Below, one piece after another: positions 1 through 64,000 of a stretch of DNA of 64,000 bases. The stretch's first letter is position 1. Each line of letters begins with the position of its first letter. The notes beneath the pieces are model-generated. The model saw only the letters and a list, made by a program, of their open reading frames with translations. It was not told the DNA's origin and made no database searches. Both the position numbers and the translations under genes were made by a program. Source of the stretch: Isurus oxyrinchus (lineage: Eukaryota); contig JANJGN010000018.1 in NCBI GenBank assembly GCA_026770705.1, positions 1,922,001-1,986,000 on the forward strand, in the 5' to 3' direction.

Positions 1-980
1 CTTCGTCACTTTCCATTTGTTGGTTACACACCATTGACTGTGCGTTAAAATTGGTTTGGGTTTTTATTTTAACCAGGAGGATCTACTAGCATATCTATAT
101 TCCCTGTTTTACGTGTTATAGATAATCTCACATTGATTCCGGCATTTCTGCTGAGGAAAATCAGTTACTGTGGCATCTGCATCGGTTCATTCACTAGTGC
201 GTGCCGTCCTGAAAAGGATCCTCAACTCATTGAGTTAATTTACATTCCAGAATTTGATATGCTTCATTCTAACAGCGACAGTCTCCGCTCTTTGTACACT
301 GACTTTAAATTACCAGGTTAGAATTGGATGACCAGTCGGCTGTTTCTGTACAAGAGGTGCAGAGTTCAAGATAAAGCAAACTGATGGGAGTGATCACTTT
401 CGACATTTTGTCACCCGAGCCTCAGTTTCAGTTGGAAATCAATTATTCAGCTGTAAAACATGTTAGCCCAATTTACGGTCTCCAAAAGCAATGGGTAAAT
501 TGGGCATTTTGATTTTGCTGGATTTAAAATTAAACACATGTGCAAAGTGTCTACTAGCTCACAATTCAAAACAATTAAACTGACTATTTCATGATTCAGT
601 TCCACAATCCGAATTAATCACGAAGTTAAGGAAATATATTCCAATTTTTGACAAAGCATTTTTTTCATTACTGGATATGTGAAAATAATTGCTGGAGCAA
701 AACATAATGCATGCCTCCAGCAGTTCTTGATTTAGAAGAAATGTTGCTCAAAGCAATTACAATGTATATCGATGGTATGTTAACCTCATCCACCCTCAGC
801 GCTCGATAACATGGTGGCCTGCATGTTCCTAGGTCACTTTACATTTGTTGGTTTCACACCATTGACTGTCCGTTAACGTTTTCCAAAATGGGTTTCGGTT
901 TTTATTTTAACCCGGAGGATATTCTGGTATCTCTGTATTCCATATCTAAAATGTTATAGAACATCTCACATTGATTCCCG
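1..980 (+). repeat. Local direct duplication of intronic block (1-145 ~ 834-980)
   Basis: gtcactttccatttgttggttacacaccattgactgt...ttttattttaacc.ggaggat...tctcacattgattcc occurs at both places, each directly upstream of an SRCR-like exon remnant. Confidence 0.9.
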
Positions 981-3900
981 CAATCAGTTGGATTTCTGCA
1001 ACCCATTGCGTGATTTCTGCAATCCCTGTACAAGCTTGTGCCTACATAGTATATGTAAATCAGGAGTTGGTTGGAATAGTCTGTAATTCCCTTGGTACTG
1101 GAAGTCGCAATATTATTCAAGAAGCTGCACACCAGCTGGGTCATAGCAACCCCCTTGATCGGAAGTCCAGTCATCTCCTCAATAGGTACCACATGTTCAA
1201 GATGCACAAGATAGAAATGTGTCCTAAAACCTAATACAAAGCGACATAAAGGGAAACCAGACTGCGAGATCATAACGGATATCTCAATAACTACAACAAG
1301 ATCCTATGTAAAGAAAAATATATGATTCATGCGGAAAAGGCTGACAAACATTCATGTTCAGAAATAATAACCGTATAAATGTCTGCCTTATGAAAATGAT
1401 TTTAATTTTAAAGTATGTCACCCCCCCAAAAAAAAAACGAATAATCAAGCATGTTCACAGGTTGATCCCTGGGTAAATGTGTGATCTTATGCTCTCCTCA
1501 GCTTTCAGCGTGCAATTAATACTCATTATAACCATAATTATTGTATCACAACCAACATTGATCTATCACAATTTACAATTTATCTATGCAAAATTAACAT
1601 TCATAATTCCAAAGTTGAAAACACTACTTGAAATTATTCAGCTCATTACAACAAACAGCAGTCAAAAAGCTCTGCCACAGATAAACATCTGTTTGAAAAA
1701 TATGTGCACGTGTTCCGTTGGCAGGAACTGCAACTTTAACAGGGTTTGTACAGTCAGTGATTGACCTTACATCCCAGAATCTTATAGATGCTTTTCTAAG
1801 AGTAAATGAGCTCTGCTTCTAGCACACTGTGTTTAAAATCAGTTGCAATCGACTCTGCTTTGCTTTTGCAAAAGCAGCAAGGGAGATATTAAAACTAACT
1901 GTCTCGTTAGTGGAGATAGATTCTGGATAAACTCGAAATTTGATATGCATTTAGTCGCACATTCCAAGTTTTTCTTAAGCAGATGGAAGTTACTATTTAG
2001 ATGGCGCAGTTATTAATAGCATTGGATAAATTAATTTCACAGCTTGATGTCGAATGAACGGAAACTAAAGCAGTCCGTAATATGCATTCAATGAACGTTC
2101 TACAAGTTAAAGAAACACTTTCAAATCTCGTTCCAGCTAAACCAATTGAACAAATTAGGCCCGCCTGTGAGGAATTGAAACTGATCAGCGCTTGGTATTT
2201 GAAAACGATTCGGGATAACATTAATGTAATCTTCGGTCTCCTTTCTGCACTGGCAAAAAAAGTTCGTTAAATTAGCGACATAAATAGGATTTTAGAATTT
2301 AAACTTTTTGTCTCTATATTTTTTAAAAGTTAAAGTAAACACCGATGGAAATCTATTCCGGTAAATGCAAAATGAATCTCATAACAGTTCTCAAATTAAT
2401 TCCCTTTCATTAAACCAGAATTTATTTTTGCACCTTCGATTGATAAAGCACCAAAAAAAATCCTCGCCTCGTTGCAAAGTAATTGAAAAAATAAAAATAA
2501 TTATTCCCGAGATCCCCTTCACTCTACTTAAAAGTTATCGGGAACGTGGAAGGAGGAGGGAAAAAAATGATAATTTCCTGACTCTGTACATATAAAAAGT
2601 ATGAAGTCGAAACACGAACCAGTTTTGAAAAAAAATAAATGCTAAAAAAAACTCAGAGCAACGACGTAAATATAAGAACAATTTTTGCTGTGCAACTGCT
2701 TGGGGATTACAGTTAACACCTTTATTCATGATGAAAGCTAATTCAAGCAATATGGATGCTGAAAATGATTAATATTTTATTATACTCTATTCAAAAATCA
2801 TGTCCAAAACGCAAATGTTGAAAAAATCATTTCCATCCTTCTTAATCTAATTCATCAAGAACTTAAGGGAAAAAAATGCGGTTTTCGACAAAGCATTTTC
2901 TTCAGTCCGGCATATCTGAAAATAATTGCTGGAGCAATATCTAATACGTGCCTCCAGCATTTCTTTGATTTGGAAGACATGTTTCTCAAAGCAATTACAA
3001 TATCTGGTGTTTAGTGTCAGTCATTTAATTTTTTAAAAATGGTTACTTATTTAGAGAACCATATGCCTTTTACCGTGTACCTGACAAGAGTGCAGCAAGA
3101 TTTCCATTTCAGTAAACGAGCATTTGTTGTTGCTATTTGGAGATTTATAATTGTAACCGAAGAGACACGCTGGAATCAGCAGAAGAGCTGAACCAAGGCA
3201 TCGACATAAAAGTGAACAAAAATATCAGGCCGTTGGAAGAAAATAAAGGCACAAGACTCGATATTCCATTAGACACCACATGGGACCGTGAAAAGCAATG
3301 AGAATACGGAATAAATTTGAGCCAATTTACCCATGACATAACCCTTAAAAGTAAACAAATAAATGCGAATTTTAACCTTCATAGCAAGTGGTCATATCTT
3401 GGAAGGATGTATCAACAAATTAAGCAAGAATATTGATAAATGCTATTTCCTATCAGTTAAAGAAGTTGCAGTAACAATACATTTGGGGAATGTGCTTAAT
3501 CATCAAAACAAAACATTATCATATTAATTGTGCGCTTTATTCTTATTTCAAAAAGCACTATTTATCGAACTTGCAAATCACTGTCAGGCTGAATCAACTG
3601 CTATGGATGCTTTAGTGCTTGCCCCTATATCACACGCACTTCAGACGGGACGTCGACTGAGAAATACCCCTAACATTAATATGTGTGGTGGCTCCCACGT
3701 TAGGAGGTGCAGTGTGATACTCAGTAAATTAACGTAAACCAAAACTCTGCTCCCTTTTATTGTAACTGTGACGGCTCTGTACGTCGTACCATCTCAGCTG
3801 AAATTGTCTGATCGGAGTATAAATTTTCATGAGCTGTGCGTGAGGAAAGACGCAGGGGACTAAATAAAAGCATCTGCTGTGTTATTTATGTTCTACTTCG

Positions 3901-5010
3901 GATTTAAATCAGCCTGAGGTAAATACCAAATTGGCACTTGAAACAACCGCCAATCAGGTGTAACTGCTTTCAGATACGATACAAAATAATCGATTCTGAA
4001 ATCACTTGAACTGCTTAATATATTCTTTAGATGAAATGTCAGCAATAAACTCGACAACTTCAATCTTCAATTCATACGATCATAATGAAGGGCAGAAATA
4101 AATGTATATCGTCATTTTTCCACAAATAAAGCCCATAGAGGAATACTATTTCTGGGGAAATCCAGCTGCTTTTCATTTGTGCCTAGTTCACCGTTTCGAA
4201 AGTATTGAACTCCGAACTAGGCAGGCTGTTAAGGGACCTGGGGTGAACGCCGATAGAGAACAGGGACCTATGTACGCGGGTAAAGCCAGAGCACTTTGCG
4301 ACACAAAATTACGGCCTTCGGCTAAATGGGCCTTCTCGGGTCGAAAAATCGGACACCACCTCGTCCCACTTTCCAGTTTTGGCCCCTAGGTTTTGCGCTA
4401 CCATAAATTAAATGCGCAACCGAGCATGTTTTAAATGTAATGAGGGTTTCTGCATTCACCGGCATGTTACTTAGCGAGCTTCCTTCGGTCGACGTATTAT
4501 TATACATCACTATCCCATCCCACAACAGGCAAAAGTGTTAATGTTGAAACAAAAATCTAAAAATTGCCTTCCATTACATCTCAATACTTTCAGCAATAAA
4601 TAACAATATGTCTATTGATAAGATTCATTGTTTAATAATAATGGAAGCCTCAAGGTACTACATAATAACATCAATTTTGTAGTCACTCACAGTTCAGAAC
4701 TTGCAGTGCAGTTAGAGTCAGAAAGGACCGCAGCATTGTCCCGCCACTGGGTTTCTGCGATGGGAATTGAGAATTAACCGAATGTTATGCACAGCTGCCA
4801 GGGTCTCCTTCGAGCATCTTCTGAAAACCCGACTGAGGCGTCAATTCAGAATTTGAAAACGTATGTAGAGGTTTGATTCTTCCTTCCAAACAAGCGGTAG
4901 ATGTTATCATGTGAGAGCTCTATGTTGCTGCCTGGTAACACACCAATGAGAATGAACCTGCCCATTAATGGACAAAACGAGCCGAGGCCCCATCCACCGC
5001 CTTTTCCTGT
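150..5010 (+). pseudogene. SRCR receptor pseudogene G1 (CD163/WC1/DMBT1-like), about 9 decayed SRCR exons plus TM/tail remnants; probably begins left of the window
   Basis: Frameshifted SRCR-like translations at ~150-460 (EVQSS..AN*WE*SLST ~ EVQCSGNES.LWEC), ~985-1300 (YVNQELVGIVCN..HQLGH ~ YYNGTWGTVCD..RQLGC), ~1680-1960 (NLIDA..ELCF), ~1960-2270 (GIETDQRL..G*H*CN), ~2500-2760 (ATAWG), ~3090-3390 (LEIYN), ~3430-3690 (NNTFGEC), ~3795-4030 (QLKLSD), ~4100-4390 (YYFWG..AVKGPG..GPM). Tail-like pieces at ~4790-4895 (GSPSS..EFENV) and ~4920-5010 (LLPGN). Many stops and most cysteines lost. Confidence 0.6.
600..3000 (+). repeat. Second local direct duplication (600-760 ~ 2835-3000)
   Basis: gacaaagcatttt...gaaaataattgctggagcaa...tgcctccagca...ctcaaagcaattacaat present in both blocks, each downstream of an SRCR-like exon remnant. 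Confidence 0.9.
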
Positions 5011-5069
5011 GAGGAAGGAAAGGAAATGAGTCACCGACACTATATCAGCTCATTGAATCTTTGAAACTT

Positions 5070-5365
5070 ACAGCAGGAACATACAAAGCAGTCGGCTCTT
5101 ACACCTGCTGTATCACAAGTGCTGTTTTTTTTTTCCTACATACATTTGTAAATGAGACCTCTTAAAGCACATGTCCAATTGCCTTTTCAAGAATCCTGTG
5201 CGATATGATTACACCATCACGTCCAATGGTACATTCCCGTTCTTAGCAAGCCGCTGTGTGAATAAGTTTCAGTTCAGTAACAATGTTCACAATTTGTTTA
5301 CGTTTATAACATCTAGGTAATGACACATAAGCCAGTTGGAATACTTTTTCCTATTCGCCCTGAGA
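5070..5365 (-). mobile_element. CR1-type LINE 3' end fragment, decayed
   Basis: Resembles the reverse-complement CR1 3' ends seen at 29625, 42870 and 59780. Confidence 0.5.
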
Positions 5366-5899
5366 TATATCTCTTTGTGTGTGTGTCTGTGTCTGTGTGG
5401 GTGTGGGTGTCTTTGTTTTCGTTTGTGTTTCTCTCTATCTGCTTTGTTCGGGGCTCATTCTCTCTAACTCAGTCTTCGTCTTTCTAACCACCTGTCTCTC
5501 TGGCTGTCCCTCCATCTCTTTGCTCCAATTAGAGGATTTTCCCGAACAGTACAAAGAACGGGAGGAAAAAAGAGAGGCTCTTGATGTGAAATGCAAACAA
5601 AACAAAAGATGGAATGTACAGCGGATGGTGCATCTCCTCTGGAAAGAAGCGGTTAACGTTCACGTCGAGAAGACCTGTCTTTTAAAACGGTTCTTATCCA
5701 AATGGAAGGTGATTTCCACCTGAATCGTTAATTATATTCGTAACTGATGGCGTTGGGATGAGATAGAAAATCCATTTGAAATTCAACAGGCATTGTAAGA
5801 AAAAAATGATTTTTCAATCAGTTAGAAGTCAGGTATAAAACTGTGAAGAATATGCCTTCAGGCTGTAATACAGAATGCAACGAACAACGTCACTTTAAT

Positions 5900-6600
5900 T
5901 GAAAAATTATTGTCTTCATCATTCTAAACATCATAATCAACGTGGGCAACTCAGTAGCCTCATGAGAGCTACGCGGTTATGTTTGAAAGCTGTGAGGTTT
6001 TAATTTTTGAACGTACTGTGATGCAATTTCTGATTAAAATCTGTGTTTGAGCTGGGGACCGTGTGGTTTACACCTTTCAATGTCAGGCAGACTGCAGCGC
6101 CTTGAACTGTAAGTTCATAAACTTATTAGACGTATTAAACAATTAAAATAATTATATTAATGCTGGTACATTTTCTCGAGGGGCCTTTTCACCATAGGAA
6201 ACGGATAGGCACAATCAACGCAACTATCTATTTACAATCTCTCTTTTCTAAGTTCCAAGGCCGAAGGACCCAATTTAAAAGCTTCGCAGATAAATAACTT
6301 TCCTTATATTGATGACCCTGTGGTTTTGCACTGGACTTTTTTGTGGCTGCTATTAATTATTTCAGTGGGTTGTCTGCAGTCCCATTACGAGTTAAATTTT
6401 TCAAATTTGTGGAGGAGAATTTGACGGCATTTCCATATAAAATGATAGTCAATACATTTAAAATTGAAGCAGCTAAACATAGCGATTTAGCTAACTATTG
6501 AGATTAAAGTAAACTGAAATCAAATTAACGTCTGCATCTCATATGACTTCTAATTTATTGGTGCGCATTGTTGTCACACTTTGAAAAATCCTTCATTTAA
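5900..6600 (+). pseudogene. Very decayed GPR139-like exon-2 remnant (copy A)
   Basis: Scattered motifs in the expected order: YAVM..VLIFE (TM2), ADCS (TM3), YIDDP(fs)WFC (ECL2; compare YIIDNVPWFC-type family motif and tatgataatgttccctggca in copy B). Weak. Confidence 0.35.
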
Positions 6601-9550
6601 AGGGCAGTTGTTTGATTACCATTCTCACCAATAACAGATGTGTAGAGAGCACCATTATTACTTGGGCGATTTTCCCAATTTATCCATTCCGAACTATGCC
6701 GGTCCTCAATCATTCTCGATTTGTTGCCGAAATGTACTTGCACTTTCTTCGGGAAATATTGCCAATCCTTTGAACAATTGTGTTGCCATCATTCAGCGCT
6801 AGTCTTGGGCGAAGGAGAGACCACAGGGATATTGGTTGCAATATGAAAAGTGTTTTTTTTTAAGATGACTAATTAGCGCTGAAGATGTTTGTGTGTCATC
6901 TCCAAGCCGCTCGTAGCTGTGCAGAAAAAAAACATAGCACTCACTGTATGATTTTCTGTTGTGCACAACTGACAGGAAACACCTGGCGTTGTGGTGACGT
7001 CTGCAACAGCAACTTCGTCGCTGCTCCCTTAAAATATTTAAATAATGCTTCTGGACATTGAACATATATAGGCCAATGAATCGGGGCTGTTTATCGGGAT
7101 AAGAGCAACTATTCAAGGGAATACCTTGGTAGAATGTCGCCTGCAAATAATCTAATCAGTGCCATTGATGGTTGGTCAGGAAATAAGATCTCGGTAAACT
7201 GATGAGACAGTCTGGCGTGTACTACAAACAAAACGTCGAACTCGGTGGGTTGAACCGACTGTTACCATTGATCAGGCTGTGAAAATCTACAGCCAACATG
7301 TAGGCATTAATCACTGCTCCAACCCAGCCCCAATACCCCACAGCTACCAGCCAGCCTACCCTCAACAACACCCTCCTCAAACTCCTGGCGGCCTGGGATC
7401 CTGCTATAGAAATATGTTTTGGTGTAGCCAAACTCCCCGGAGCAGACCAGGGCATCACTTTACGGTCAGGATTTCGATGAGGGCTAAAAATTTCCTCGGA
7501 TAACGGGTATGCCTGTTTTGTTTGGGTGCTGAATTTTTTGAATAGTTCTGGGCCACTGTGTAATGTATCACTTAAAAAATTATAATCTATTGCTAGATAA
7601 TATGGAAATTGATGAACACTGGCTAATTTCTGAGATGCTTGGTGAGTTTCGGAGCACAGGGTAGCTTTTCGACATTGTAATCCTTTGTTAGGGAGGAGTG
7701 ATTGGATGGATCGTGTTAACTTTGTTAAGTGATGAATTCTAAATCAGTTCCTTGGTGTTCAGTAAAATGAATATTTGGACATTGAGCTGATTGTTGTGGC
7801 AAGTGCGCTTTAAATATTGTATCAGGTGCTTGTATTTTTAACAGGCGTGTGCTTCGAGTCATTTTATGGATGTTGAATCAGCAAGGAATCCTTATCTTTA
7901 CATGGCATTTGAAGTTCTGGGTTAATATAAGTTTTATTTTGCCAACTGTCAATTTCTTCAAAATATATCACTTAGAAAACCAACATGCAAGGTTTAATTT
8001 GTAATGAATGACATGCTTAATCACTGCTTATATACAATGCTTAAGGATTTAATGTTTCACTTCGGATGATGACTGTAATGCCTAAATATGAGAAGGTACC
8101 CTTAATACAGATATCTTCAGAGCACCTTTGCACTGCTGGCTCCTGCAAAGTCAACGACCATTCAGCATCGTTTGCTGATTTGTGTCCACCTGGTGGATTT
8201 TCGGCCAGTTGATTTTGCTGCTTTGATTAATGCCTGGCGTTTACGGATAACCAGTATGTGAATTGTGTTTAAAGTTCAAGGTCGACAATTTCTTCTTTCT
8301 TTATCAGGCGTTAGGAAACATCTGCTCCCCAGCATAACCAGATTCAAAATGTATGTTCAGTACAACAATTTATTTGTTAGTCCCTAATCATCCCGAGCCA
8401 TCATATATGCCAATAAATGCATTAAGCTAACGTTCGAACCATTTTTATTAGTGCCAAATAATCCCGAGGCTTCATTCGAAGGTAACACAATGCTTCTGCC
8501 TAATGTACACAGCCGTTGGAAGTTGGTCCACCCTCATCTCTGGTCTTCCGGCGAAGGCCGTGCAATGACCTTCCTTGTCTTCACACAGTTTTCAGCTGTT
8601 TTTTCAATTGGTAATCGCTGATGTCGGGCATTCATGCGACCAGCTGATTGTTGTGAGTCTGGTTTAATCATGAAGCTGATACAGGTAATGGATTCATATT
8701 AATCCATTGGTTGATTTACTACATTATTGAGAGTTAATTATGAGCGCTAGTTGGATACTTCATGCTACTTGACCATATCATTGTGTCCATATTTCTAATG
8801 AGCTGAATGAGTCATATAATTCTAAATACGTTTTTAATAAAGCTTATTCGCTTTATTGGAATAGTTCAGTTAATCGATAGTGCATTGCATTTCAGGTTTC
8901 TTTTTTTAAAAAAATATCATATGAGTACACGATTAATTACAATGGCAGTTTTAAGGGTAGATATAGTTCAATCAATTTGTCTTTTTGTGTCCCACTGCCA
9001 TTGCCCATAGATTTATGGCGCTCAGTAAGCTACGATTATCAGTTTACGGTTGTTCCGTCAGATTACTGGTACATATTGCATTCTCCCAAGATTGGACTTG
9101 TGTCAGTAGAGCTTGCTATTATCAGTCGTTCTTCATGTTCTAATTCAACAATTCAGAATGTGTATTTATAGACTTTTTTGCATTGCTAGGACGAGAGTGG
9201 CAGTTTTTTGACTGCCTGAAGTTAACGTATTTTATTGGTTGAATGAGGGTTCGATTGTGGGAAGCTTGTACCTTTGGAGGAGTGAGGCAGTTTATGGGTC
9301 GCCAGTTCGTTAAAAGACAGTTGGATACATAATGTCTCAATGCTGGTTTGGAAGTGATCGAACATTTAAATTCAATGGATTATGAGCTAATCACTGAACA
9401 CTGTATCGGCACGGCGACTATTTCTGGCTCTTCAACTAATTTGGGACATGGGTAATCTCTTGTTTTTTTGTTTGTTTTGCAAAAATAGCGTTATTGCTCA
9501 GGATTGAAGACTTTGGGTCCCTTTGGGGGTGATTACTTTTTTTTTTCCAT
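6600..9550 (+). mobile_element. Decayed LTR-retroelement/ERV-like relic (gag, protease, possible env-like region)
   Basis: Frameshifted MHR-like Q-ETP..RLQQQLRR (~6965-7025); Pro/Gln-rich stretch followed by knuckle-like CFWCSQ..PGH (~7300-7460, needs a 1-nt frameshift); protease-like ML-G-E-(fs)GAQGS (~7635-7665); hydrophobic/Cys-containing segment 8950-9450. No RT motif recognised. Confidence 0.4.
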
Positions 9551-9779
9551 TTTTCTGGTTACTTTATCATCACAATGTCATTTTGTAAGACATTATTCCA
9601 GTTTATAGCCGAGTGCCAAAGTAGAGTCACACCGCCAGTTAATTTATCTTTTGTCTTTGCTATGAGCTTGGCACAGAATCACAGAGTTCACCAGCATGTA
9701 GACCGTGTGTTCAGTCATCGACATTTACTCAATGCACAAAAAAGCCAAGTTGACAAAATCATTTTGGTGCGCCTGGTGC

Positions 9780-12200
9780 ACCGACTTTGACCTTGCAGAA
9801 ACTGTGCACCAAAACGCAGACACTTCTTCTTCACCCCATCTGGACCAAAACTACACCAACAAACATCAAACCATAGTTTTCAAGCCTCACACCGATCTTA
9901 ACTCCGAAAGAAAACCTCCCTCCAAACTCTCCAGCCTCATGTTGCCCCATCTCTACAGCCTACTAGTAGCTAATTTATATGAAGCCCCAAAAACGATTGA
10001 TCTATTTAAACCATTTTCTCCACCAGTGCCAACTTCAATGAAATGTTTTCTTCAGATTTGTCTCTATTTTTCTCCCCACTGTGCAAAAAACTCCTACCCA
10101 AATTTGTGTTTATTCAGACGCCCTACATCACCTCAACATTTTCCAGTAACCTGCCCTAATCACGACCCTTCAGTATGTACATTGAATCCCTCTAAACCTC
10201 CCTTCTCAACATTGGTATATTAATGGCTTTCAGTTTCTCCAAGAACAGAGGCCCGAACAGTCCATATCCACCACCGCCCACTTCAGCCTGGATGATCTCG
10301 TTGTCAAATTGAGGAAACAAACATTAACCTGTTTTTATTTTCCTTTCGTAAAATATGAATCACAGTATCAATGAAATGTAAAGGTGCATAAGAACAGCGT
10401 TAGGCCCATTTTATCTACACCGGCTCTATGGGCATTTTAAATATGTGTCAAACTCCTGCCTTTTCCTTCTAACCCTGTGCATTTTTTCCATTTTAATAAC
10501 CACCCATTCATAGTTTAAATGGCTCTATAGAACCTTTGAGAACAATTCCAGGCATAGGGTTAGAAACAGCAACTACTCACTGCGTGAACACCTTTTTTTC
10601 TCTCGTCACATTTGCACTCACATCGGTGCGCTTATGGCTGCCAGCATGGAAACCAGTTACATCTGCCTTTTTTTTGGGGGGGTAGTCATGTTCGACATTC
10701 CTGAATAAAGGCCGACTCAGGCGCAATCTCAGAGTTGTTAATTTTTCTGGAATAGCGAGTGCTGTTTTCATGCCACTTCTCCTGAATATCTGGAAACAAA
10801 TAATTAATCAATTTTGCTTTCAATACATCTCTTTCTCACTTTCACATGATCTGTCTCCGATACCCAAATTCCGTGACTGCACTTTCTCAGTTGCTGGCCA
10901 TAGGCTGTCTACGAACATTTTTTACAAATCCACCAATTTCCACAGTTGCCTCTGTTATAATTCTTCACATACTTCCTTCAGTAAGGATTCTCTCCTATTC
11001 CCAAATCTATTGCCTTCCACATATCTGATGAAATTACGTTTCACATTAACATCCTGAAAAGCCTCCCTTCCTCCCCATCCAAGCAAATCCGACTTTGTTG
11101 CCTCTGAACAGTGTCCGACACATATCCAGCACTTCTACACACATCCTTCCTAATACTAGGACGTTGCTCCCTCGAACACATTCTCCACTCCAGCAGCCTA
11201 CACCACTTCCAAGAATTTTAGCATGATGCCAGCAGCAAACGCATCGCCCCCTCCATAGCATGTAAACATTACAAAGGAACCGCTCTCTCTGTGACACCTT
11301 TGTGCAATCCCCTAACACAAACCACACTTCAATGTTTTTCCAAGGGCAGTCTCACGTTCAACCGAAGGAGATCTAAAAACTGAACATTTACATCCTCCCC
11401 CATTACCTTCAAATCCTCAAGCAATCACCTTAGGTCAAGAAGCGATTTACATGCACTTTTTTGCAATGTATTGTACTGTATTCGCTGCTCACGATGCATT
11501 CTAATCTACATTCGGGAGTCTGAAAGCAGAATTGGTGGTCTTGTGGTCAACAAAATGATCTGTGTCAGGAACGATTCCAATCTTCCTATCACTTCCTATT
11601 TCAATTCATCAACTTGCTCTCAGGCTCAAATCTCTGCCGTCAGCCTGTTGTAATGTTCCAATGAAGGCAATGCAGGCTATTAGAACAACATCGTTCCTTC
11701 CGAATGCCTCTTGTAGTCAGAATTGAATATCAAAACCTAAGGCAATGAAATGTGTTCAAGATTTTGATTTTATTCTTCGCACATGACAATCTGTAATGTT
11801 TTCTCTTGTTGCTTTTAGAGATAACTGGCGCGTTTGTTCTACCATGTTCTGCCATCCTTTTATTTTGCTTCAGGCAATGCTGACATTTATTGTGCTATTG
11901 ATACCTGGTCTAGACTAAAGTATCAATCTTTAGCAATTTGATTGTCATTCCCTTTGACTTGTGTTCCAATGCATCTTTCTAATCTAATCTCTCCTCCCCT
12001 CTATCATATCCCTGACCTCTTAATTTGATCCACTGCCACTTCTTTGTTTTGCAACACCTTTAAGCTCATCGGATTTCCTCCTCTTTCCAGTTCATAAGCA
12101 GTAAGTGTTATCGGACTCAATACCTCTTCCATGTTTTCCTCTGCACAGATGCTTCCAGATGAGCAGATTTTTTTCAGGCATTTTGAATTTTTTATTATAT
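9780..12200 (+). mobile_element. Old Penelope-like element (RT + GIY-YIG remnants, 3' tail) with nested insertions
   Basis: LDQNYTNKHQTIV..PSKLSSL..FSP (PLE RT N-terminus), YCIRCSRCILIYIRES (GIY-YIG, 11471), tail cacagatgcttccaga..ttcaggcattttg (~12140-12195). Confidence 0.8.
10357..10615 (-). mobile_element. CR1 3' end nested in the Penelope element
   Basis: aggcccatttt..ctcctgccttttcc..accctgtgcattttt..actactcactgcgtgaa pattern shared with other CR1 tails in the window. Confidence 0.55.
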
Positions 12201-12789
12201 AACTTACAATTTCGTATCTCCTTCCTTATTTTCTAAGAAGACAGGTTATAGCTTGATCTTAAAATAAGTAACTTAATCAGGTTTTATCTGGGATAACGGT
12301 GGTTGAGGTACATTTTGAAAGATAGTCTGAGAAGTTGTATTGATTGCATGACAGCAGGAGGATGTATGATTGTAGTTCATATGTAACCATCTCTCTGCAA
12401 TAGTGAAGTGATGAAAATCTGAGATGAACAAGGGAGCACCATTTGAGAGATCTCGGGCAGTATTTTGATTTCGAAATCGAACCCAGTATGAAATAAGGCG
12501 AGTTGAAAATATCGGAGAAAGAGGTGCACAAGAAACAGAAAGACAGAATGAGGCGCATAAAGTGGTGTTCATCGCTGTTGTTCAGTCTTGCTGAAGCAGC
12601 CTTGCTCCACAAAGAGAACTTTTCCCCATTCCCGCATACCAGCGCCCTCCTCAGATATCATCCTTTCAGACAAACATCATAAACACAGAGATCTCTCTCC
12701 ACACAGAACTACACCCTGTTGCAGTCTCGCAGAGAAACTGCAGCATGAAGGCATTGTTGAATAATAACATATTACCCACAAATACTAAC

Positions 12790-13240
12790 TAGAAGCAACA
12801 GTAGGCTATTCTTCCACTAGAGACTGCTCTGCCATTCAATAAGATCATGAATTATATTATTAGGCCCTCAACCCCACATTTAAGCTACCCCCGATCAACT
12901 TCGAGTCCCTTTTTAATCAAGTGTGATTCTACATCCGCATTTTAAAAAAAAATGCATTGTGCTGCTGCCACTGCTCTTTGGACAAGAGACGCTCAAAGTT
13001 TCAGAATGATCTGAAAGAAAAAATCTGCTCACCTGCGTTTGAGATGGTTGGAACCTTAGTTTTAAAACCATTAAGTCTAGTTCTAGTCTACCCCATGAGA
13101 TGAATCATCCAATCAGCTGTCACCATGTCAATCTACATCAGGACCTTACATGTGTTAATAAAATTAGCTCTCATTAATCTAAGTGGGATCCTCCACAAGT
13201 CCGACCAAGCATTCCACGTACGATGACTCCCATCCCGCCA
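12790..13240 (-). mobile_element. CR1 LINE 3' fragment
   Basis: agaagcaacagtaggctattc..ctgctctgccattcaataagatcatg matches the CR1 tail at 29625-29710. Confidence 0.75.
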
Positions 13241-13289
13241 TCACCTCAAAATTCAAAGAACATAATCAACGTTAATCACGTGTTTTTAC

Positions 13290-13990
13290 AAGTATGTGGT
13301 GATGGCAGGTTATTGGGTGTAAACACAAAAGTTCAAAATTTGCCCATGGCACGGCAGTATCAAATGAATAACTTAGTCAGGACAGGACAAGCGAATATAG
13401 AAAATAATTGTTATAATAGATAAGTGGATTTGAGGCAGAGAGGGCTGCTATATTTCCATAAGTTACTGAATCGGAAAGACTATGATGATAAAGTTTACAG
13501 GTTTTGTGCTTCTTTAACAGGGATATGGATTCCAAGAGACAATTAGTCATGATAAATTGTAAGCAACATTAGTTCAGGTTCAAATGTCGTGTCGCGTGCA
13601 CTGTTGAACAGTGTATAAAATTAATGATATGAAGGAATTACAGAGGAAGCAGAAACGGTGGTTTCAAGTGGAGGAATTCAATTATCTGATTAGGTCAATG
13701 GAATTTGATCTGCTCTCCAATGACGGGAGATGACACATTGTAGCTATCACCTTGGTTTTCAAAACAATGTCGATACTGTGCCGAATAGACAGAGGTAAGG
13801 TTTTCTTCATGGTGACGTGGTTGTGAATGGAGGGCTCCCATTTAAGGACACTGAGAATGTAGTATGGCTGAGAACTTCTGATCTGCAAAACAATCTCTGA
13901 GATTGTGTAGGGGGAAGATTTAAAAAAGGCGAGTATTACAGAATTCAAAAAGTGCAGACAGAAATGGACAAGGACTTTTTGATACTAGAG
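13290..13990 (+). mobile_element. CR1 LINE ORF2 3' fragment, decayed
   Basis: Degenerate version of the RGLEYKSRDVLLRLYKALVR region seen in cleaner copies. Confidence 0.55.
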
Positions 13991-14439
13991 AGATCTAATC
14001 CACATCTTGCTATGTGCAAAATACTTCACGAATCGCGAGAAACACACCACACATATGGATTCTCACATGCTGCAACCAAACCTTTCACAGGAATACGCTC
14101 ACACAAAGAAACCACTTCATGCAAACAACCCTGCTCACACGGGGAGTTCAAATCAATATCACAATGATCCCCACACTGATATAGCAGTGTGCCCAATGAA
14201 ACTCAGCGTCACATTCCCACTCATAAACACCCTTCCCCATGCAGCGTCCCCTCACCAAACAGATTCAACCTGAATAAGAATTGTCCCTAAATAAAATCCG
14301 CTTTGCATAACAATATACCAAAACCGTTACCCTCTAAAACGGAATCCCCACATTGCAAACCAGACATGGGGACCCCACACAAATTTGCCGTCATAACATT
14401 TATCTTCTTGGCTAAAAGGGAGCTTCACACAAAGACAGC

Positions 14440-15080
14440 TGATAAGTCTACAACACGACTAGCCATACAATTACTGTGCCTATAAAGGCAGGTACGAGGT
14501 ATGAAGCACTCCAATGAGTAACTCACCTCCTGACTCCTCAAAGCTGTACCATCATCTACAAGGTACGATCAGTACTGTGATGGCATACTCTACATTTGCA
14601 GTAATGAGTGTACGTTCAAGTAAAATAAAAGAAACTTGGTAATACACAGAACGAAGCAGACCGATCATTGTTTCCCTTTTACACAAACATACTTTCCATC
14701 CAAAAACGATCCACATTAGCTGCAGAGTGTACTATCAACAGCATGCACCAAAGGCCACCCAACCCTACTTAAAGAGTACAATGTAATCTATTGCTCAATA
14801 TCGCTTCGATGTACAGTGGAAAAGGCAGAATCCGACCACCTGCAAATACACCTGCAAGCAACTCAGCATGATAACAGTGAATGAAACCGCCATTTCCTCG
14901 CTTTCAATGGGTCGAATTGCTGTGAATATTGTTAACAACATGGTAGGCTTTACTACAAATCAGGCATTGCAATGGTCCCTGAAGGCCACTCAGCACAAAC
15001 TTATCAGGCCTACTTGGAATGCCCAATACATGTCGGCCCATGCACCCACCCCCACAGACTCGGGGTGAATAAATGGTAAA
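14440..15080 (+). mobile_element. LINE 3' fragment of a second CR1/L2-group family
   Basis: gagtaactcacctcctgactcc..catctacaagg matches the reverse complement of 51490-51545. Related pieces at 54260-55050 (+) and 62990-63400 (-). Confidence 0.7.
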
Positions 15081-15399
15081 CAGAGAGCACTGTAGACACA
15101 CAGACTCCGACTTCGTACCGTGAGCCCTCACCGGACAAGGAAATGTCCCCTCACAGAACCACCCCACCCCTGCAGGCCCCGTTCCCCAACAGACTGTGAT
15201 GTTAAACAATCTAGTAACAGCAAAAGCTTTATCCATCGCCCCACCCCAAAAGCCTCGGATTCCACCCGCCGCTCCTCCCAGGTTATTTTGCACTTCCTTG
15301 TTGATGATTCAGTCAGGCACCACCATCACCATCATCAGACACCAGTCCACATATGTAGGTAACTGTCACTTCTGGATGGCCATCAGTTGAATCGACCTT

Positions 15400-18300
15400 T
15401 CCCGATTTTCAGAATTATGTTCATTGGGCTATTGTCGCATTTCACTTCCTTTTCTCTGAATTTAGTTTAGTTAAGAATGTTAATCCACGTGTTAATGGGG
15501 GTATTGTAAAGCGGCAACATTGCTGCTCTGTGATACTTTATATTAACTGGCTGCACAAGAAAATCAGATAAATGTTATAAACAAGACGGTTAAAAAATAA
15601 CAAAATTAATTTGGAAAAACTCAGCAGGTCTGGCCGCATCGGCGGAGAAGAAAACTGTTGATGTTTTGAGTCCTCATGACCCTTCAAAAGAAATAGGTGA
15701 ATCCAAGGAAAGGGTGAAATATAAGCTGGTATAAGGTGTGTGTGTGTGTGTTGGGGGGGGGCGGGGGGGGGGGGGGGTGGGGGGGGGTGGTTGGGTGGTG
15801 GGAGAGAAGTGCAGGGGGGGTGTTTGTAGGGACAAGCAAGCAGTGATAGAAGCAGATCATCAAAAGATGTCACAGACAAAAGAACAAAAGAACACATAGG
15901 TGTTGAAGTTGGTGATATTATCTAAACAAATGTGCTAATTAAGAATGGATGGTAGGGCACTCAAAGTATAGCTCTATTGGGGGTGGGGGAGCATAAAATA
16001 TTTAAAAATATTTAAACATAATGAAAATATGTGGGAAAAGAAAAATCTATATAATTTATTGGAAAAAAAAATAAAAGGAAGGTGGAAGAAAAAGAAAGGG
16101 GTGGGGATGGAGAAGGGATTTCAAGACTATAAGTTGTTGAATTCAATTTTCAGACTGGAAGGCTGTAAAGTGCCTAGTCGTAAAATGAGCTGCTGTTCCT
16201 CCAGTTTGCGTTGGGCTTCACTGGAACAATGCAGCAAGCCAAGGACAGACATGTGAGCATGAGAGGAGGGTCGACTGTTAAAATGGCAAGTAACAGGGAG
16301 GTTTGGGTCATACTTGTGGACAGACCGCAGGTGTTCTGCAAAGCAGTCGCCCAGTTTGGTCTCTCCAATGTAGAGGAGACCGCATTGGGAGCAACAAATA
16401 CAGTGGATTCAGCTGGGGGAAATGCAAGTGAAATGCTGCTTCACTTGAAAGGTGTGTTTGGGCACTTGGACGGTGAGGAGAGAGAAAGTAAAGGGGCTGC
16501 TGTTACATATTTTGCTTGGGCATGGGGAGGAGCCATATGTGGGGGTTGAGGATTAGGGGGTGATGGAGGAGTGGACCAGGGTGTCCCAGAGGGAATGATC
16601 CCTATGGAAAGCTGACAGTGGGGTGGGGGTTGAAGGAAAGATGTGTTTGGTGGTGGCATCATGCTGGAGTTGGCGGAAATGGCAGAGGATGATCCTTTGA
16701 ATGTGGAGGCTGGTGGGGTGATAAGTGAAGAGAAGGGGTACCCTATCATGTATCTGGGAGGGAGGAGAAGGTTTGAGGGCGGATGCGCAGGAGATGGGCT
16801 GGACATTGTTGAGGGCCCTGTCAACGACCGTGGGTGGAACACCTTAGTTAAGGAAGAAGAAGGACATGTCAGAGGAACCGTTTTTGAAGGTAGCATCATT
16901 GGAACAGATGCGACGGAGGCGAAGGAACTGAGAGAATGTGATGGAGTCCTTACAGCAAGCTGGATGTGAGGAGTTGTAGTCGAGTTAGCTGGAGGAGTCG
17001 GTAGGCTTGTAATGGATATTGGTGGAAAGTCTATCACCAGAGATTGAGACAGAGAGGTCAAGGAAGGGAAGGGAAGTGTCAGAGATGGACCACGTGAAAA
17101 TGATGCACGGTTGGAGATTGGAAGCAAAATTAATACATTTTTCCAAGTCCCGACGAGAGCATGAAGCAGTAGCTAAGTAATCATCGATATATCGGAGAAA
17201 GAGTTGTGAAGGGGGCCGGAGTATTCAACTCTTTTATTCTCTGTCGATGCTGCCAGACCTGCTGAGTTTTTCCAGGAAATTCTGTTTTTGTTTTGGATTT
17301 CCAGCATCCGCAGTTTTTTGTTTCTATTTTTATAACAGAATTATTCTGCAAGATATAATAATAAATAAAATGATGGGCATGTTTCGGCTCTCTAGCCAAG
17401 GTTCATTGAGATTCTACACCTTCTTTCAACTCAGGAGTCATCGTCTGATTTTACAAGAAAGCACAATATGTCTGATCATTGGGATATAGAAATTTAAAAT
17501 CATAAGAAAGAATAAATCAGCGGATGATGCAAGTGAAGTATCAAAAATTAAGTTAAATATGACATGCCAGGGAACATTATCATATATAGATTTTCACGTC
17601 TAATATACCCTGGGACAATGTAGAACAGCCCACCACGCTGACTGTTCCATGAACAACGGCCTCTGTATACGCTGTATAATATTTTGTTTTCAGTTTGTCG
17701 GGAGAAATGGCCAGAATCAGTCAAAGTTCAAAGCGACTGTGAACCATATAGAAAGCAGTGTGGCTGCAAATAGTAATGTGATTATGACGCAGCTCACAGC
17801 AGTAATTTACAGGAACTAACCTCGGAAATAAAAGAAAACGTTCCATCGCAATATCATTTCAGTGAACGCGACAGGGGGATCGGCCACAGACATGCCCAGC
17901 AGGTGCGTAGTGATACATTTTGACAGACCGCACTTTCCTCAGGAAATGTTCCCAATCGATACTAATTTAACTGGGACAACGGAAGAAAAAAAAAGTATAC
18001 ATGTTTCAGTTAAGATGCAGTTAAGAAAACAAGAGGTGATACGCCCTGTGGTGGAATTCACTACTTTCTTCCTTCATCGCACGATTCACGCTTTTTTTTT
18101 TAACATTTGGATTTTATTTTAAAAAACTGTCAGAAGTAATGAGCACACAATTTTGCGGATGCTGCAGGAAGATCTGAGTGACTCTGCAGTGCCAGTCGAG
18201 AGGCAGATTTTCTTTGCTTTTTTACACAGGCGGAATCCAAATGTTTAAATTCTCATATGGCCTGAAGTCAAAGGGCAGGGAAGCCTGAGCGAAATCATTT

Positions 18301-19147
18301 ATTACAGGTGGTTCGTTCTACTCTTTTAAGACATTCGATCAGTGCTTTGATAACGCAAAACTTAAAATAAAAGACGTGCACCGTAGTTGGTTGCAGCTTT
18401 TGGCTCCCATTTGAAGAGGAATTTGGGGAACGAGAGATTGATTGAAATTGCAAGTAGGAGAGAGGACATGACATGTGCGAGCTGCAAGGAAGGCTGGTGC
18501 AGATGGTTTTGGAAAGTGGACAAATTGAACAAAATACGTGGAGGCTGAGTGAAACAGGGATACATTTGAGCAGAATTATTGCCTTAAAATGTCAGCAACA
18601 GAGTTCATTTAGTGCAATAAGGAATTATTCCCATTTGTGTTATAGAAGCAGTAACCTGGGAACCTTACACCTATGATTAATTCCCTCAGCACATTTTCAT
18701 GGGCATTTAATTAAATGATGGTCTTGAAATCATTTTGCCATTTTTTTCAATTCAGTTGGCAGATAGAATAAAAAAAAAAATAGTGAATCAATGAATTGCC
18801 AACAGTCAAATAAAAAGAGGGCGCTAATTTGCCTGGTTATTCGATAAGGAAGAAAATTAAGCTTCATGAAAGGGGAAAAAAAAGCAAAACAAACTCAGGA
18901 CTGGATAAGCTAAACTCATAGGGACCAGGTCCAACATGAATCCTCACTATACGTAGCAGCTTCATTTGAATAACTTCAAATCAGTTGTTTTCAGTCATTG
19001 CTGCGAGCCTATCAGTCGTCCAACCTTGTGGATTGTTTAGACTGATGATTCGCTCACTACATTTCGTTCTCTCTCTCTCTCTTTCTCTCCAATGCTCTGT
19101 TCTCTGCTTTCAATGATGGTAATCCCCAGTACAACCTGCTTCTCCAT
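15400..19147 (-). pseudogene. GPR139: GPR139-like 7TM receptor pseudogene (copy B), split by a Penelope insertion
   Basis: Acceptor ..gttgtcccag then exon from 17970: VKLVSIGNIS*GKCGLSKCITTHLLGMSVADPPV..FAATLLSIWFTVALNFD*F..KLKTKYY..DNVPW..RHIVLS. Interrupted at ~17332-15597 and resumes with TM6/7 and a KFRE-like end to ~15400. Truncated exon 1 from ATG at 19147 (MEKQVVLGI). GPR139 here means family-level similarity, not orthology. Confidence 0.88.
15591..17333 (-). mobile_element. Penelope-like element, 5'-truncated, with inverted copy of its 3' tail
   Basis: RT RYIDD motif near 17190, IPFSQFLR-type region, GIY-YIG part 16300-16450. Tail ggaaaaactcagcaggtctgg at 15613 and its reverse complement ccagacctgctgagtttttcc at ~17253. 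Confidence 0.95.
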
Positions 19148-19251
19148 AGTTTTCCCTCGCCAGATTTTCAACGTTACAATTCACAGTTTGTACAGTTGTC
19201 CAGCGCTGTGAGCAGCTGAAAATGTTGACAACCGATGTGTGTCTCCTTCTG

Positions 19252-19257
19252 TTTATA
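19252..19257 (-). promoter_or_regulatory. Candidate TATA box of GPR139-like copy B
   Basis: tataaacaga ~110 nt upstream of the ATG. The same motif is conserved at 60791 in the paralogous copy. Confidence 0.45.
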
Positions 19258-21679
19258 ACATATACAATGCACAGTGAAATAAAAATATTCGATGGCTCTT
19301 CCAGACAGAACTCACACAAAAAAACATGTTTATTTTCCAAATGTAATGCACAGCACTAGATTGTCCTACGATTCAAAAGCAGAAATGCAACTTAATCTAT
19401 GCTTCCTCTAACTTCACATTTTACTGGAGGGAACCGTCCACGCTACAGAAGGAGTGAACATCCCTAAAGAAACTGTGAACATTATACAACGTCCAATTAA
19501 AATGCTTATTTTTTTTCAGTGCGGCCCACTTACATTGAATGATTCCAAAATGAGATTGGGAGCAGATATGAATTATTGAGTAGGGAATTCAATTGGAAAT
19601 CTGAGGCAGTGCGAGAATGAAACAACACAACAGTGAGAAAAAAAATGAAATCAAAGTTAAAAAGTAAGCATGCTATTGGAGAGGGCGGTATTTCTGCTGC
19701 CACCTTTAAAAATATAACAGTCAACTGTCTCATTCTGAAACCCTGGAAAAACTTTCATCAAAATAATGCAAGACACGAAGCCGTGAAACAAAACAATATT
19801 CAGAGCTCGTGATGGTCTGAATCATGCTGTTAGCCCAGAAATACATGTGCAATGCATCACGTATGATTATTAAGCAATTTAAAATTCGTAACTTTCAAAG
19901 CATTTTGAAATACAGGTAAAGGGCAACTGCTACAAGACTGTAATATCAGAGATTGGGGCATCGATGAATCAACTGCTGAAAGTGAGAAAACAAACGGTTG
20001 TCTAAAGCACACAGTGAGAAATAAAATGTATGACAGCAGAATGTTTAATAGTCACTCACAATATAAAGGACAGAAATGTAAATTCTGTTGGAACTTCAGC
20101 AGCTGCAGGCGCTTGAAGGTGAACAAACCCCCCTGCTCGAATACCGAATAACCCTTTTCTTTGTGAAACAGCGACTTCTGCTTTTCAGGATACCTGCATT
20201 TCATGGAGAAGCTCTGAACAGACCCATTTAAATGTGTCACGACGGATACACGGGGTGAGACTACACCGATCGTTATATGTACGTTAATTGCTCGAATTCA
20301 CACTCACATAAACAAACAGATTCCGTCAGCAGCTTTGAATTATTTGGCTCAAGACAGGCATTTCCAAATGCAAGACAACACCTAACTCAGAACTATCCTC
20401 ACAGAAAACGCATACCTGTGCACATTAAGGGCTGATCTCATAAAAAGAAACTGGCGCTTCAGAATTTTCGAATGATTTTTGGACCTTGTTCACTCATTTA
20501 TTCCAAATCAAATTTTTACTGATGCATCTGCATTAAAATGAATAAAGAAACACAAACTGACAGCTTCATTCCAACCCTGCATTTTGTCAGTCAAACCATT
20601 AACTGTGTGTCTCTGACATGAGAACAGGTAACATTCACATTCAAAATTCCAACTGAGGGTGTGCTGCGATAATTGTATGTGCAGGCACTGATTTTGTCCC
20701 ACTGACATTCCCAAATTCGCTGTTTATCTGCCGATATTTTTCTTCTTCTCCTTGATCAGAAGATGATCCAAGTTGAATCAGAAGGGTCGCTTTCAGTAAT
20801 TGCCAGCCAATCAATCTGCATTTTCTATCAATAAGCCCCACACTAACCAGGTTGTGTTCACTTTCCACACTTCATCTACTGACCCATATCATTGTTATTC
20901 CCACCGCTGCATTTTCCTTGGGTTACAGTCCCTAAAGGGTCTCGTTTTTCCCCATTGTGACCCTTGATCCGAAGCCTGCGGCAATCCTCCTTTGATGTAT
21001 CCAGAAACCTGAATTTGACCTCTTTAGGTGAGATTTTATTTTTTTTTTCCTGCAGCGTTAGCACATCTGGCAATCTGAACCCTGCTGTTCACAGAGGCAC
21101 AATAAGAACCGATTCTCTCCTTGGCCTGCTGCCAGCACAACCCTTGCACCTCCAACGGAGCAAAAACACGCAAACACACACAAGACCCCACCCCCCACCT
21201 CCTCCACCCCACTCACTCTGCATTCACAGTCTTGGTGTCTTACAGGGGCCACCCTTAGTACCTTACGCTCAAAACACCCAACCTCTGAGCCCAGTGCTGT
21301 AGTTCAACATCTTGCGCTTAAGACCCTGTCATTCACTTCCCACAACCTACTCCTGGATGCAGTGTAACCCTACCTACTTCCTGCTCTCTCTTCCCCATAA
21401 TCTAGTACTTGGAAACATACATGAAAATAATTACATGGGTGAAAACATAGCTGAGTTGTGTAACTGTCAAAAAAGCTTTAGGAGTACATTTCATGGAATG
21501 TATAAAGTTGATCAGTTATTTGTTGGTTTCTAAAGCATTATGAGAAAATAAACCATTCACATTAGTAGATATTGTGACACCCGGTTACGGCGTCATATTG
21601 AGCTCATTATTGTCAGAGTGCGACCAGTATTCTGTGTAGAAAATTAACCTGCAGTTGTCGTGAATAGGGGATGCTGTAA

Positions 21680-24600
21680 ACTGAAGCAGTAACAGCCAAT
21701 GCTGGGAAAGCATAGCAGGTCCAGCAACATCTGTGGAGAAAGAAACTGAGCCCTTGCTTCAATTCTGTACGACCCTTCGAAGGAGCTGAAGACAAGTGGA
21801 TATTTGATGAGATTTATACTGCTTAAGGGCAGAGGAGCAGGTGAAAATGGAGAAAAAAACAGTGATAGGTGATGTCAAAGGAGAGATTGACAAAGATGTA
21901 ATAATGATACACTGACACTGGGACTGTTAATGGTAGTGGTACAGGTGAAAGACGGCGCTGATAGTCGCGTAAATTTAAGAAAGCAGAATGGGATGATCGT
22001 AGAACAAGAGTAGGATTGTGTGATAGAACAGAGGGAAGAATTAAAAGGTCGCAATTTTGGGGGTGGGGTTGTTGGGGGCGTCGGTGTTTGTGTAAGATAA
22101 TAGAAAATATGATAGAAGAGCAGATTAATAAGGTATAAAAATGTATAAATGACTACAGCATAAGTTGATGAAATAAATGTGAATGAAGAAAAATGGGATT
22201 AAAATGAGAGTTTGGATAGAGAAGAGAGCTAAAAAAAATTGGAATTGTTGAACGGAATATTAATTGGGAACGGCTGTAATGTGCCTAAAGAGACGAGACA
22301 CTGTCCCTCCAGTTTGTGTCGGGTTTCACTGAAACATTGCAACTGCCCGATAATTTACATGTGGGCATAAGAGCAGGATGTTGTGTTAAAATGCGAATCG
22401 ACAGGAAGGTCTGGGTCATGCTTGTGGACAAACTGAAGGTGTCCTGCAAAGCGGTTATTTAATCTTCCTTTGTTCTGTCCAATGTCACGGAGATCACATT
22501 TGGCACAGTGACCTTAGTAAACCGAATTGAAGGTGGTGCAAGTGAAGCACTGATTCAACTGAAAGAAGTGTTTGAGCCGTTGGGTGGTAAGGCAAGACAT
22601 GGTAATGGATCACGTGCTGCAAATTGTGCAATTGCATTGGAAGGTGCCGTGGGAACAGAATGAAAGATTGGGGCTGATAGAGGAGTGATTGCAGGAGCCT
22701 AGAGGGAACAGTTGCAACGGAATGCTGACTGACGGGGTCACTGGAAGTTGTGTTCTGTGGTGGCATCATGGTGCAGCTGTTGAAAATGGCGCAAGAATGT
22801 GCTCCAAATGTGTAGATGGCTGTGGTGAAAATTGAGGGCATGGGGGGCCTATCATGCTTCTAGGAGGTAAAGCGCATATGCAGGCAGTGGCGTGGGAGCA
22901 GGTAGGATACGCCTGAGTGCTCTGTCAGTCTCAGAGTGTGGAGAACCTCCTTTATGGATGAAGGGACACATGCCCGAAGTGCCGTTTTGGGACGTAACAT
23001 CATCGGAACAGATGCAAAGTCTCTGAGAGAATTTGCAGAATGGGATGGAGGCATCACAGGAAGCATGCCAAGGAGGAGCATGAGTCGATTGATCTGTGGC
23101 AGTGGCTGGGCTTATCGTAAAAAGTGATGGGCACGCTATCACCATAAGTTACAACAGAGAGGTTAAGGAAGGGAGTGGAAGTGCCGGAGATAGAGCATAT
23201 GAAGGTGGTAGAGCAGAGGAAATTTGAAGCAAAATTGTTAATTTTCTCCTAAGATTTGGACGAGAGCATGAAGCTGCACGGGTACAGTCATTGATGTACT
23301 GCAAGAAAAAGAGTTGTGTGAGGAGGTCTGAGTATGACTGGAACAAGGAATACACGACTGTACACTCGAAGAGGTAGACAAAACTGGGTACATGCGACAA
23401 CCCATAGCCTCATTAGTTAAATGGATGAAGTGAGACAAGTAAAAGAAGAATTGTATCATTGAGAGAACAATTTCAGACAGAAGGGGTGAGGTGATGGATG
23501 GCTGGTTGCCCGGGCTCCTGTTCAAGATACTGGTGGAGATGGAGTAGAGATATTGGGCTTCCATGGTAAAGAGGAGAACCTTAGAACCACGGAAGTGGAA
23601 ATTGTTGATGTGACTTTGGGCATCAGAGGAAGCGTGGATATAGGAGGGAGAATACTGGACAAAGGGAGAAAGGAGAGAGTCAGTATATAAATAAATGAGT
23701 ACAGTGAGGCAAGGACACTCAGGCCCCATCGCTCTGCTGGGGAGTCCTGTTTGTTACTTTTGGGAACGAGTTCGAAGCTTGGGTTCTGTGGTTGGGCGAC
23801 TATGAGTGGAAGCTCTGGACGGAACCACTTCGGAGTAGAAGAGGACAGTCACAGTCCTGGAATCAATGGCCACATTTTCGGTGGTGGGGCCATGTTACAA
23901 GGGGAGGTAGGAAGCGTTGTCTGAGATTTAAAGCTCAGCCTCTCTGAGGTAGAGGCAAGTAGTCCAGACAACATCACAAAACTTTTGTCGGTAGGTTTCA
24001 TTACAAAGTCAGCTTTGCACCTATTAGAACGCAGTGCAGCTAGTTCAGAAGGAAAAAAGTTTAGAGTGGGTAAGAGGACATAGGAATTGAGTTGGATTAC
24101 GTCACAATGACAGATCTCAAAAAAATATCAAGAGCAGGGAATATGCCAGAGGCAGGTATCCAGGTGCAGAAAGAATCTAGGGGATGGTTGAAAGTACCAT
24201 GTAAATAGGTGGCGTTGGGGCGCGGAGCATACTCCTTCCCAAAAACGTGAGCACGGATCCGAATGTAGCAGAATAAGTGTTCAGCATTGTGCAGAACCCA
24301 ATATTCATTGAGGTGACGACACAAGTGCATGCAAATTAGTCAGCTGCTGAACACTAAAGGTTGAGCATCCGAGATGTAAGGCTAAATAATATTGTGAATA
24401 AATCGCAAGAGGTGGGATTATGCGACGTGGATGGAGTGAAAAGGATGGGAAGGGGTTTGGTTTGTGGATGGGCGTTGTCATCCATAAATGTTTGGAGCTT
24501 TCGTTCCTTAGCTACTGAAAGGAACAGAAAAGTTATCTCTGAAAATGTTTGGTGAGATGAAATCTAAAATGAATCTGGGGACAGCTATGAGATAGAATGC

Positions 24601-25330
24601 ATCGATGCTGATGTGTGGTTGCTCGCGTGTGTACATCTGGCAGCTCAGTGCACTGAATGTGGACTGCAGGATAAGGAAGGACAACAATCAGAGGAACATT
24701 GTGTTTCCTGGAGATACCTGGAATCATGGATGGATAAATGGATTCGAAACATTATCAATTGAACATGGACTTGGATCCACAAAGTGGAAGTTGGAGATCG
24801 AGACAGTCGCTGAGTAAGGGAATACAACTGTGAAAGCGAGATTTGGCAAACACTTTGTCAAACACAAGGAGGGAAATACAAAACAAAGGAGGTCAACAGG
24901 TCAAAAGAGAAGAACAAAACATTTGCTGCGGAGAAGATTAGAATTTCTTCAAGGTAAGCATTCCAAGAAGAGGGGTAAAAGTGAATTAAACACGAAGATT
25001 AAAGCGAAAAACTGCATGATTGAAATCTAAAACAGTAACAGAACATTTTTGAAAAACTGCGCAAGTCCAATAGCATCTCTGGAGGGACAAACAGGGCCGA
25101 AATTGCGAATTTGATTCACCCTTCTTCAGAACTAAAGTGAAGTAGAAATTTCATTAAATGCATACTGTTCAAAGCGTGTGGAGCAGATAAAGCTGCATAG
25201 AAGGCCAGCGATAGCTGATTGCAAAGGAGAGACTAATCTTGATGTCATGAACAAAAGATCAATGGGAATGGTACTGGCCGTGTTAAGGCCTAAATAATGT
25301 GTTGATATTGGCAAAGTTGAGAAGGAACTT
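21680..25330 (-). mobile_element. Near full-length old Penelope-like element with terminal repeat (pLTR) copies at both ends
   Basis: Decayed N-terminal region, RT (FTMEAQYLY, QYIND for YIDD) and GIY-YIG. Tail cagcaggtcca.cagcatct.tggag at ~21715 and repeated at ~25060-25130. Confidence 0.9.
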
Positions 25331-25742
25331 TGAATTGTTCGCCTTCATCGCAGCAAGCAGCATGAACTACGGCAGCTGAGTACTGTGGGGGAAACAAAGG
25401 AGCTGATTTATACGTTCTCCAGGGACTTAGTGACCCAGTGAAGCAGAAACGTGTTAGACCGCCTTCAAGTGGGTGCAATCACACTTATTTTATCTCAGGC
25501 AATCAATATTTCTGGAGGATTCTAATAGCTTTTTTTTAGATTTTCAGCAACTTCAATGTGTAACATCACCAACTGTGCACTGTCCAATATCTTCCAGCAG
25601 TCTGCTCTTTCCACACCTAAAGAACAACAATAATCCATTGTTTCGTGACCTTAGAAATCTCGGTCGTTTTACATCTCAAACTTGATGCCTGATGGTTAGA
25701 TGTTATCACTTGGTTTCACCAAAAGTCTCTGTTTGATCGTAG

Positions 25743-25890
25743 GTCCGCTTCCGGGATATTATGATGATTTCAGGATGAAACCATTGAATGTCAGGTCGAT
25801 TGGTTGCTGCTGGAATCTGGCCCTTGTGATCTCTTCACAGTGCTAGATGCCGGTAGTGATCTCCCCACTCTCGGTGATTTGAATTGCTGA
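25743..25890 (+). pseudogene. Cytoplasmic-tail exon of G2 (Tyr motif), one frameshift
   Basis: After ..gatcgtag: GPLPGYYDD(fs)DETIECQVDWLLLESGPCDLFTVLDAGSDLPTLGDLNC*. Aligns with 50419-50529 (PRDYDDAETLGNDSNGDHLLLDCAHDYVFTQQSAGG). Confidence 0.8.
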
Positions 25891-27009
25891 CAATCACGCA
25901 GTCAACCCTCCTCTGTGCCCTGGCGCTGTTATGATTTCCATTCCATTCCCTCTTCAAATGTATGTACAAACAAAGCTAATGAGAAAAAAAAAAAGAACAA
26001 CTATATCGGAGCTTCTCCGTCCAAAAAAAAATGTGAACTGTGCACGTGTAGTTTAATTTTAACGTCAATTGATTGCAAGAATATTTTGACTTTGAATATT
26101 TGAGCAATGAATAACAGTGAAATTCTTCCCAAAACCATTTTTCTATCACTGCATTAATGGACAGGGACACTGACAGTGGGGTATGATTCCTTTAAATGAG
26201 TACAGAGAGGGGAATACTGATCTAGATAATCCACACACAAAAAAAAACAATGCAGGTGGAAGCGTCAGTCAAGATTCGATGCTAAACGAATATCTGAGCT
26301 ATGTGCGCTATTGGACATCTCGCCAGGTAGAATATTCTCAATATAGTTAGAAATTAATGATGCAGAGCAACAAATGAATCGTTGTTGCCAGTGACAACAT
26401 CTATTAGATTGAAAACGGAGAGAATAGCTTTTTTTCTTGAAAAAAAAACGTTGTTTACTTGTATCGCAACCGACGTGAGGACCAGTTCCTGCAGATGTGC
26501 AGATGCGCTGTCCGTTTCAGCCTGCAGCTACGTAAAGTGAGTGATGATTTTACGGGCAGCTCTGTTTCCGGTTTCTGAATTATGCACCGTATGATAGTTG
26601 GCCTTCTTACAAATTTCCCAGATACAACTAAGACGGTAGCCATTTTAAAGCTGTGTGCAAAGTGGAGAGTTTTGCTTCAGGAAAGGCCTAAGAATCATTC
26701 CGAAAAACAACATTGTTTTTCAATTAGTTTATCAAAGCACAGATTGCAAGAGGGCTGAAAGTTACAAGAGATCATTTGCACCATGCAAACTGGTAAATGT
26801 TAATAATAATGAAACAGTTGCGAAGACAAAAAACACAGCAAACACGGAGTTCGGATAGCCCCACGAACTTTCTACTGAACTTGCAGTAACTCATTTCACA
26901 AAGCATTCTGGAGTAGTATATCTCCACATTTCTACCCTCAAAACTGGAAATAATCACTTATCGGTCCTTAGCTTCTTATGCTCTGTATTAGTGCCTTCTG
27001 TGAGGCAAC

Positions 27010-27905
27010 AGGTTGCATTGTAACACAATTTGTGAACAATACTAAGATGGGGAGGGAAGCGAGTACTGATCAGAATGAGAAACGTATGGAACTTGATATG
27101 GATAGGTTTAGTGGGTGAGTAAAATTTGAAACAAGGAGCTTAATATAGGAAAACATGAGGTTCTCCACCGGAGGGAAGAATATAAAATCAGATTGTTTTT
27201 TTAAAGGAGAGAGACTATAGGATGCAACGGTAAAGAGGCACCCTGGTATTCAAGAGCACCTATGAACGCAAGTCAGCGTGCCTGTACAGCAAGCTCAGAA
27301 GGTAAATAGAATGGTGCTCTTGATTGCAAGTATGATGAAGAATGTAAAAAAAAACCACTCCTGCTATAAAAATACAAATTCTCGGTGAGACCACACCTAG
27401 AGTACAGAGTGCATTTTTAGTCAACTTATTTAAAGAGCAACTTTATTTTATGGGAGTTGGTTCAGACAACAATCAGGACGCGGATTACTGGGATGAAGTG
27501 CGTCTGCTTTGCATTACTTTTGAGCATGTGTTGTGGAAAATTTTGAACGTAAGAGGACTGAGAGGTGCTGTTTTTCCTCAGATATAACTTTGTGAATGGA
27601 AGAGTCATGGCCGATGCCAGCTGGTATATAGGGCGAGGGGCGCTGCTAAAAATAACATTATGGAGTTTCCCATTTAATTCGGAGGGGAGGAGCATGTTTT
27701 CCGTTCACTCAGAGGATTGTTAGTATTTAAAATTCTCTTCCACAGTTGGCAGGGGAGCTACCTCAATAATATAAGTAATGTTAGAGAAGGCACAGGTGCA
27801 CAGATGTGGATGTCAGGCCGCGTCATATCAACCATGATCCATTGTCATCGAGGGGAAGTCTCAAGCTACCGTTTGGACAACTCCTGCTAATATTTCTTAT
27901 ATTCG
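27010..27905 (+). mobile_element. CR1 LINE 3' portion, decayed
   Basis: Degenerate FADDTK..LVRPHLEY region, ending in ctcctgct..ttcttat tail. Confidence 0.8.
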
Positions 27906-29624
27906 TACGTGCTATTTTATGATTAGGATATCACAACCATTCAAATTGTTATTCTAATATTACTTCAAATGCTATACGAGCTTTTTTTGGACATATCATC
28001 ACGCCCTTGACTTTGGATGATGCGGGACACGCAGTTTATGGTCGAATAAGCCGTCGAACATCTGAAAAGCATGATGCTTCGTGCGTGTCAATCTGGGGTC
28101 GTAATACCCACATTAAAGCCACAAGATTCATTCATAATCCTTATCCTTTTGCAGGAGTGCTTTACTTTCTGAGCGATTTAAATGTTACAACACACATATA
28201 AAGCAGGAAATAGTCATTTGTGCTAAAGTAATTCTATAGTGCTCCCTTGGCCAGTATGCATCGATAAAGATTGTTGTACTATTTTTATCCCTCGTACCGA
28301 TTTTGAATTTCTGATCTTTCCCATTTAGCCTCATTTGGAAGAAAACTCCATTTGTAAGGACAGGGATCAATAATTTGAATATTAGACCACATTCATTTTT
28401 TCACTTAGAGCAAAGACTGTTTTTAGTTATGTATTTTAGATTCAATTTGGGATTTCTGGCAGGCGTTTTAAAGGCTCAAAGGCCGATACTTCTCTTCTGG
28501 GACACATGTTTCCCTGCGACCTTCCAATATATCTTTGCCATTGGAATCTCGATTGTTCATGGGAACTATCTTTCACACTTTCAATTGGGAGTTACTTCTC
28601 TTATTTTATTTTATTTTTTTGCTTAGAACATTTGATGTCTCGACATCTGTGTTCATACTCCTCACTGAAATTTACAAGTTTTATTCTACAGAGTTCACTG
28701 CGTTCCTCCATTGGCGCTTAAAAAATCATCATTGAATTTAAGGTCGTGTATTATGTGTGTTAACAAAAGGCAGCCTGGGGTAAATGGGCACAAAGGCAAA
28801 CGGCACCTGTTATGTGAGAGCTGTTCAACGATCCATTGTATCAAAGGAAGGTCGCCTGGAGGGTGCCGACATCTGCAGCTTGTGAAGAAGTCACTTTTGA
28901 AAATCATCCAACTGTTTGTTAACTCTTCCAATGGTCTTCTTACAATTTCACTGGATTTTTCCAAAATGACTATTAGGAAGTGGCCTGATAAAACCGTCAC
29001 CTGCCTCCGTGCAGTTAATGTACATCAATTCTCAGAGTAGGTTGTTCAAGCTACGGAAATTTTTAAAAAAGGGGAGGCACCCAATGTTTCCACTCACCCT
29101 GACCCGCCCCATCACTTCAGACAGCTCCATTTTGGGTTTAACTCTTGCTCAGATAACATTCGATAATATTTAGTCGTCACACACTGACTCAGTGATCTCA
29201 AATCAAATTATAGGTGGGCAATAGTAACAAACAATTTAGGCGTTAGCATGCCATCTAACAGCTAAGTTACTTTCACTGATCAGAAAAACTCGAGGTTGAA
29301 TTCGAACACCAGGTTGTATTGATCGTGAATAACTTGTTAAGTGATATGACTCAAGAGGTTGTTACTCAACATAAAACTTATTCCATCACTCTATACTATC
29401 CTCCACTGGAGAAAGATAAGGGATACTTTCCCTAAAATGTCATCTCATAGTCCGTTTCTGCACGTTGAAAGGATTGGACATCAGATTTGAGAATCAAAAC
29501 GACTTTTTACAAGGGACTTACGTTTTTGGGGGGTGGCAAAGTTAAGAAAACCTTTAGCGGTGAAGAGAATTTAAGGTTAGGTATGTGCTAGTTTGCAAGA
29601 ACGTTTGCATCCAGATTCCACATG

Positions 29625-32600
29625 ATCATAAGAACATATGACATAGAAGCAGCAATTAGTGCATTCGGCCTATCGAGTCTGCTCTGCCAATTTGATTATG
29701 GCTGATAAGTTTTTCAACCCCATTTTCCTGCCTTCTCCCCATAACCGTTGATCATCCTATCAAGTAAGATCCTATCTTTCTCGGTTTAAATAAACTCAAT
29801 TAGCTGTCCTCCAGAGCCTTCTGGGCAATGAATTCCACAGATTTACCACTCTCTGGCTAAAGAAGTTTCTCCTCATCTCCGTTCTAAAAGGTTTCATCTT
29901 TACTCTGAGGCTGTGAACTCGGGTCCTAGTCTCTCCTACTCATGCAAATATATCCCCCACGTCCAGTCTATCCAGGCCTTTCAGTATTCTGTAAGATTAC
30001 ATCCGATACACCCCATCCTTCTCAACTCCATCGAGTACAGACCCACAGTCCTCAAACTTCTCAAATGTTCAGCCTTTCATTCCTGGGATCGTTCTCGTGA
30101 AATTCGTCAAGACCCTCTCCAAGGCCAGCACAGCCTTCTTGAGAAACAGGGCCCAAAGTAGCTCACAAAATACTAAATGTTGTCTGACCAGAGCCTTATA
30201 AAGCCTCAGCAGCACATCCCTGCTTTTATATTCTAGTCCTCTCGAAATAAATGCCATCTTTGCATTTGCCTTCCTAACTACCGACTCAACCTGCAACTTA
30301 ACTTTAAGAGAATCCTGGACTGGGACACCCAAGTCGCTTTGCACTCCAGATTTCTGAATTCTCTCCCCACGTGGAAAATAGTCCATGCCTCTATGCTGCC
30401 TACCAAAGTGCATGACCTCACACTTCCCTACATTACATACCATCTACCGCTACTATGCCCATTCTCCTAACCTGTCTGAATGCCTCTGCAGCCTCTCCGC
30501 CTCCTCAATACTATTTGACCCTCCACGGACCTTTGTATCATCTGCAAACTTAGCCAGAATGCCCAAAGTTCCTTCATCTAGATCATTAATGTGTAAAGTG
30601 AAAAGTTGTGGACCCAACACTGATCCCAGTGGAAATCCACTAGTCACCGGCCACCATGCTGAGACGGACTCCCTTATCCCTACTCTCTGCCTCCTGCCAG
30701 ATAACCAATCTTCTATCCTTGCCTCTAAGACCATGGGCTCTTATCTAACGGAGCAGCATCCTTTGTGGCACCTTGTCAATGGGCTTCTGGAAGTCCAGGT
30801 AGTTAACAACTATCGGCCCTCCTTTGTCTAACCTACTCGTTACCTCCTCAAAGAAATCTAACAGATTTGTCACGTCTGACAGCCGCTTGATGAATCCATG
30901 CTGACCTTAGCCTATTTTATCATGCACTTCCAAGTATTCTGAAATCTCATCCTTTTTAATGACTCTAAAATCTTACCAACGACCGAGTTCAGACTAATTG
31001 GCCTGTAATTTTGTCTTTTTTCCTCACGCCCTTCTTAAACATGCGGGTTACCTTAGCGATTTTCTAGTTCCCTGGGACCCTCCCTGAGTCCAGTGATTCC
31101 TGAAAGATCAACACTAACGCCTTCACTATCTCTTCAGCTATCTCCTTCAGAACTCGGTGGTGTAATCCATCTGGTCCAGCTGATTTATCCAGCGTCAGGC
31201 CTTTCACTTTCCCTAGCACGTTATCTTTAGTAATGGCCAGGATACGCACCTCTGCCCCCCCCTCCCCCCCCCCCCCACCCCGACTCTCTTGAACTTTGTG
31301 GATGTTACTCGTGTCTTCCACCGTGAAGACTGACGTAAAGTACCTATTCAGTCCTTCGCCATTTCTTTTTTTCTCCTCTACTACTTCTCAAGCGTCATTA
31401 TTCAGAGGCCCAATGTCCACTTTTATCTCTCTCTTACTCTTTATATATCTAAAAAAAACTCTTGCAATTTTTTTTTATATTACTGGCTAGTTTAAACTCA
31501 TATTTAAACTTCCCCCTCCTTATTTCATTTCAGTTGTCCTCTGTTGATCTTTGTAGGCTTCCCAATCCTCAGGTTTCCCACTACTCTACGCCATATTGTA
31601 TGCTTTCTCTTTAGCTTTAATCCTGTCCCTGACTTCCCTTTCAGCCATGGTTGCCTCGTACTCCCTTTAGTGTGCTTCTTCTTCCTAGGGATGGTTTTTT
31701 GCTGTGTCTCCCAAATTACTGCCAGAAACTCCTGAAATTGCTGTTCCACTGTATTTCATCTAGGCTCATCTCCCAGTCAATTCTAGCCAGCTCCTTCCTC
31801 ATGACTCTGGAGTTGCCTTTGTTCAACTGTAATACCGTTACATCTGATTCCAGCCTTTTCCTCTCAAATTGCAGGGTAAATTCTATTGTATTATCGTCAC
31901 TTCCTCCTAAGGGTTCCTTGATCATAAGCTCCCTTGTCTATTCTGCCTCATTACACATCACTAAATCAAGAATTGCTTGTTCCCTAGTGGGCTCGAACAC
32001 AGGCTTCTCAAAAAAGCCATCACATATACATTCTACAAATTCCTTTTCTTGGGATCCACTACCAACCTGATTTTGCTAGTCTACTTGCATATTGAAATTC
32101 TCCATGATCACTGTAACCCTGCCTTTCTTACGTGCCTTTTCTATGTCCTGGCGTATCTTGCGCCCCAAATCCTGACTACTCTTCGGAGGCCTGTAAATAA
32201 CTCCCATTATGTTTTGTTTTTACCTTTGCAGTCCCTCAACTCCACCCATACAGATTCTATATTATCTGACCCTACATCATTTCTTGCTATCGATTTAATT
32301 TCATTTCTTACTAACAAAGCATCTCCAGCCCTCTGCCAACCTGTCTATCTTTTCGACAGGACGAATGTTCTTGTATATTTAGCTCCCAATCCTGATCCCC
32401 TTTCAGCCATGTCTCGGTGATGCCCACACCATCAAACCTGCCAATTTCATTATGCTCTACTAGCCCATTTACCTTATTTCGTATGCTGTGTGCATCCCAA
32501 CAGAACAAATTTAGTCATGTAATTCCCTCCCATTTCTCATTGTTGTTGTTGTATATGATGTGCTTGAAGTTAGATTCCTAGACCTTCCCAAACAGTCTGT

Positions 32601-32670
32601 CCTACTTTGTGTTCTGCAGCGTTTAATAGCCTCTCCTGAGCACTCCTTTCTTTTCAGTTTTTTTTCATTC
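29625..32670 (-). mobile_element. CR1 LINE, most of ORF2 (APE endonuclease + RT), frameshifted
   Basis: SIRNK..GITETWL (EN), EPLGGSDDN, KSAGPDGLHHRVLKE, VTSGFPLGSVLGPQLFTLHINDLD..KFADDTK, CNVGKCEVMHFG, plus 3' tail at 29625. Confidence 0.97.
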
Positions 32671-33595
32671 CTTTTTTAACCTGATGGTGAGCTTATGGCA
32701 GATTAAACTGTGTGGTGGGCAGAAACCGAGAAGAAAGAACCTTTACTTTTTCAGCCATCATGCTTGAAGGAAGGGACCTGGTCCCGCAAACAGGTCAACA
32801 ATTCCAAGGTCTGAGTTGGAGTGTGACAGAGATGGAGAGAGAGCCGCATCTTGATGATGGGAATGGAAGGGAGAGGCATTCAGATTGCCTTCAATAGAAT
32901 AAAAATGGTAAAACATTAATCAATTCACAAAAAATAATATCCAGATTCTGCATTATTTTCCTTTTCTGATTGGAATTTTGTTATAATCCGAACTGAAAAG
33001 ATGATTTGTGTGACTGTTTTTCCTCTCCAGTCGTGTATAATTCGCTCTGAATTTCCTCATGCCCATTTATGTACTATTTGAAACGGCACCTCCTATTCCT
33101 TGCTTCAAACTGCTGGCTGCCACGCCCCAACTGTCAATCACACCTATAAACTAAAATTTGCTTTTTCATACATTTAATTTTTCCAGCTTCTCTGCTTCCG
33201 GTACTCTGGCGGTCCCATATTTATCCTCACCTGCTGTTTCTTTTGCCTCATGTGGAAACATCTGTTAATCACAGATGTTGCTTTGTCAATAAGCTGGTTG
33301 ACTCCCCTTCCTAACCCCTCTGACGTTGGTGGATATTTCCAGTTACTGAGAGATTCCGTTGTTGGGATGCTACAGATAAATATTCAAGTCAAGTGTTAGA
33401 AACACAAGGATGATCCTGCAGTCTGTTTTTAATTATTTTGTGCATTGGTTGATTCCAAAATTGCTGGCAAGGGATATTTAATCGCGTTTTTGAGCTGTTC
33501 TCTCAACTGTATGAAATGAATCTGTTTGCGCAGCAATTCCAATTCCACAGCATAGGTCTGATCAATACGAAAGTAAATAAATCCCTGATAGGCTC

Positions 33596-33657
33596 GGTGG
33601 TGGTGGTGGTGTGTGTGTGGGGGGGGGGGGCGTGGGTGGTGGTGGTGGGGGTTGGGG

Positions 33658-33688
<31 letters not shown>

Positions 33689-33690
33689 GA
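33596..33690. repeat. Compound microsatellite (GGT)n/(GT)n/poly-G/(GA)n
   Basis: Directly visible. Confidence 0.95.
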
Positions 33691-34429
33691 GGAAGTGGGC
33701 GGGTTATCCTAATGTTATAAGATAAAAATAAAAATATTACATACAGAAATCAATGAGGTATGAAGCTCTCAGATACGGTGTGAAGTAAATTCATCGGCTT
33801 CCTTTCATAGACTTTCCAATTTTAATGATATTGGGGATCTATTACCTCTGACCAGATGATCATTGGATGACCCTGTGACACATGCAATCGTTAAGATGAA
33901 AGAATAGCACAGTTCACACAGAAGTTGCATACTCAATGGCAATAGTCACATCCCAGGTACATCAATAATTGCACGTATCATGCATCATAATTTATACATA
34001 TGTTCAATTGCAAGATGCCTTTTGAAACTTGAACCTTCCTTCCCCTTTCTGCTGCAGACAATCCTTCTGAAGTGACTGATTGCCAGAGCCATTTACATGT
34101 ATCATGTGGGACCTCCATAGGATTTTGAGGTTGCAAAATTGTTTGACTTTTTAAAAAACAATGCACAAATGCGTTACAACAACCTTATAAATCTCCTTTC
34201 TTAAGTATATTTTGTGCTGAAAGCCAACTGTACATTTCAAAGCGCAATATTTTAATAACGCAAGAAAGGAAGCTGAATTCTGATTGGAAATTAAGAAAAT
34301 AAATCATAACTCCCTTCCCTGGACCTCATAATATTTCAATAATGTCTGAAGCTCGACTTTGATCATTGAGCATTCGAATTAAAAATTGCCCGGTGTCTCT
34401 TTCATGTGTCCTCTCCTGCACCGAAAACT

Positions 34430-37130
34430 AACCGAACAGATATTTGGCATCCACCTTCATTATGAAGGACGCAAGTAAAATGCCAGAAGTTGATGTAAAT
34501 CACTGTATGACTAGCTTCTTTAACTGCAGACACTGAGTGAGATGGCAGGAAGTAAGTAATGCGAATTACTTGAGAATATGCATTGAAAACTTAAACTAAT
34601 TCCAGATTCTGAAAGATATTCTGGGCAGGAAGCAGATACAAAAGTGCAAAGAAATATAAGATGACATTAAATGAATGCTGTGATGCGTCATAATGTCACT
34701 CAACGAGTAATCCAGAATCGCCATGTTGATGTTCTCAGGTTACAAGTTCGAAATGGACCTTTAGGGATTTAAAATTCAATTCATAAAATGTGGAATTGAA
34801 AACATGTTTCAGAAAAGATGATGATTAAAATTTAAACGAATTTTGTAATATCACGTTTGTTTCACGAATGTGGTAACAATTCTACCATCGTACCTGGTCT
34901 GGCCGAGATATGACAGAGGAGTGCCCCTGCTAATTACGAATGGTAATACTAAAATTGAGAGGAAAGAACTAACTTCAGGATCCTAGGAATTAGAATGCGT
35001 TTGGGTAGAGATGAGAAATGTTAACAGCAAGAAATCTCTTGTAGGTTTGGTGGCCAGGGCACTTAAAGGTTAACACACAGGAGGACAATGTCCAAAGCAA
35101 TAAACAATAAGAGCTTATCAGAGTGGTCCAGCGAAATTCATGGGCGATTTTAATTTAAATAAGATGGACCAATCTGATTGGGAATTGGAGCCGAGCTGAT
35201 GAATTAATCGCATGTTTTCGGTATAGTTTCTTAGACGAGCACGTTATGACGTCAACAATACTGCAGCCTGTGCAAGAACTTGGCCTGTGAAATGATAGAG
35301 GATAAATTAAATGTATCTTAGTTAAGGAGCCCTAAGTAGCTACGATCATAATCTGATTGAATTATATAGTCAGCTTGAGGCAAAGTAGGGCTGTCTAAGA
35401 CTACCAGTTTAAACATAAATAAGGGCAATTATAAGTTTATGAACGTAGAGCTAGCTAAATATAACTGCCAAATGAGGTTAATTAATAGGCAATAGAAATG
35501 CTGCAGCAGATAATTAAAGGGATGTATCACAGGAACCAAAATTGATGCATTACAACGAGAAAGGGAAATAAAGAAAACAATCAATCCCCGGGCCAACTAT
35601 AAATAAACAAAATATTTAAAGACAATATAAACCCTAAGTAAAAAAAAAAAACCTTAATGTGCAAGGGCAGGTGACATGTCAAAGAGTAGCAAGGATGTAA
35701 AGAACATGAATGAATAACAATATAGATGAACAATGAGGAAAACAATAACGTATGAGAGAAAGCAATTTCGAAATGTGAAGTGGCAAGTAGGAATTTCTAC
35801 AGATACACAAATAAAAACAGAGTTATCTAAGTTAGCATTCCCTGTAGAAAATATGTCTCGGAAACTAATAATCGAAACCCAATGAGAACGAAAATGAACT
35901 GAACAGGTATTGGCATCGGCCTTCATTATGGAGGATGCAAGTAACATCTCAGAAGTTGCTGTAAATCAGAGAATAGTAGGGGTGGAGTAACTGATGAAAA
36001 TTACAATCAGCAGGTTTTTGTTCTGAAGAAATCTTTGGAGCTGCGGTCTGACAGAGCACGGGTATTGATGTAGTTCACATTAGTGCAATTAAATAAGTGG
36101 CTTTTCAAATAAAAGATGAATAGATTTTATTTTGTTCAAGATGTCCTGGAAACTGGAAGGTTCCATTAGATTTTAAAACAGTGAATTTAAGTTGAGTATA
36201 CCAATGGGTGTCCTGTCACCGTAGGTATAGAGAGCAGGAAACTATTTTCCAGTGAAGTGCACTTGGGGAAAATGTTAGAAACTATTATTGAAGATGTTAT
36301 GGCAGGGCACTTGGGAAAAATCAAGGGAATCAGGTAGAGAAAGCATGGTTTTGTGCATGGGAAACCTTGTTTAATCAAATTATTGGACTATTTTGAAGAA
36401 GTAACATGTGCTGTGGATAAAGGGGAAAGTGTCAATGTACCGCATTGTGGTAGATAAATAATTATGAAAGCAAACAAAAGGTCATCGGTTATTCTTAGAA
36501 TCACTGGATACTAATGAAGGGAAGTTATGCTTCAGCTCGACATGACAATGGTGAGGCCAGAACTGGAGTATTGCTGTACAGTATTGGCCTCCTTATTTTA
36601 ATATATATATAAGTAAATGTTTTAGAAACAGTTAAGAGAAGATTTAATAGAGTAATGACAGGAAAGGAAAGGCTTCCTTCTGAGGAGTGATTCGACAGTA
36701 TTGGCTTGTACCCATTGGAATTTAGGAGAGTAATATGTGATTGATTGTGACCCTCAACATCCTGAGCAGACTTGAAACGGTGGATGTGCAGAGGATGCTT
36801 CCACTTCTGAGAGCTTCTGGAATTAGGAGTCGCTGTTTAATAATAAGTGATCCACTTCTTGTAGATAGAGATGTATTTCTTTTTTTTTCCCCAGAGGGTA
36901 TTGAGATTTTGAGTACGCTTCCTCAAAAAGGCATTGTTAGCAGTTTCTTTTGAATGTTTATTTAAGGCAAAGGTTGATAAATAGGTTTAAAGCAACCTGG
37001 TGAACAGTACAGTAGTAAGCCAGAGGTTCATTCAGATCAGCCATGATCTTAAGGTTTGATGGAGCAAGAACGAGGTGCAGAGTGGCCTACTCCTGCTCAA
37101 TTTTGCATGTTTTTGTTATTGTTTGTACGT
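34430..37130 (+). mobile_element. CR1 LINE ORF2 with internal deletions (small upstream piece 34430-34680, main body 34905-37130)
   Basis: EN remnants (GDFN-like ggcgattttaat), KHGFVHGKPCLIKLLDYFEEVT, VRPELEY, 3' tail gtggcctactcctgctc. Confidence 0.9.
34680..34905 (+). mobile_element. tRNA-derived SINE, decayed
   Basis: taatgtcact..agtaatccaga..gttcgaaat..aaattcaatt..ggaattgaaa..tacctggtctggcc resembles a common elasmobranch SINE as recalled; needs a Dfam/Repbase check. Confidence 0.6.
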
Positions 37131-39751
37131 ATGTTCGCATGATAATTACCGGAAAAAGGGTATAAAGGGATAATTTCAGAAACTGAAATTAAATAAGCAG
37201 CATCATCCTCTGCTGTAGAAGTTAAATAAGGGACAATGTTAGCCGAAACATTAACCTTGATACATTTATCGCTAAACATTTTTTAACAGACATGAAACAT
37301 CCTCCAATAAACATATATTAACTTGTCTTAAATATAGAAAATCTCCATGGAGTGGAGAGATCAGTAAGCTTAAATAATCATTTCAGAGTAAAGCCTCCTT
37401 TTTGCTATCAGTTGGCACAAGTCTGCACTGACAGAACCTCCTATTGACCAATGTTCACTGGTGCCAAATTTTCAACTCTGATTAGTGCAAACTACAAGTG
37501 CAAAGCAATATGCAATTTGGACGGACAGCAATCATAAAGTAATTGAGCCCATAACTGAGGAAAAGTGAAGTCACATCCGAACAAACGTTTGGAAGAATCT
37601 ATTGGCAGAATGGAATTGAGAGAAACTGACAAGTTGGTGGTTAGTGATAGCATCCTCAAGAGAGGAGGATTGTTTAAATTTTAATCAACGTAACTTTGTG
37701 GATCATTTTCTAAGGGTACATTATTCTTGTCAGAAATGTAGACTCTCCTGTCCACCTTCAACGACTTTATGTCCCCAAGTTTGGAAGTTCCCTGAACCTG
37801 CTATTCGTATTGTAGTAATCTACACTAGGCAAATCGTTGTTGCCCCTTCCCTTTCATTACTTGAAATTGACAGTCCAACCCAGTCCTCCATCACCCTGAA
37901 TTTTTGCTCTCCTCTCTATTGGACAATCCCATGCCATCACAGGTGAGAATCCCATTGGAACGAGGTTGTACCGCTGACCTGTCCCTCACAATCTAACAGT
38001 TATAACAAAATCGATCAAATTATAGGAACCAAATTATTTTGCCGAAGTCTCCCACAGGTTTTACCGCAAAAAACGAGTATCGCTGGACAAATAAATTGCT
38101 GTTCCGAGCAGCGAATTTAAACAGTTTCAATTATAGCTAACATTCCGATTTTTTACTAAAGTTCCCGATTGATTTCTTATAATTGTAGAAATGCCAGAAA
38201 AAAACATCTTCTGATTACCTCTGGGGAAACTCACGATGATTGTCACCTTATTCCATTTTGCTTCACTGTTGCAATGTGTTTGGGATTGCGGTGGGCAGAG
38301 CGAATTATATAAAAAATATACACACGAAATCCAGATCAAATGCATGCCAACAATATCTTCACAAATGTTTACATGAATTCCTTTTAAACGGGTCATTTTA
38401 AGACAGAGGGTGTCAGTTTCAGTTTGGAATTGTTTAGATTAGCTCCATCTGTGAAATAATGAGTCCGTTTAATGTTTTGTTAAAGAGCTTGCGGTTTGTG
38501 ACTTACAGGAAAAAGTGTAATTCGCAAGTCAATTCATCTAACACAAAAAACATGTGGACCAATATTGTAAAAGTAACCGTGCTTTAAAATACTGTATGTA
38601 ACTCTATTCGGATATAAGCGAAAACCAGTCTCTGAAATTGCCAACATGTCTGTGCTTCACATAATTATTTCCACAAGAAAAGTGATCGCTTTAATATAAT
38701 GCATGGATTTGTTTCCCTTGATTTGATTCATGACTTTGTATGGAGTAATACCGCTTGAGGAATGATATCCAATATTCAAAGGACATGATTAAAGGAACTT
38801 AAGTTTTTTTTTTAATTTTCTAGTACTCGCTGGGGTGAGGGCTGTAGTTATGAAAAAGTCGTTTTATTTTCCTTCCGCACTGGTAAATCCCGTTGTTCCC
38901 TTTGCAGATTTTTTACAGGACAATGAACAAATAGCAGAAGTGACGACGGGAAGCACAATGGAAATTAGGTAAAGATTACTTGTTTCCTCTTTTTATTCAA
39001 ATCAAATGACATAGATAAAACAGTAAAGGAGAATTATCTTTAGTTCTGCTCTCGGCTCCTGTGCAGTCCAGTGAATGAAACAGCAGTGGACACTTGGAAA
39101 TTTTACAGGCCAAATGCTGAAGCTCTGCTCAGTGAGGAGACAATAGGAGCAGTTACTATCTTAACCACACGGTGGAAGTTGCCGTCATGGTGCGGACAGT
39201 AACGTCAAACAAAATGTTCGTGCATGCCCGAAATGGTGGAATTCTGTTTGTCCAATGGCATCCCAGGTATTAGGACAGAACGAAGATTGGTTTAAGATGT
39301 GAACACTGCTCCTCTGTGCACCGCCCTTGGGACAGGAATAAAGAAGATTTGAATGTATTTGACAGCCTTTGTCTTATCATTATAAACCTTTTCATTCCAT
39401 CTCCTTACATTAATAAATTACGCCAGTATACCAAAGATGTAATAAAATTCAATCCTTTCACTTCCAACTAAGACAATATAATCATTAATATTGATGAATA
39501 GTTTTGTTCAGAATCCAATGTTATATCTCAGGTGGTACTAAATGACTGCTTCCACGATTGTCTCCAATTTGACATTTCAAAATTTATAGTCAGAGTTGAA
39601 TATCACTCAAGGCGATGAAACTTCGGTGAAGTGCACTCGGAAACCATTTCTAGACCCTGTGCGGGCATCGGCTGCACAGCGTTGATCAACAACGTGCATT
39701 AATCTAGAAATTATCGGCAATTTGATATTAAGCGGAGTAGAATGTTATTCC

Positions 39752-39929
39752 ATGGAGGAGAGCACAGTTGACGTTTCGAGTCCCTACGACCCTTCAGCAG
39801 GTCATGAGGACTCGAAACGTCAAGTGCGCTCGCCTGCGGCGATGCTCCCAGACCTGTTGAGTTTCTTCAGGTATTTCTGTTTCTGTTTTTGTTTTGGATT
39901 TCGAGCATCCGCATTTTTTTGTTTTTATA
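39752..39929 (+). mobile_element. 178-bp Penelope-derived mini insertion with internal hairpin and 14-bp target-site duplication
   Basis: tagaatgttattcc at 39738-39751 and 39930-39943. ttgacgtttcgagtcc..gacc is inverted relative to ggtcatgaggactcgaaacgtcaa. Remainder matches the PLE tail at 17225-17330. Confidence 0.93.
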
Positions 39930-40009
39930 TAGAATGTTATTCCTCCTGCCAGATTCGTAGTTGCCACATTTTGCATTATTCCCGGTAACAGGAAAAAGAA
40001 TGTCGCTTA

Positions 40010-42780
40010 ATGGCTACAGGAAATTGTGGAAAGGCGAGACACGTAGAAACCATGGTCCAACTTGGGACATATGACATAGAGAAAAGACTCAGGTCATTAT
40101 TAAATATTTTCGTTAACGAGAAACTGTGAGAACGGGGCTGCAAAGTTCATTAAATGTGGATGAATTGCGGATCTGCGTACTCGTAAATACAGAGCCAAGA
40201 AAGTATTGCGGACAAATGCGTGGTTCCACGCGTGATGGAGGAGAAATAGCTGGAGATGCCTAGGATAATCCCAACAAAAGAGAAGGGTTAAGATTAATTT
40301 TGATGTTCCATAAATCTTGCCCGGGATCAGGGCTAGGAGAATGCATTGAAATATTTTTCTGGGCGAGAATCCAAAATGTCTGAGTGCGCTTGGAGACTAG
40401 GTTCCAGCAACTGAGAAAATAAGCAGCAACACGAAAAGGAATGGAGACATAAGAGCAGCAATAAATTTATAACAATAATAAAGGCGTCTAGGGTGTTATG
40501 GAATTACTAACTGTCCATTTCAGGACTTTTCCAGAAACGATTGACGAATTTTCTGCAGACGGTTCCATAGGAGTTGATGATAATGAGAACATAACAGAAA
40601 ACTTGGCCGCGATGCGAACTGGGCGCCTTTGGCTGCAACAAACCCTGGGCAGATAGAGTTGGGAAAAAAGGAAGTTGGAGGCAATATTGATTAGCAAAAA
40701 GACGGGATTCTACAGGAGTGCAGAATAGCATAGCATTGATAGCCTAAATCATTTTGGTGAGAAAAGCAGAAAGAGCAATGTAAACTAGTTCGACGTGTTT
40801 TACAGATTCCCAAATAACACACAGCAGATCAGAGAGTGAATTTATCGGCAAAAATTAATGACGTGACATTAAAGGGAAACAATATCCGGCGTTTTCAATT
40901 TCGAAGTACAGGGTGGGGTATATGATAAGAAAAGGTAAGGACGGTGAAATTGTCTAGAATATAATCTGCTTAAACAATATGTTAGAAGAACAGTGAAGAA
41001 GGATCAAATGTTCGATATAGTTTTGCTGAACGAGGTCGCACAAATGTTCTGTGTTTCAGACGAAACANNNNNNNNNNNNNNNNNNNNNNNNNNNNNNNNN
41101 NNNNNNNNNNNNNNNNNNNNNNNNNNNNNNNNNNNNNNNNNNNNNNNNNNNNNNNNNNNNNNNNNNNNNNNNNNNNNNNNNNNNNNNNNNNNNNNNNNNN
41201 NNNNNNNNNNNNNNNNNNNNNAAATAACTTATACATGATCACAGAAGGTTCAATGGTCAAAATAGTAAATAAATGTGTTTATAAGCGATTGATGAAGGAA
41301 AGATGTAGAATGGTCTACATTCAAAGCAGGGAAAGTTTTGTTACCAGCCAAAACATTTCCATGAGGAGGGAACAATAATAAAGTTATGAAGCTTTGAGGG
41401 AAGTGTTTCAATCGTCTTTGGGTATTGCACTGCTACTCGAGAACTGAACTAATGCAAATGTTACGGAGTTGTACATGAAGGGGGAGATCGCAACTCCTAT
41501 GAGAGAGGACTCATCCTTCTAACTTCATTGCCATTGGAGAGAACTCATCAAGGAGGAATTGATGCTCACTAGGAGAATTGATTGACAAGGTGAGCCAGAC
41601 CATTTGTTAAAGGCCAATCGTGTCTGAATAAGCTCTGAGTTATTTGATGAATTAAAAACCATTGCCGAGGAACGGCCTGCTATGGATATGTAAGACGTGG
41701 GATTTCAGTTGCATCAAACAACCTCTTTGCAGAATTTCACAGTCAGTCGAATGGCATTGCATGAAACGATGCTGTTCACTTGCTTAGTCGGTTGCCCAAG
41801 ATGGAGGGATCTGAAAATAGTCGCAAATGAATTTTACTCCGAGTAGGGAGATTGTGTTCCTCTGCGGGGTCGAGTGTAAGGCCATTCATCTTTTTTAACA
41901 CATATGTTTAAAAAATGGAGATAGATTTTGGTTAGTAACTGGTTAGTAACATCATAATGTTGCAAATCTTGAAAATATTACCATAAGAAATAAGGCAGAT
42001 ACGGCAAAGTGGCAATGTGGACAGACGCGTGGCTGCTTGAATTTATTTTGCTTTTGTGAAAAGCAATGCATCCTGGAAAACATTCCTCTCGTTGCATCAA
42101 TGTATACATTTAACTACTTTGAAGAGAAAAATAACACAATTACGGTTTTGTGAATGTCCATGACTCCTTGGATTTGAGACAAATGAAACATACTCTGCAC
42201 TTGTTTGGTAAACATGGGATTTAAGTTGAAATCTAGTAAATCATTCTACACGTTTGTAAATTAATTGCTATTATTCAGCTGGCACATTGTGCATAATTCC
42301 AGTCACTGCAATGTTGGAACGATGAGGAAGTCCTGAGAAGGTACAGAGGAAGTTGTAAGGAAGACACAATGGCAACTAAATACCATGATGATAAATCGAC
42401 AAATTTCTGGGATTAGCCTCACAATGTAGATATTAGGAGGACGTCCTTCTCATCGGGCGTCCTGCACCTCGGGAGCGATATTTAAAATTATGGAATCTCT
42501 CACAGAAGTTGCAGATGAGCTGGAATGTCTGATCCCAGAAGGATGTTTAACTTTGAAAGTTTCTTGCACAGAGAGCAGTGGTTGATGGGCGTTGACAAAC
42601 TGTCTGACTGAGAAAGACAATGTATTTGATCGACAAAGAAGCTGTGTTATTTTGGTGGGTGATGGCAGAGACATGGAATTCAGGCTCAAATCAAATCAAT
42701 CCTGATAATATTGAATAGCAGAGAAGGCCTGCAGAGTCACATGGCCTCTTCCTTTCCAGGAAGATCTTATGGTCGGGTGA
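40010..42780 (+). mobile_element. Old, strongly decayed CR1-type LINE spanning the assembly gap
   Basis: Degenerate ANVT..GE, SC..L.ELFDE, GVP.GS..GP and 3' tail gcagagaaggcctg..atggcct motifs in CR1 order. Confidence 0.65.
41068..41221. other. Assembly gap (154 N)
   Basis: Run of n. Confidence 1.
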
Positions 42781-42869
42781 ATGCTGTCATGAGCAGAGAA
42801 TGGTGGAATTGTTTTCATCATGTTGGAGCTGAGTAGGATATGCAAGAATCCAACAGAGGTACAAACAGA

Positions 42870-43985
42870 GAACCAGAGAAATGTTACAGAACGTAAGGAG
42901 ACCATTCGGCCCATATTTTCCATTCCAGCCAGTGGACACCCAGGTGCCCTTTCTAATCCCACCTTCCTGCACCGGGCCTCTAGCACTGCTGCTGACAGCA
43001 CTTAAGTTGTGGATCCAGGTGCTTTTTGAAAAAGTTTAAAGTTTCTGCCCATACCACAAGTTGGGCAGCCATTCCAAACGCCCATTATCCTCTACTTAAA
43101 AATAAAATTCTTCCTATTTATTCCATTCACCTTCTGCTAATTACTTTCAATCAATGCCCCCTTGTTCTAGAATTCTTATCAAGGAAATAAATTTTATCCT
43201 GTCCGCTCTATCTATTCTGCTCTTCATTTCGTACATCTCAATCAAGTTCGCTCTCAGCCTTCTTTGTTCTAAGTAATGTAACCCCCAACCTATCCAATGT
43301 CTACACATAGCTACAATTTTCTAACTCTGGCAACATTCTTGTAAGCCTACTCGGAACGCTCTCCACATCTATTGCGCCCTTCCTTTAATGTGGTGACCAG
43401 AAGTGTGCACAATACTCCAGTTGTGGCCTCGCTAACGTTTTGTACAATTCGTACATTTTATACTTACTTTTATATTAAATACCTCTGCCACTGAAGGAGG
43501 GCATTCCATTTGCCTTCTTTACGATCTTGTCTACTTGAAATGCTGCCTTCTTAGACCTGTGTACATGTACGCCAAGATATCTCAGTTCATCCCCCACTCT
43601 TAGTGTGTTCCCTGTTTGACTTTTCTTCATGTATGACTTCTCACTCCTCTATGTTAAAATCTATCTGCCAATTTACCGCCCACTCCACCAAACCACGTAT
43701 ATCGTTTTTGACATTGTACACTATCCATTACTCGGCCAATCTTTGTGACACGTGCATATTTGCCAATCCTGCCTCCCACGTTCACGTCTAAATCATTAAT
43801 ATCTAACACAAACAGCAAGAGTCCCAACACTGAGCCATGTGGAACTCCACTTGAGACAACTTTCCATTCGGAAGGGCATCGACCATTACCCTTTGTTACC
43901 TGTTACAAAGCCAATGTTTTATCCAGTTGCCACATTGCTCAGAACCCCATGGGCTTTTTTTTTCATGACCAATCTGCCATGTGGG
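42870..43985 (-). mobile_element. CR1 LINE 3' portion
   Basis: Reverse strand SGVPHGSVLGLLLFVLDINDLD and LARPQLEYCAHFWSPH; tail ccattcggcccat. Confidence 0.92.
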
Positions 43986-44759
43986 ACAACTGTATTCAAA
44001 ATAAATATATGGTTATAGATGAACAATGTCAACCTTTGGCTTAAAATATCTTGTTTAAAATAAGTTCAGGTACACCTTTCACAAATTATTGTTATTGGCA
44101 TTCCGTTGACCTAACGACAATGAGTCTAGCTATTAAGTACTTCGCTGTATCCACCACAATCCCAAATCCATTACATCAATGAAGTAGACGGGAGTATGGA
44201 GAGTATAACCAAAAATTTTTTCAGAGACACTCAAGTGATTTTTTATCAGCAATGCAGCGAGTGTAAATAGTCTAAACGGGTCATTCAGGAAACATTCTGA
44301 GTTTTAGCTGAAGCTGGAACTGCTTACCTTTGCTGCTCAGAACCGCAATCTGATGTTCCACTGCGTTTTTGTGGTAAAATATGTGGGAATTGTCGGCAAA
44401 ATAATTTGGTTAATTTAATTTGCTCTAATTAATTATTGATGTTAAATTTTGAGGGACAGGTCAGTAAGAATGGACGGACCCAATGGAACACTTTTCGTTC
44501 ACCTGTGTCATAGAGAGGAGACCGGGTTTTAGAGCGATTGTGGACTGGGAGTGGTGGTACAGAGCGGATAGACAAATTGCAGTAATGAAGTGGATGAGGT
44601 GGGAAAGGTTTATTTATTTTAGAACACCGAAACATTTGTAGAAGGGTCAGAGAAACCAAGAACATTGGAACATAACGACGATGAAGAGAGAGAGAGGTTA
44701 GTCTCCATGTCTGTCAAGCATAAATGTTTTCTAGGAAAACTGAGCCACATAGTTACCTT

Positions 44760-45720
44760 GATGACAATTCATCCAATCATGCTTTTTTGCAGACGCTATT
44801 CCATACTCCCAACTCTTCAGTTTCCCTCACTTCCATCCTGGCAATACCACCTTCCAAACACTGCTTCTGATATGGTACCTCTTGTACTCAATTATGGGCT
44901 CACTTACATCATTGTTGCTGTCCGTCGAACACGCCTATCCCGTTGCACACAATTCTGATCACACTCGACACCATTTTTTTTTCACCATGTCAAGGTATAC
45001 TACTCAATATTCACTCTAGAATACTACTCTTTCAGAGCACATGCTTTGCCGTTTTAGCCAAATTCTATGCCATACTGTCACAAAACCAATCCAAGTCTCC
45101 GCTCGACTTAAGAAAAAAAATTAAGACAACATTCCCCATGCACCAAATGGCCATTGCTTCTTCTCCAAGAAGACCGAAACTGCTTTCAATGGCACCCTCC
45201 TATAAAAGTGCTGGGTGTCCAGCTGCTATTCTTTCATGCCCTCTTCTGCAATCTTAAGAGCCATAATCACTCATGCCAACGTGAAAAGGTTGATTATTAT
45301 CCCCATTCTTCCTGTTTACATTGGGTAGACTAAGAATACACTCTCTCGTTATTTTGCTTAAAATCTCTGTCAAGCCCCAAATTGTGATGCTAATCTTCAA
45401 GTAATTTTTCAGTATAAATATTACTCGCACATCAGCCAGACCATTCCCTCCTCAGCCTCCTGCCCTATTTCAATGAACTGCGCTTGAATGTGCTTCAAAG
45501 GAACCTCACATTCCTTTTAGAAACATTAAAAATTTCCAAACTCAGCTGAGTTAAGATAATTCAGGTTATAAACTTTATTTCTGTTGTCCTGTTTCCAGCG
45601 ACAACAGGTAATGATCCTGTTCTTCATTTAGTCACCCCTGTTGCCCAATGTATCGCAGAACATCTCTTTCATCAGCATTCTGTCTTCTCACTTTCAAAGT
45701 ACTGCTGCATACTTGTGTTG
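44760..45720 (+). mobile_element. Old Penelope-like RT fragment
   Basis: LDTIFFSP..TTFPMHQ..RRP and ccattccctcctcagc (IPFSQ-like) correspond to the PLE RT in other copies. Confidence 0.6.
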
Positions 45721-47809
45721 TTACAGAATAACGTGATCCGGTTTAAGCAACAGGGCAATTGGCTGAAACATGAAGCCTGATGGTCTGCAAAAAACGGTTT
45801 CTTTGTATTGTAAATAGTTTAACATTTTGCGTTCATGTTTCATTTCACAGGGCATATGGCCTATGTTCATTTAACAAACAGAGAGAGCGTGGAGGCATAG
45901 TGAGTTGTGCATTCAATTGAAATTAAAGATCATGATGTTCAGAAAGCCTTTAACAACTGAGGAGACGCTGAAAAAAATATATGAACATGCGATTATCAAA
46001 GTTGGTTCAATTCTCAGTCAAATTCTACCTTCAAATCAAGGAACTTCACGTCGATTACCATACTCAATGCAACCAACAATGATGGGTTCACTTTTTTAAA
46101 AGCATAAATTTTCTGCTTTTGCCCATTGAAGTACGGCAGGCATTCTGAACTGTAACACTCTGAAGTGATGCAGCATTGCACACCATGCATGGGTTGTCTT
46201 AGCTTTACAGGGCAACTTGCTAACTATTTGAGGAACTATCATCACTCAATGCGGCTCCCAGCGAGAAGCAAATCAAATAGACAAATTACTGGAAACTGGT
46301 AACGAAATGAAAGTACACATTCATCGATTTCCTGCAGAAGAGACATTATGTGTTCCCTCTAAACAGGGAATTATGTGTGTCATTGAAGACCAGCTCTTGG
46401 AAACGAGATGGACATCCATATCCCGAATGCATAAAACGCAGCTCCAATCCTACAGGGCCTCACAACAGTCACTGTGTGTTTTGCTGTTCTGTGGATAACA
46501 GGAAGTACCTGGCGCTGTGGCGTCATCTCTTGTGTTATATTGGCAGTTCCTCTGTAATTGTGACATAATGTTGCTGGATTTCCCAACTCGGAATCTGAAT
46601 TGGAGCTGTATAACATACAGCCTGCATAAAACATCAAGGGCTAATATATCAGAGCAAATTCATGAATTCACTGGAATTGCAGTGCAGTTTAGTGCCTCCA
46701 AACATACTTCTCCATTATCCCAAAACAGATTCACGGCATAAAATTACCATTATTTGTGTGCAATTTCCAAAAGGTCTCACCCCACATATCTACAGATCTG
46801 GAAAAATGACTCTGATTGCCAATCAATCAATAAAGTTCTGTAATGCTAACACATCAATCCTCCCTGTGTTTCTGAAGTGAAATAGAAAATGCCATGGCAA
46901 ATGCGGCCGTTTTTCTGACCTTAAATATAGTTGAATATAAGATGACCATTGCTGCTGATCAAGAAGCACCAAGAGGATTGAGCATATGTAAATATAACGC
47001 ATTGACTCGCTTTCTCCAGTCACGAGAAAGCATCTTCAATTTAGATCAGCTGTTTGCTTTCTGCGACCCAACATAAATCGACTTATTTTAATGTCAACCC
47101 GAAATCAGCAAGTGACAGATTTTATCTGGAAAATTAATGTTTCATGCCGATCAATACATGAGCACAGCTGAGGTATAAATTAACTTTTTGTTATCATGAG
47201 CTACTCATCTGAAATGACATTTACCGAATGCTACTTAGAATTAAAACAAGCTCACCATACATGAACATTGAATTAAAAATTTTAAAAAAAACATTAAACT
47301 GTATTGTCAACGGTGATGAAAATGCATTGATACATATTAATTTCCTTCAACACTTTGCCACGCAGTCATTGGTTTCTGCTGGTGTACTTGTTTCTCTCCA
47401 AACTGATGGACTCCGACGACTTTGTTGATGGCAAACATAATTCATTGAGCATGGGACATAGACATTGACAGCAACAATTTGTCAGAGCAACTTATAAAGT
47501 CTCACAGAATGTTGCAGCTTGGGGGCATTGCTGCCCTGTATTTTCAAGGAGTCAGTGAATTTTATAAATATTGGCACTTAGACATGAACAGCATGAAAAT
47601 GGTAACAAGGTGCCATGGCTTCGAATGGACATTTTAAAATTTCTGATTCGCAAAAAGGAACCTTGGTTATTATGTTCCAAATGCAGAATTGTTTCACAAT
47701 CTCTGAAATGTTTACAGGAACCTTCCATGAATGTGAGTTCTGAGGATTCAACTACCAGCATTGCAATTCCTCAGTTGTATTATTATGAGTAGGTTAGCGA
47801 GTTCGAAGG

Positions 47810-47980
47810 TTAGGAGTTATGACCATCAGTAGCCATTTCGGTCCTTCTATTCTGCTTTGCCATTCAACTTGACCATGAATGATCTGGCTGTAATCTCAAC
47901 TCCGCTGTCATGTCTGCCCGTCATAAATCCCTGTGCGTAAAAAATAAATCTGCAAACTCTGCCTTTAGAATAGCATTTAA
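47810..47980 (-). mobile_element. CR1 3' tail fragment
   Basis: ctgctttgccattcaacttgaccatg..gatct..tctcaactcc matches other CR1 tails. Confidence 0.7.
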
Positions 47981-48889
47981 CAAATGCCAAATCTAGTAAA
48001 CAAAAAGAATACTAATGGTGATATCAACATGTAAAAGCTGAAAGTTACACAGTATCCTATAAAAATATTGGCCCACGTTCTAATTCCTTGTCGTTAGAAC
48101 ACTATACCCGAGAAATGACATGTACAGATGACATCAAAACTAGGGTGTGAGGATATAATGGAAAAGGATGGAGACGCTGCACTGCCTAAGTGTCGTTGAG
48201 TGTCTCATCAAGTAGTAGCAGCGACGTGATATTTAATTAAAACGCTGAACTTAGTAGACAGGATTGGAAATCGATTATCGCCAAGAGCACTAGCACCAAC
48301 GGATCTGGAAGAAGCCAACATCCAAAAAAAGCATGAACTGCCGCAGATATCTTAATTCCTAAAACACTGCACCCCATTTCACTGTACATATTTATATTAT
48401 TCCATAATGTTGTTCTCAAATGGTTTTCAAATCTCCCGTACTCTGGAGGGGACCTGTCAACTATCAGATGCAGAGCTCATGTTCTCCCGGACAATATTTG
48501 AGAGCTAAATTGCCACGAAGTTGTTATTAATAACAAAGATAAACCATCCCGAAACATAATCATGAATAATGGCGAACGAGAATTGTTACATTGTTAACCA
48601 AACACCTTCAGACAGTCAGATTGTCTGGAACACTTTATAATTCTAACACTTAATATTATTAACTGGATACATTGTCGAGGGAAATGGGAAAGAAATCAAG
48701 GCCCATATTTTAAGGTTGTTAAATATTCTACCGACGAAAACAGCAAAACCGATAGAAGCAGTTATATGTGTCTCATTGCCTTTGAATGTTGGACGGTTCA
48801 AGTCTAAAATTAACACGGCAATGTCTGAATACTTTGGTGAATCCAATAATGCAATGTTCACCTTTAAGCAAGGTATAGTGAAATCATTG

Positions 48890-49330
48890 TAAAAACAGCT
48901 ATTATTAATTTTTTAGCAATGGACATGCGAATTGCAATTTAAACTCCACATAAGTAATTATGGGGAATTACACTCCAGAAGATAAACTAAGAATTAGTTT
49001 TCGATTTGAAATAATGAATCGGAAATAAATGTGAAAGTTGTGGCTTGCAGAAGTTGAGGGACATAAATGCAAAAATAAAATCGATGTAGAATTATCAGGC
49101 TGTCGAAAGCCAAGGCAAACATAGTATTTTAGTGCTGGATAGATGGACTTAAATAACAATATTATTCTGGTGAACATCGACCAGACATTAGTTCGAGGGA
49201 ACACGGAGTATAATTTATTGTCCTGGTCAGCATAAGTTTCAAAATATATCTAGGAGTAGTTAATGAGGCTCAAAACACTTTATAAGGATGGCAACCGTGT
49301 TAGAAGCGAAAGTTATCCAAAAGTGTTGAA
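48890..49330 (+). mobile_element. CR1 ORF2 3' fragment, decayed
   Basis: Degenerate W.M.FN..K..V.H and LV...EY...WS motifs. Confidence 0.5.
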
Positions 49331-49779
49331 AATACGGGTCACAAAAGGCTTGACAGCCACTTTTTGGTTCAATTGCCCACGAGTTCCTTTCTCTTCGTTC
49401 AAATAGGACGGATGTAACGTCTCCGAAAAAGAAAGAGAAGGGGAGTATTGGGGAACGGAAAGGATTCTGGATAAGGAATCCACGCCCATTGTCGCACTAA
49501 GGGATATATTGTCTTCTCGAGTTCATCCGGAACATTTACTGTCCATCCGTGGATGCCTTGATAAGCTGATAACGGTCCTTCACCTTAAAACACTCGACTC
49601 CAGTTTGCGAATGTTCTGGACAAGATGGCTTAAGGTAACAAACACCTGCACATTGCGACATGGACGATTAATTATTTTGATGTCTACTCTAATGGACTGA
49701 ATGCTTCTGCACCGGGATGACACTATAATGACATAAATAATTGCTCCAAGAACCAAAGTATTTTCCCTCTCTTTAACAG

Positions 49780-49890
49780 TTTCTGCTTCCATTAACTCGC
49801 TCAATCATATCGAATATTACACCTGCGACTTTTCGAATGACAAAGGTCCTGGATCAGAAAATCCTGACGAGAACTCCTCCAGCATTCAGG
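49780..49890 (+). pseudogene. G4 cytoplasmic exon (111 bp, phase 1-1, open)
   Basis: Strong acceptor ttttccctctctttaacag; VSASINSLNHIEYYTCDFSNDKGPGSENPDENSSSIQ; donor reads gcgggg instead of gt. Confidence 0.75.
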
Positions 49891-50418
49891 GCGGGGCAAC
49901 TTTTAGTTTCGACCATCTGTTTTCGTCCTTGAAACTCAGTGAAAATGACAATCGAATATGAAGTATGAAAAAAAACTAGTACACCATTTAGTTGCACGGC
50001 CAATGATATCAGAATTTACAGAATGACTTCAGTTAAAAAAAACGCTTCTAAAATACTTTCGGCCGATACAATTTAGTGTGATTGCACTCAATAATATAAA
50101 TGAGTGGAATAGTTTCATTTAGAGTACATATCATGTTATTCGTTTCATGACAAGGCTCAATAATCTGTTAAATGTGAAACGCGCATGCAGGCTGGCGAGA
50201 TCATTGAGTCAGTGAGCAACGTGACATCAAAACAAAATAATAAAAATACTGTGACGCGAATTGTTCCAAAATTTTTCCACGCTTTAACTCCCTCCCGTAT
50301 ACATGCAATAGAACCATTGTCCACTCCTCTGATTGTTTGCTTTCTTGGCAAGTCTCAATGTTATTCAATTATTCATCGTTAGCAATTCCTCTCAAAGAAA
50401 ATCATTTGTTCCTCCCAG

Positions 50419-50529
50419 CTCCCCGCGATTATGACGATGCTGAGACTCTAGGCAATGATTCGAATGGGGATCACTTGCTGCTGGACTGCGCTCATGATTA
50501 TGTTTTCACACAGCAAAGTGCCGGCGGCG
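50419..50529 (+). pseudogene. G4 cytoplasmic exon with DYDD motif (111 bp, phase 1-1, open)
   Basis: Acceptor tttgttcctcccag; APRDYDDAETLGNDSNGDHLLLDCAHDYVFTQQSAGG; donor reads ctatgt. Read-through stops at 50535-50537. Confidence 0.8.
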
Positions 50530-51014
50530 CTATGTGAAGTCTGGGTCAGTAAGAAATTTATTTATCTTGTCAGACTGGCTCTCTGTATTCTTGGTGACTT
50601 TCTTCCTCTCAGTTTATATCAGTTCCCAAATGGCTGGAAAATCTGCAGAACCTGTCACTAACGGGAGAAGTGTTGCTTGTATGGTTCGGTAGACGGGTTC
50701 TGCGCTACATTCATAACCTCGACTTAGTTTATGATTGTTTGTTTTGGGTGGACTGCGGCCAACCACGGTCTCAAATAAGTCCATCAGTTAGCTGAGTCTC
50801 TTCCGGGATGCGTTGGAGACATCTCTGCATTAGTTTTTCTTCTCCTGTTGTGAGAATTCCACCTCCCACCACTGATTTCAGATTAGATGATTATTTCTGT
50901 TTATTCATTCACTCACCTGCCCACATGTGAGGAATGAACTGGATCTGTTTCATTCATACCGGCGCTGGAACAAAGCATTGTTAGGTCTATGTTCCTGTTG
51001 AAGTGATACGATTG

Positions 51015-52320
51015 ATTTCATTCTTTTATTGGATATGGGCGTCACTGGCTTGGCCGGCATTTATTGCCCAACCACAATTGTCTTTGAGAAGGTAGTTATG
51101 AACTGCCTTCTTGTATTATTGTAGTCCATCTATTGTATGTACCTGCGCAGTGTTCCTGGGCAGAGATCTCCAGGATTTTGAGCCAGAGACACCAAAAGGA
51201 AGGCGATAGATTTCCAAGTCAGAGAGGCGTGTGGCTTGGAGGGAAATACCAAATCTTGGTGATCCCATGTACAGAACACCTCTGTTCTGCTAAATGATCC
51301 TGCTCTGGCGTCCAGAAGGTGGTGAGATTCTGCAGACCCTCCGACAGATGGTTCATATTGATGTTACTGTTGGTCTCTGTAAAGGGAACAAATGCTTGTA
51401 GGAGTTCCTAGTTCTATAGGTTTTCAGATTTTTTGTGTGTGTTAGCCGTGCTTTAGTCCAGTCACGTAAAGAGTATTGTATTAAGCTCCTGACTTGTGCC
51501 TTGTAGACTCTGTGGAGTCAGGATGTGAGTTGCTCGCCTCAGGGTTCATAGCATCTGAAATACTCCTGTGGCCAAAGTGTTTATCTGGCTATTCCATTTC
51601 AATTGATAGTCAATTGTAAGCCCCAAGATTTTGATAGTGGGGGATTCAGAGATTGCCATGCCATTAATTGTCCAGAGTTGTTGCATAGCTTCCCTCTTTT
51701 GGCAGCTGTTAATTTTCAGGCACCTTGGTGGAGCGAATGCTACTTGTCGCAGCTCAGCCCAAGAGTGGATATTGTGTAGGTTTTGGCGAATTTCAGAACC
51801 TGAGCTGTTGTGAATGGTTATGACCATTATGCAATCATCAGTGGACATCCCCACTTATCACCATGTGATGATGAAAGGAAGGTCATTGATGAAGCAGTTG
51901 AAAAAGTCTGTGCCGAGGGCACTGCTCCAAGGAAATCCTGCAGTGATGACCTGAACTGAGATACATGGCCTCCAGCTACAACAGCCATATTCCTCGGTGA
52001 TATATATGACTGCAAGCAACGGCGAGTTTCTTTATTTTTTTCTTTCCCTTCGATCCCAAAGACTCCAGTTTTGCTCGTGCTCCTTGATACCACATTGGGT
52101 CACATAACTCCTTGATGTAAAAGGCAGTCACTGTCACGTCACCTCGGGTGTTCAGCTTTCATGTTCATGTTTAATCCAAGGCTGAAATGAATACTGAAGC
52201 TCAGTGACCCCGGCAAAAACCAAACTGATCGTCACTGAGCAGGTGATTGCCAAGCATCAGTCGTTTATGATTAACCCTTCCATCACTTTACTGAAGATGG
52301 GGAGTAGAATGAATGCGCGG
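51015..52320 (-). mobile_element. LINE 3' portion (second CR1/L2-group family)
   Basis: Reverse strand FINDL..STDDC..ESPTIKILGLTIDYQLKW; 3' end ggatatgggcgtcactggct.ggcc.gcatttattgccca. Confidence 0.9.
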
Positions 52321-52329
52321 GAATTGGCT

Positions 52330-53690
52330 TCAGTCAATAATAAAATTTAAGCTGTTCGCTCTGAATTGTCTTACTTGTTTAGACCCCAAGTGGGATAATC
52401 AACTGCTCAACATGAAACATCGGGTTTTGCAGGACGTCTTCTGTTGCCTCACAGCAATAAAACACAGCCCAGACAAAAATAAACACCATTTCTCTTTCAC
52501 TCACAAATAACCAAATTCTAACCTCTTCATGCAGCTGTCATACATCCATACAAGAGAATTGCAAACGCTCTCAGCCCAATATTAACCAATAATATGTTCA
52601 TCCCAAGTGTATAAAACTCAGGTTATTCTTTGATCACGCCTAATCGGTACCTCCCATCAATGACATGAATGAAAATATCCTCTGTGAAACATTCACCAGC
52701 CCGAACATTCTGCTGCCAGAAAGAAGTGAGATTGTTGCTCAATCTTCACAACAAACACATTAAAATTGTAAAACCAATGGTTTATTTCCTGCTCCAAGCT
52801 TGTTATACACAGAAGGGGAGTATGCAGCCCTCTCTGTTTTATTTTTCCATATGATTACATGTAGTTGTTCCGATGATGTTAAGGATGCTGAAATTATCAA
52901 TGATATTATGCTGTGTAGAAACAATAAAAACTTGTTGATTTGGAAATAGTCCGAACAAAAATGAAATGAATGCATGGCCTTTATTTAGATGATGTTCGAA
53001 ATAATTGCAACCGTCTCTCTGAATCAATTTAAAAAAAAAAAACATCTTTCAGCAGAATGACATGGACAAATCCAGAATGCGACGCCCCAGACGTGTGACT
53101 GGCTGCGAGAAACCTGAGGGAATGCACTTAACTTTTCCAAAGATTTATCCCTCTCGAAGATGCTTAACTTTCCGTTATAAATATACGTTACCTTGTGTTG
53201 AGAAATCTATTTTTTTAATCTATAATTTGTATTAAAACGTATGAAGAATGTCTAATCATAAATGAAAGAAAAAGATTTTTCGCTCATTTCCTCATATATA
53301 ATAAAACTGTACCACACTGCGCTGTATCGATAATACAAAACATAAAGAAAATTGAAGAACTGATGACTATCTATTGCAAATTTATTTCAGCTTCCATTTT
53401 ATAAACATTTTCTTTTCGAAATGCCTTAAAAGAAGGATTAGATCGGGAGAAATAAATGGAATATCTGCTTTACATCCATTTAGTGTTCTCTCTCTGTAGA
53501 GTGCCACATATGGGAGTGGGCACAGAGAATTGCATTCTCACAGCAGCTCACCACATCACGATGTTGCTTAACAGCCCTGCAACTAACTCTTAGGTAATCA
53601 AGTGTTGAGGGAGGCAGGAAAACATTCAGAATTCCAAAAGTCTCCAATAACTTATTTCTTAACCATAACTATTCAGTTATCCATTATCGG
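52330..53690 (-). pseudogene. Older, more decayed GPR139-like pseudogene (copy C)
   Basis: Exon from ~53167: KVKC..GFSQPVTR..LDL (TM1-2), TERAA..NKP(fs)WFY (TM4), SG..LL*AT (TM6), FMLSS*..FR..QLK (TM7/end). Possible exon-1 remnant ~53625-53690 (M..DFGIL). Confidence 0.55.
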
Positions 53691-54259
53691 AGCTAACTGT
53701 TGCCTTACTTAAGAGAAACAATTCACCGTGCACTGGTCCCCAGCAGCTGTTATTATAGTTCGATGAGGTTGACAATTGAATCTGGTATAAACACAAGCTG
53801 AGGGTCACCATTATAATAAATGAAAAGACAAAACAGAGAAAGAAATGTACAGCAAATGACATAACAGACTGAGAGAGTAACATTGCTCATGCTTCCAGTT
53901 TGTAACAGGGTCATGGGCCGGAGTGATTAAGTAAATTCTTTCTTCTGGCACGCTGTGTTCTGTCTCTGTGAACTTGCTCCGCTCTGTATGCCCAGGACCA
54001 TAACTTTTCCTTTTCAACACGGCTGCTGGAAAAATTATTCACATTTGATGATTGTTGCCAACCTTCCAATCTGGCGGTTCCTAATCACCAGCAATTTATC
54101 ATTTGGTCCTGTCTTCACATCTAACGAGACACCAACAGGTGACATAAATCCATTCTTTCCCAGAAATTCACGGGACGCCTTGTTTTCTGGTGTTATGCAC
54201 CCAGAACCCTAATTCCCCCTCACCCAACACTCGACTCGAGCTTCTTCTGCATCCTTTCA

Positions 54260-55050
54260 AATTCACGCAACACTCAAGAAGCTCAAGACCTTCCAGAACA
54301 TAACTGCCCGCTTGATTGCCGCCCCATCTATGACCTTAAATAAATAATTTTTCCCACTTTAACTGTGGTAACAGTGTGTATCATTTCAAAGTTGCAAAGC
54401 AAATACTGGCCAAGGATCTTTTGGCATAATGTTCTACACCAACGGGCTCTCCAACATAGAAGGACAAGGGTAACACGTGCATTGGAAGCGATGCTGAGTG
54501 CAATTTCCCTTCCACATCACACACGATACAGACTTGAAACTATATTAGCATTCTTTTACTGCCGATGGGCGAAAATCATGGAAATCCCTCCAAACAGCAT
54601 GGAGAATGAACCTACACCTCATAGTCTGTTGCGAACAGGAGGTTGGCTCCCACCATCATTTCCAGTGCAATTGGCAATGGGCAGTTTTTACTGGCCTAGC
54701 TGGTAAAGTCAGATCACGCAAATGCCGACATTAAAAAATGTTGCAGTATGACACATCATTCCCACTTCTTCCAATAACCAATATTTGCACAGTCATTTAC
54801 AATTTTTTTCCGACATCATGCACCATGTTTAACCATTTCTAGTAAGCTGGCCTTCAGCAATACTGTTTTGCAATGGGCGTCCATTTCTCCACAACAACCA
54901 GCACACTCAACTGCATCTGTATGAACGTTCCTTCAATGTCGATGGGTCAAAGTCCTGGAATTCCCTTCCTTAAAACATGATAACTAAAGGGCAATTAGAA
55001 ATCAGCAACAATAGCTGAACCTACCGCCGACTCACTCATACCACAAAGAA
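54260..55050 (+). mobile_element. Two tandem 3' fragments of the second LINE family
   Basis: caacactcaagaagctc..gcccgcttgattg..; gggtcaaagtcctggaattcccttcctt..gggcaattag. Confidence 0.8.
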
Positions 55051-55059
55051 AAAGAAAAA

Positions 55060-57590
55060 TAGTGATACAACCCTCCCTCAGCAGCACATCTAATCCCCAC
55101 AAAACTCTAACACTCACCAGGTCACACAATCCCTCTATGTCTCATCCAACATGAGGGCATTCTGTCCCCCTGCAAATCCATCCTTTATCAACACATCCAG
55201 TTCGTTTACACATATATACCTCAATAATACACCTGGTCAATCTGAATAGCCATCCATCAACAGGACATTCTGTCTCTCTACAGCACCATCCCTCACAAAG
55301 ACAACCCGTCTTCCTTTACCTTCCTCCCCCGTCAGAACTTGCATTGACTCTGAATACCAACCTTACCAGGATATCCTACCACTCTACACATCCATGCTGT
55401 AGCAGGTAATCAATTACCTCCACATAAATATCTTTCACCAGGGCAGCCAATCCTACCACACCTCCATCCCTCATTAGGAGATTCAGTCCCTCTAAGCCTC
55501 CGTCCAATAATTCAGACCATCTGCTCCTTTACCATCACCAGGATACCCAAGCTCTCTACACTGTCATCAATCAACAGGACCAGCAGTCACATCTGACCTC
55601 CATCCATCACCAGGACATGCAGTTCTTCTGCACATCCAACCCTCAATAAGTCGACTTACCATCCGATAATTACAATGATGATTACTTTGGTGCTGCTTGA
55701 TGCTCTCGTCGGGACTTCTAAAAATGTATTAATTTTGCTTCCAATCTCCACCCCTCCATCATTTTCACATGGTCCATCTCTGAGACTTCTCTTCCCTTCC
55801 TTAACCTCCCTGTCTCAATTTCTGATGATAGACTGGCCACCAATATCCATTACAAGCCTACCGATTCCCAGAGATAGCTCCATTACAGCTCCTCACACCC
55901 CGTTTCCTGTAAGAACTCCATCCCATTCTCTCAGTTTGTTTCCCTCCATTTAATCTGTTCTGATGATGCAACATTCAAAAACTGCTCCTCTGACATGTCC
56001 TCCTTCTACCTTAACCGAGGTTTTCCACCCATGGTCGTTGTCAGGGCCCTCAACCGTGTCCGTCCCATCTCCTGCGCATCCGCCCTCACGCCTTCTCCTC
56101 CCTCCCAGAAACATGATAGGGTCCCCCTTGTCCTCACTTATCACCCCACCAGCCTCCGCATTCAAAGGATCATCCTCTGCCATTTCCGCCAACTCCAGCA
56201 TGATGCTACCACCAAACACGTCTTCCCTTCACCCCCCTCCCCCCTCCCCCCCCCCACCCCCCGGGGGCATTCCGCAGGGATCATTCCCTCCAGGATAACC
56301 TGGTCCACTCCTCCATCACCCCTTACTCCTCAACAACCACCTATGACAGCTCCCCATGCCCACGAAAAAGAAGCAACACCTGCCCCTTCAACTCCTCGCT
56401 CCTCACCGTCCTAGGGCCCAAACGTTCCTTTCAAATGAAGCAGCATTTCACTTGTATTTCTCCCAAACTAGTCTACAGCCTTTGTTGCGCCCAATGCGGT
56501 CGCCTCTACATTGGCGAGACCGAACGTAAACTGCGCGACCGCTTTGTAGAACACCTGCGGTTGTCCACAAGAATGACCCAAACCTCCCTGTCGCTTGCCA
56601 TTTTAATACTCCATCCTGCTCTCTTGTCCACATGTCTGTCTTCGGCTTGCTGCATTGCTCCAGTGCAGCCCAATGCAAACTGAAGGAATAGCACCTCATC
56701 TTCCGGACAATGTACTTTACAGCCTTCCGGACTGAATTTTGAATTCAACAACCTTAGATGTTGAACTCCCTCCTCCATCCCAACGCCCTTTCCATGTCTT
56801 CTGCCTTCCTTTTGTTTTTTCCAATAATTTACATAGATTTTTCCCACCTATTTCCATTAGTTCTACATCTTTTATGCCCTGCGAGTTTTTCCACCCCACT
56901 CCCACTAGAACTGTACCATGAGTACCCTGCCATCCATTCTTAATTAGGATAATTGTTTAGATAATATCACCACCTTCAACAACTCTTTGTTCCTTTGTCT
57001 ATGACATCTTTGGATTATCACTGCTTGCTTGTCTCTACAACCACAAAACCCACCCCACCGCATCTCGCCCCCCAGCCACCCATCCCCCCCCCCCCCCCCC
57101 CCAACCTTAAACCAGGTTATATTTCACCCCTCTCCTAATATTCATTCAGTTTTGTTAAAGGGACATGAGGACTCAAAACATCAACTGTTTTCTTGTCTGC
57201 CGATGCGCCCAGACCTGCTGAGTTTTTCCAGGTATTGCTATTTTTGTTTACCATCTACATCTTCATTACTCAGCCGGGCATTCATTAAGTCTGCATTCAT
57301 ATTCCTCACCTGGACATCATCCTTTTCCATACTACCTGATTCACCCCTGGCATCTGTTCCCTCTACATTTCTCTTTTCGCGGACACCCAGTCCTTCTGCA
57401 CTTTCATTCCTCACGAGGACATCCAGTCCATGTACCTCTCCAGTGCTCAACAGAACAACCAAAGTTTCAGCAAGTTCATCTCTCACCAACACAGTAAATC
57501 TCTCTACAACTCTATCCCTCAGCCATAAATCCATTCACTCCAACACCTCAGCTTCTGTTAAGGATAGCCTAAGGACACTATCTCTCAGCT
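55060..57590 (+). repeat. Degenerate ~36-bp minisatellite (55060-55670 and 57255-57590), split by a Penelope insertion
   Basis: catccctcaccaggacatcc-like unit recurs at 55261, 55297, 55333, 55367, 55403 and again at 57274, 57310, 57347, 57415. Confidence 0.8.
55672..57250 (+). mobile_element. Penelope-like element, 5'-truncated (RT C-terminus, GIY-YIG, tail)
   Basis: DDYFGAA, YKPTDS..IPFSQ, NRGFP..HDRVPLVLTYHP, LVYSLCCAQCGRLYIGETERKLRDRFVEH; same family as 15591-17333. Confidence 0.96.
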
Positions 57591-57599
57591 GAATGTTCA

Positions 57600-58290
57600 T
57601 ATCCTGTGCAGCACAATACAAGAGAAGCGATTTTGGCAGAATACAACTCTGTCTCTATTCTGAACGGCTTGCACCGATCTCCCCCACATCCCTATTTATT
57701 ATATTTCACAAAGGTTGCAAGTTGATCATTGGCATCCACCCTTACAGTGAATTCTCGGGATGCCCTCCACATTGCCCAATTCCCCACCACTGAAACGACT
57801 CATCTTTTTCTTCCTAACACGTCAGTCCAAATAATTGCCTTGTAACAGCAGCAACCTTCATCTGTCGAACCTTTACACTCATTGGAAATATCACCATTGC
57901 ATCTACACCATTTCTCCAATGAAATCAGAATAACGGTACTGAAATCCTTAGGAGTTCTAGCTATCCCTTTGTTAAAGTGGGTCGCAAGAAAAATTATTTA
58001 TGATATTCTGACTGCTACGATATTCTGCCTTAACGCTCTTGCCTTGGTTGGAACACCTATTTTTATTTATATCTTTCAACCCCTCTCCTCCCTTTCAATG
58101 ACTCATCTTTTATGCCACACACTTCCTCACTGAAATTCTTATTTCTGGGGATAGACCGTTTACAATGAGTGCTACAAGGCTTCCATCATGCACAACAATC
58201 TTTTTCGTAATTCCTGCCATTGTGTTTGATGTAATTTCTCTGTTGAATTTTCACGTTCTTCCGCCTTCCTCACATTTGTATTGATTGGGC
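57600..58290 (-). mobile_element. Probable decayed CR1 ORF1/endonuclease fragment
   Basis: Weak similarity to the CR1 5' region; poorly resolved. Confidence 0.35.
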
Positions 58291-58909
58291 CATGTACGTT
58301 AGAATTTCATTGCTTTCTGCTCAGCTAATAAGTCCGATTCATTGGGGCTCGCAGGGATCTCGAGGATGACTGTACCATATCCTAGACATCTGCCCTCGCC
58401 CCGCTGCTCTGCATCAGCATCATGCAGGACTCCCATCTATATCCACTTTGCAAAATGCTAAACATCAATTAGTTTATTTGCTCTGCAATTTGATTCTTCT
58501 ACATCACCAAATGCACTTTCTTTGTCGCCTGGCCTCTTTCGCTAAACATAAGTGGACCGGTTTTCCTCTATGACTCAGCTTTATTTCTGTACGAAACTGC
58601 AAAGTCCACCCCGCTTCGCGCCCCCCCCCCCCCCCCCCCCCACCTCCAACCCCCACCTTCGGCGAATAATTGTTTTTATCCAAATGCCTCACACGCTGAA
58701 TGTTCCTTCCCCTGTTGCCGTTTCATTGCTCACTGCCACAACAATACCACTTTGGTGAAGTCGTCATGTTTCTGTCCTGCTTTTGTTTTGCTATACTGTA
58801 TTCATCGAACACGGCAAATATTGCTACAACACACTAATAAGCCAATTTTCAGCAAAGGTGGACGTTGTGCCGATCTCTCAGTCAGCAAGGTGGGAAATAA
58901 TGCATCTAA

Positions 58910-59140
58910 TTTAAAAGCAAAATAGTGCAGATACTGGAGCCCTGTAATATGTACAAAACATGGTGGAACAGCTCAACAGTGCTGGTGGCTTCCGGGGAAA
59001 CAGAGTTAATGTTCCCAGTCCAATATGATCCGTCTTTGGAATTCAGAGTTCCAAAAAACTGAGTTAACGCTCTTATTATCTTCACAGATCCTGCCAGGGC
59101 TGAAGAAACTTTTCGAACACGTTCTGTTGTTTAAATGAAG
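58910..59140. mobile_element. Palindromic Penelope tail remnant (two opposed tail copies)
   Basis: aaaagcaaaatagtgcagatactgg..aacagctcaacag..aacagagttaatgtt followed by ttaacgctc..cacagatcctgccagggctga..ttctgttgttta, the opposite orientation of the same tail. Confidence 0.7.
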
Positions 59141-59779
59141 GAAGTACCTTGTTATCTGCTCTGTTCTACCCTCTACTTGTTCGCTGTAATGCAAAGCTAA
59201 ATCTAATGCTTAATATTAAGTGAGAACTATGAAGGTTTGCTAGGGGGCCTAAGATACGCTAATCCATGAAAATAAATTGAACTGTATTGCCATGTAGGTC
59301 AAATTGCAGCAGTCAATTAATGGGAACATTTTGTTCATAAAGAAAATATTGTTTGGTAAACTGACGTATTGATCAGTCTCCATTATCTGGTTTCCTAATT
59401 AGCAAAGTAACTCTGTGTTCTCGATTTTGTCCCTGCATCTACGTGTTTTTTTTTACGTTTTCCATCTCTTATATATGCTCTGCGCTGACGTGGCTACAAG
59501 GAAACGAATGTTGGGACCTGATTATCGATTGGCATTGACTATTCAAGTAGAACAGGCAGCTGGAAAATGTGGTGCACAGCACAGTTAAGAAAACAGTAAT
59601 AATACTGTAGTGAGAGGCAACCTTGGATCCAAAGGGAAAGTCATGGGATAATTTACATGGAATTAACAAAGAACAAGCTTCAAAAACTGGTGCATGGAAC
59701 AGCAATTGTAATATAAATCATTAAATAAACGAGGACATATTAAGTGCGTGTAATGAGAATAATTCCATAATCACAGAAT

Positions 59780-60490
59780 TAGGTAATCAGAATCACAACA
59801 TCGCAGTGCAGAAGAGGCCATTCGGCCCATCGAGTCTGCAGTGACACGAGATTAACACCAGGCCTACCAACCTGCTTCCACTTCCCAGCACCTGGCACAT
59901 AGACTTGAAAGTTATGACGTGCCAAGTACTCCTCATTTTCTTTTTAAAGGATGTGAGACAACACTTCTCCAACACCCTCCCATGCAGTGATTTTTAGACT
60001 GTCACCACCATCTGGATGAAAGCTTTTTCCTGATATCGCCCCTGAACCTCAGAACTCTCATCTTGAACTTATGCCCCCTTGTAACTGGCCAGCCACCTAA
60101 TAGCAACATATGTTCCCAATACACCCTGTCCATGTCACTCAGCCATCTCTGTTCCATCAAAAGCAACCCAAGCCTATCCAACCTCCCTTCACAGCTTACA
60201 TGTTTCTTCGCAGGAAACATCCTGGTGAATTTGCTTTGAACCCTGTCCAGTGCAATCACATCCTTCCTATAACGTGGCGGCCAGAACTGCACACAGTACT
60301 CCAGCTGTGGCCTCAACAAGGTTATATACAACTCCAACATAACGTAACTAATTTTCTAATCTATACCTCGAATGATATGTCTTCCTCATAACCCCACTAA
60401 CTTGCACCTCTGCTTTCAGCGAACTATGAACACACACGCCAAGTTCCCTCTATTCCTCAGAAGTTCCAAGCGTGCTGCCATTCATTGATT
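59780..60490 (-). mobile_element. CR1 LINE 3' portion
   Basis: MLELYITLLRPQLEYCVQFWPPRYRKDVIALDRVQ..TRGHKFK; tail gaggccattcggcccatcgagtctgca. Confidence 0.95.
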
Positions 60491-60790
60491 TATATATTGT
60501 CGCAAATGCATTTGAGAAGAATTCACTGTAATGGCGCCACGTGGAAAAGTGAAGTACTTTGATCGGAAGTTCTATAATGGACACGGTTTTTGAAGGGGTG
60601 TTTGTTGCTTCTGTATGGAGGGTGGTTCCTTCCAGTTAAGTGTGAAGTTATTGAAAGCATAGTTGACATTCACATTCTGCGAATTGAATCGTGGAACAAT
60701 CCAGGACTGTACTTTACAATTGAAAGATAAATATTTTTTGTGTGAGGTCTGCTTGGATGATCAATGGATTTTTTTGTACATTCTATATGA

Positions 60791-60796
60791 TATAAA
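60791..60796 (+). promoter_or_regulatory. Candidate TATA box of GPR139-like copy D
   Basis: tataaacaga, conserved with 19252-19257 (-), followed by shared agctgctcac. Confidence 0.45.
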
Positions 60797-60889
60797 CAGA
60801 TGGAGACATGCGTTGTGAGTCAAAATGTTAAGCTGCTCACTGCAGCTGAACACTTTACCCATTCTGAATGCTATCGTTGAAAATCCGTC

Positions 60890-62691
60890 TGAGCACAGAG
60901 AACAGAATATACTGGCGAATAATGTTGTTGAAAGAAGAGAAGAGACCGTTGGAGATAGAGAGAGAACAAAATAACAAAATAACAAAATGCTATCAACAGT
61001 GTGAATCATGTACGAGGTTTGCCGGCTGATATGCTCACACAACATTATTGAGACAAAATTAATTTTAAGTTGTCCAAGTGATGCTGGCAGATCTCGTGAG
61101 GATTGATGGTGGAACTGCGCGGTGTGCGTTCAACCTGTCAAGCCTTCAAGAGAGTGTTTTTTTAAGCTTTATTTTACATCCTTACTGCAGAATAGGTACA
61201 ATAGCGTCATGTTTTCATTTCCATGATGACAATTGACTGCTTCACTCTCGTGATTTAAATACTATCAGAAAATTCAGTTGAGAAAACAGCAAGATGGTTC
61301 CAAGAACATATTTAAATTTAGTGCTCAAGATAACGTGCTAAGGGAATTGATCACATATGTTTTGTTCCCAGCTTCAATGGTTCAATAGCACACATGGGCA
61401 CAGGTAATGATCTTTTTTTGCGCTAACTGACCTCTGTTAAAGACATTTTTAGACTATTATTCTGCTGAAATGTACCCCTGTTTACCTCATTCTCCTCTAA
61501 TTTTGTTATTTTAACCAAGTTCCAGATCCATCAGCTCCATTCTTCCTTCCAGCTCTGATATGTGATAGCCTTTTTCTTCCTTAATATCTCATTCACTGTC
61601 TCGGCCTCCAAAATCTTCTTCCAACGGGATCCAAAACTTTCAATTCACTGCCATTTGATTTTAAAGAAAACTTTGTTTCTAGATTTCATGAATCACTGTT
61701 GTTTTTTTAAACGTAAAATGCAATCAAAGGTTCAAAATAAAACAGAGTGAATCGTATGATGCTGCAACAAAGTATTAACTTCCACCACAGATGGTGCCAC
61801 CTCCTGCTGTGGCCCCACATGACAAAAATGACTTTATGCTTTATCTTTTACCCTCTTGCAGTTAACTTACTGGCGATTGTGATCCTTTCCCGAGGAAAGT
61901 GCGTTTTGCACAAATGTTTCACTGGGCACCAGCTTGGAAAGGATGTGATCGATAACCCTGTCATACTCCCTGAAGTGATAATGCGATTGAATGGGCCGCC
62001 TTCTTTCCAAGATTAGTTACTGAAAATTACTTCTGTGTGCTGCCCCATAATCACCTTGATATTTTCAGCCAGAGCGTTTTCCAGGTGTTTCACAGTTGCT
62101 TTCAACTTTTACTGATTCCTGGCCACTTGTTTGAAAATCTGAGAAGAAAATACTGTACCGAGAAAACTGAAGCTGTGGATTTTGGAACATTGAGTGTGAC
62201 GGGCTGCTTTTAAATGGTTTCATGGTACATTATACGGGCACCAATATATAAACTTGATAATATAATGTTACTTCACACACATCTGTATATATGACGTTTC
62301 TTCTGATTTTGCTTCTCTATCTCCGAATGGTCAGACATATTGTGATTTCCCGTATAATCCGACAAAGTCTCCAGACCTGCGAAAAGAAAGAGAATCACTA
62401 GGAACTGGAGCTGTTGACCTGAATGAAGTCCATTATTTATTTTTTTCGTATATCTGGCAGTTTAATTTTGTTATTGGCAATCTGCATTGTTTATAGCAAT
62501 TATCTGAATTTTCCACAACATGTTAATATAACAGGACACACAACAAAGCAACAATGCTGCTACTTCACAATACTTGCACCAACACGTGAATTCACATTAT
62601 TGAACATGCAAAATTCAGTGAAGAGTTGGTGAAAGGTGCCAAACGCCCTCTCAACCTAAAATCAAAAAAGGCAAAAAGTCGATTCGAATGA
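60890..62691 (+). pseudogene. GPR139: GPR139-like 7TM receptor pseudogene (copy D)
   Basis: Acceptor ccctcttgcag, exon from 61862: VNLLAIVILSRGKCVLHKCFT..QD*LLKITSVC..CFTVAFNFY*FLATC..KYCTEKTEAV..VRHIV..KSIIYFFRISGSLILL..CTNT..KFSEEL..*. Two in-frame stops plus frameshifts; exon 1 degraded. Family-level call only. Confidence 0.92.
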
Positions 62692-62989
62692 TAACAAACT
62701 AGCAGTGCGAGTTCTTCACCCAAGCACACTGGAGCCTGTTGATGGTGAGGGTAGTAATTGACTGAATCATCATCAAAGAACCGCATCATCAGCAAGGTGG
62801 ATTGGTGGGTGCGGTCGTAGTTTTCGAGTGCGGTGTGCAAGGATCGAGCTGCTTCTAGTTACTCTAACATCTCAGTCAGTGGTGGGCGGGGGTGCGAAAA
62901 TGGGTTATAACTGTGACGGGATAGTTCCCGTTCTGTGAAGGGTGACGATGTGAAGTAGGGCTATTTGTGTACGCAGTGCTCTCTGTTAA

Positions 62990-63400
62990 CCATTTATTCA
63001 TCCATGGGCTGTAGGTGTCGGTGGCAAGGCCATCAATTATTGGATATTCCTAATTGCCATTGTGAAGGTTGTGCTGAGCTGCCTTCTTCAACCACTGAAG
63101 TTCAGTTTGCTTAGGTACACTTATAGTGCAGTCAGGGAGAATTCCAGGAATTTGATACTGCAAAACTGATGCAATGGCAGTTTATTTCCATGTCATCATG
63201 CTAAGTGTGGTGCAGGGGAAGGTTGAGGTTGTGGTCTTCCAATCAGCAAGCTGCCCTTGGATTTGTAGGCGGTAGTATGTATGAGATTTTAAGGTGTTTT
63301 GTAAGGAGGGTTGTGGGGCCTGCAGTGGATGATATCGATAGTACACATGGCTGCCAATGTGTGTCGATAGTGCACGTAATTAATAATTGTGGAAAAAGGC
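62990..63400 (-). mobile_element. LINE 3' end (second family), counterpart of 14700-15080 within the inverted duplication
   Basis: Same flank cagtgctctctgtt.accatttattca on both copies. Confidence 0.75.
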
Positions 63401-63413
63401 AATCAATAAGCGG

Positions 63414-64000
63414 TAAAAACAAAAAAAAACTGCGGATGCTGGAAATCCAAAACAAAAACAGAATTACCTGGAAAAACTCAGCAGGTCTGGCAGCATCGGC
63501 GGAGAAGAAAAGAGTTGATGTTTCGAGTCCTCATGACCCTTCGACAGAACTTGATTTCGAGTCCATTTTCATTGAGGTGAGGGCGTAAGGGTATGAAACT
63601 AAGTCCTTCGCTGAGCACTGAACGTTCAGCATCGGAGAGGGGAAGGTCAGGGGGTATAGTGAATACACGGCTGGGGCTGGGATTGGAAGATGGGGTGGGG
63701 ACGGAGGGACAGGCCGGGGTGGAGGGTCCTAGATGGGTGTTGGTGTCGATGAGTTGTTGGAGCTTGCGTTCCTTAGCAGTTGAGAGAAAGAGAAAAAGCT
63801 TCTTGTTGAGGCGTCGGATGAGCCGAAGGATAAAATGAAACTGGGTCACGCGCAGCTTTGAAAAAGGGTACGGCGGTGCTGCTGGAGGGAGAGGTCGAGT
63901 GTGTTCATATGGTGGCGCATGGCACTGAGTGTGGATTTCAGAATGTGACGGGAACAGCAGTCTGAGAAACATTTTATGTCCCGGAGATACCGGTAATCCT
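63414..64000 (-). mobile_element. Young Penelope-like element, N-terminal ORF region joined directly to the 3' tail; runs off the window
   Basis: Open ORF QFHFILRLIRRLNKKLF..LPLSDAERSVLSEGLSFIPLRPHLNE stops matching at ~63562 and abuts the clean tail 63414-63550. Confidence 0.93.
63511..63553 (-). ncRNA. Degenerate minimal type-I hammerhead ribozyme in the PLE tail
   Basis: Minus strand aguu-CUGUCGA-a-ggguc-augag-gacuc-GAAAC-AUC-aacu: stem I and stem II pair; core differs from CUGANGA at A6. Hammerheads in PLE pLTRs are established. Confidence 0.6.

What the first reader, a model, noticed from the sequence alone, without database searches (positions are those of the whole stretch)
150..62691. 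Interleaved fossil cluster of CD163/WC1-like SRCR receptors and GPR139-like GPCRs
Seen: nearly all non-repeat DNA resolves into two multigene families, four SRCR-TM-Tyr-tail genes and three to four two-exon GPR139-like genes, intermixed and all inactivated. Established: group-B SRCR receptors (CD163, WC1) are immune pattern-recognition/co-receptors, and GPR139 is a single amino-acid-sensing GPCR in mammals. Inference: the two families may have co-expanded as a linked birth-and-death receptor locus in cartilaginous fish, possibly a joint immune or chemosensory system whose live members lie elsewhere. This is the best candidate here for an undescribed system, and the ORF track misses it entirely.
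Basis: partly seen in the sequence, partly recalled or inferred. Interest (0 to 1): 0.8.

Follow-up and report, generated by a model that had tools for sequence, protein, structure and literature searches.

The report
Dead receptors riding shark immune duplications
This stretch of shark DNA holds three broken cell-surface receptor genes and only scraps of immune scavenger-receptor genes, and because the receptors were already broken before the block was copied many times, they are most likely passengers of the duplications and not partners in a joint system.

Summary
Partly confirmed; the joint-system reading is not supported. The window has no SRCR domain. It holds tail-exon scraps of two SRCR genes and a likely 5' exon of a third; whole SRCR genes lie just outside both ends. 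It also holds two near-complete and one fragmentary GPR139-like pseudogene. Coding remnants make up about 4% of the window.

Interleaving is real regionally and recurs genome-wide as a duplicated block. But all 10 copies of receptor A examined share three stops, and all 15 copies of receptor B share a stop and frameshifts. The neighbouring SRCR exons stay open, with dN/dS 0.35-0.54. Two copies lost receptor A and kept the SRCR gene. A second SRCR subfamily abuts a different, also broken, receptor clade. Sampled receptor arrays lack SRCR. Motif counts: 73 SRCR tails against 1,455 receptors.

Best reading: hitchhiking in segmental duplications inside a large receptor territory. The scan already noted both families on other DNA. 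Receptor expression is untested.

The parts
4910..5006 (-). Likely 5' (signal-peptide) exon of the SRCR-TM gene whose six SRCR exons lie just left of the window (G000:C18:1,886-1,921 kb); its splice donor is uncertain
   Evidence: 10 of 12 residues identical to the N-terminus of skate protein P0243 (E 0.008); conserved in four paralogous blocks and the right-flank pseudogene
15395..15604 (-). 3' part of GPR139-like pseudogene A (TM7 to C-terminus)
   Evidence: family HMM E 1e-4, tblastn E 2e-5
15605..17329 (.). Retroelement insertion that splits pseudogene A (Penelope-like by recalled motifs; not tested with a profile)
   Evidence: 80% similar to 55,677-57,230 and to distant loci; absent from the C20 paralogs
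17330..17995 (-). GPR139-like pseudogene A, main exon; 7 stops and 3 frameshifts against an intact relative
25695..25908 (+). Old scrap of the last tail exon of an SRCR-TM gene, inverted relative to the C20, C53 and C105 paralogs
   Evidence: nhmmer E 8e-16, reversed control empty
26319..26433 (-). Old scrap of the tyrosine-motif tail exon of an SRCR-TM gene
   Evidence: nhmmer E 8e-9; the same scrap is seen on C53 and C105
33449..33804 (-). GPR139-like remnant C, 3' end only
   Evidence: nhmmer E 3e-10 and 0.013, reversed control empty
49746..49929 (+). Orphan tail exon of an SRCR-TM gene; DNA upstream of about 48,870 is unrelated, so the SRCR, TM and first tail exons are missing
   Evidence: 80-83% identical to paralog exons; break mapped
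50346..50598 (+). Orphan last tail exon of the same SRCR-TM gene
   Evidence: nhmmer E 1e-55; match to a skate tail
61840..62680 (+). GPR139-like pseudogene B, main exon; 6 stops and several frameshifts; lies about 10 kb upstream of the 5' exon of a decayed SRCR gene right of the window

Best explanation
The window is the spacer between two old, back-to-back copies of a duplicated block in which a broken GPR139-like receptor gene lies 10-20 kb upstream of a WC1/CD163-like SRCR gene, and the receptors most likely travelled as dead passengers when these blocks were copied. Shown: the block structure, stops and frameshifts shared by all copies examined, open SRCR exons with low dN/dS, and loss of the receptor from some copies. 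Inferred: an SRCR gene came to lie inside a very large, duplication-prone GPR139-like array. Segmental duplication, probably by unequal crossing-over, then copied tens to hundreds of kilobases at a time. Purifying selection kept the SRCR ectodomain in many copies, while inversions, deletions and retroelements reduced others to the scraps seen here.
For: Window 1-22.5 kb is 76-84% colinear with G000:C20:79.44-79.46 Mb; 48.9-60.5 kb is 73-76% colinear with the tail region on C47 and C20. Window 0.2-13.7 kb matches the right flank in inverted form at 65-71%, and A matches B at 67-68%. 10 of 10 A copies examined carry stops at codons 13, 57 and 192; 15 of 15 B copies carry a stop at codon 203 and frameshifts near 137 and 144. 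dN/dS is 0.72-0.94 among A copies, against 0.35-0.54 for the six SRCR exons of four blocks; dS is about equal (0.21-0.25 against 0.23), as expected if they were copied together. Three further A copies lie 16-17 kb upstream of six open SRCR exons. On C53 and C105 about 13 kb containing A is deleted and six open SRCR exons remain. In the second SRCR subfamily the nearest receptor belongs to another clade and is broken in 5 of 5 copies read; one double-stop allele occurs 10 times. Control arrays on C21 and C34 (200 kb) hold 15 receptor loci and no SRCR, TM or tail exon.
Against: In the C176-type block, intact-looking receptors lie 20-45 kb from an SRCR gene and were amplified with it, and C53 has an open receptor 36 kb from its SRCR tail, so live neighbours exist. 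A and B each sit upstream of an SRCR gene at 65-70% identity, so the adjacency is old, and the common ancestor of A and B may have been alive when it began. dN/dS comes from my own NG86 script on alignments projected on one intact relative, so it is rough. Copy numbers on small contigs may include uncollapsed haplotypes.
Confidence: 0.75

Rival explanations
1. Joint system: SRCR co-receptors and GPR139-like receptors are kept linked because they work in the same leukocytes or sensory cells, and the window is a fossil of such pairs.
For: Co-location far above uniform chance: at most about 3% of the genome lies within 50 kb of one of the 1,455 receptor motifs, yet 4 of 6 SRCR regions fetched without prior knowledge of a neighbour had a receptor within 40 kb. 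Intact receptors were co-amplified with SRCR genes on C176. The A/B adjacency is old.
Against: The nearest receptors are broken in both SRCR subfamilies and belong to different clades. Two of 6 regions (C105, 70 kb; C17, 80 kb) have SRCR exons and no receptor. The linked cases descend from about two blocks, so they are not independent. In skate and whale shark the SRCR proteins and the listed relatives of the receptor sister to A/B lie on contigs of different length (small samples, top 120 of 2,458 receptors only).
Confidence: 0.1
2. Neutral churn: the region duplicates so often that both families ride along with no selection on SRCR copy number, and part of the copy count is assembly redundancy.
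For: Many near-identical SRCR exons lie on 0.3-5 Mb contigs. Many SRCR copies are decayed (C17, C18). The left-flank gene has a decaying tail.
Against: dN/dS of 0.35-0.54 and open frames over dS about 0.2 show purifying selection on the SRCR exons. Several copies lie on one contig 200-300 kb apart. Spliced contigs of this family are seen in runs guessed to be RNA. This rival concerns what drives copy number, not whether the genes are constrained.
Confidence: 0.15

Closest known systems
WC1 / CD163c-alpha (SCART) multigene families (Herzig et al. 2010, PMC2906472; passages read)
   Same: Tandem SRCR exons, one TM exon, membrane-proximal domain closest to d' (57% to bovine WC1, 60% to CD163A), tail motif YEEI fitting Y-(Q/E)-(D/C/E)-(I/L), lineage-specific expansion.
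   Different: Six or seven domains; at least 73 tail motifs in one genome against 18 chicken and 10 platypus genes in the paper; embedded in GPCR arrays; diagnostic domains a or m/l/n not resolved; no SRCR domain inside this window.
GPR139 / GPR142 and the GPR210A/B orphans (Rinne et al. 2019, PMC6504862; passage read)
   Same: Class A GPCR; GPR139 is the best solved-structure match of an intact relative; databases label the family 'probable GPR139'.
   Different: The match is weak (E 1.5e-8, galanin receptor 6e-8). The family has 1,455 motif matches in this genome and 2,458 database relatives; of the top 120 listed, the 119 with a name are from sharks, skates and rays. The word 'shark' does not occur in that paper's main text.
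Birth-and-death gene clusters with hitchhiking pseudogenes in segmental duplications (recalled; e.g. olfactory-receptor pseudogene blocks, and FPR genes beside Siglec genes)
   Same: Block duplication, dead copies amplified with shared lesions, mixed receptor families in one unstable region.
   Different: This pairing of families and this scale were not found in my literature searches.

Membership tests
Group B SRCR receptor (window sequence itself) | SRCR domain exons present | tested here: not met
   No hit by tblastn, protein HMM or per-exon DNA profiles; only tail exons and a 5' exon.
Group B SRCR receptor (gene flanking the window) | 6-8 cysteine domains, one exon each (definition recalled) | tested here: met
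   Six open single-exon domains with 6, 8, 6, 9, 8, 8 Cys; two tested against Pfam hit PF00530 at E 4e-30 and 1e-31.
WC1 / CD163c-alpha type | TM segment and Y-(Q/E)-(D/C/E)-(I/L) tail motif | tested here: met
   YEEI in 73 genomic motif matches and in C47, C20 and C176 genes. The left-flank gene has YEKI, and the window's copy of that exon is decayed.
WC1 / CD163c-alpha type | Membrane-proximal d' domain | tested here: met
   Domain 6 best matches d' of bovine WC1 (57%) and of CD163A (60%), by small margins.
WC1 / CD163c-alpha type | Diagnostic domain a (WC1) or m, l, n (CD163c-alpha) | tested here: inconclusive
   Domain 1 best matches d (53%); no CD163c-alpha reference and no domain tree with vertebrate references.
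WC1 / CD163c-alpha type | Expression on gamma-delta T cells, co-receptor activity | not testable with these tools
   Spliced contigs exist in unnamed runs guessed to be RNA; tissue unknown.
GPR139 | Class A 7TM fold | tested here: met
   Intact relative hits 7tm_1 at E 6e-20; window copies match the family profile but not Pfam.
GPR139 | One-to-one orthology with vertebrate GPR139 | tested here: inconclusive
   Best PDB match is GPR139 at E 1.5e-8, barely above galanin receptor; no tree with a true GPR139 was built.
GPR139 | Activation by aromatic amino acids | not testable with these tools
   Needs a functional assay.
Linked co-evolving receptor pair | Both partners intact in linked copies | tested here: not met
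   10 of 10 A and 15 of 15 B copies broken; nearest receptor broken in 5 of 5 copies of the second subfamily.
Linked co-evolving receptor pair | Congruent gene trees | tested here: not met
   Congruent only within recent blocks; the two SRCR subfamilies abut different receptor clades.
Linked co-evolving receptor pair | Obligate adjacency | tested here: not met
   Receptor arrays without SRCR; SRCR genes with no receptor in 70-80 kb.
Linked co-evolving receptor pair | Co-expression | not tested
   No result on receptor expression was obtained; run tissues are not given.

The most novel reading that the evidence does not exclude
Sharks carry an undescribed leukocyte receptor territory in which about 1,500 GPR139-like receptors act as immune pattern or metabolite sensors, and the WC1-like SRCR genes were recruited into it because they share regulation. 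The recently amplified 300-kb block, with one SRCR gene and several intact receptors, would be its live form.
Probability: 0.1. Interest if true: 0.8.

Novelty: new member of a known kind. Interest (0 to 1): 0.3.

Why it matters
As found, this is a clean case of pseudogenes hitchhiking in segmental duplications, and a warning that co-amplification is not co-function. Two side results have value. One shark genome carries at least 73 WC1/CD163c-alpha-type tail motifs, which bears on the ancestry of gamma-delta T-cell co-receptors. It also carries 1,455 motif matches of an orphan GPCR family that my nine literature searches did not find described. If those receptors prove to be expressed in leukocytes together with the SRCR genes, that would be a new vertebrate immune receptor complex; nothing here shows it.

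Tried and rejected
SRCR domains in the window: tblastn with 10 own-genome domains, of which 3 were displayed and one of those was in the wrong orientation; corrected HMM and nhmmer; 120 database SRCR proteins; per-exon DNA profiles. All negative.

The 133-codon frame at 905-1,303 looked exon-like but is broken in paralogs and has no Pfam hit; rejected. Candidate receptor pieces near 42.8, 30.3 and 50.1 kb were weak and absent; rejected. The first exon of receptors A and B was not found. No tRNA and no Rfam family in the window. Of 23 window frames tested against Pfam (2 read-through receptor pieces, 21 ORFs), three gave only sub-threshold hits.

A proximity count from listed coordinates gave 25 of 73 SRCR tails within 50 kb of a listed receptor. 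The receptor list was partial (74 positions that I picked from truncated listings), so I do not use it as a statistic. The run search listed no holder on record as RNA. Receptor expression remains untested. Cross-species synteny could be approached only through contig lengths and accession numbers, which is weak evidence. No fold or complex prediction was run, since no binding is claimed.
Full report
Setting. The window is G000:C18:1,922,001-1,986,000 in a 4.98-Gb genome. Its genes match shark, skate and ray proteins, so it is a cartilaginous fish.

Receptor genes in the window. An intact receptor from elsewhere in the genome has 2,458 database relatives; of the 120 listed, nearly all are named 'probable' or 'putative' GPR139, and all 119 named ones come from sharks, skates and rays. 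Profiles built from them find pseudogene A at 17,995-17,330 plus 15,604-15,395 (minus, split by a retroelement), pseudogene B at 61,840-62,680 (plus), and a 3' remnant C at 33,804-33,449 (minus); the reversed window gives nothing. Against an intact relative A has 7 stops and B has 6, both with frameshifts. The short first exon is present in intact relatives but was not found for A or B. Pfam 7tm_1 hits the intact relative (E 6e-20) and not the two window pieces tested. 'GPR139-like' is a loose label: human GPR139 is the best solved-structure match at only E 1.5e-8, with the galanin receptor at 6e-8.

SRCR genes in the window. No SRCR domain was found by four approaches, and no TM exon. What is present is two orphan tail exons at 49,746-49,929 and 50,346-50,598, cut off upstream by a rearrangement at about 48,870; two much older tail scraps at 25,695-25,908 and 26,433-26,319; and a conserved 5' exon near 5,006-4,910 that matches the N-terminus of a skate SRCR protein. 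That exon likely belongs to a gene just left of the window, whose first SRCR exon ends 1.2 kb before position 1. That gene has six open SRCR exons and an open TM exon, but its tail shows decay: YEKI for YEEI, a missing acceptor, and an early stop in the last exon. A decayed SRCR gene lies 20 kb to the right. Coding remnants total 2,483 of 64,000 bases; about 23% is repeat-like and 72% is non-coding DNA shared with paralogous blocks.

Regional and genome-wide pattern. In 284 kb around the window there are six SRCR-gene traces and five receptor traces, all five broken. The window lies between two back-to-back copies of a unit in which a receptor sits upstream of an SRCR gene on the same strand, about 65-70% identical including non-coding DNA. 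Younger copies at 73-84% lie on C20 and C47. Exact motif counts give 73 SRCR tail motifs and 1,455 receptor motifs, with 0 in both reversed controls. The receptor count includes pseudogenes and possibly haplotype duplicates, and it also misses copies: 8 motif hits against 13 profile hits in 170 kb of C21. Control arrays on C21 and C34 have 15 receptor loci in 200 kb and no SRCR, TM or tail exon. Of six SRCR regions fetched without a known neighbour, four had a receptor within 40 kb and two had none in 70-80 kb. Three of the four descend from one recent block, so they are not independent.

Test of partnership. All 10 A copies examined share stops at codons 13, 57 and 192; all 15 B copies examined share a stop at 203 and frameshifts near 137 and 144. 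These lesions therefore predate the amplifications. dN/dS is 0.72-0.94 among three A copies and 0.59-0.94 between A and B, against 0.35-0.54 for the six SRCR exons of four blocks; one C20 exon has a stop. dS is similar, 0.21-0.25 against 0.23 (own NG86 script, rough). Three more A copies lie 16-17 kb upstream of six open SRCR exons, and a fourth lies near decayed ones. On C53 and C105 the 13 kb holding A is deleted and the SRCR exons stay open. In the second SRCR subfamily (C176 type) the nearest receptor lies 4-5 kb behind the tail, falls in a different well-supported clade (30 receptor rows, midpoint root) and is broken in 5 of 5 copies read. One double-stop allele occurs 10 times, 7 of them within 5.2 kb of a listed tail motif.

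Against my reading. The 320 kb fetched from C176 hold intact-looking receptors 20-45 kb from SRCR genes, with dN/dS 0.22-0.50 among intact pairs, and I recognised no other long-ORF gene family there by eye. C53 has an open receptor 36 kb from its SRCR tail. The A/B adjacency is old enough that the receptor may once have been alive beside the SRCR gene. A shared function of the live block is therefore not excluded.

Expression. Contigs from runs guessed to be RNA join SRCR exons of this family at canonical introns: one joint in X1, X8 and X9, a second in X1 and X9, from two studies. The closest X1 pieces differ by 4-9 letters in 189-316. Tissue is unknown, and no result was obtained for the receptors.

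Other species. In one skate and in whale shark the SRCR proteins and the listed relatives of the receptor sister to A/B lie on contigs of different length. This is weak evidence, from the top 120 of 2,458 receptors only.

Literature. Nine searches (listings and abstract starts only) found no paper on a shark GPR139-like expansion, on shark WC1, or on their linkage; subscription journals are mostly not covered. I read passages of PMC6504862 (GPR210 orphans) and PMC2906472 (WC1/CD163c-alpha domain order and tyrosine motif); their supplements were not opened. Earlier notes of this scan already report the receptor family in this and other genomes and a WC1-like cluster in another shark. Two notes describe the same receptor arrays interleaved with tRNA genes or CHRM2 copies, which fits a general duplication-prone territory; I did not check them.

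Verdict. The mechanism is most likely hitchhiking in segmental duplications (0.75). A joint system is unlikely but open (0.10), and neutral churn with inflated counts gets 0.15. Novelty: new member of a known kind. Interest 0.3.

Noticed in passing
G000 genome-wide: 1,455 exact matches to the receptor motif, with long SRCR-free arrays on C21 and C34; a repertoire on the scale of mammalian odorant receptors (comparison recalled).
   Followed up: partly
G000:C176:280-600 kb and sister contigs C51, C63, C70, C85, C93, C99, C112, C123, C157: A recently amplified block of about 300 kb with one SRCR-TM gene and about eight or nine receptor loci; 155 kb of it holds no receptor or SRCR hit.
   Followed up: partly
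G000:C18:1,886-1,927 kb (L062-L064 and window 4,910-5,006): SRCR gene with an open ectodomain and TM but a decaying cytoplasmic tail; could be a recent pseudogene or a signalling-dead decoy. In the C176 gene the second tail exon is also broken.
   Followed up: partly
window 905-1303 (-), with a partial duplicate at 5-144: A 133-codon open frame behind a good splice acceptor, conserved at about 78-80% in paralogs but frameshifted there; no family hit.
   Followed up: partly
window 15,605-17,329; 22,245-25,067; 55,670-57,263; 63,568-64,000: Copies of a retroelement with reverse-transcriptase and GIY-YIG-like motifs (Penelope-like by recall), of different ages.
   Followed up: no
window 29,627-32,663: LINE-like repeat; its 31.0-32.7 kb part has at least 39 copies on large chromosomes at 83-88% identity; CR1-type by recall.
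   Followed up: no
window 37,498-38,415 and 44,027-48,861: Old inverted duplication (about 66%) also present in the C20 paralog; no coding signal found.
   Followed up: partly
G000:C48:3.0-3.5 Mb; C46, C70, C99, C540: Further SRCR arrays or subfamilies distinct from the one studied here.
   Followed up: no
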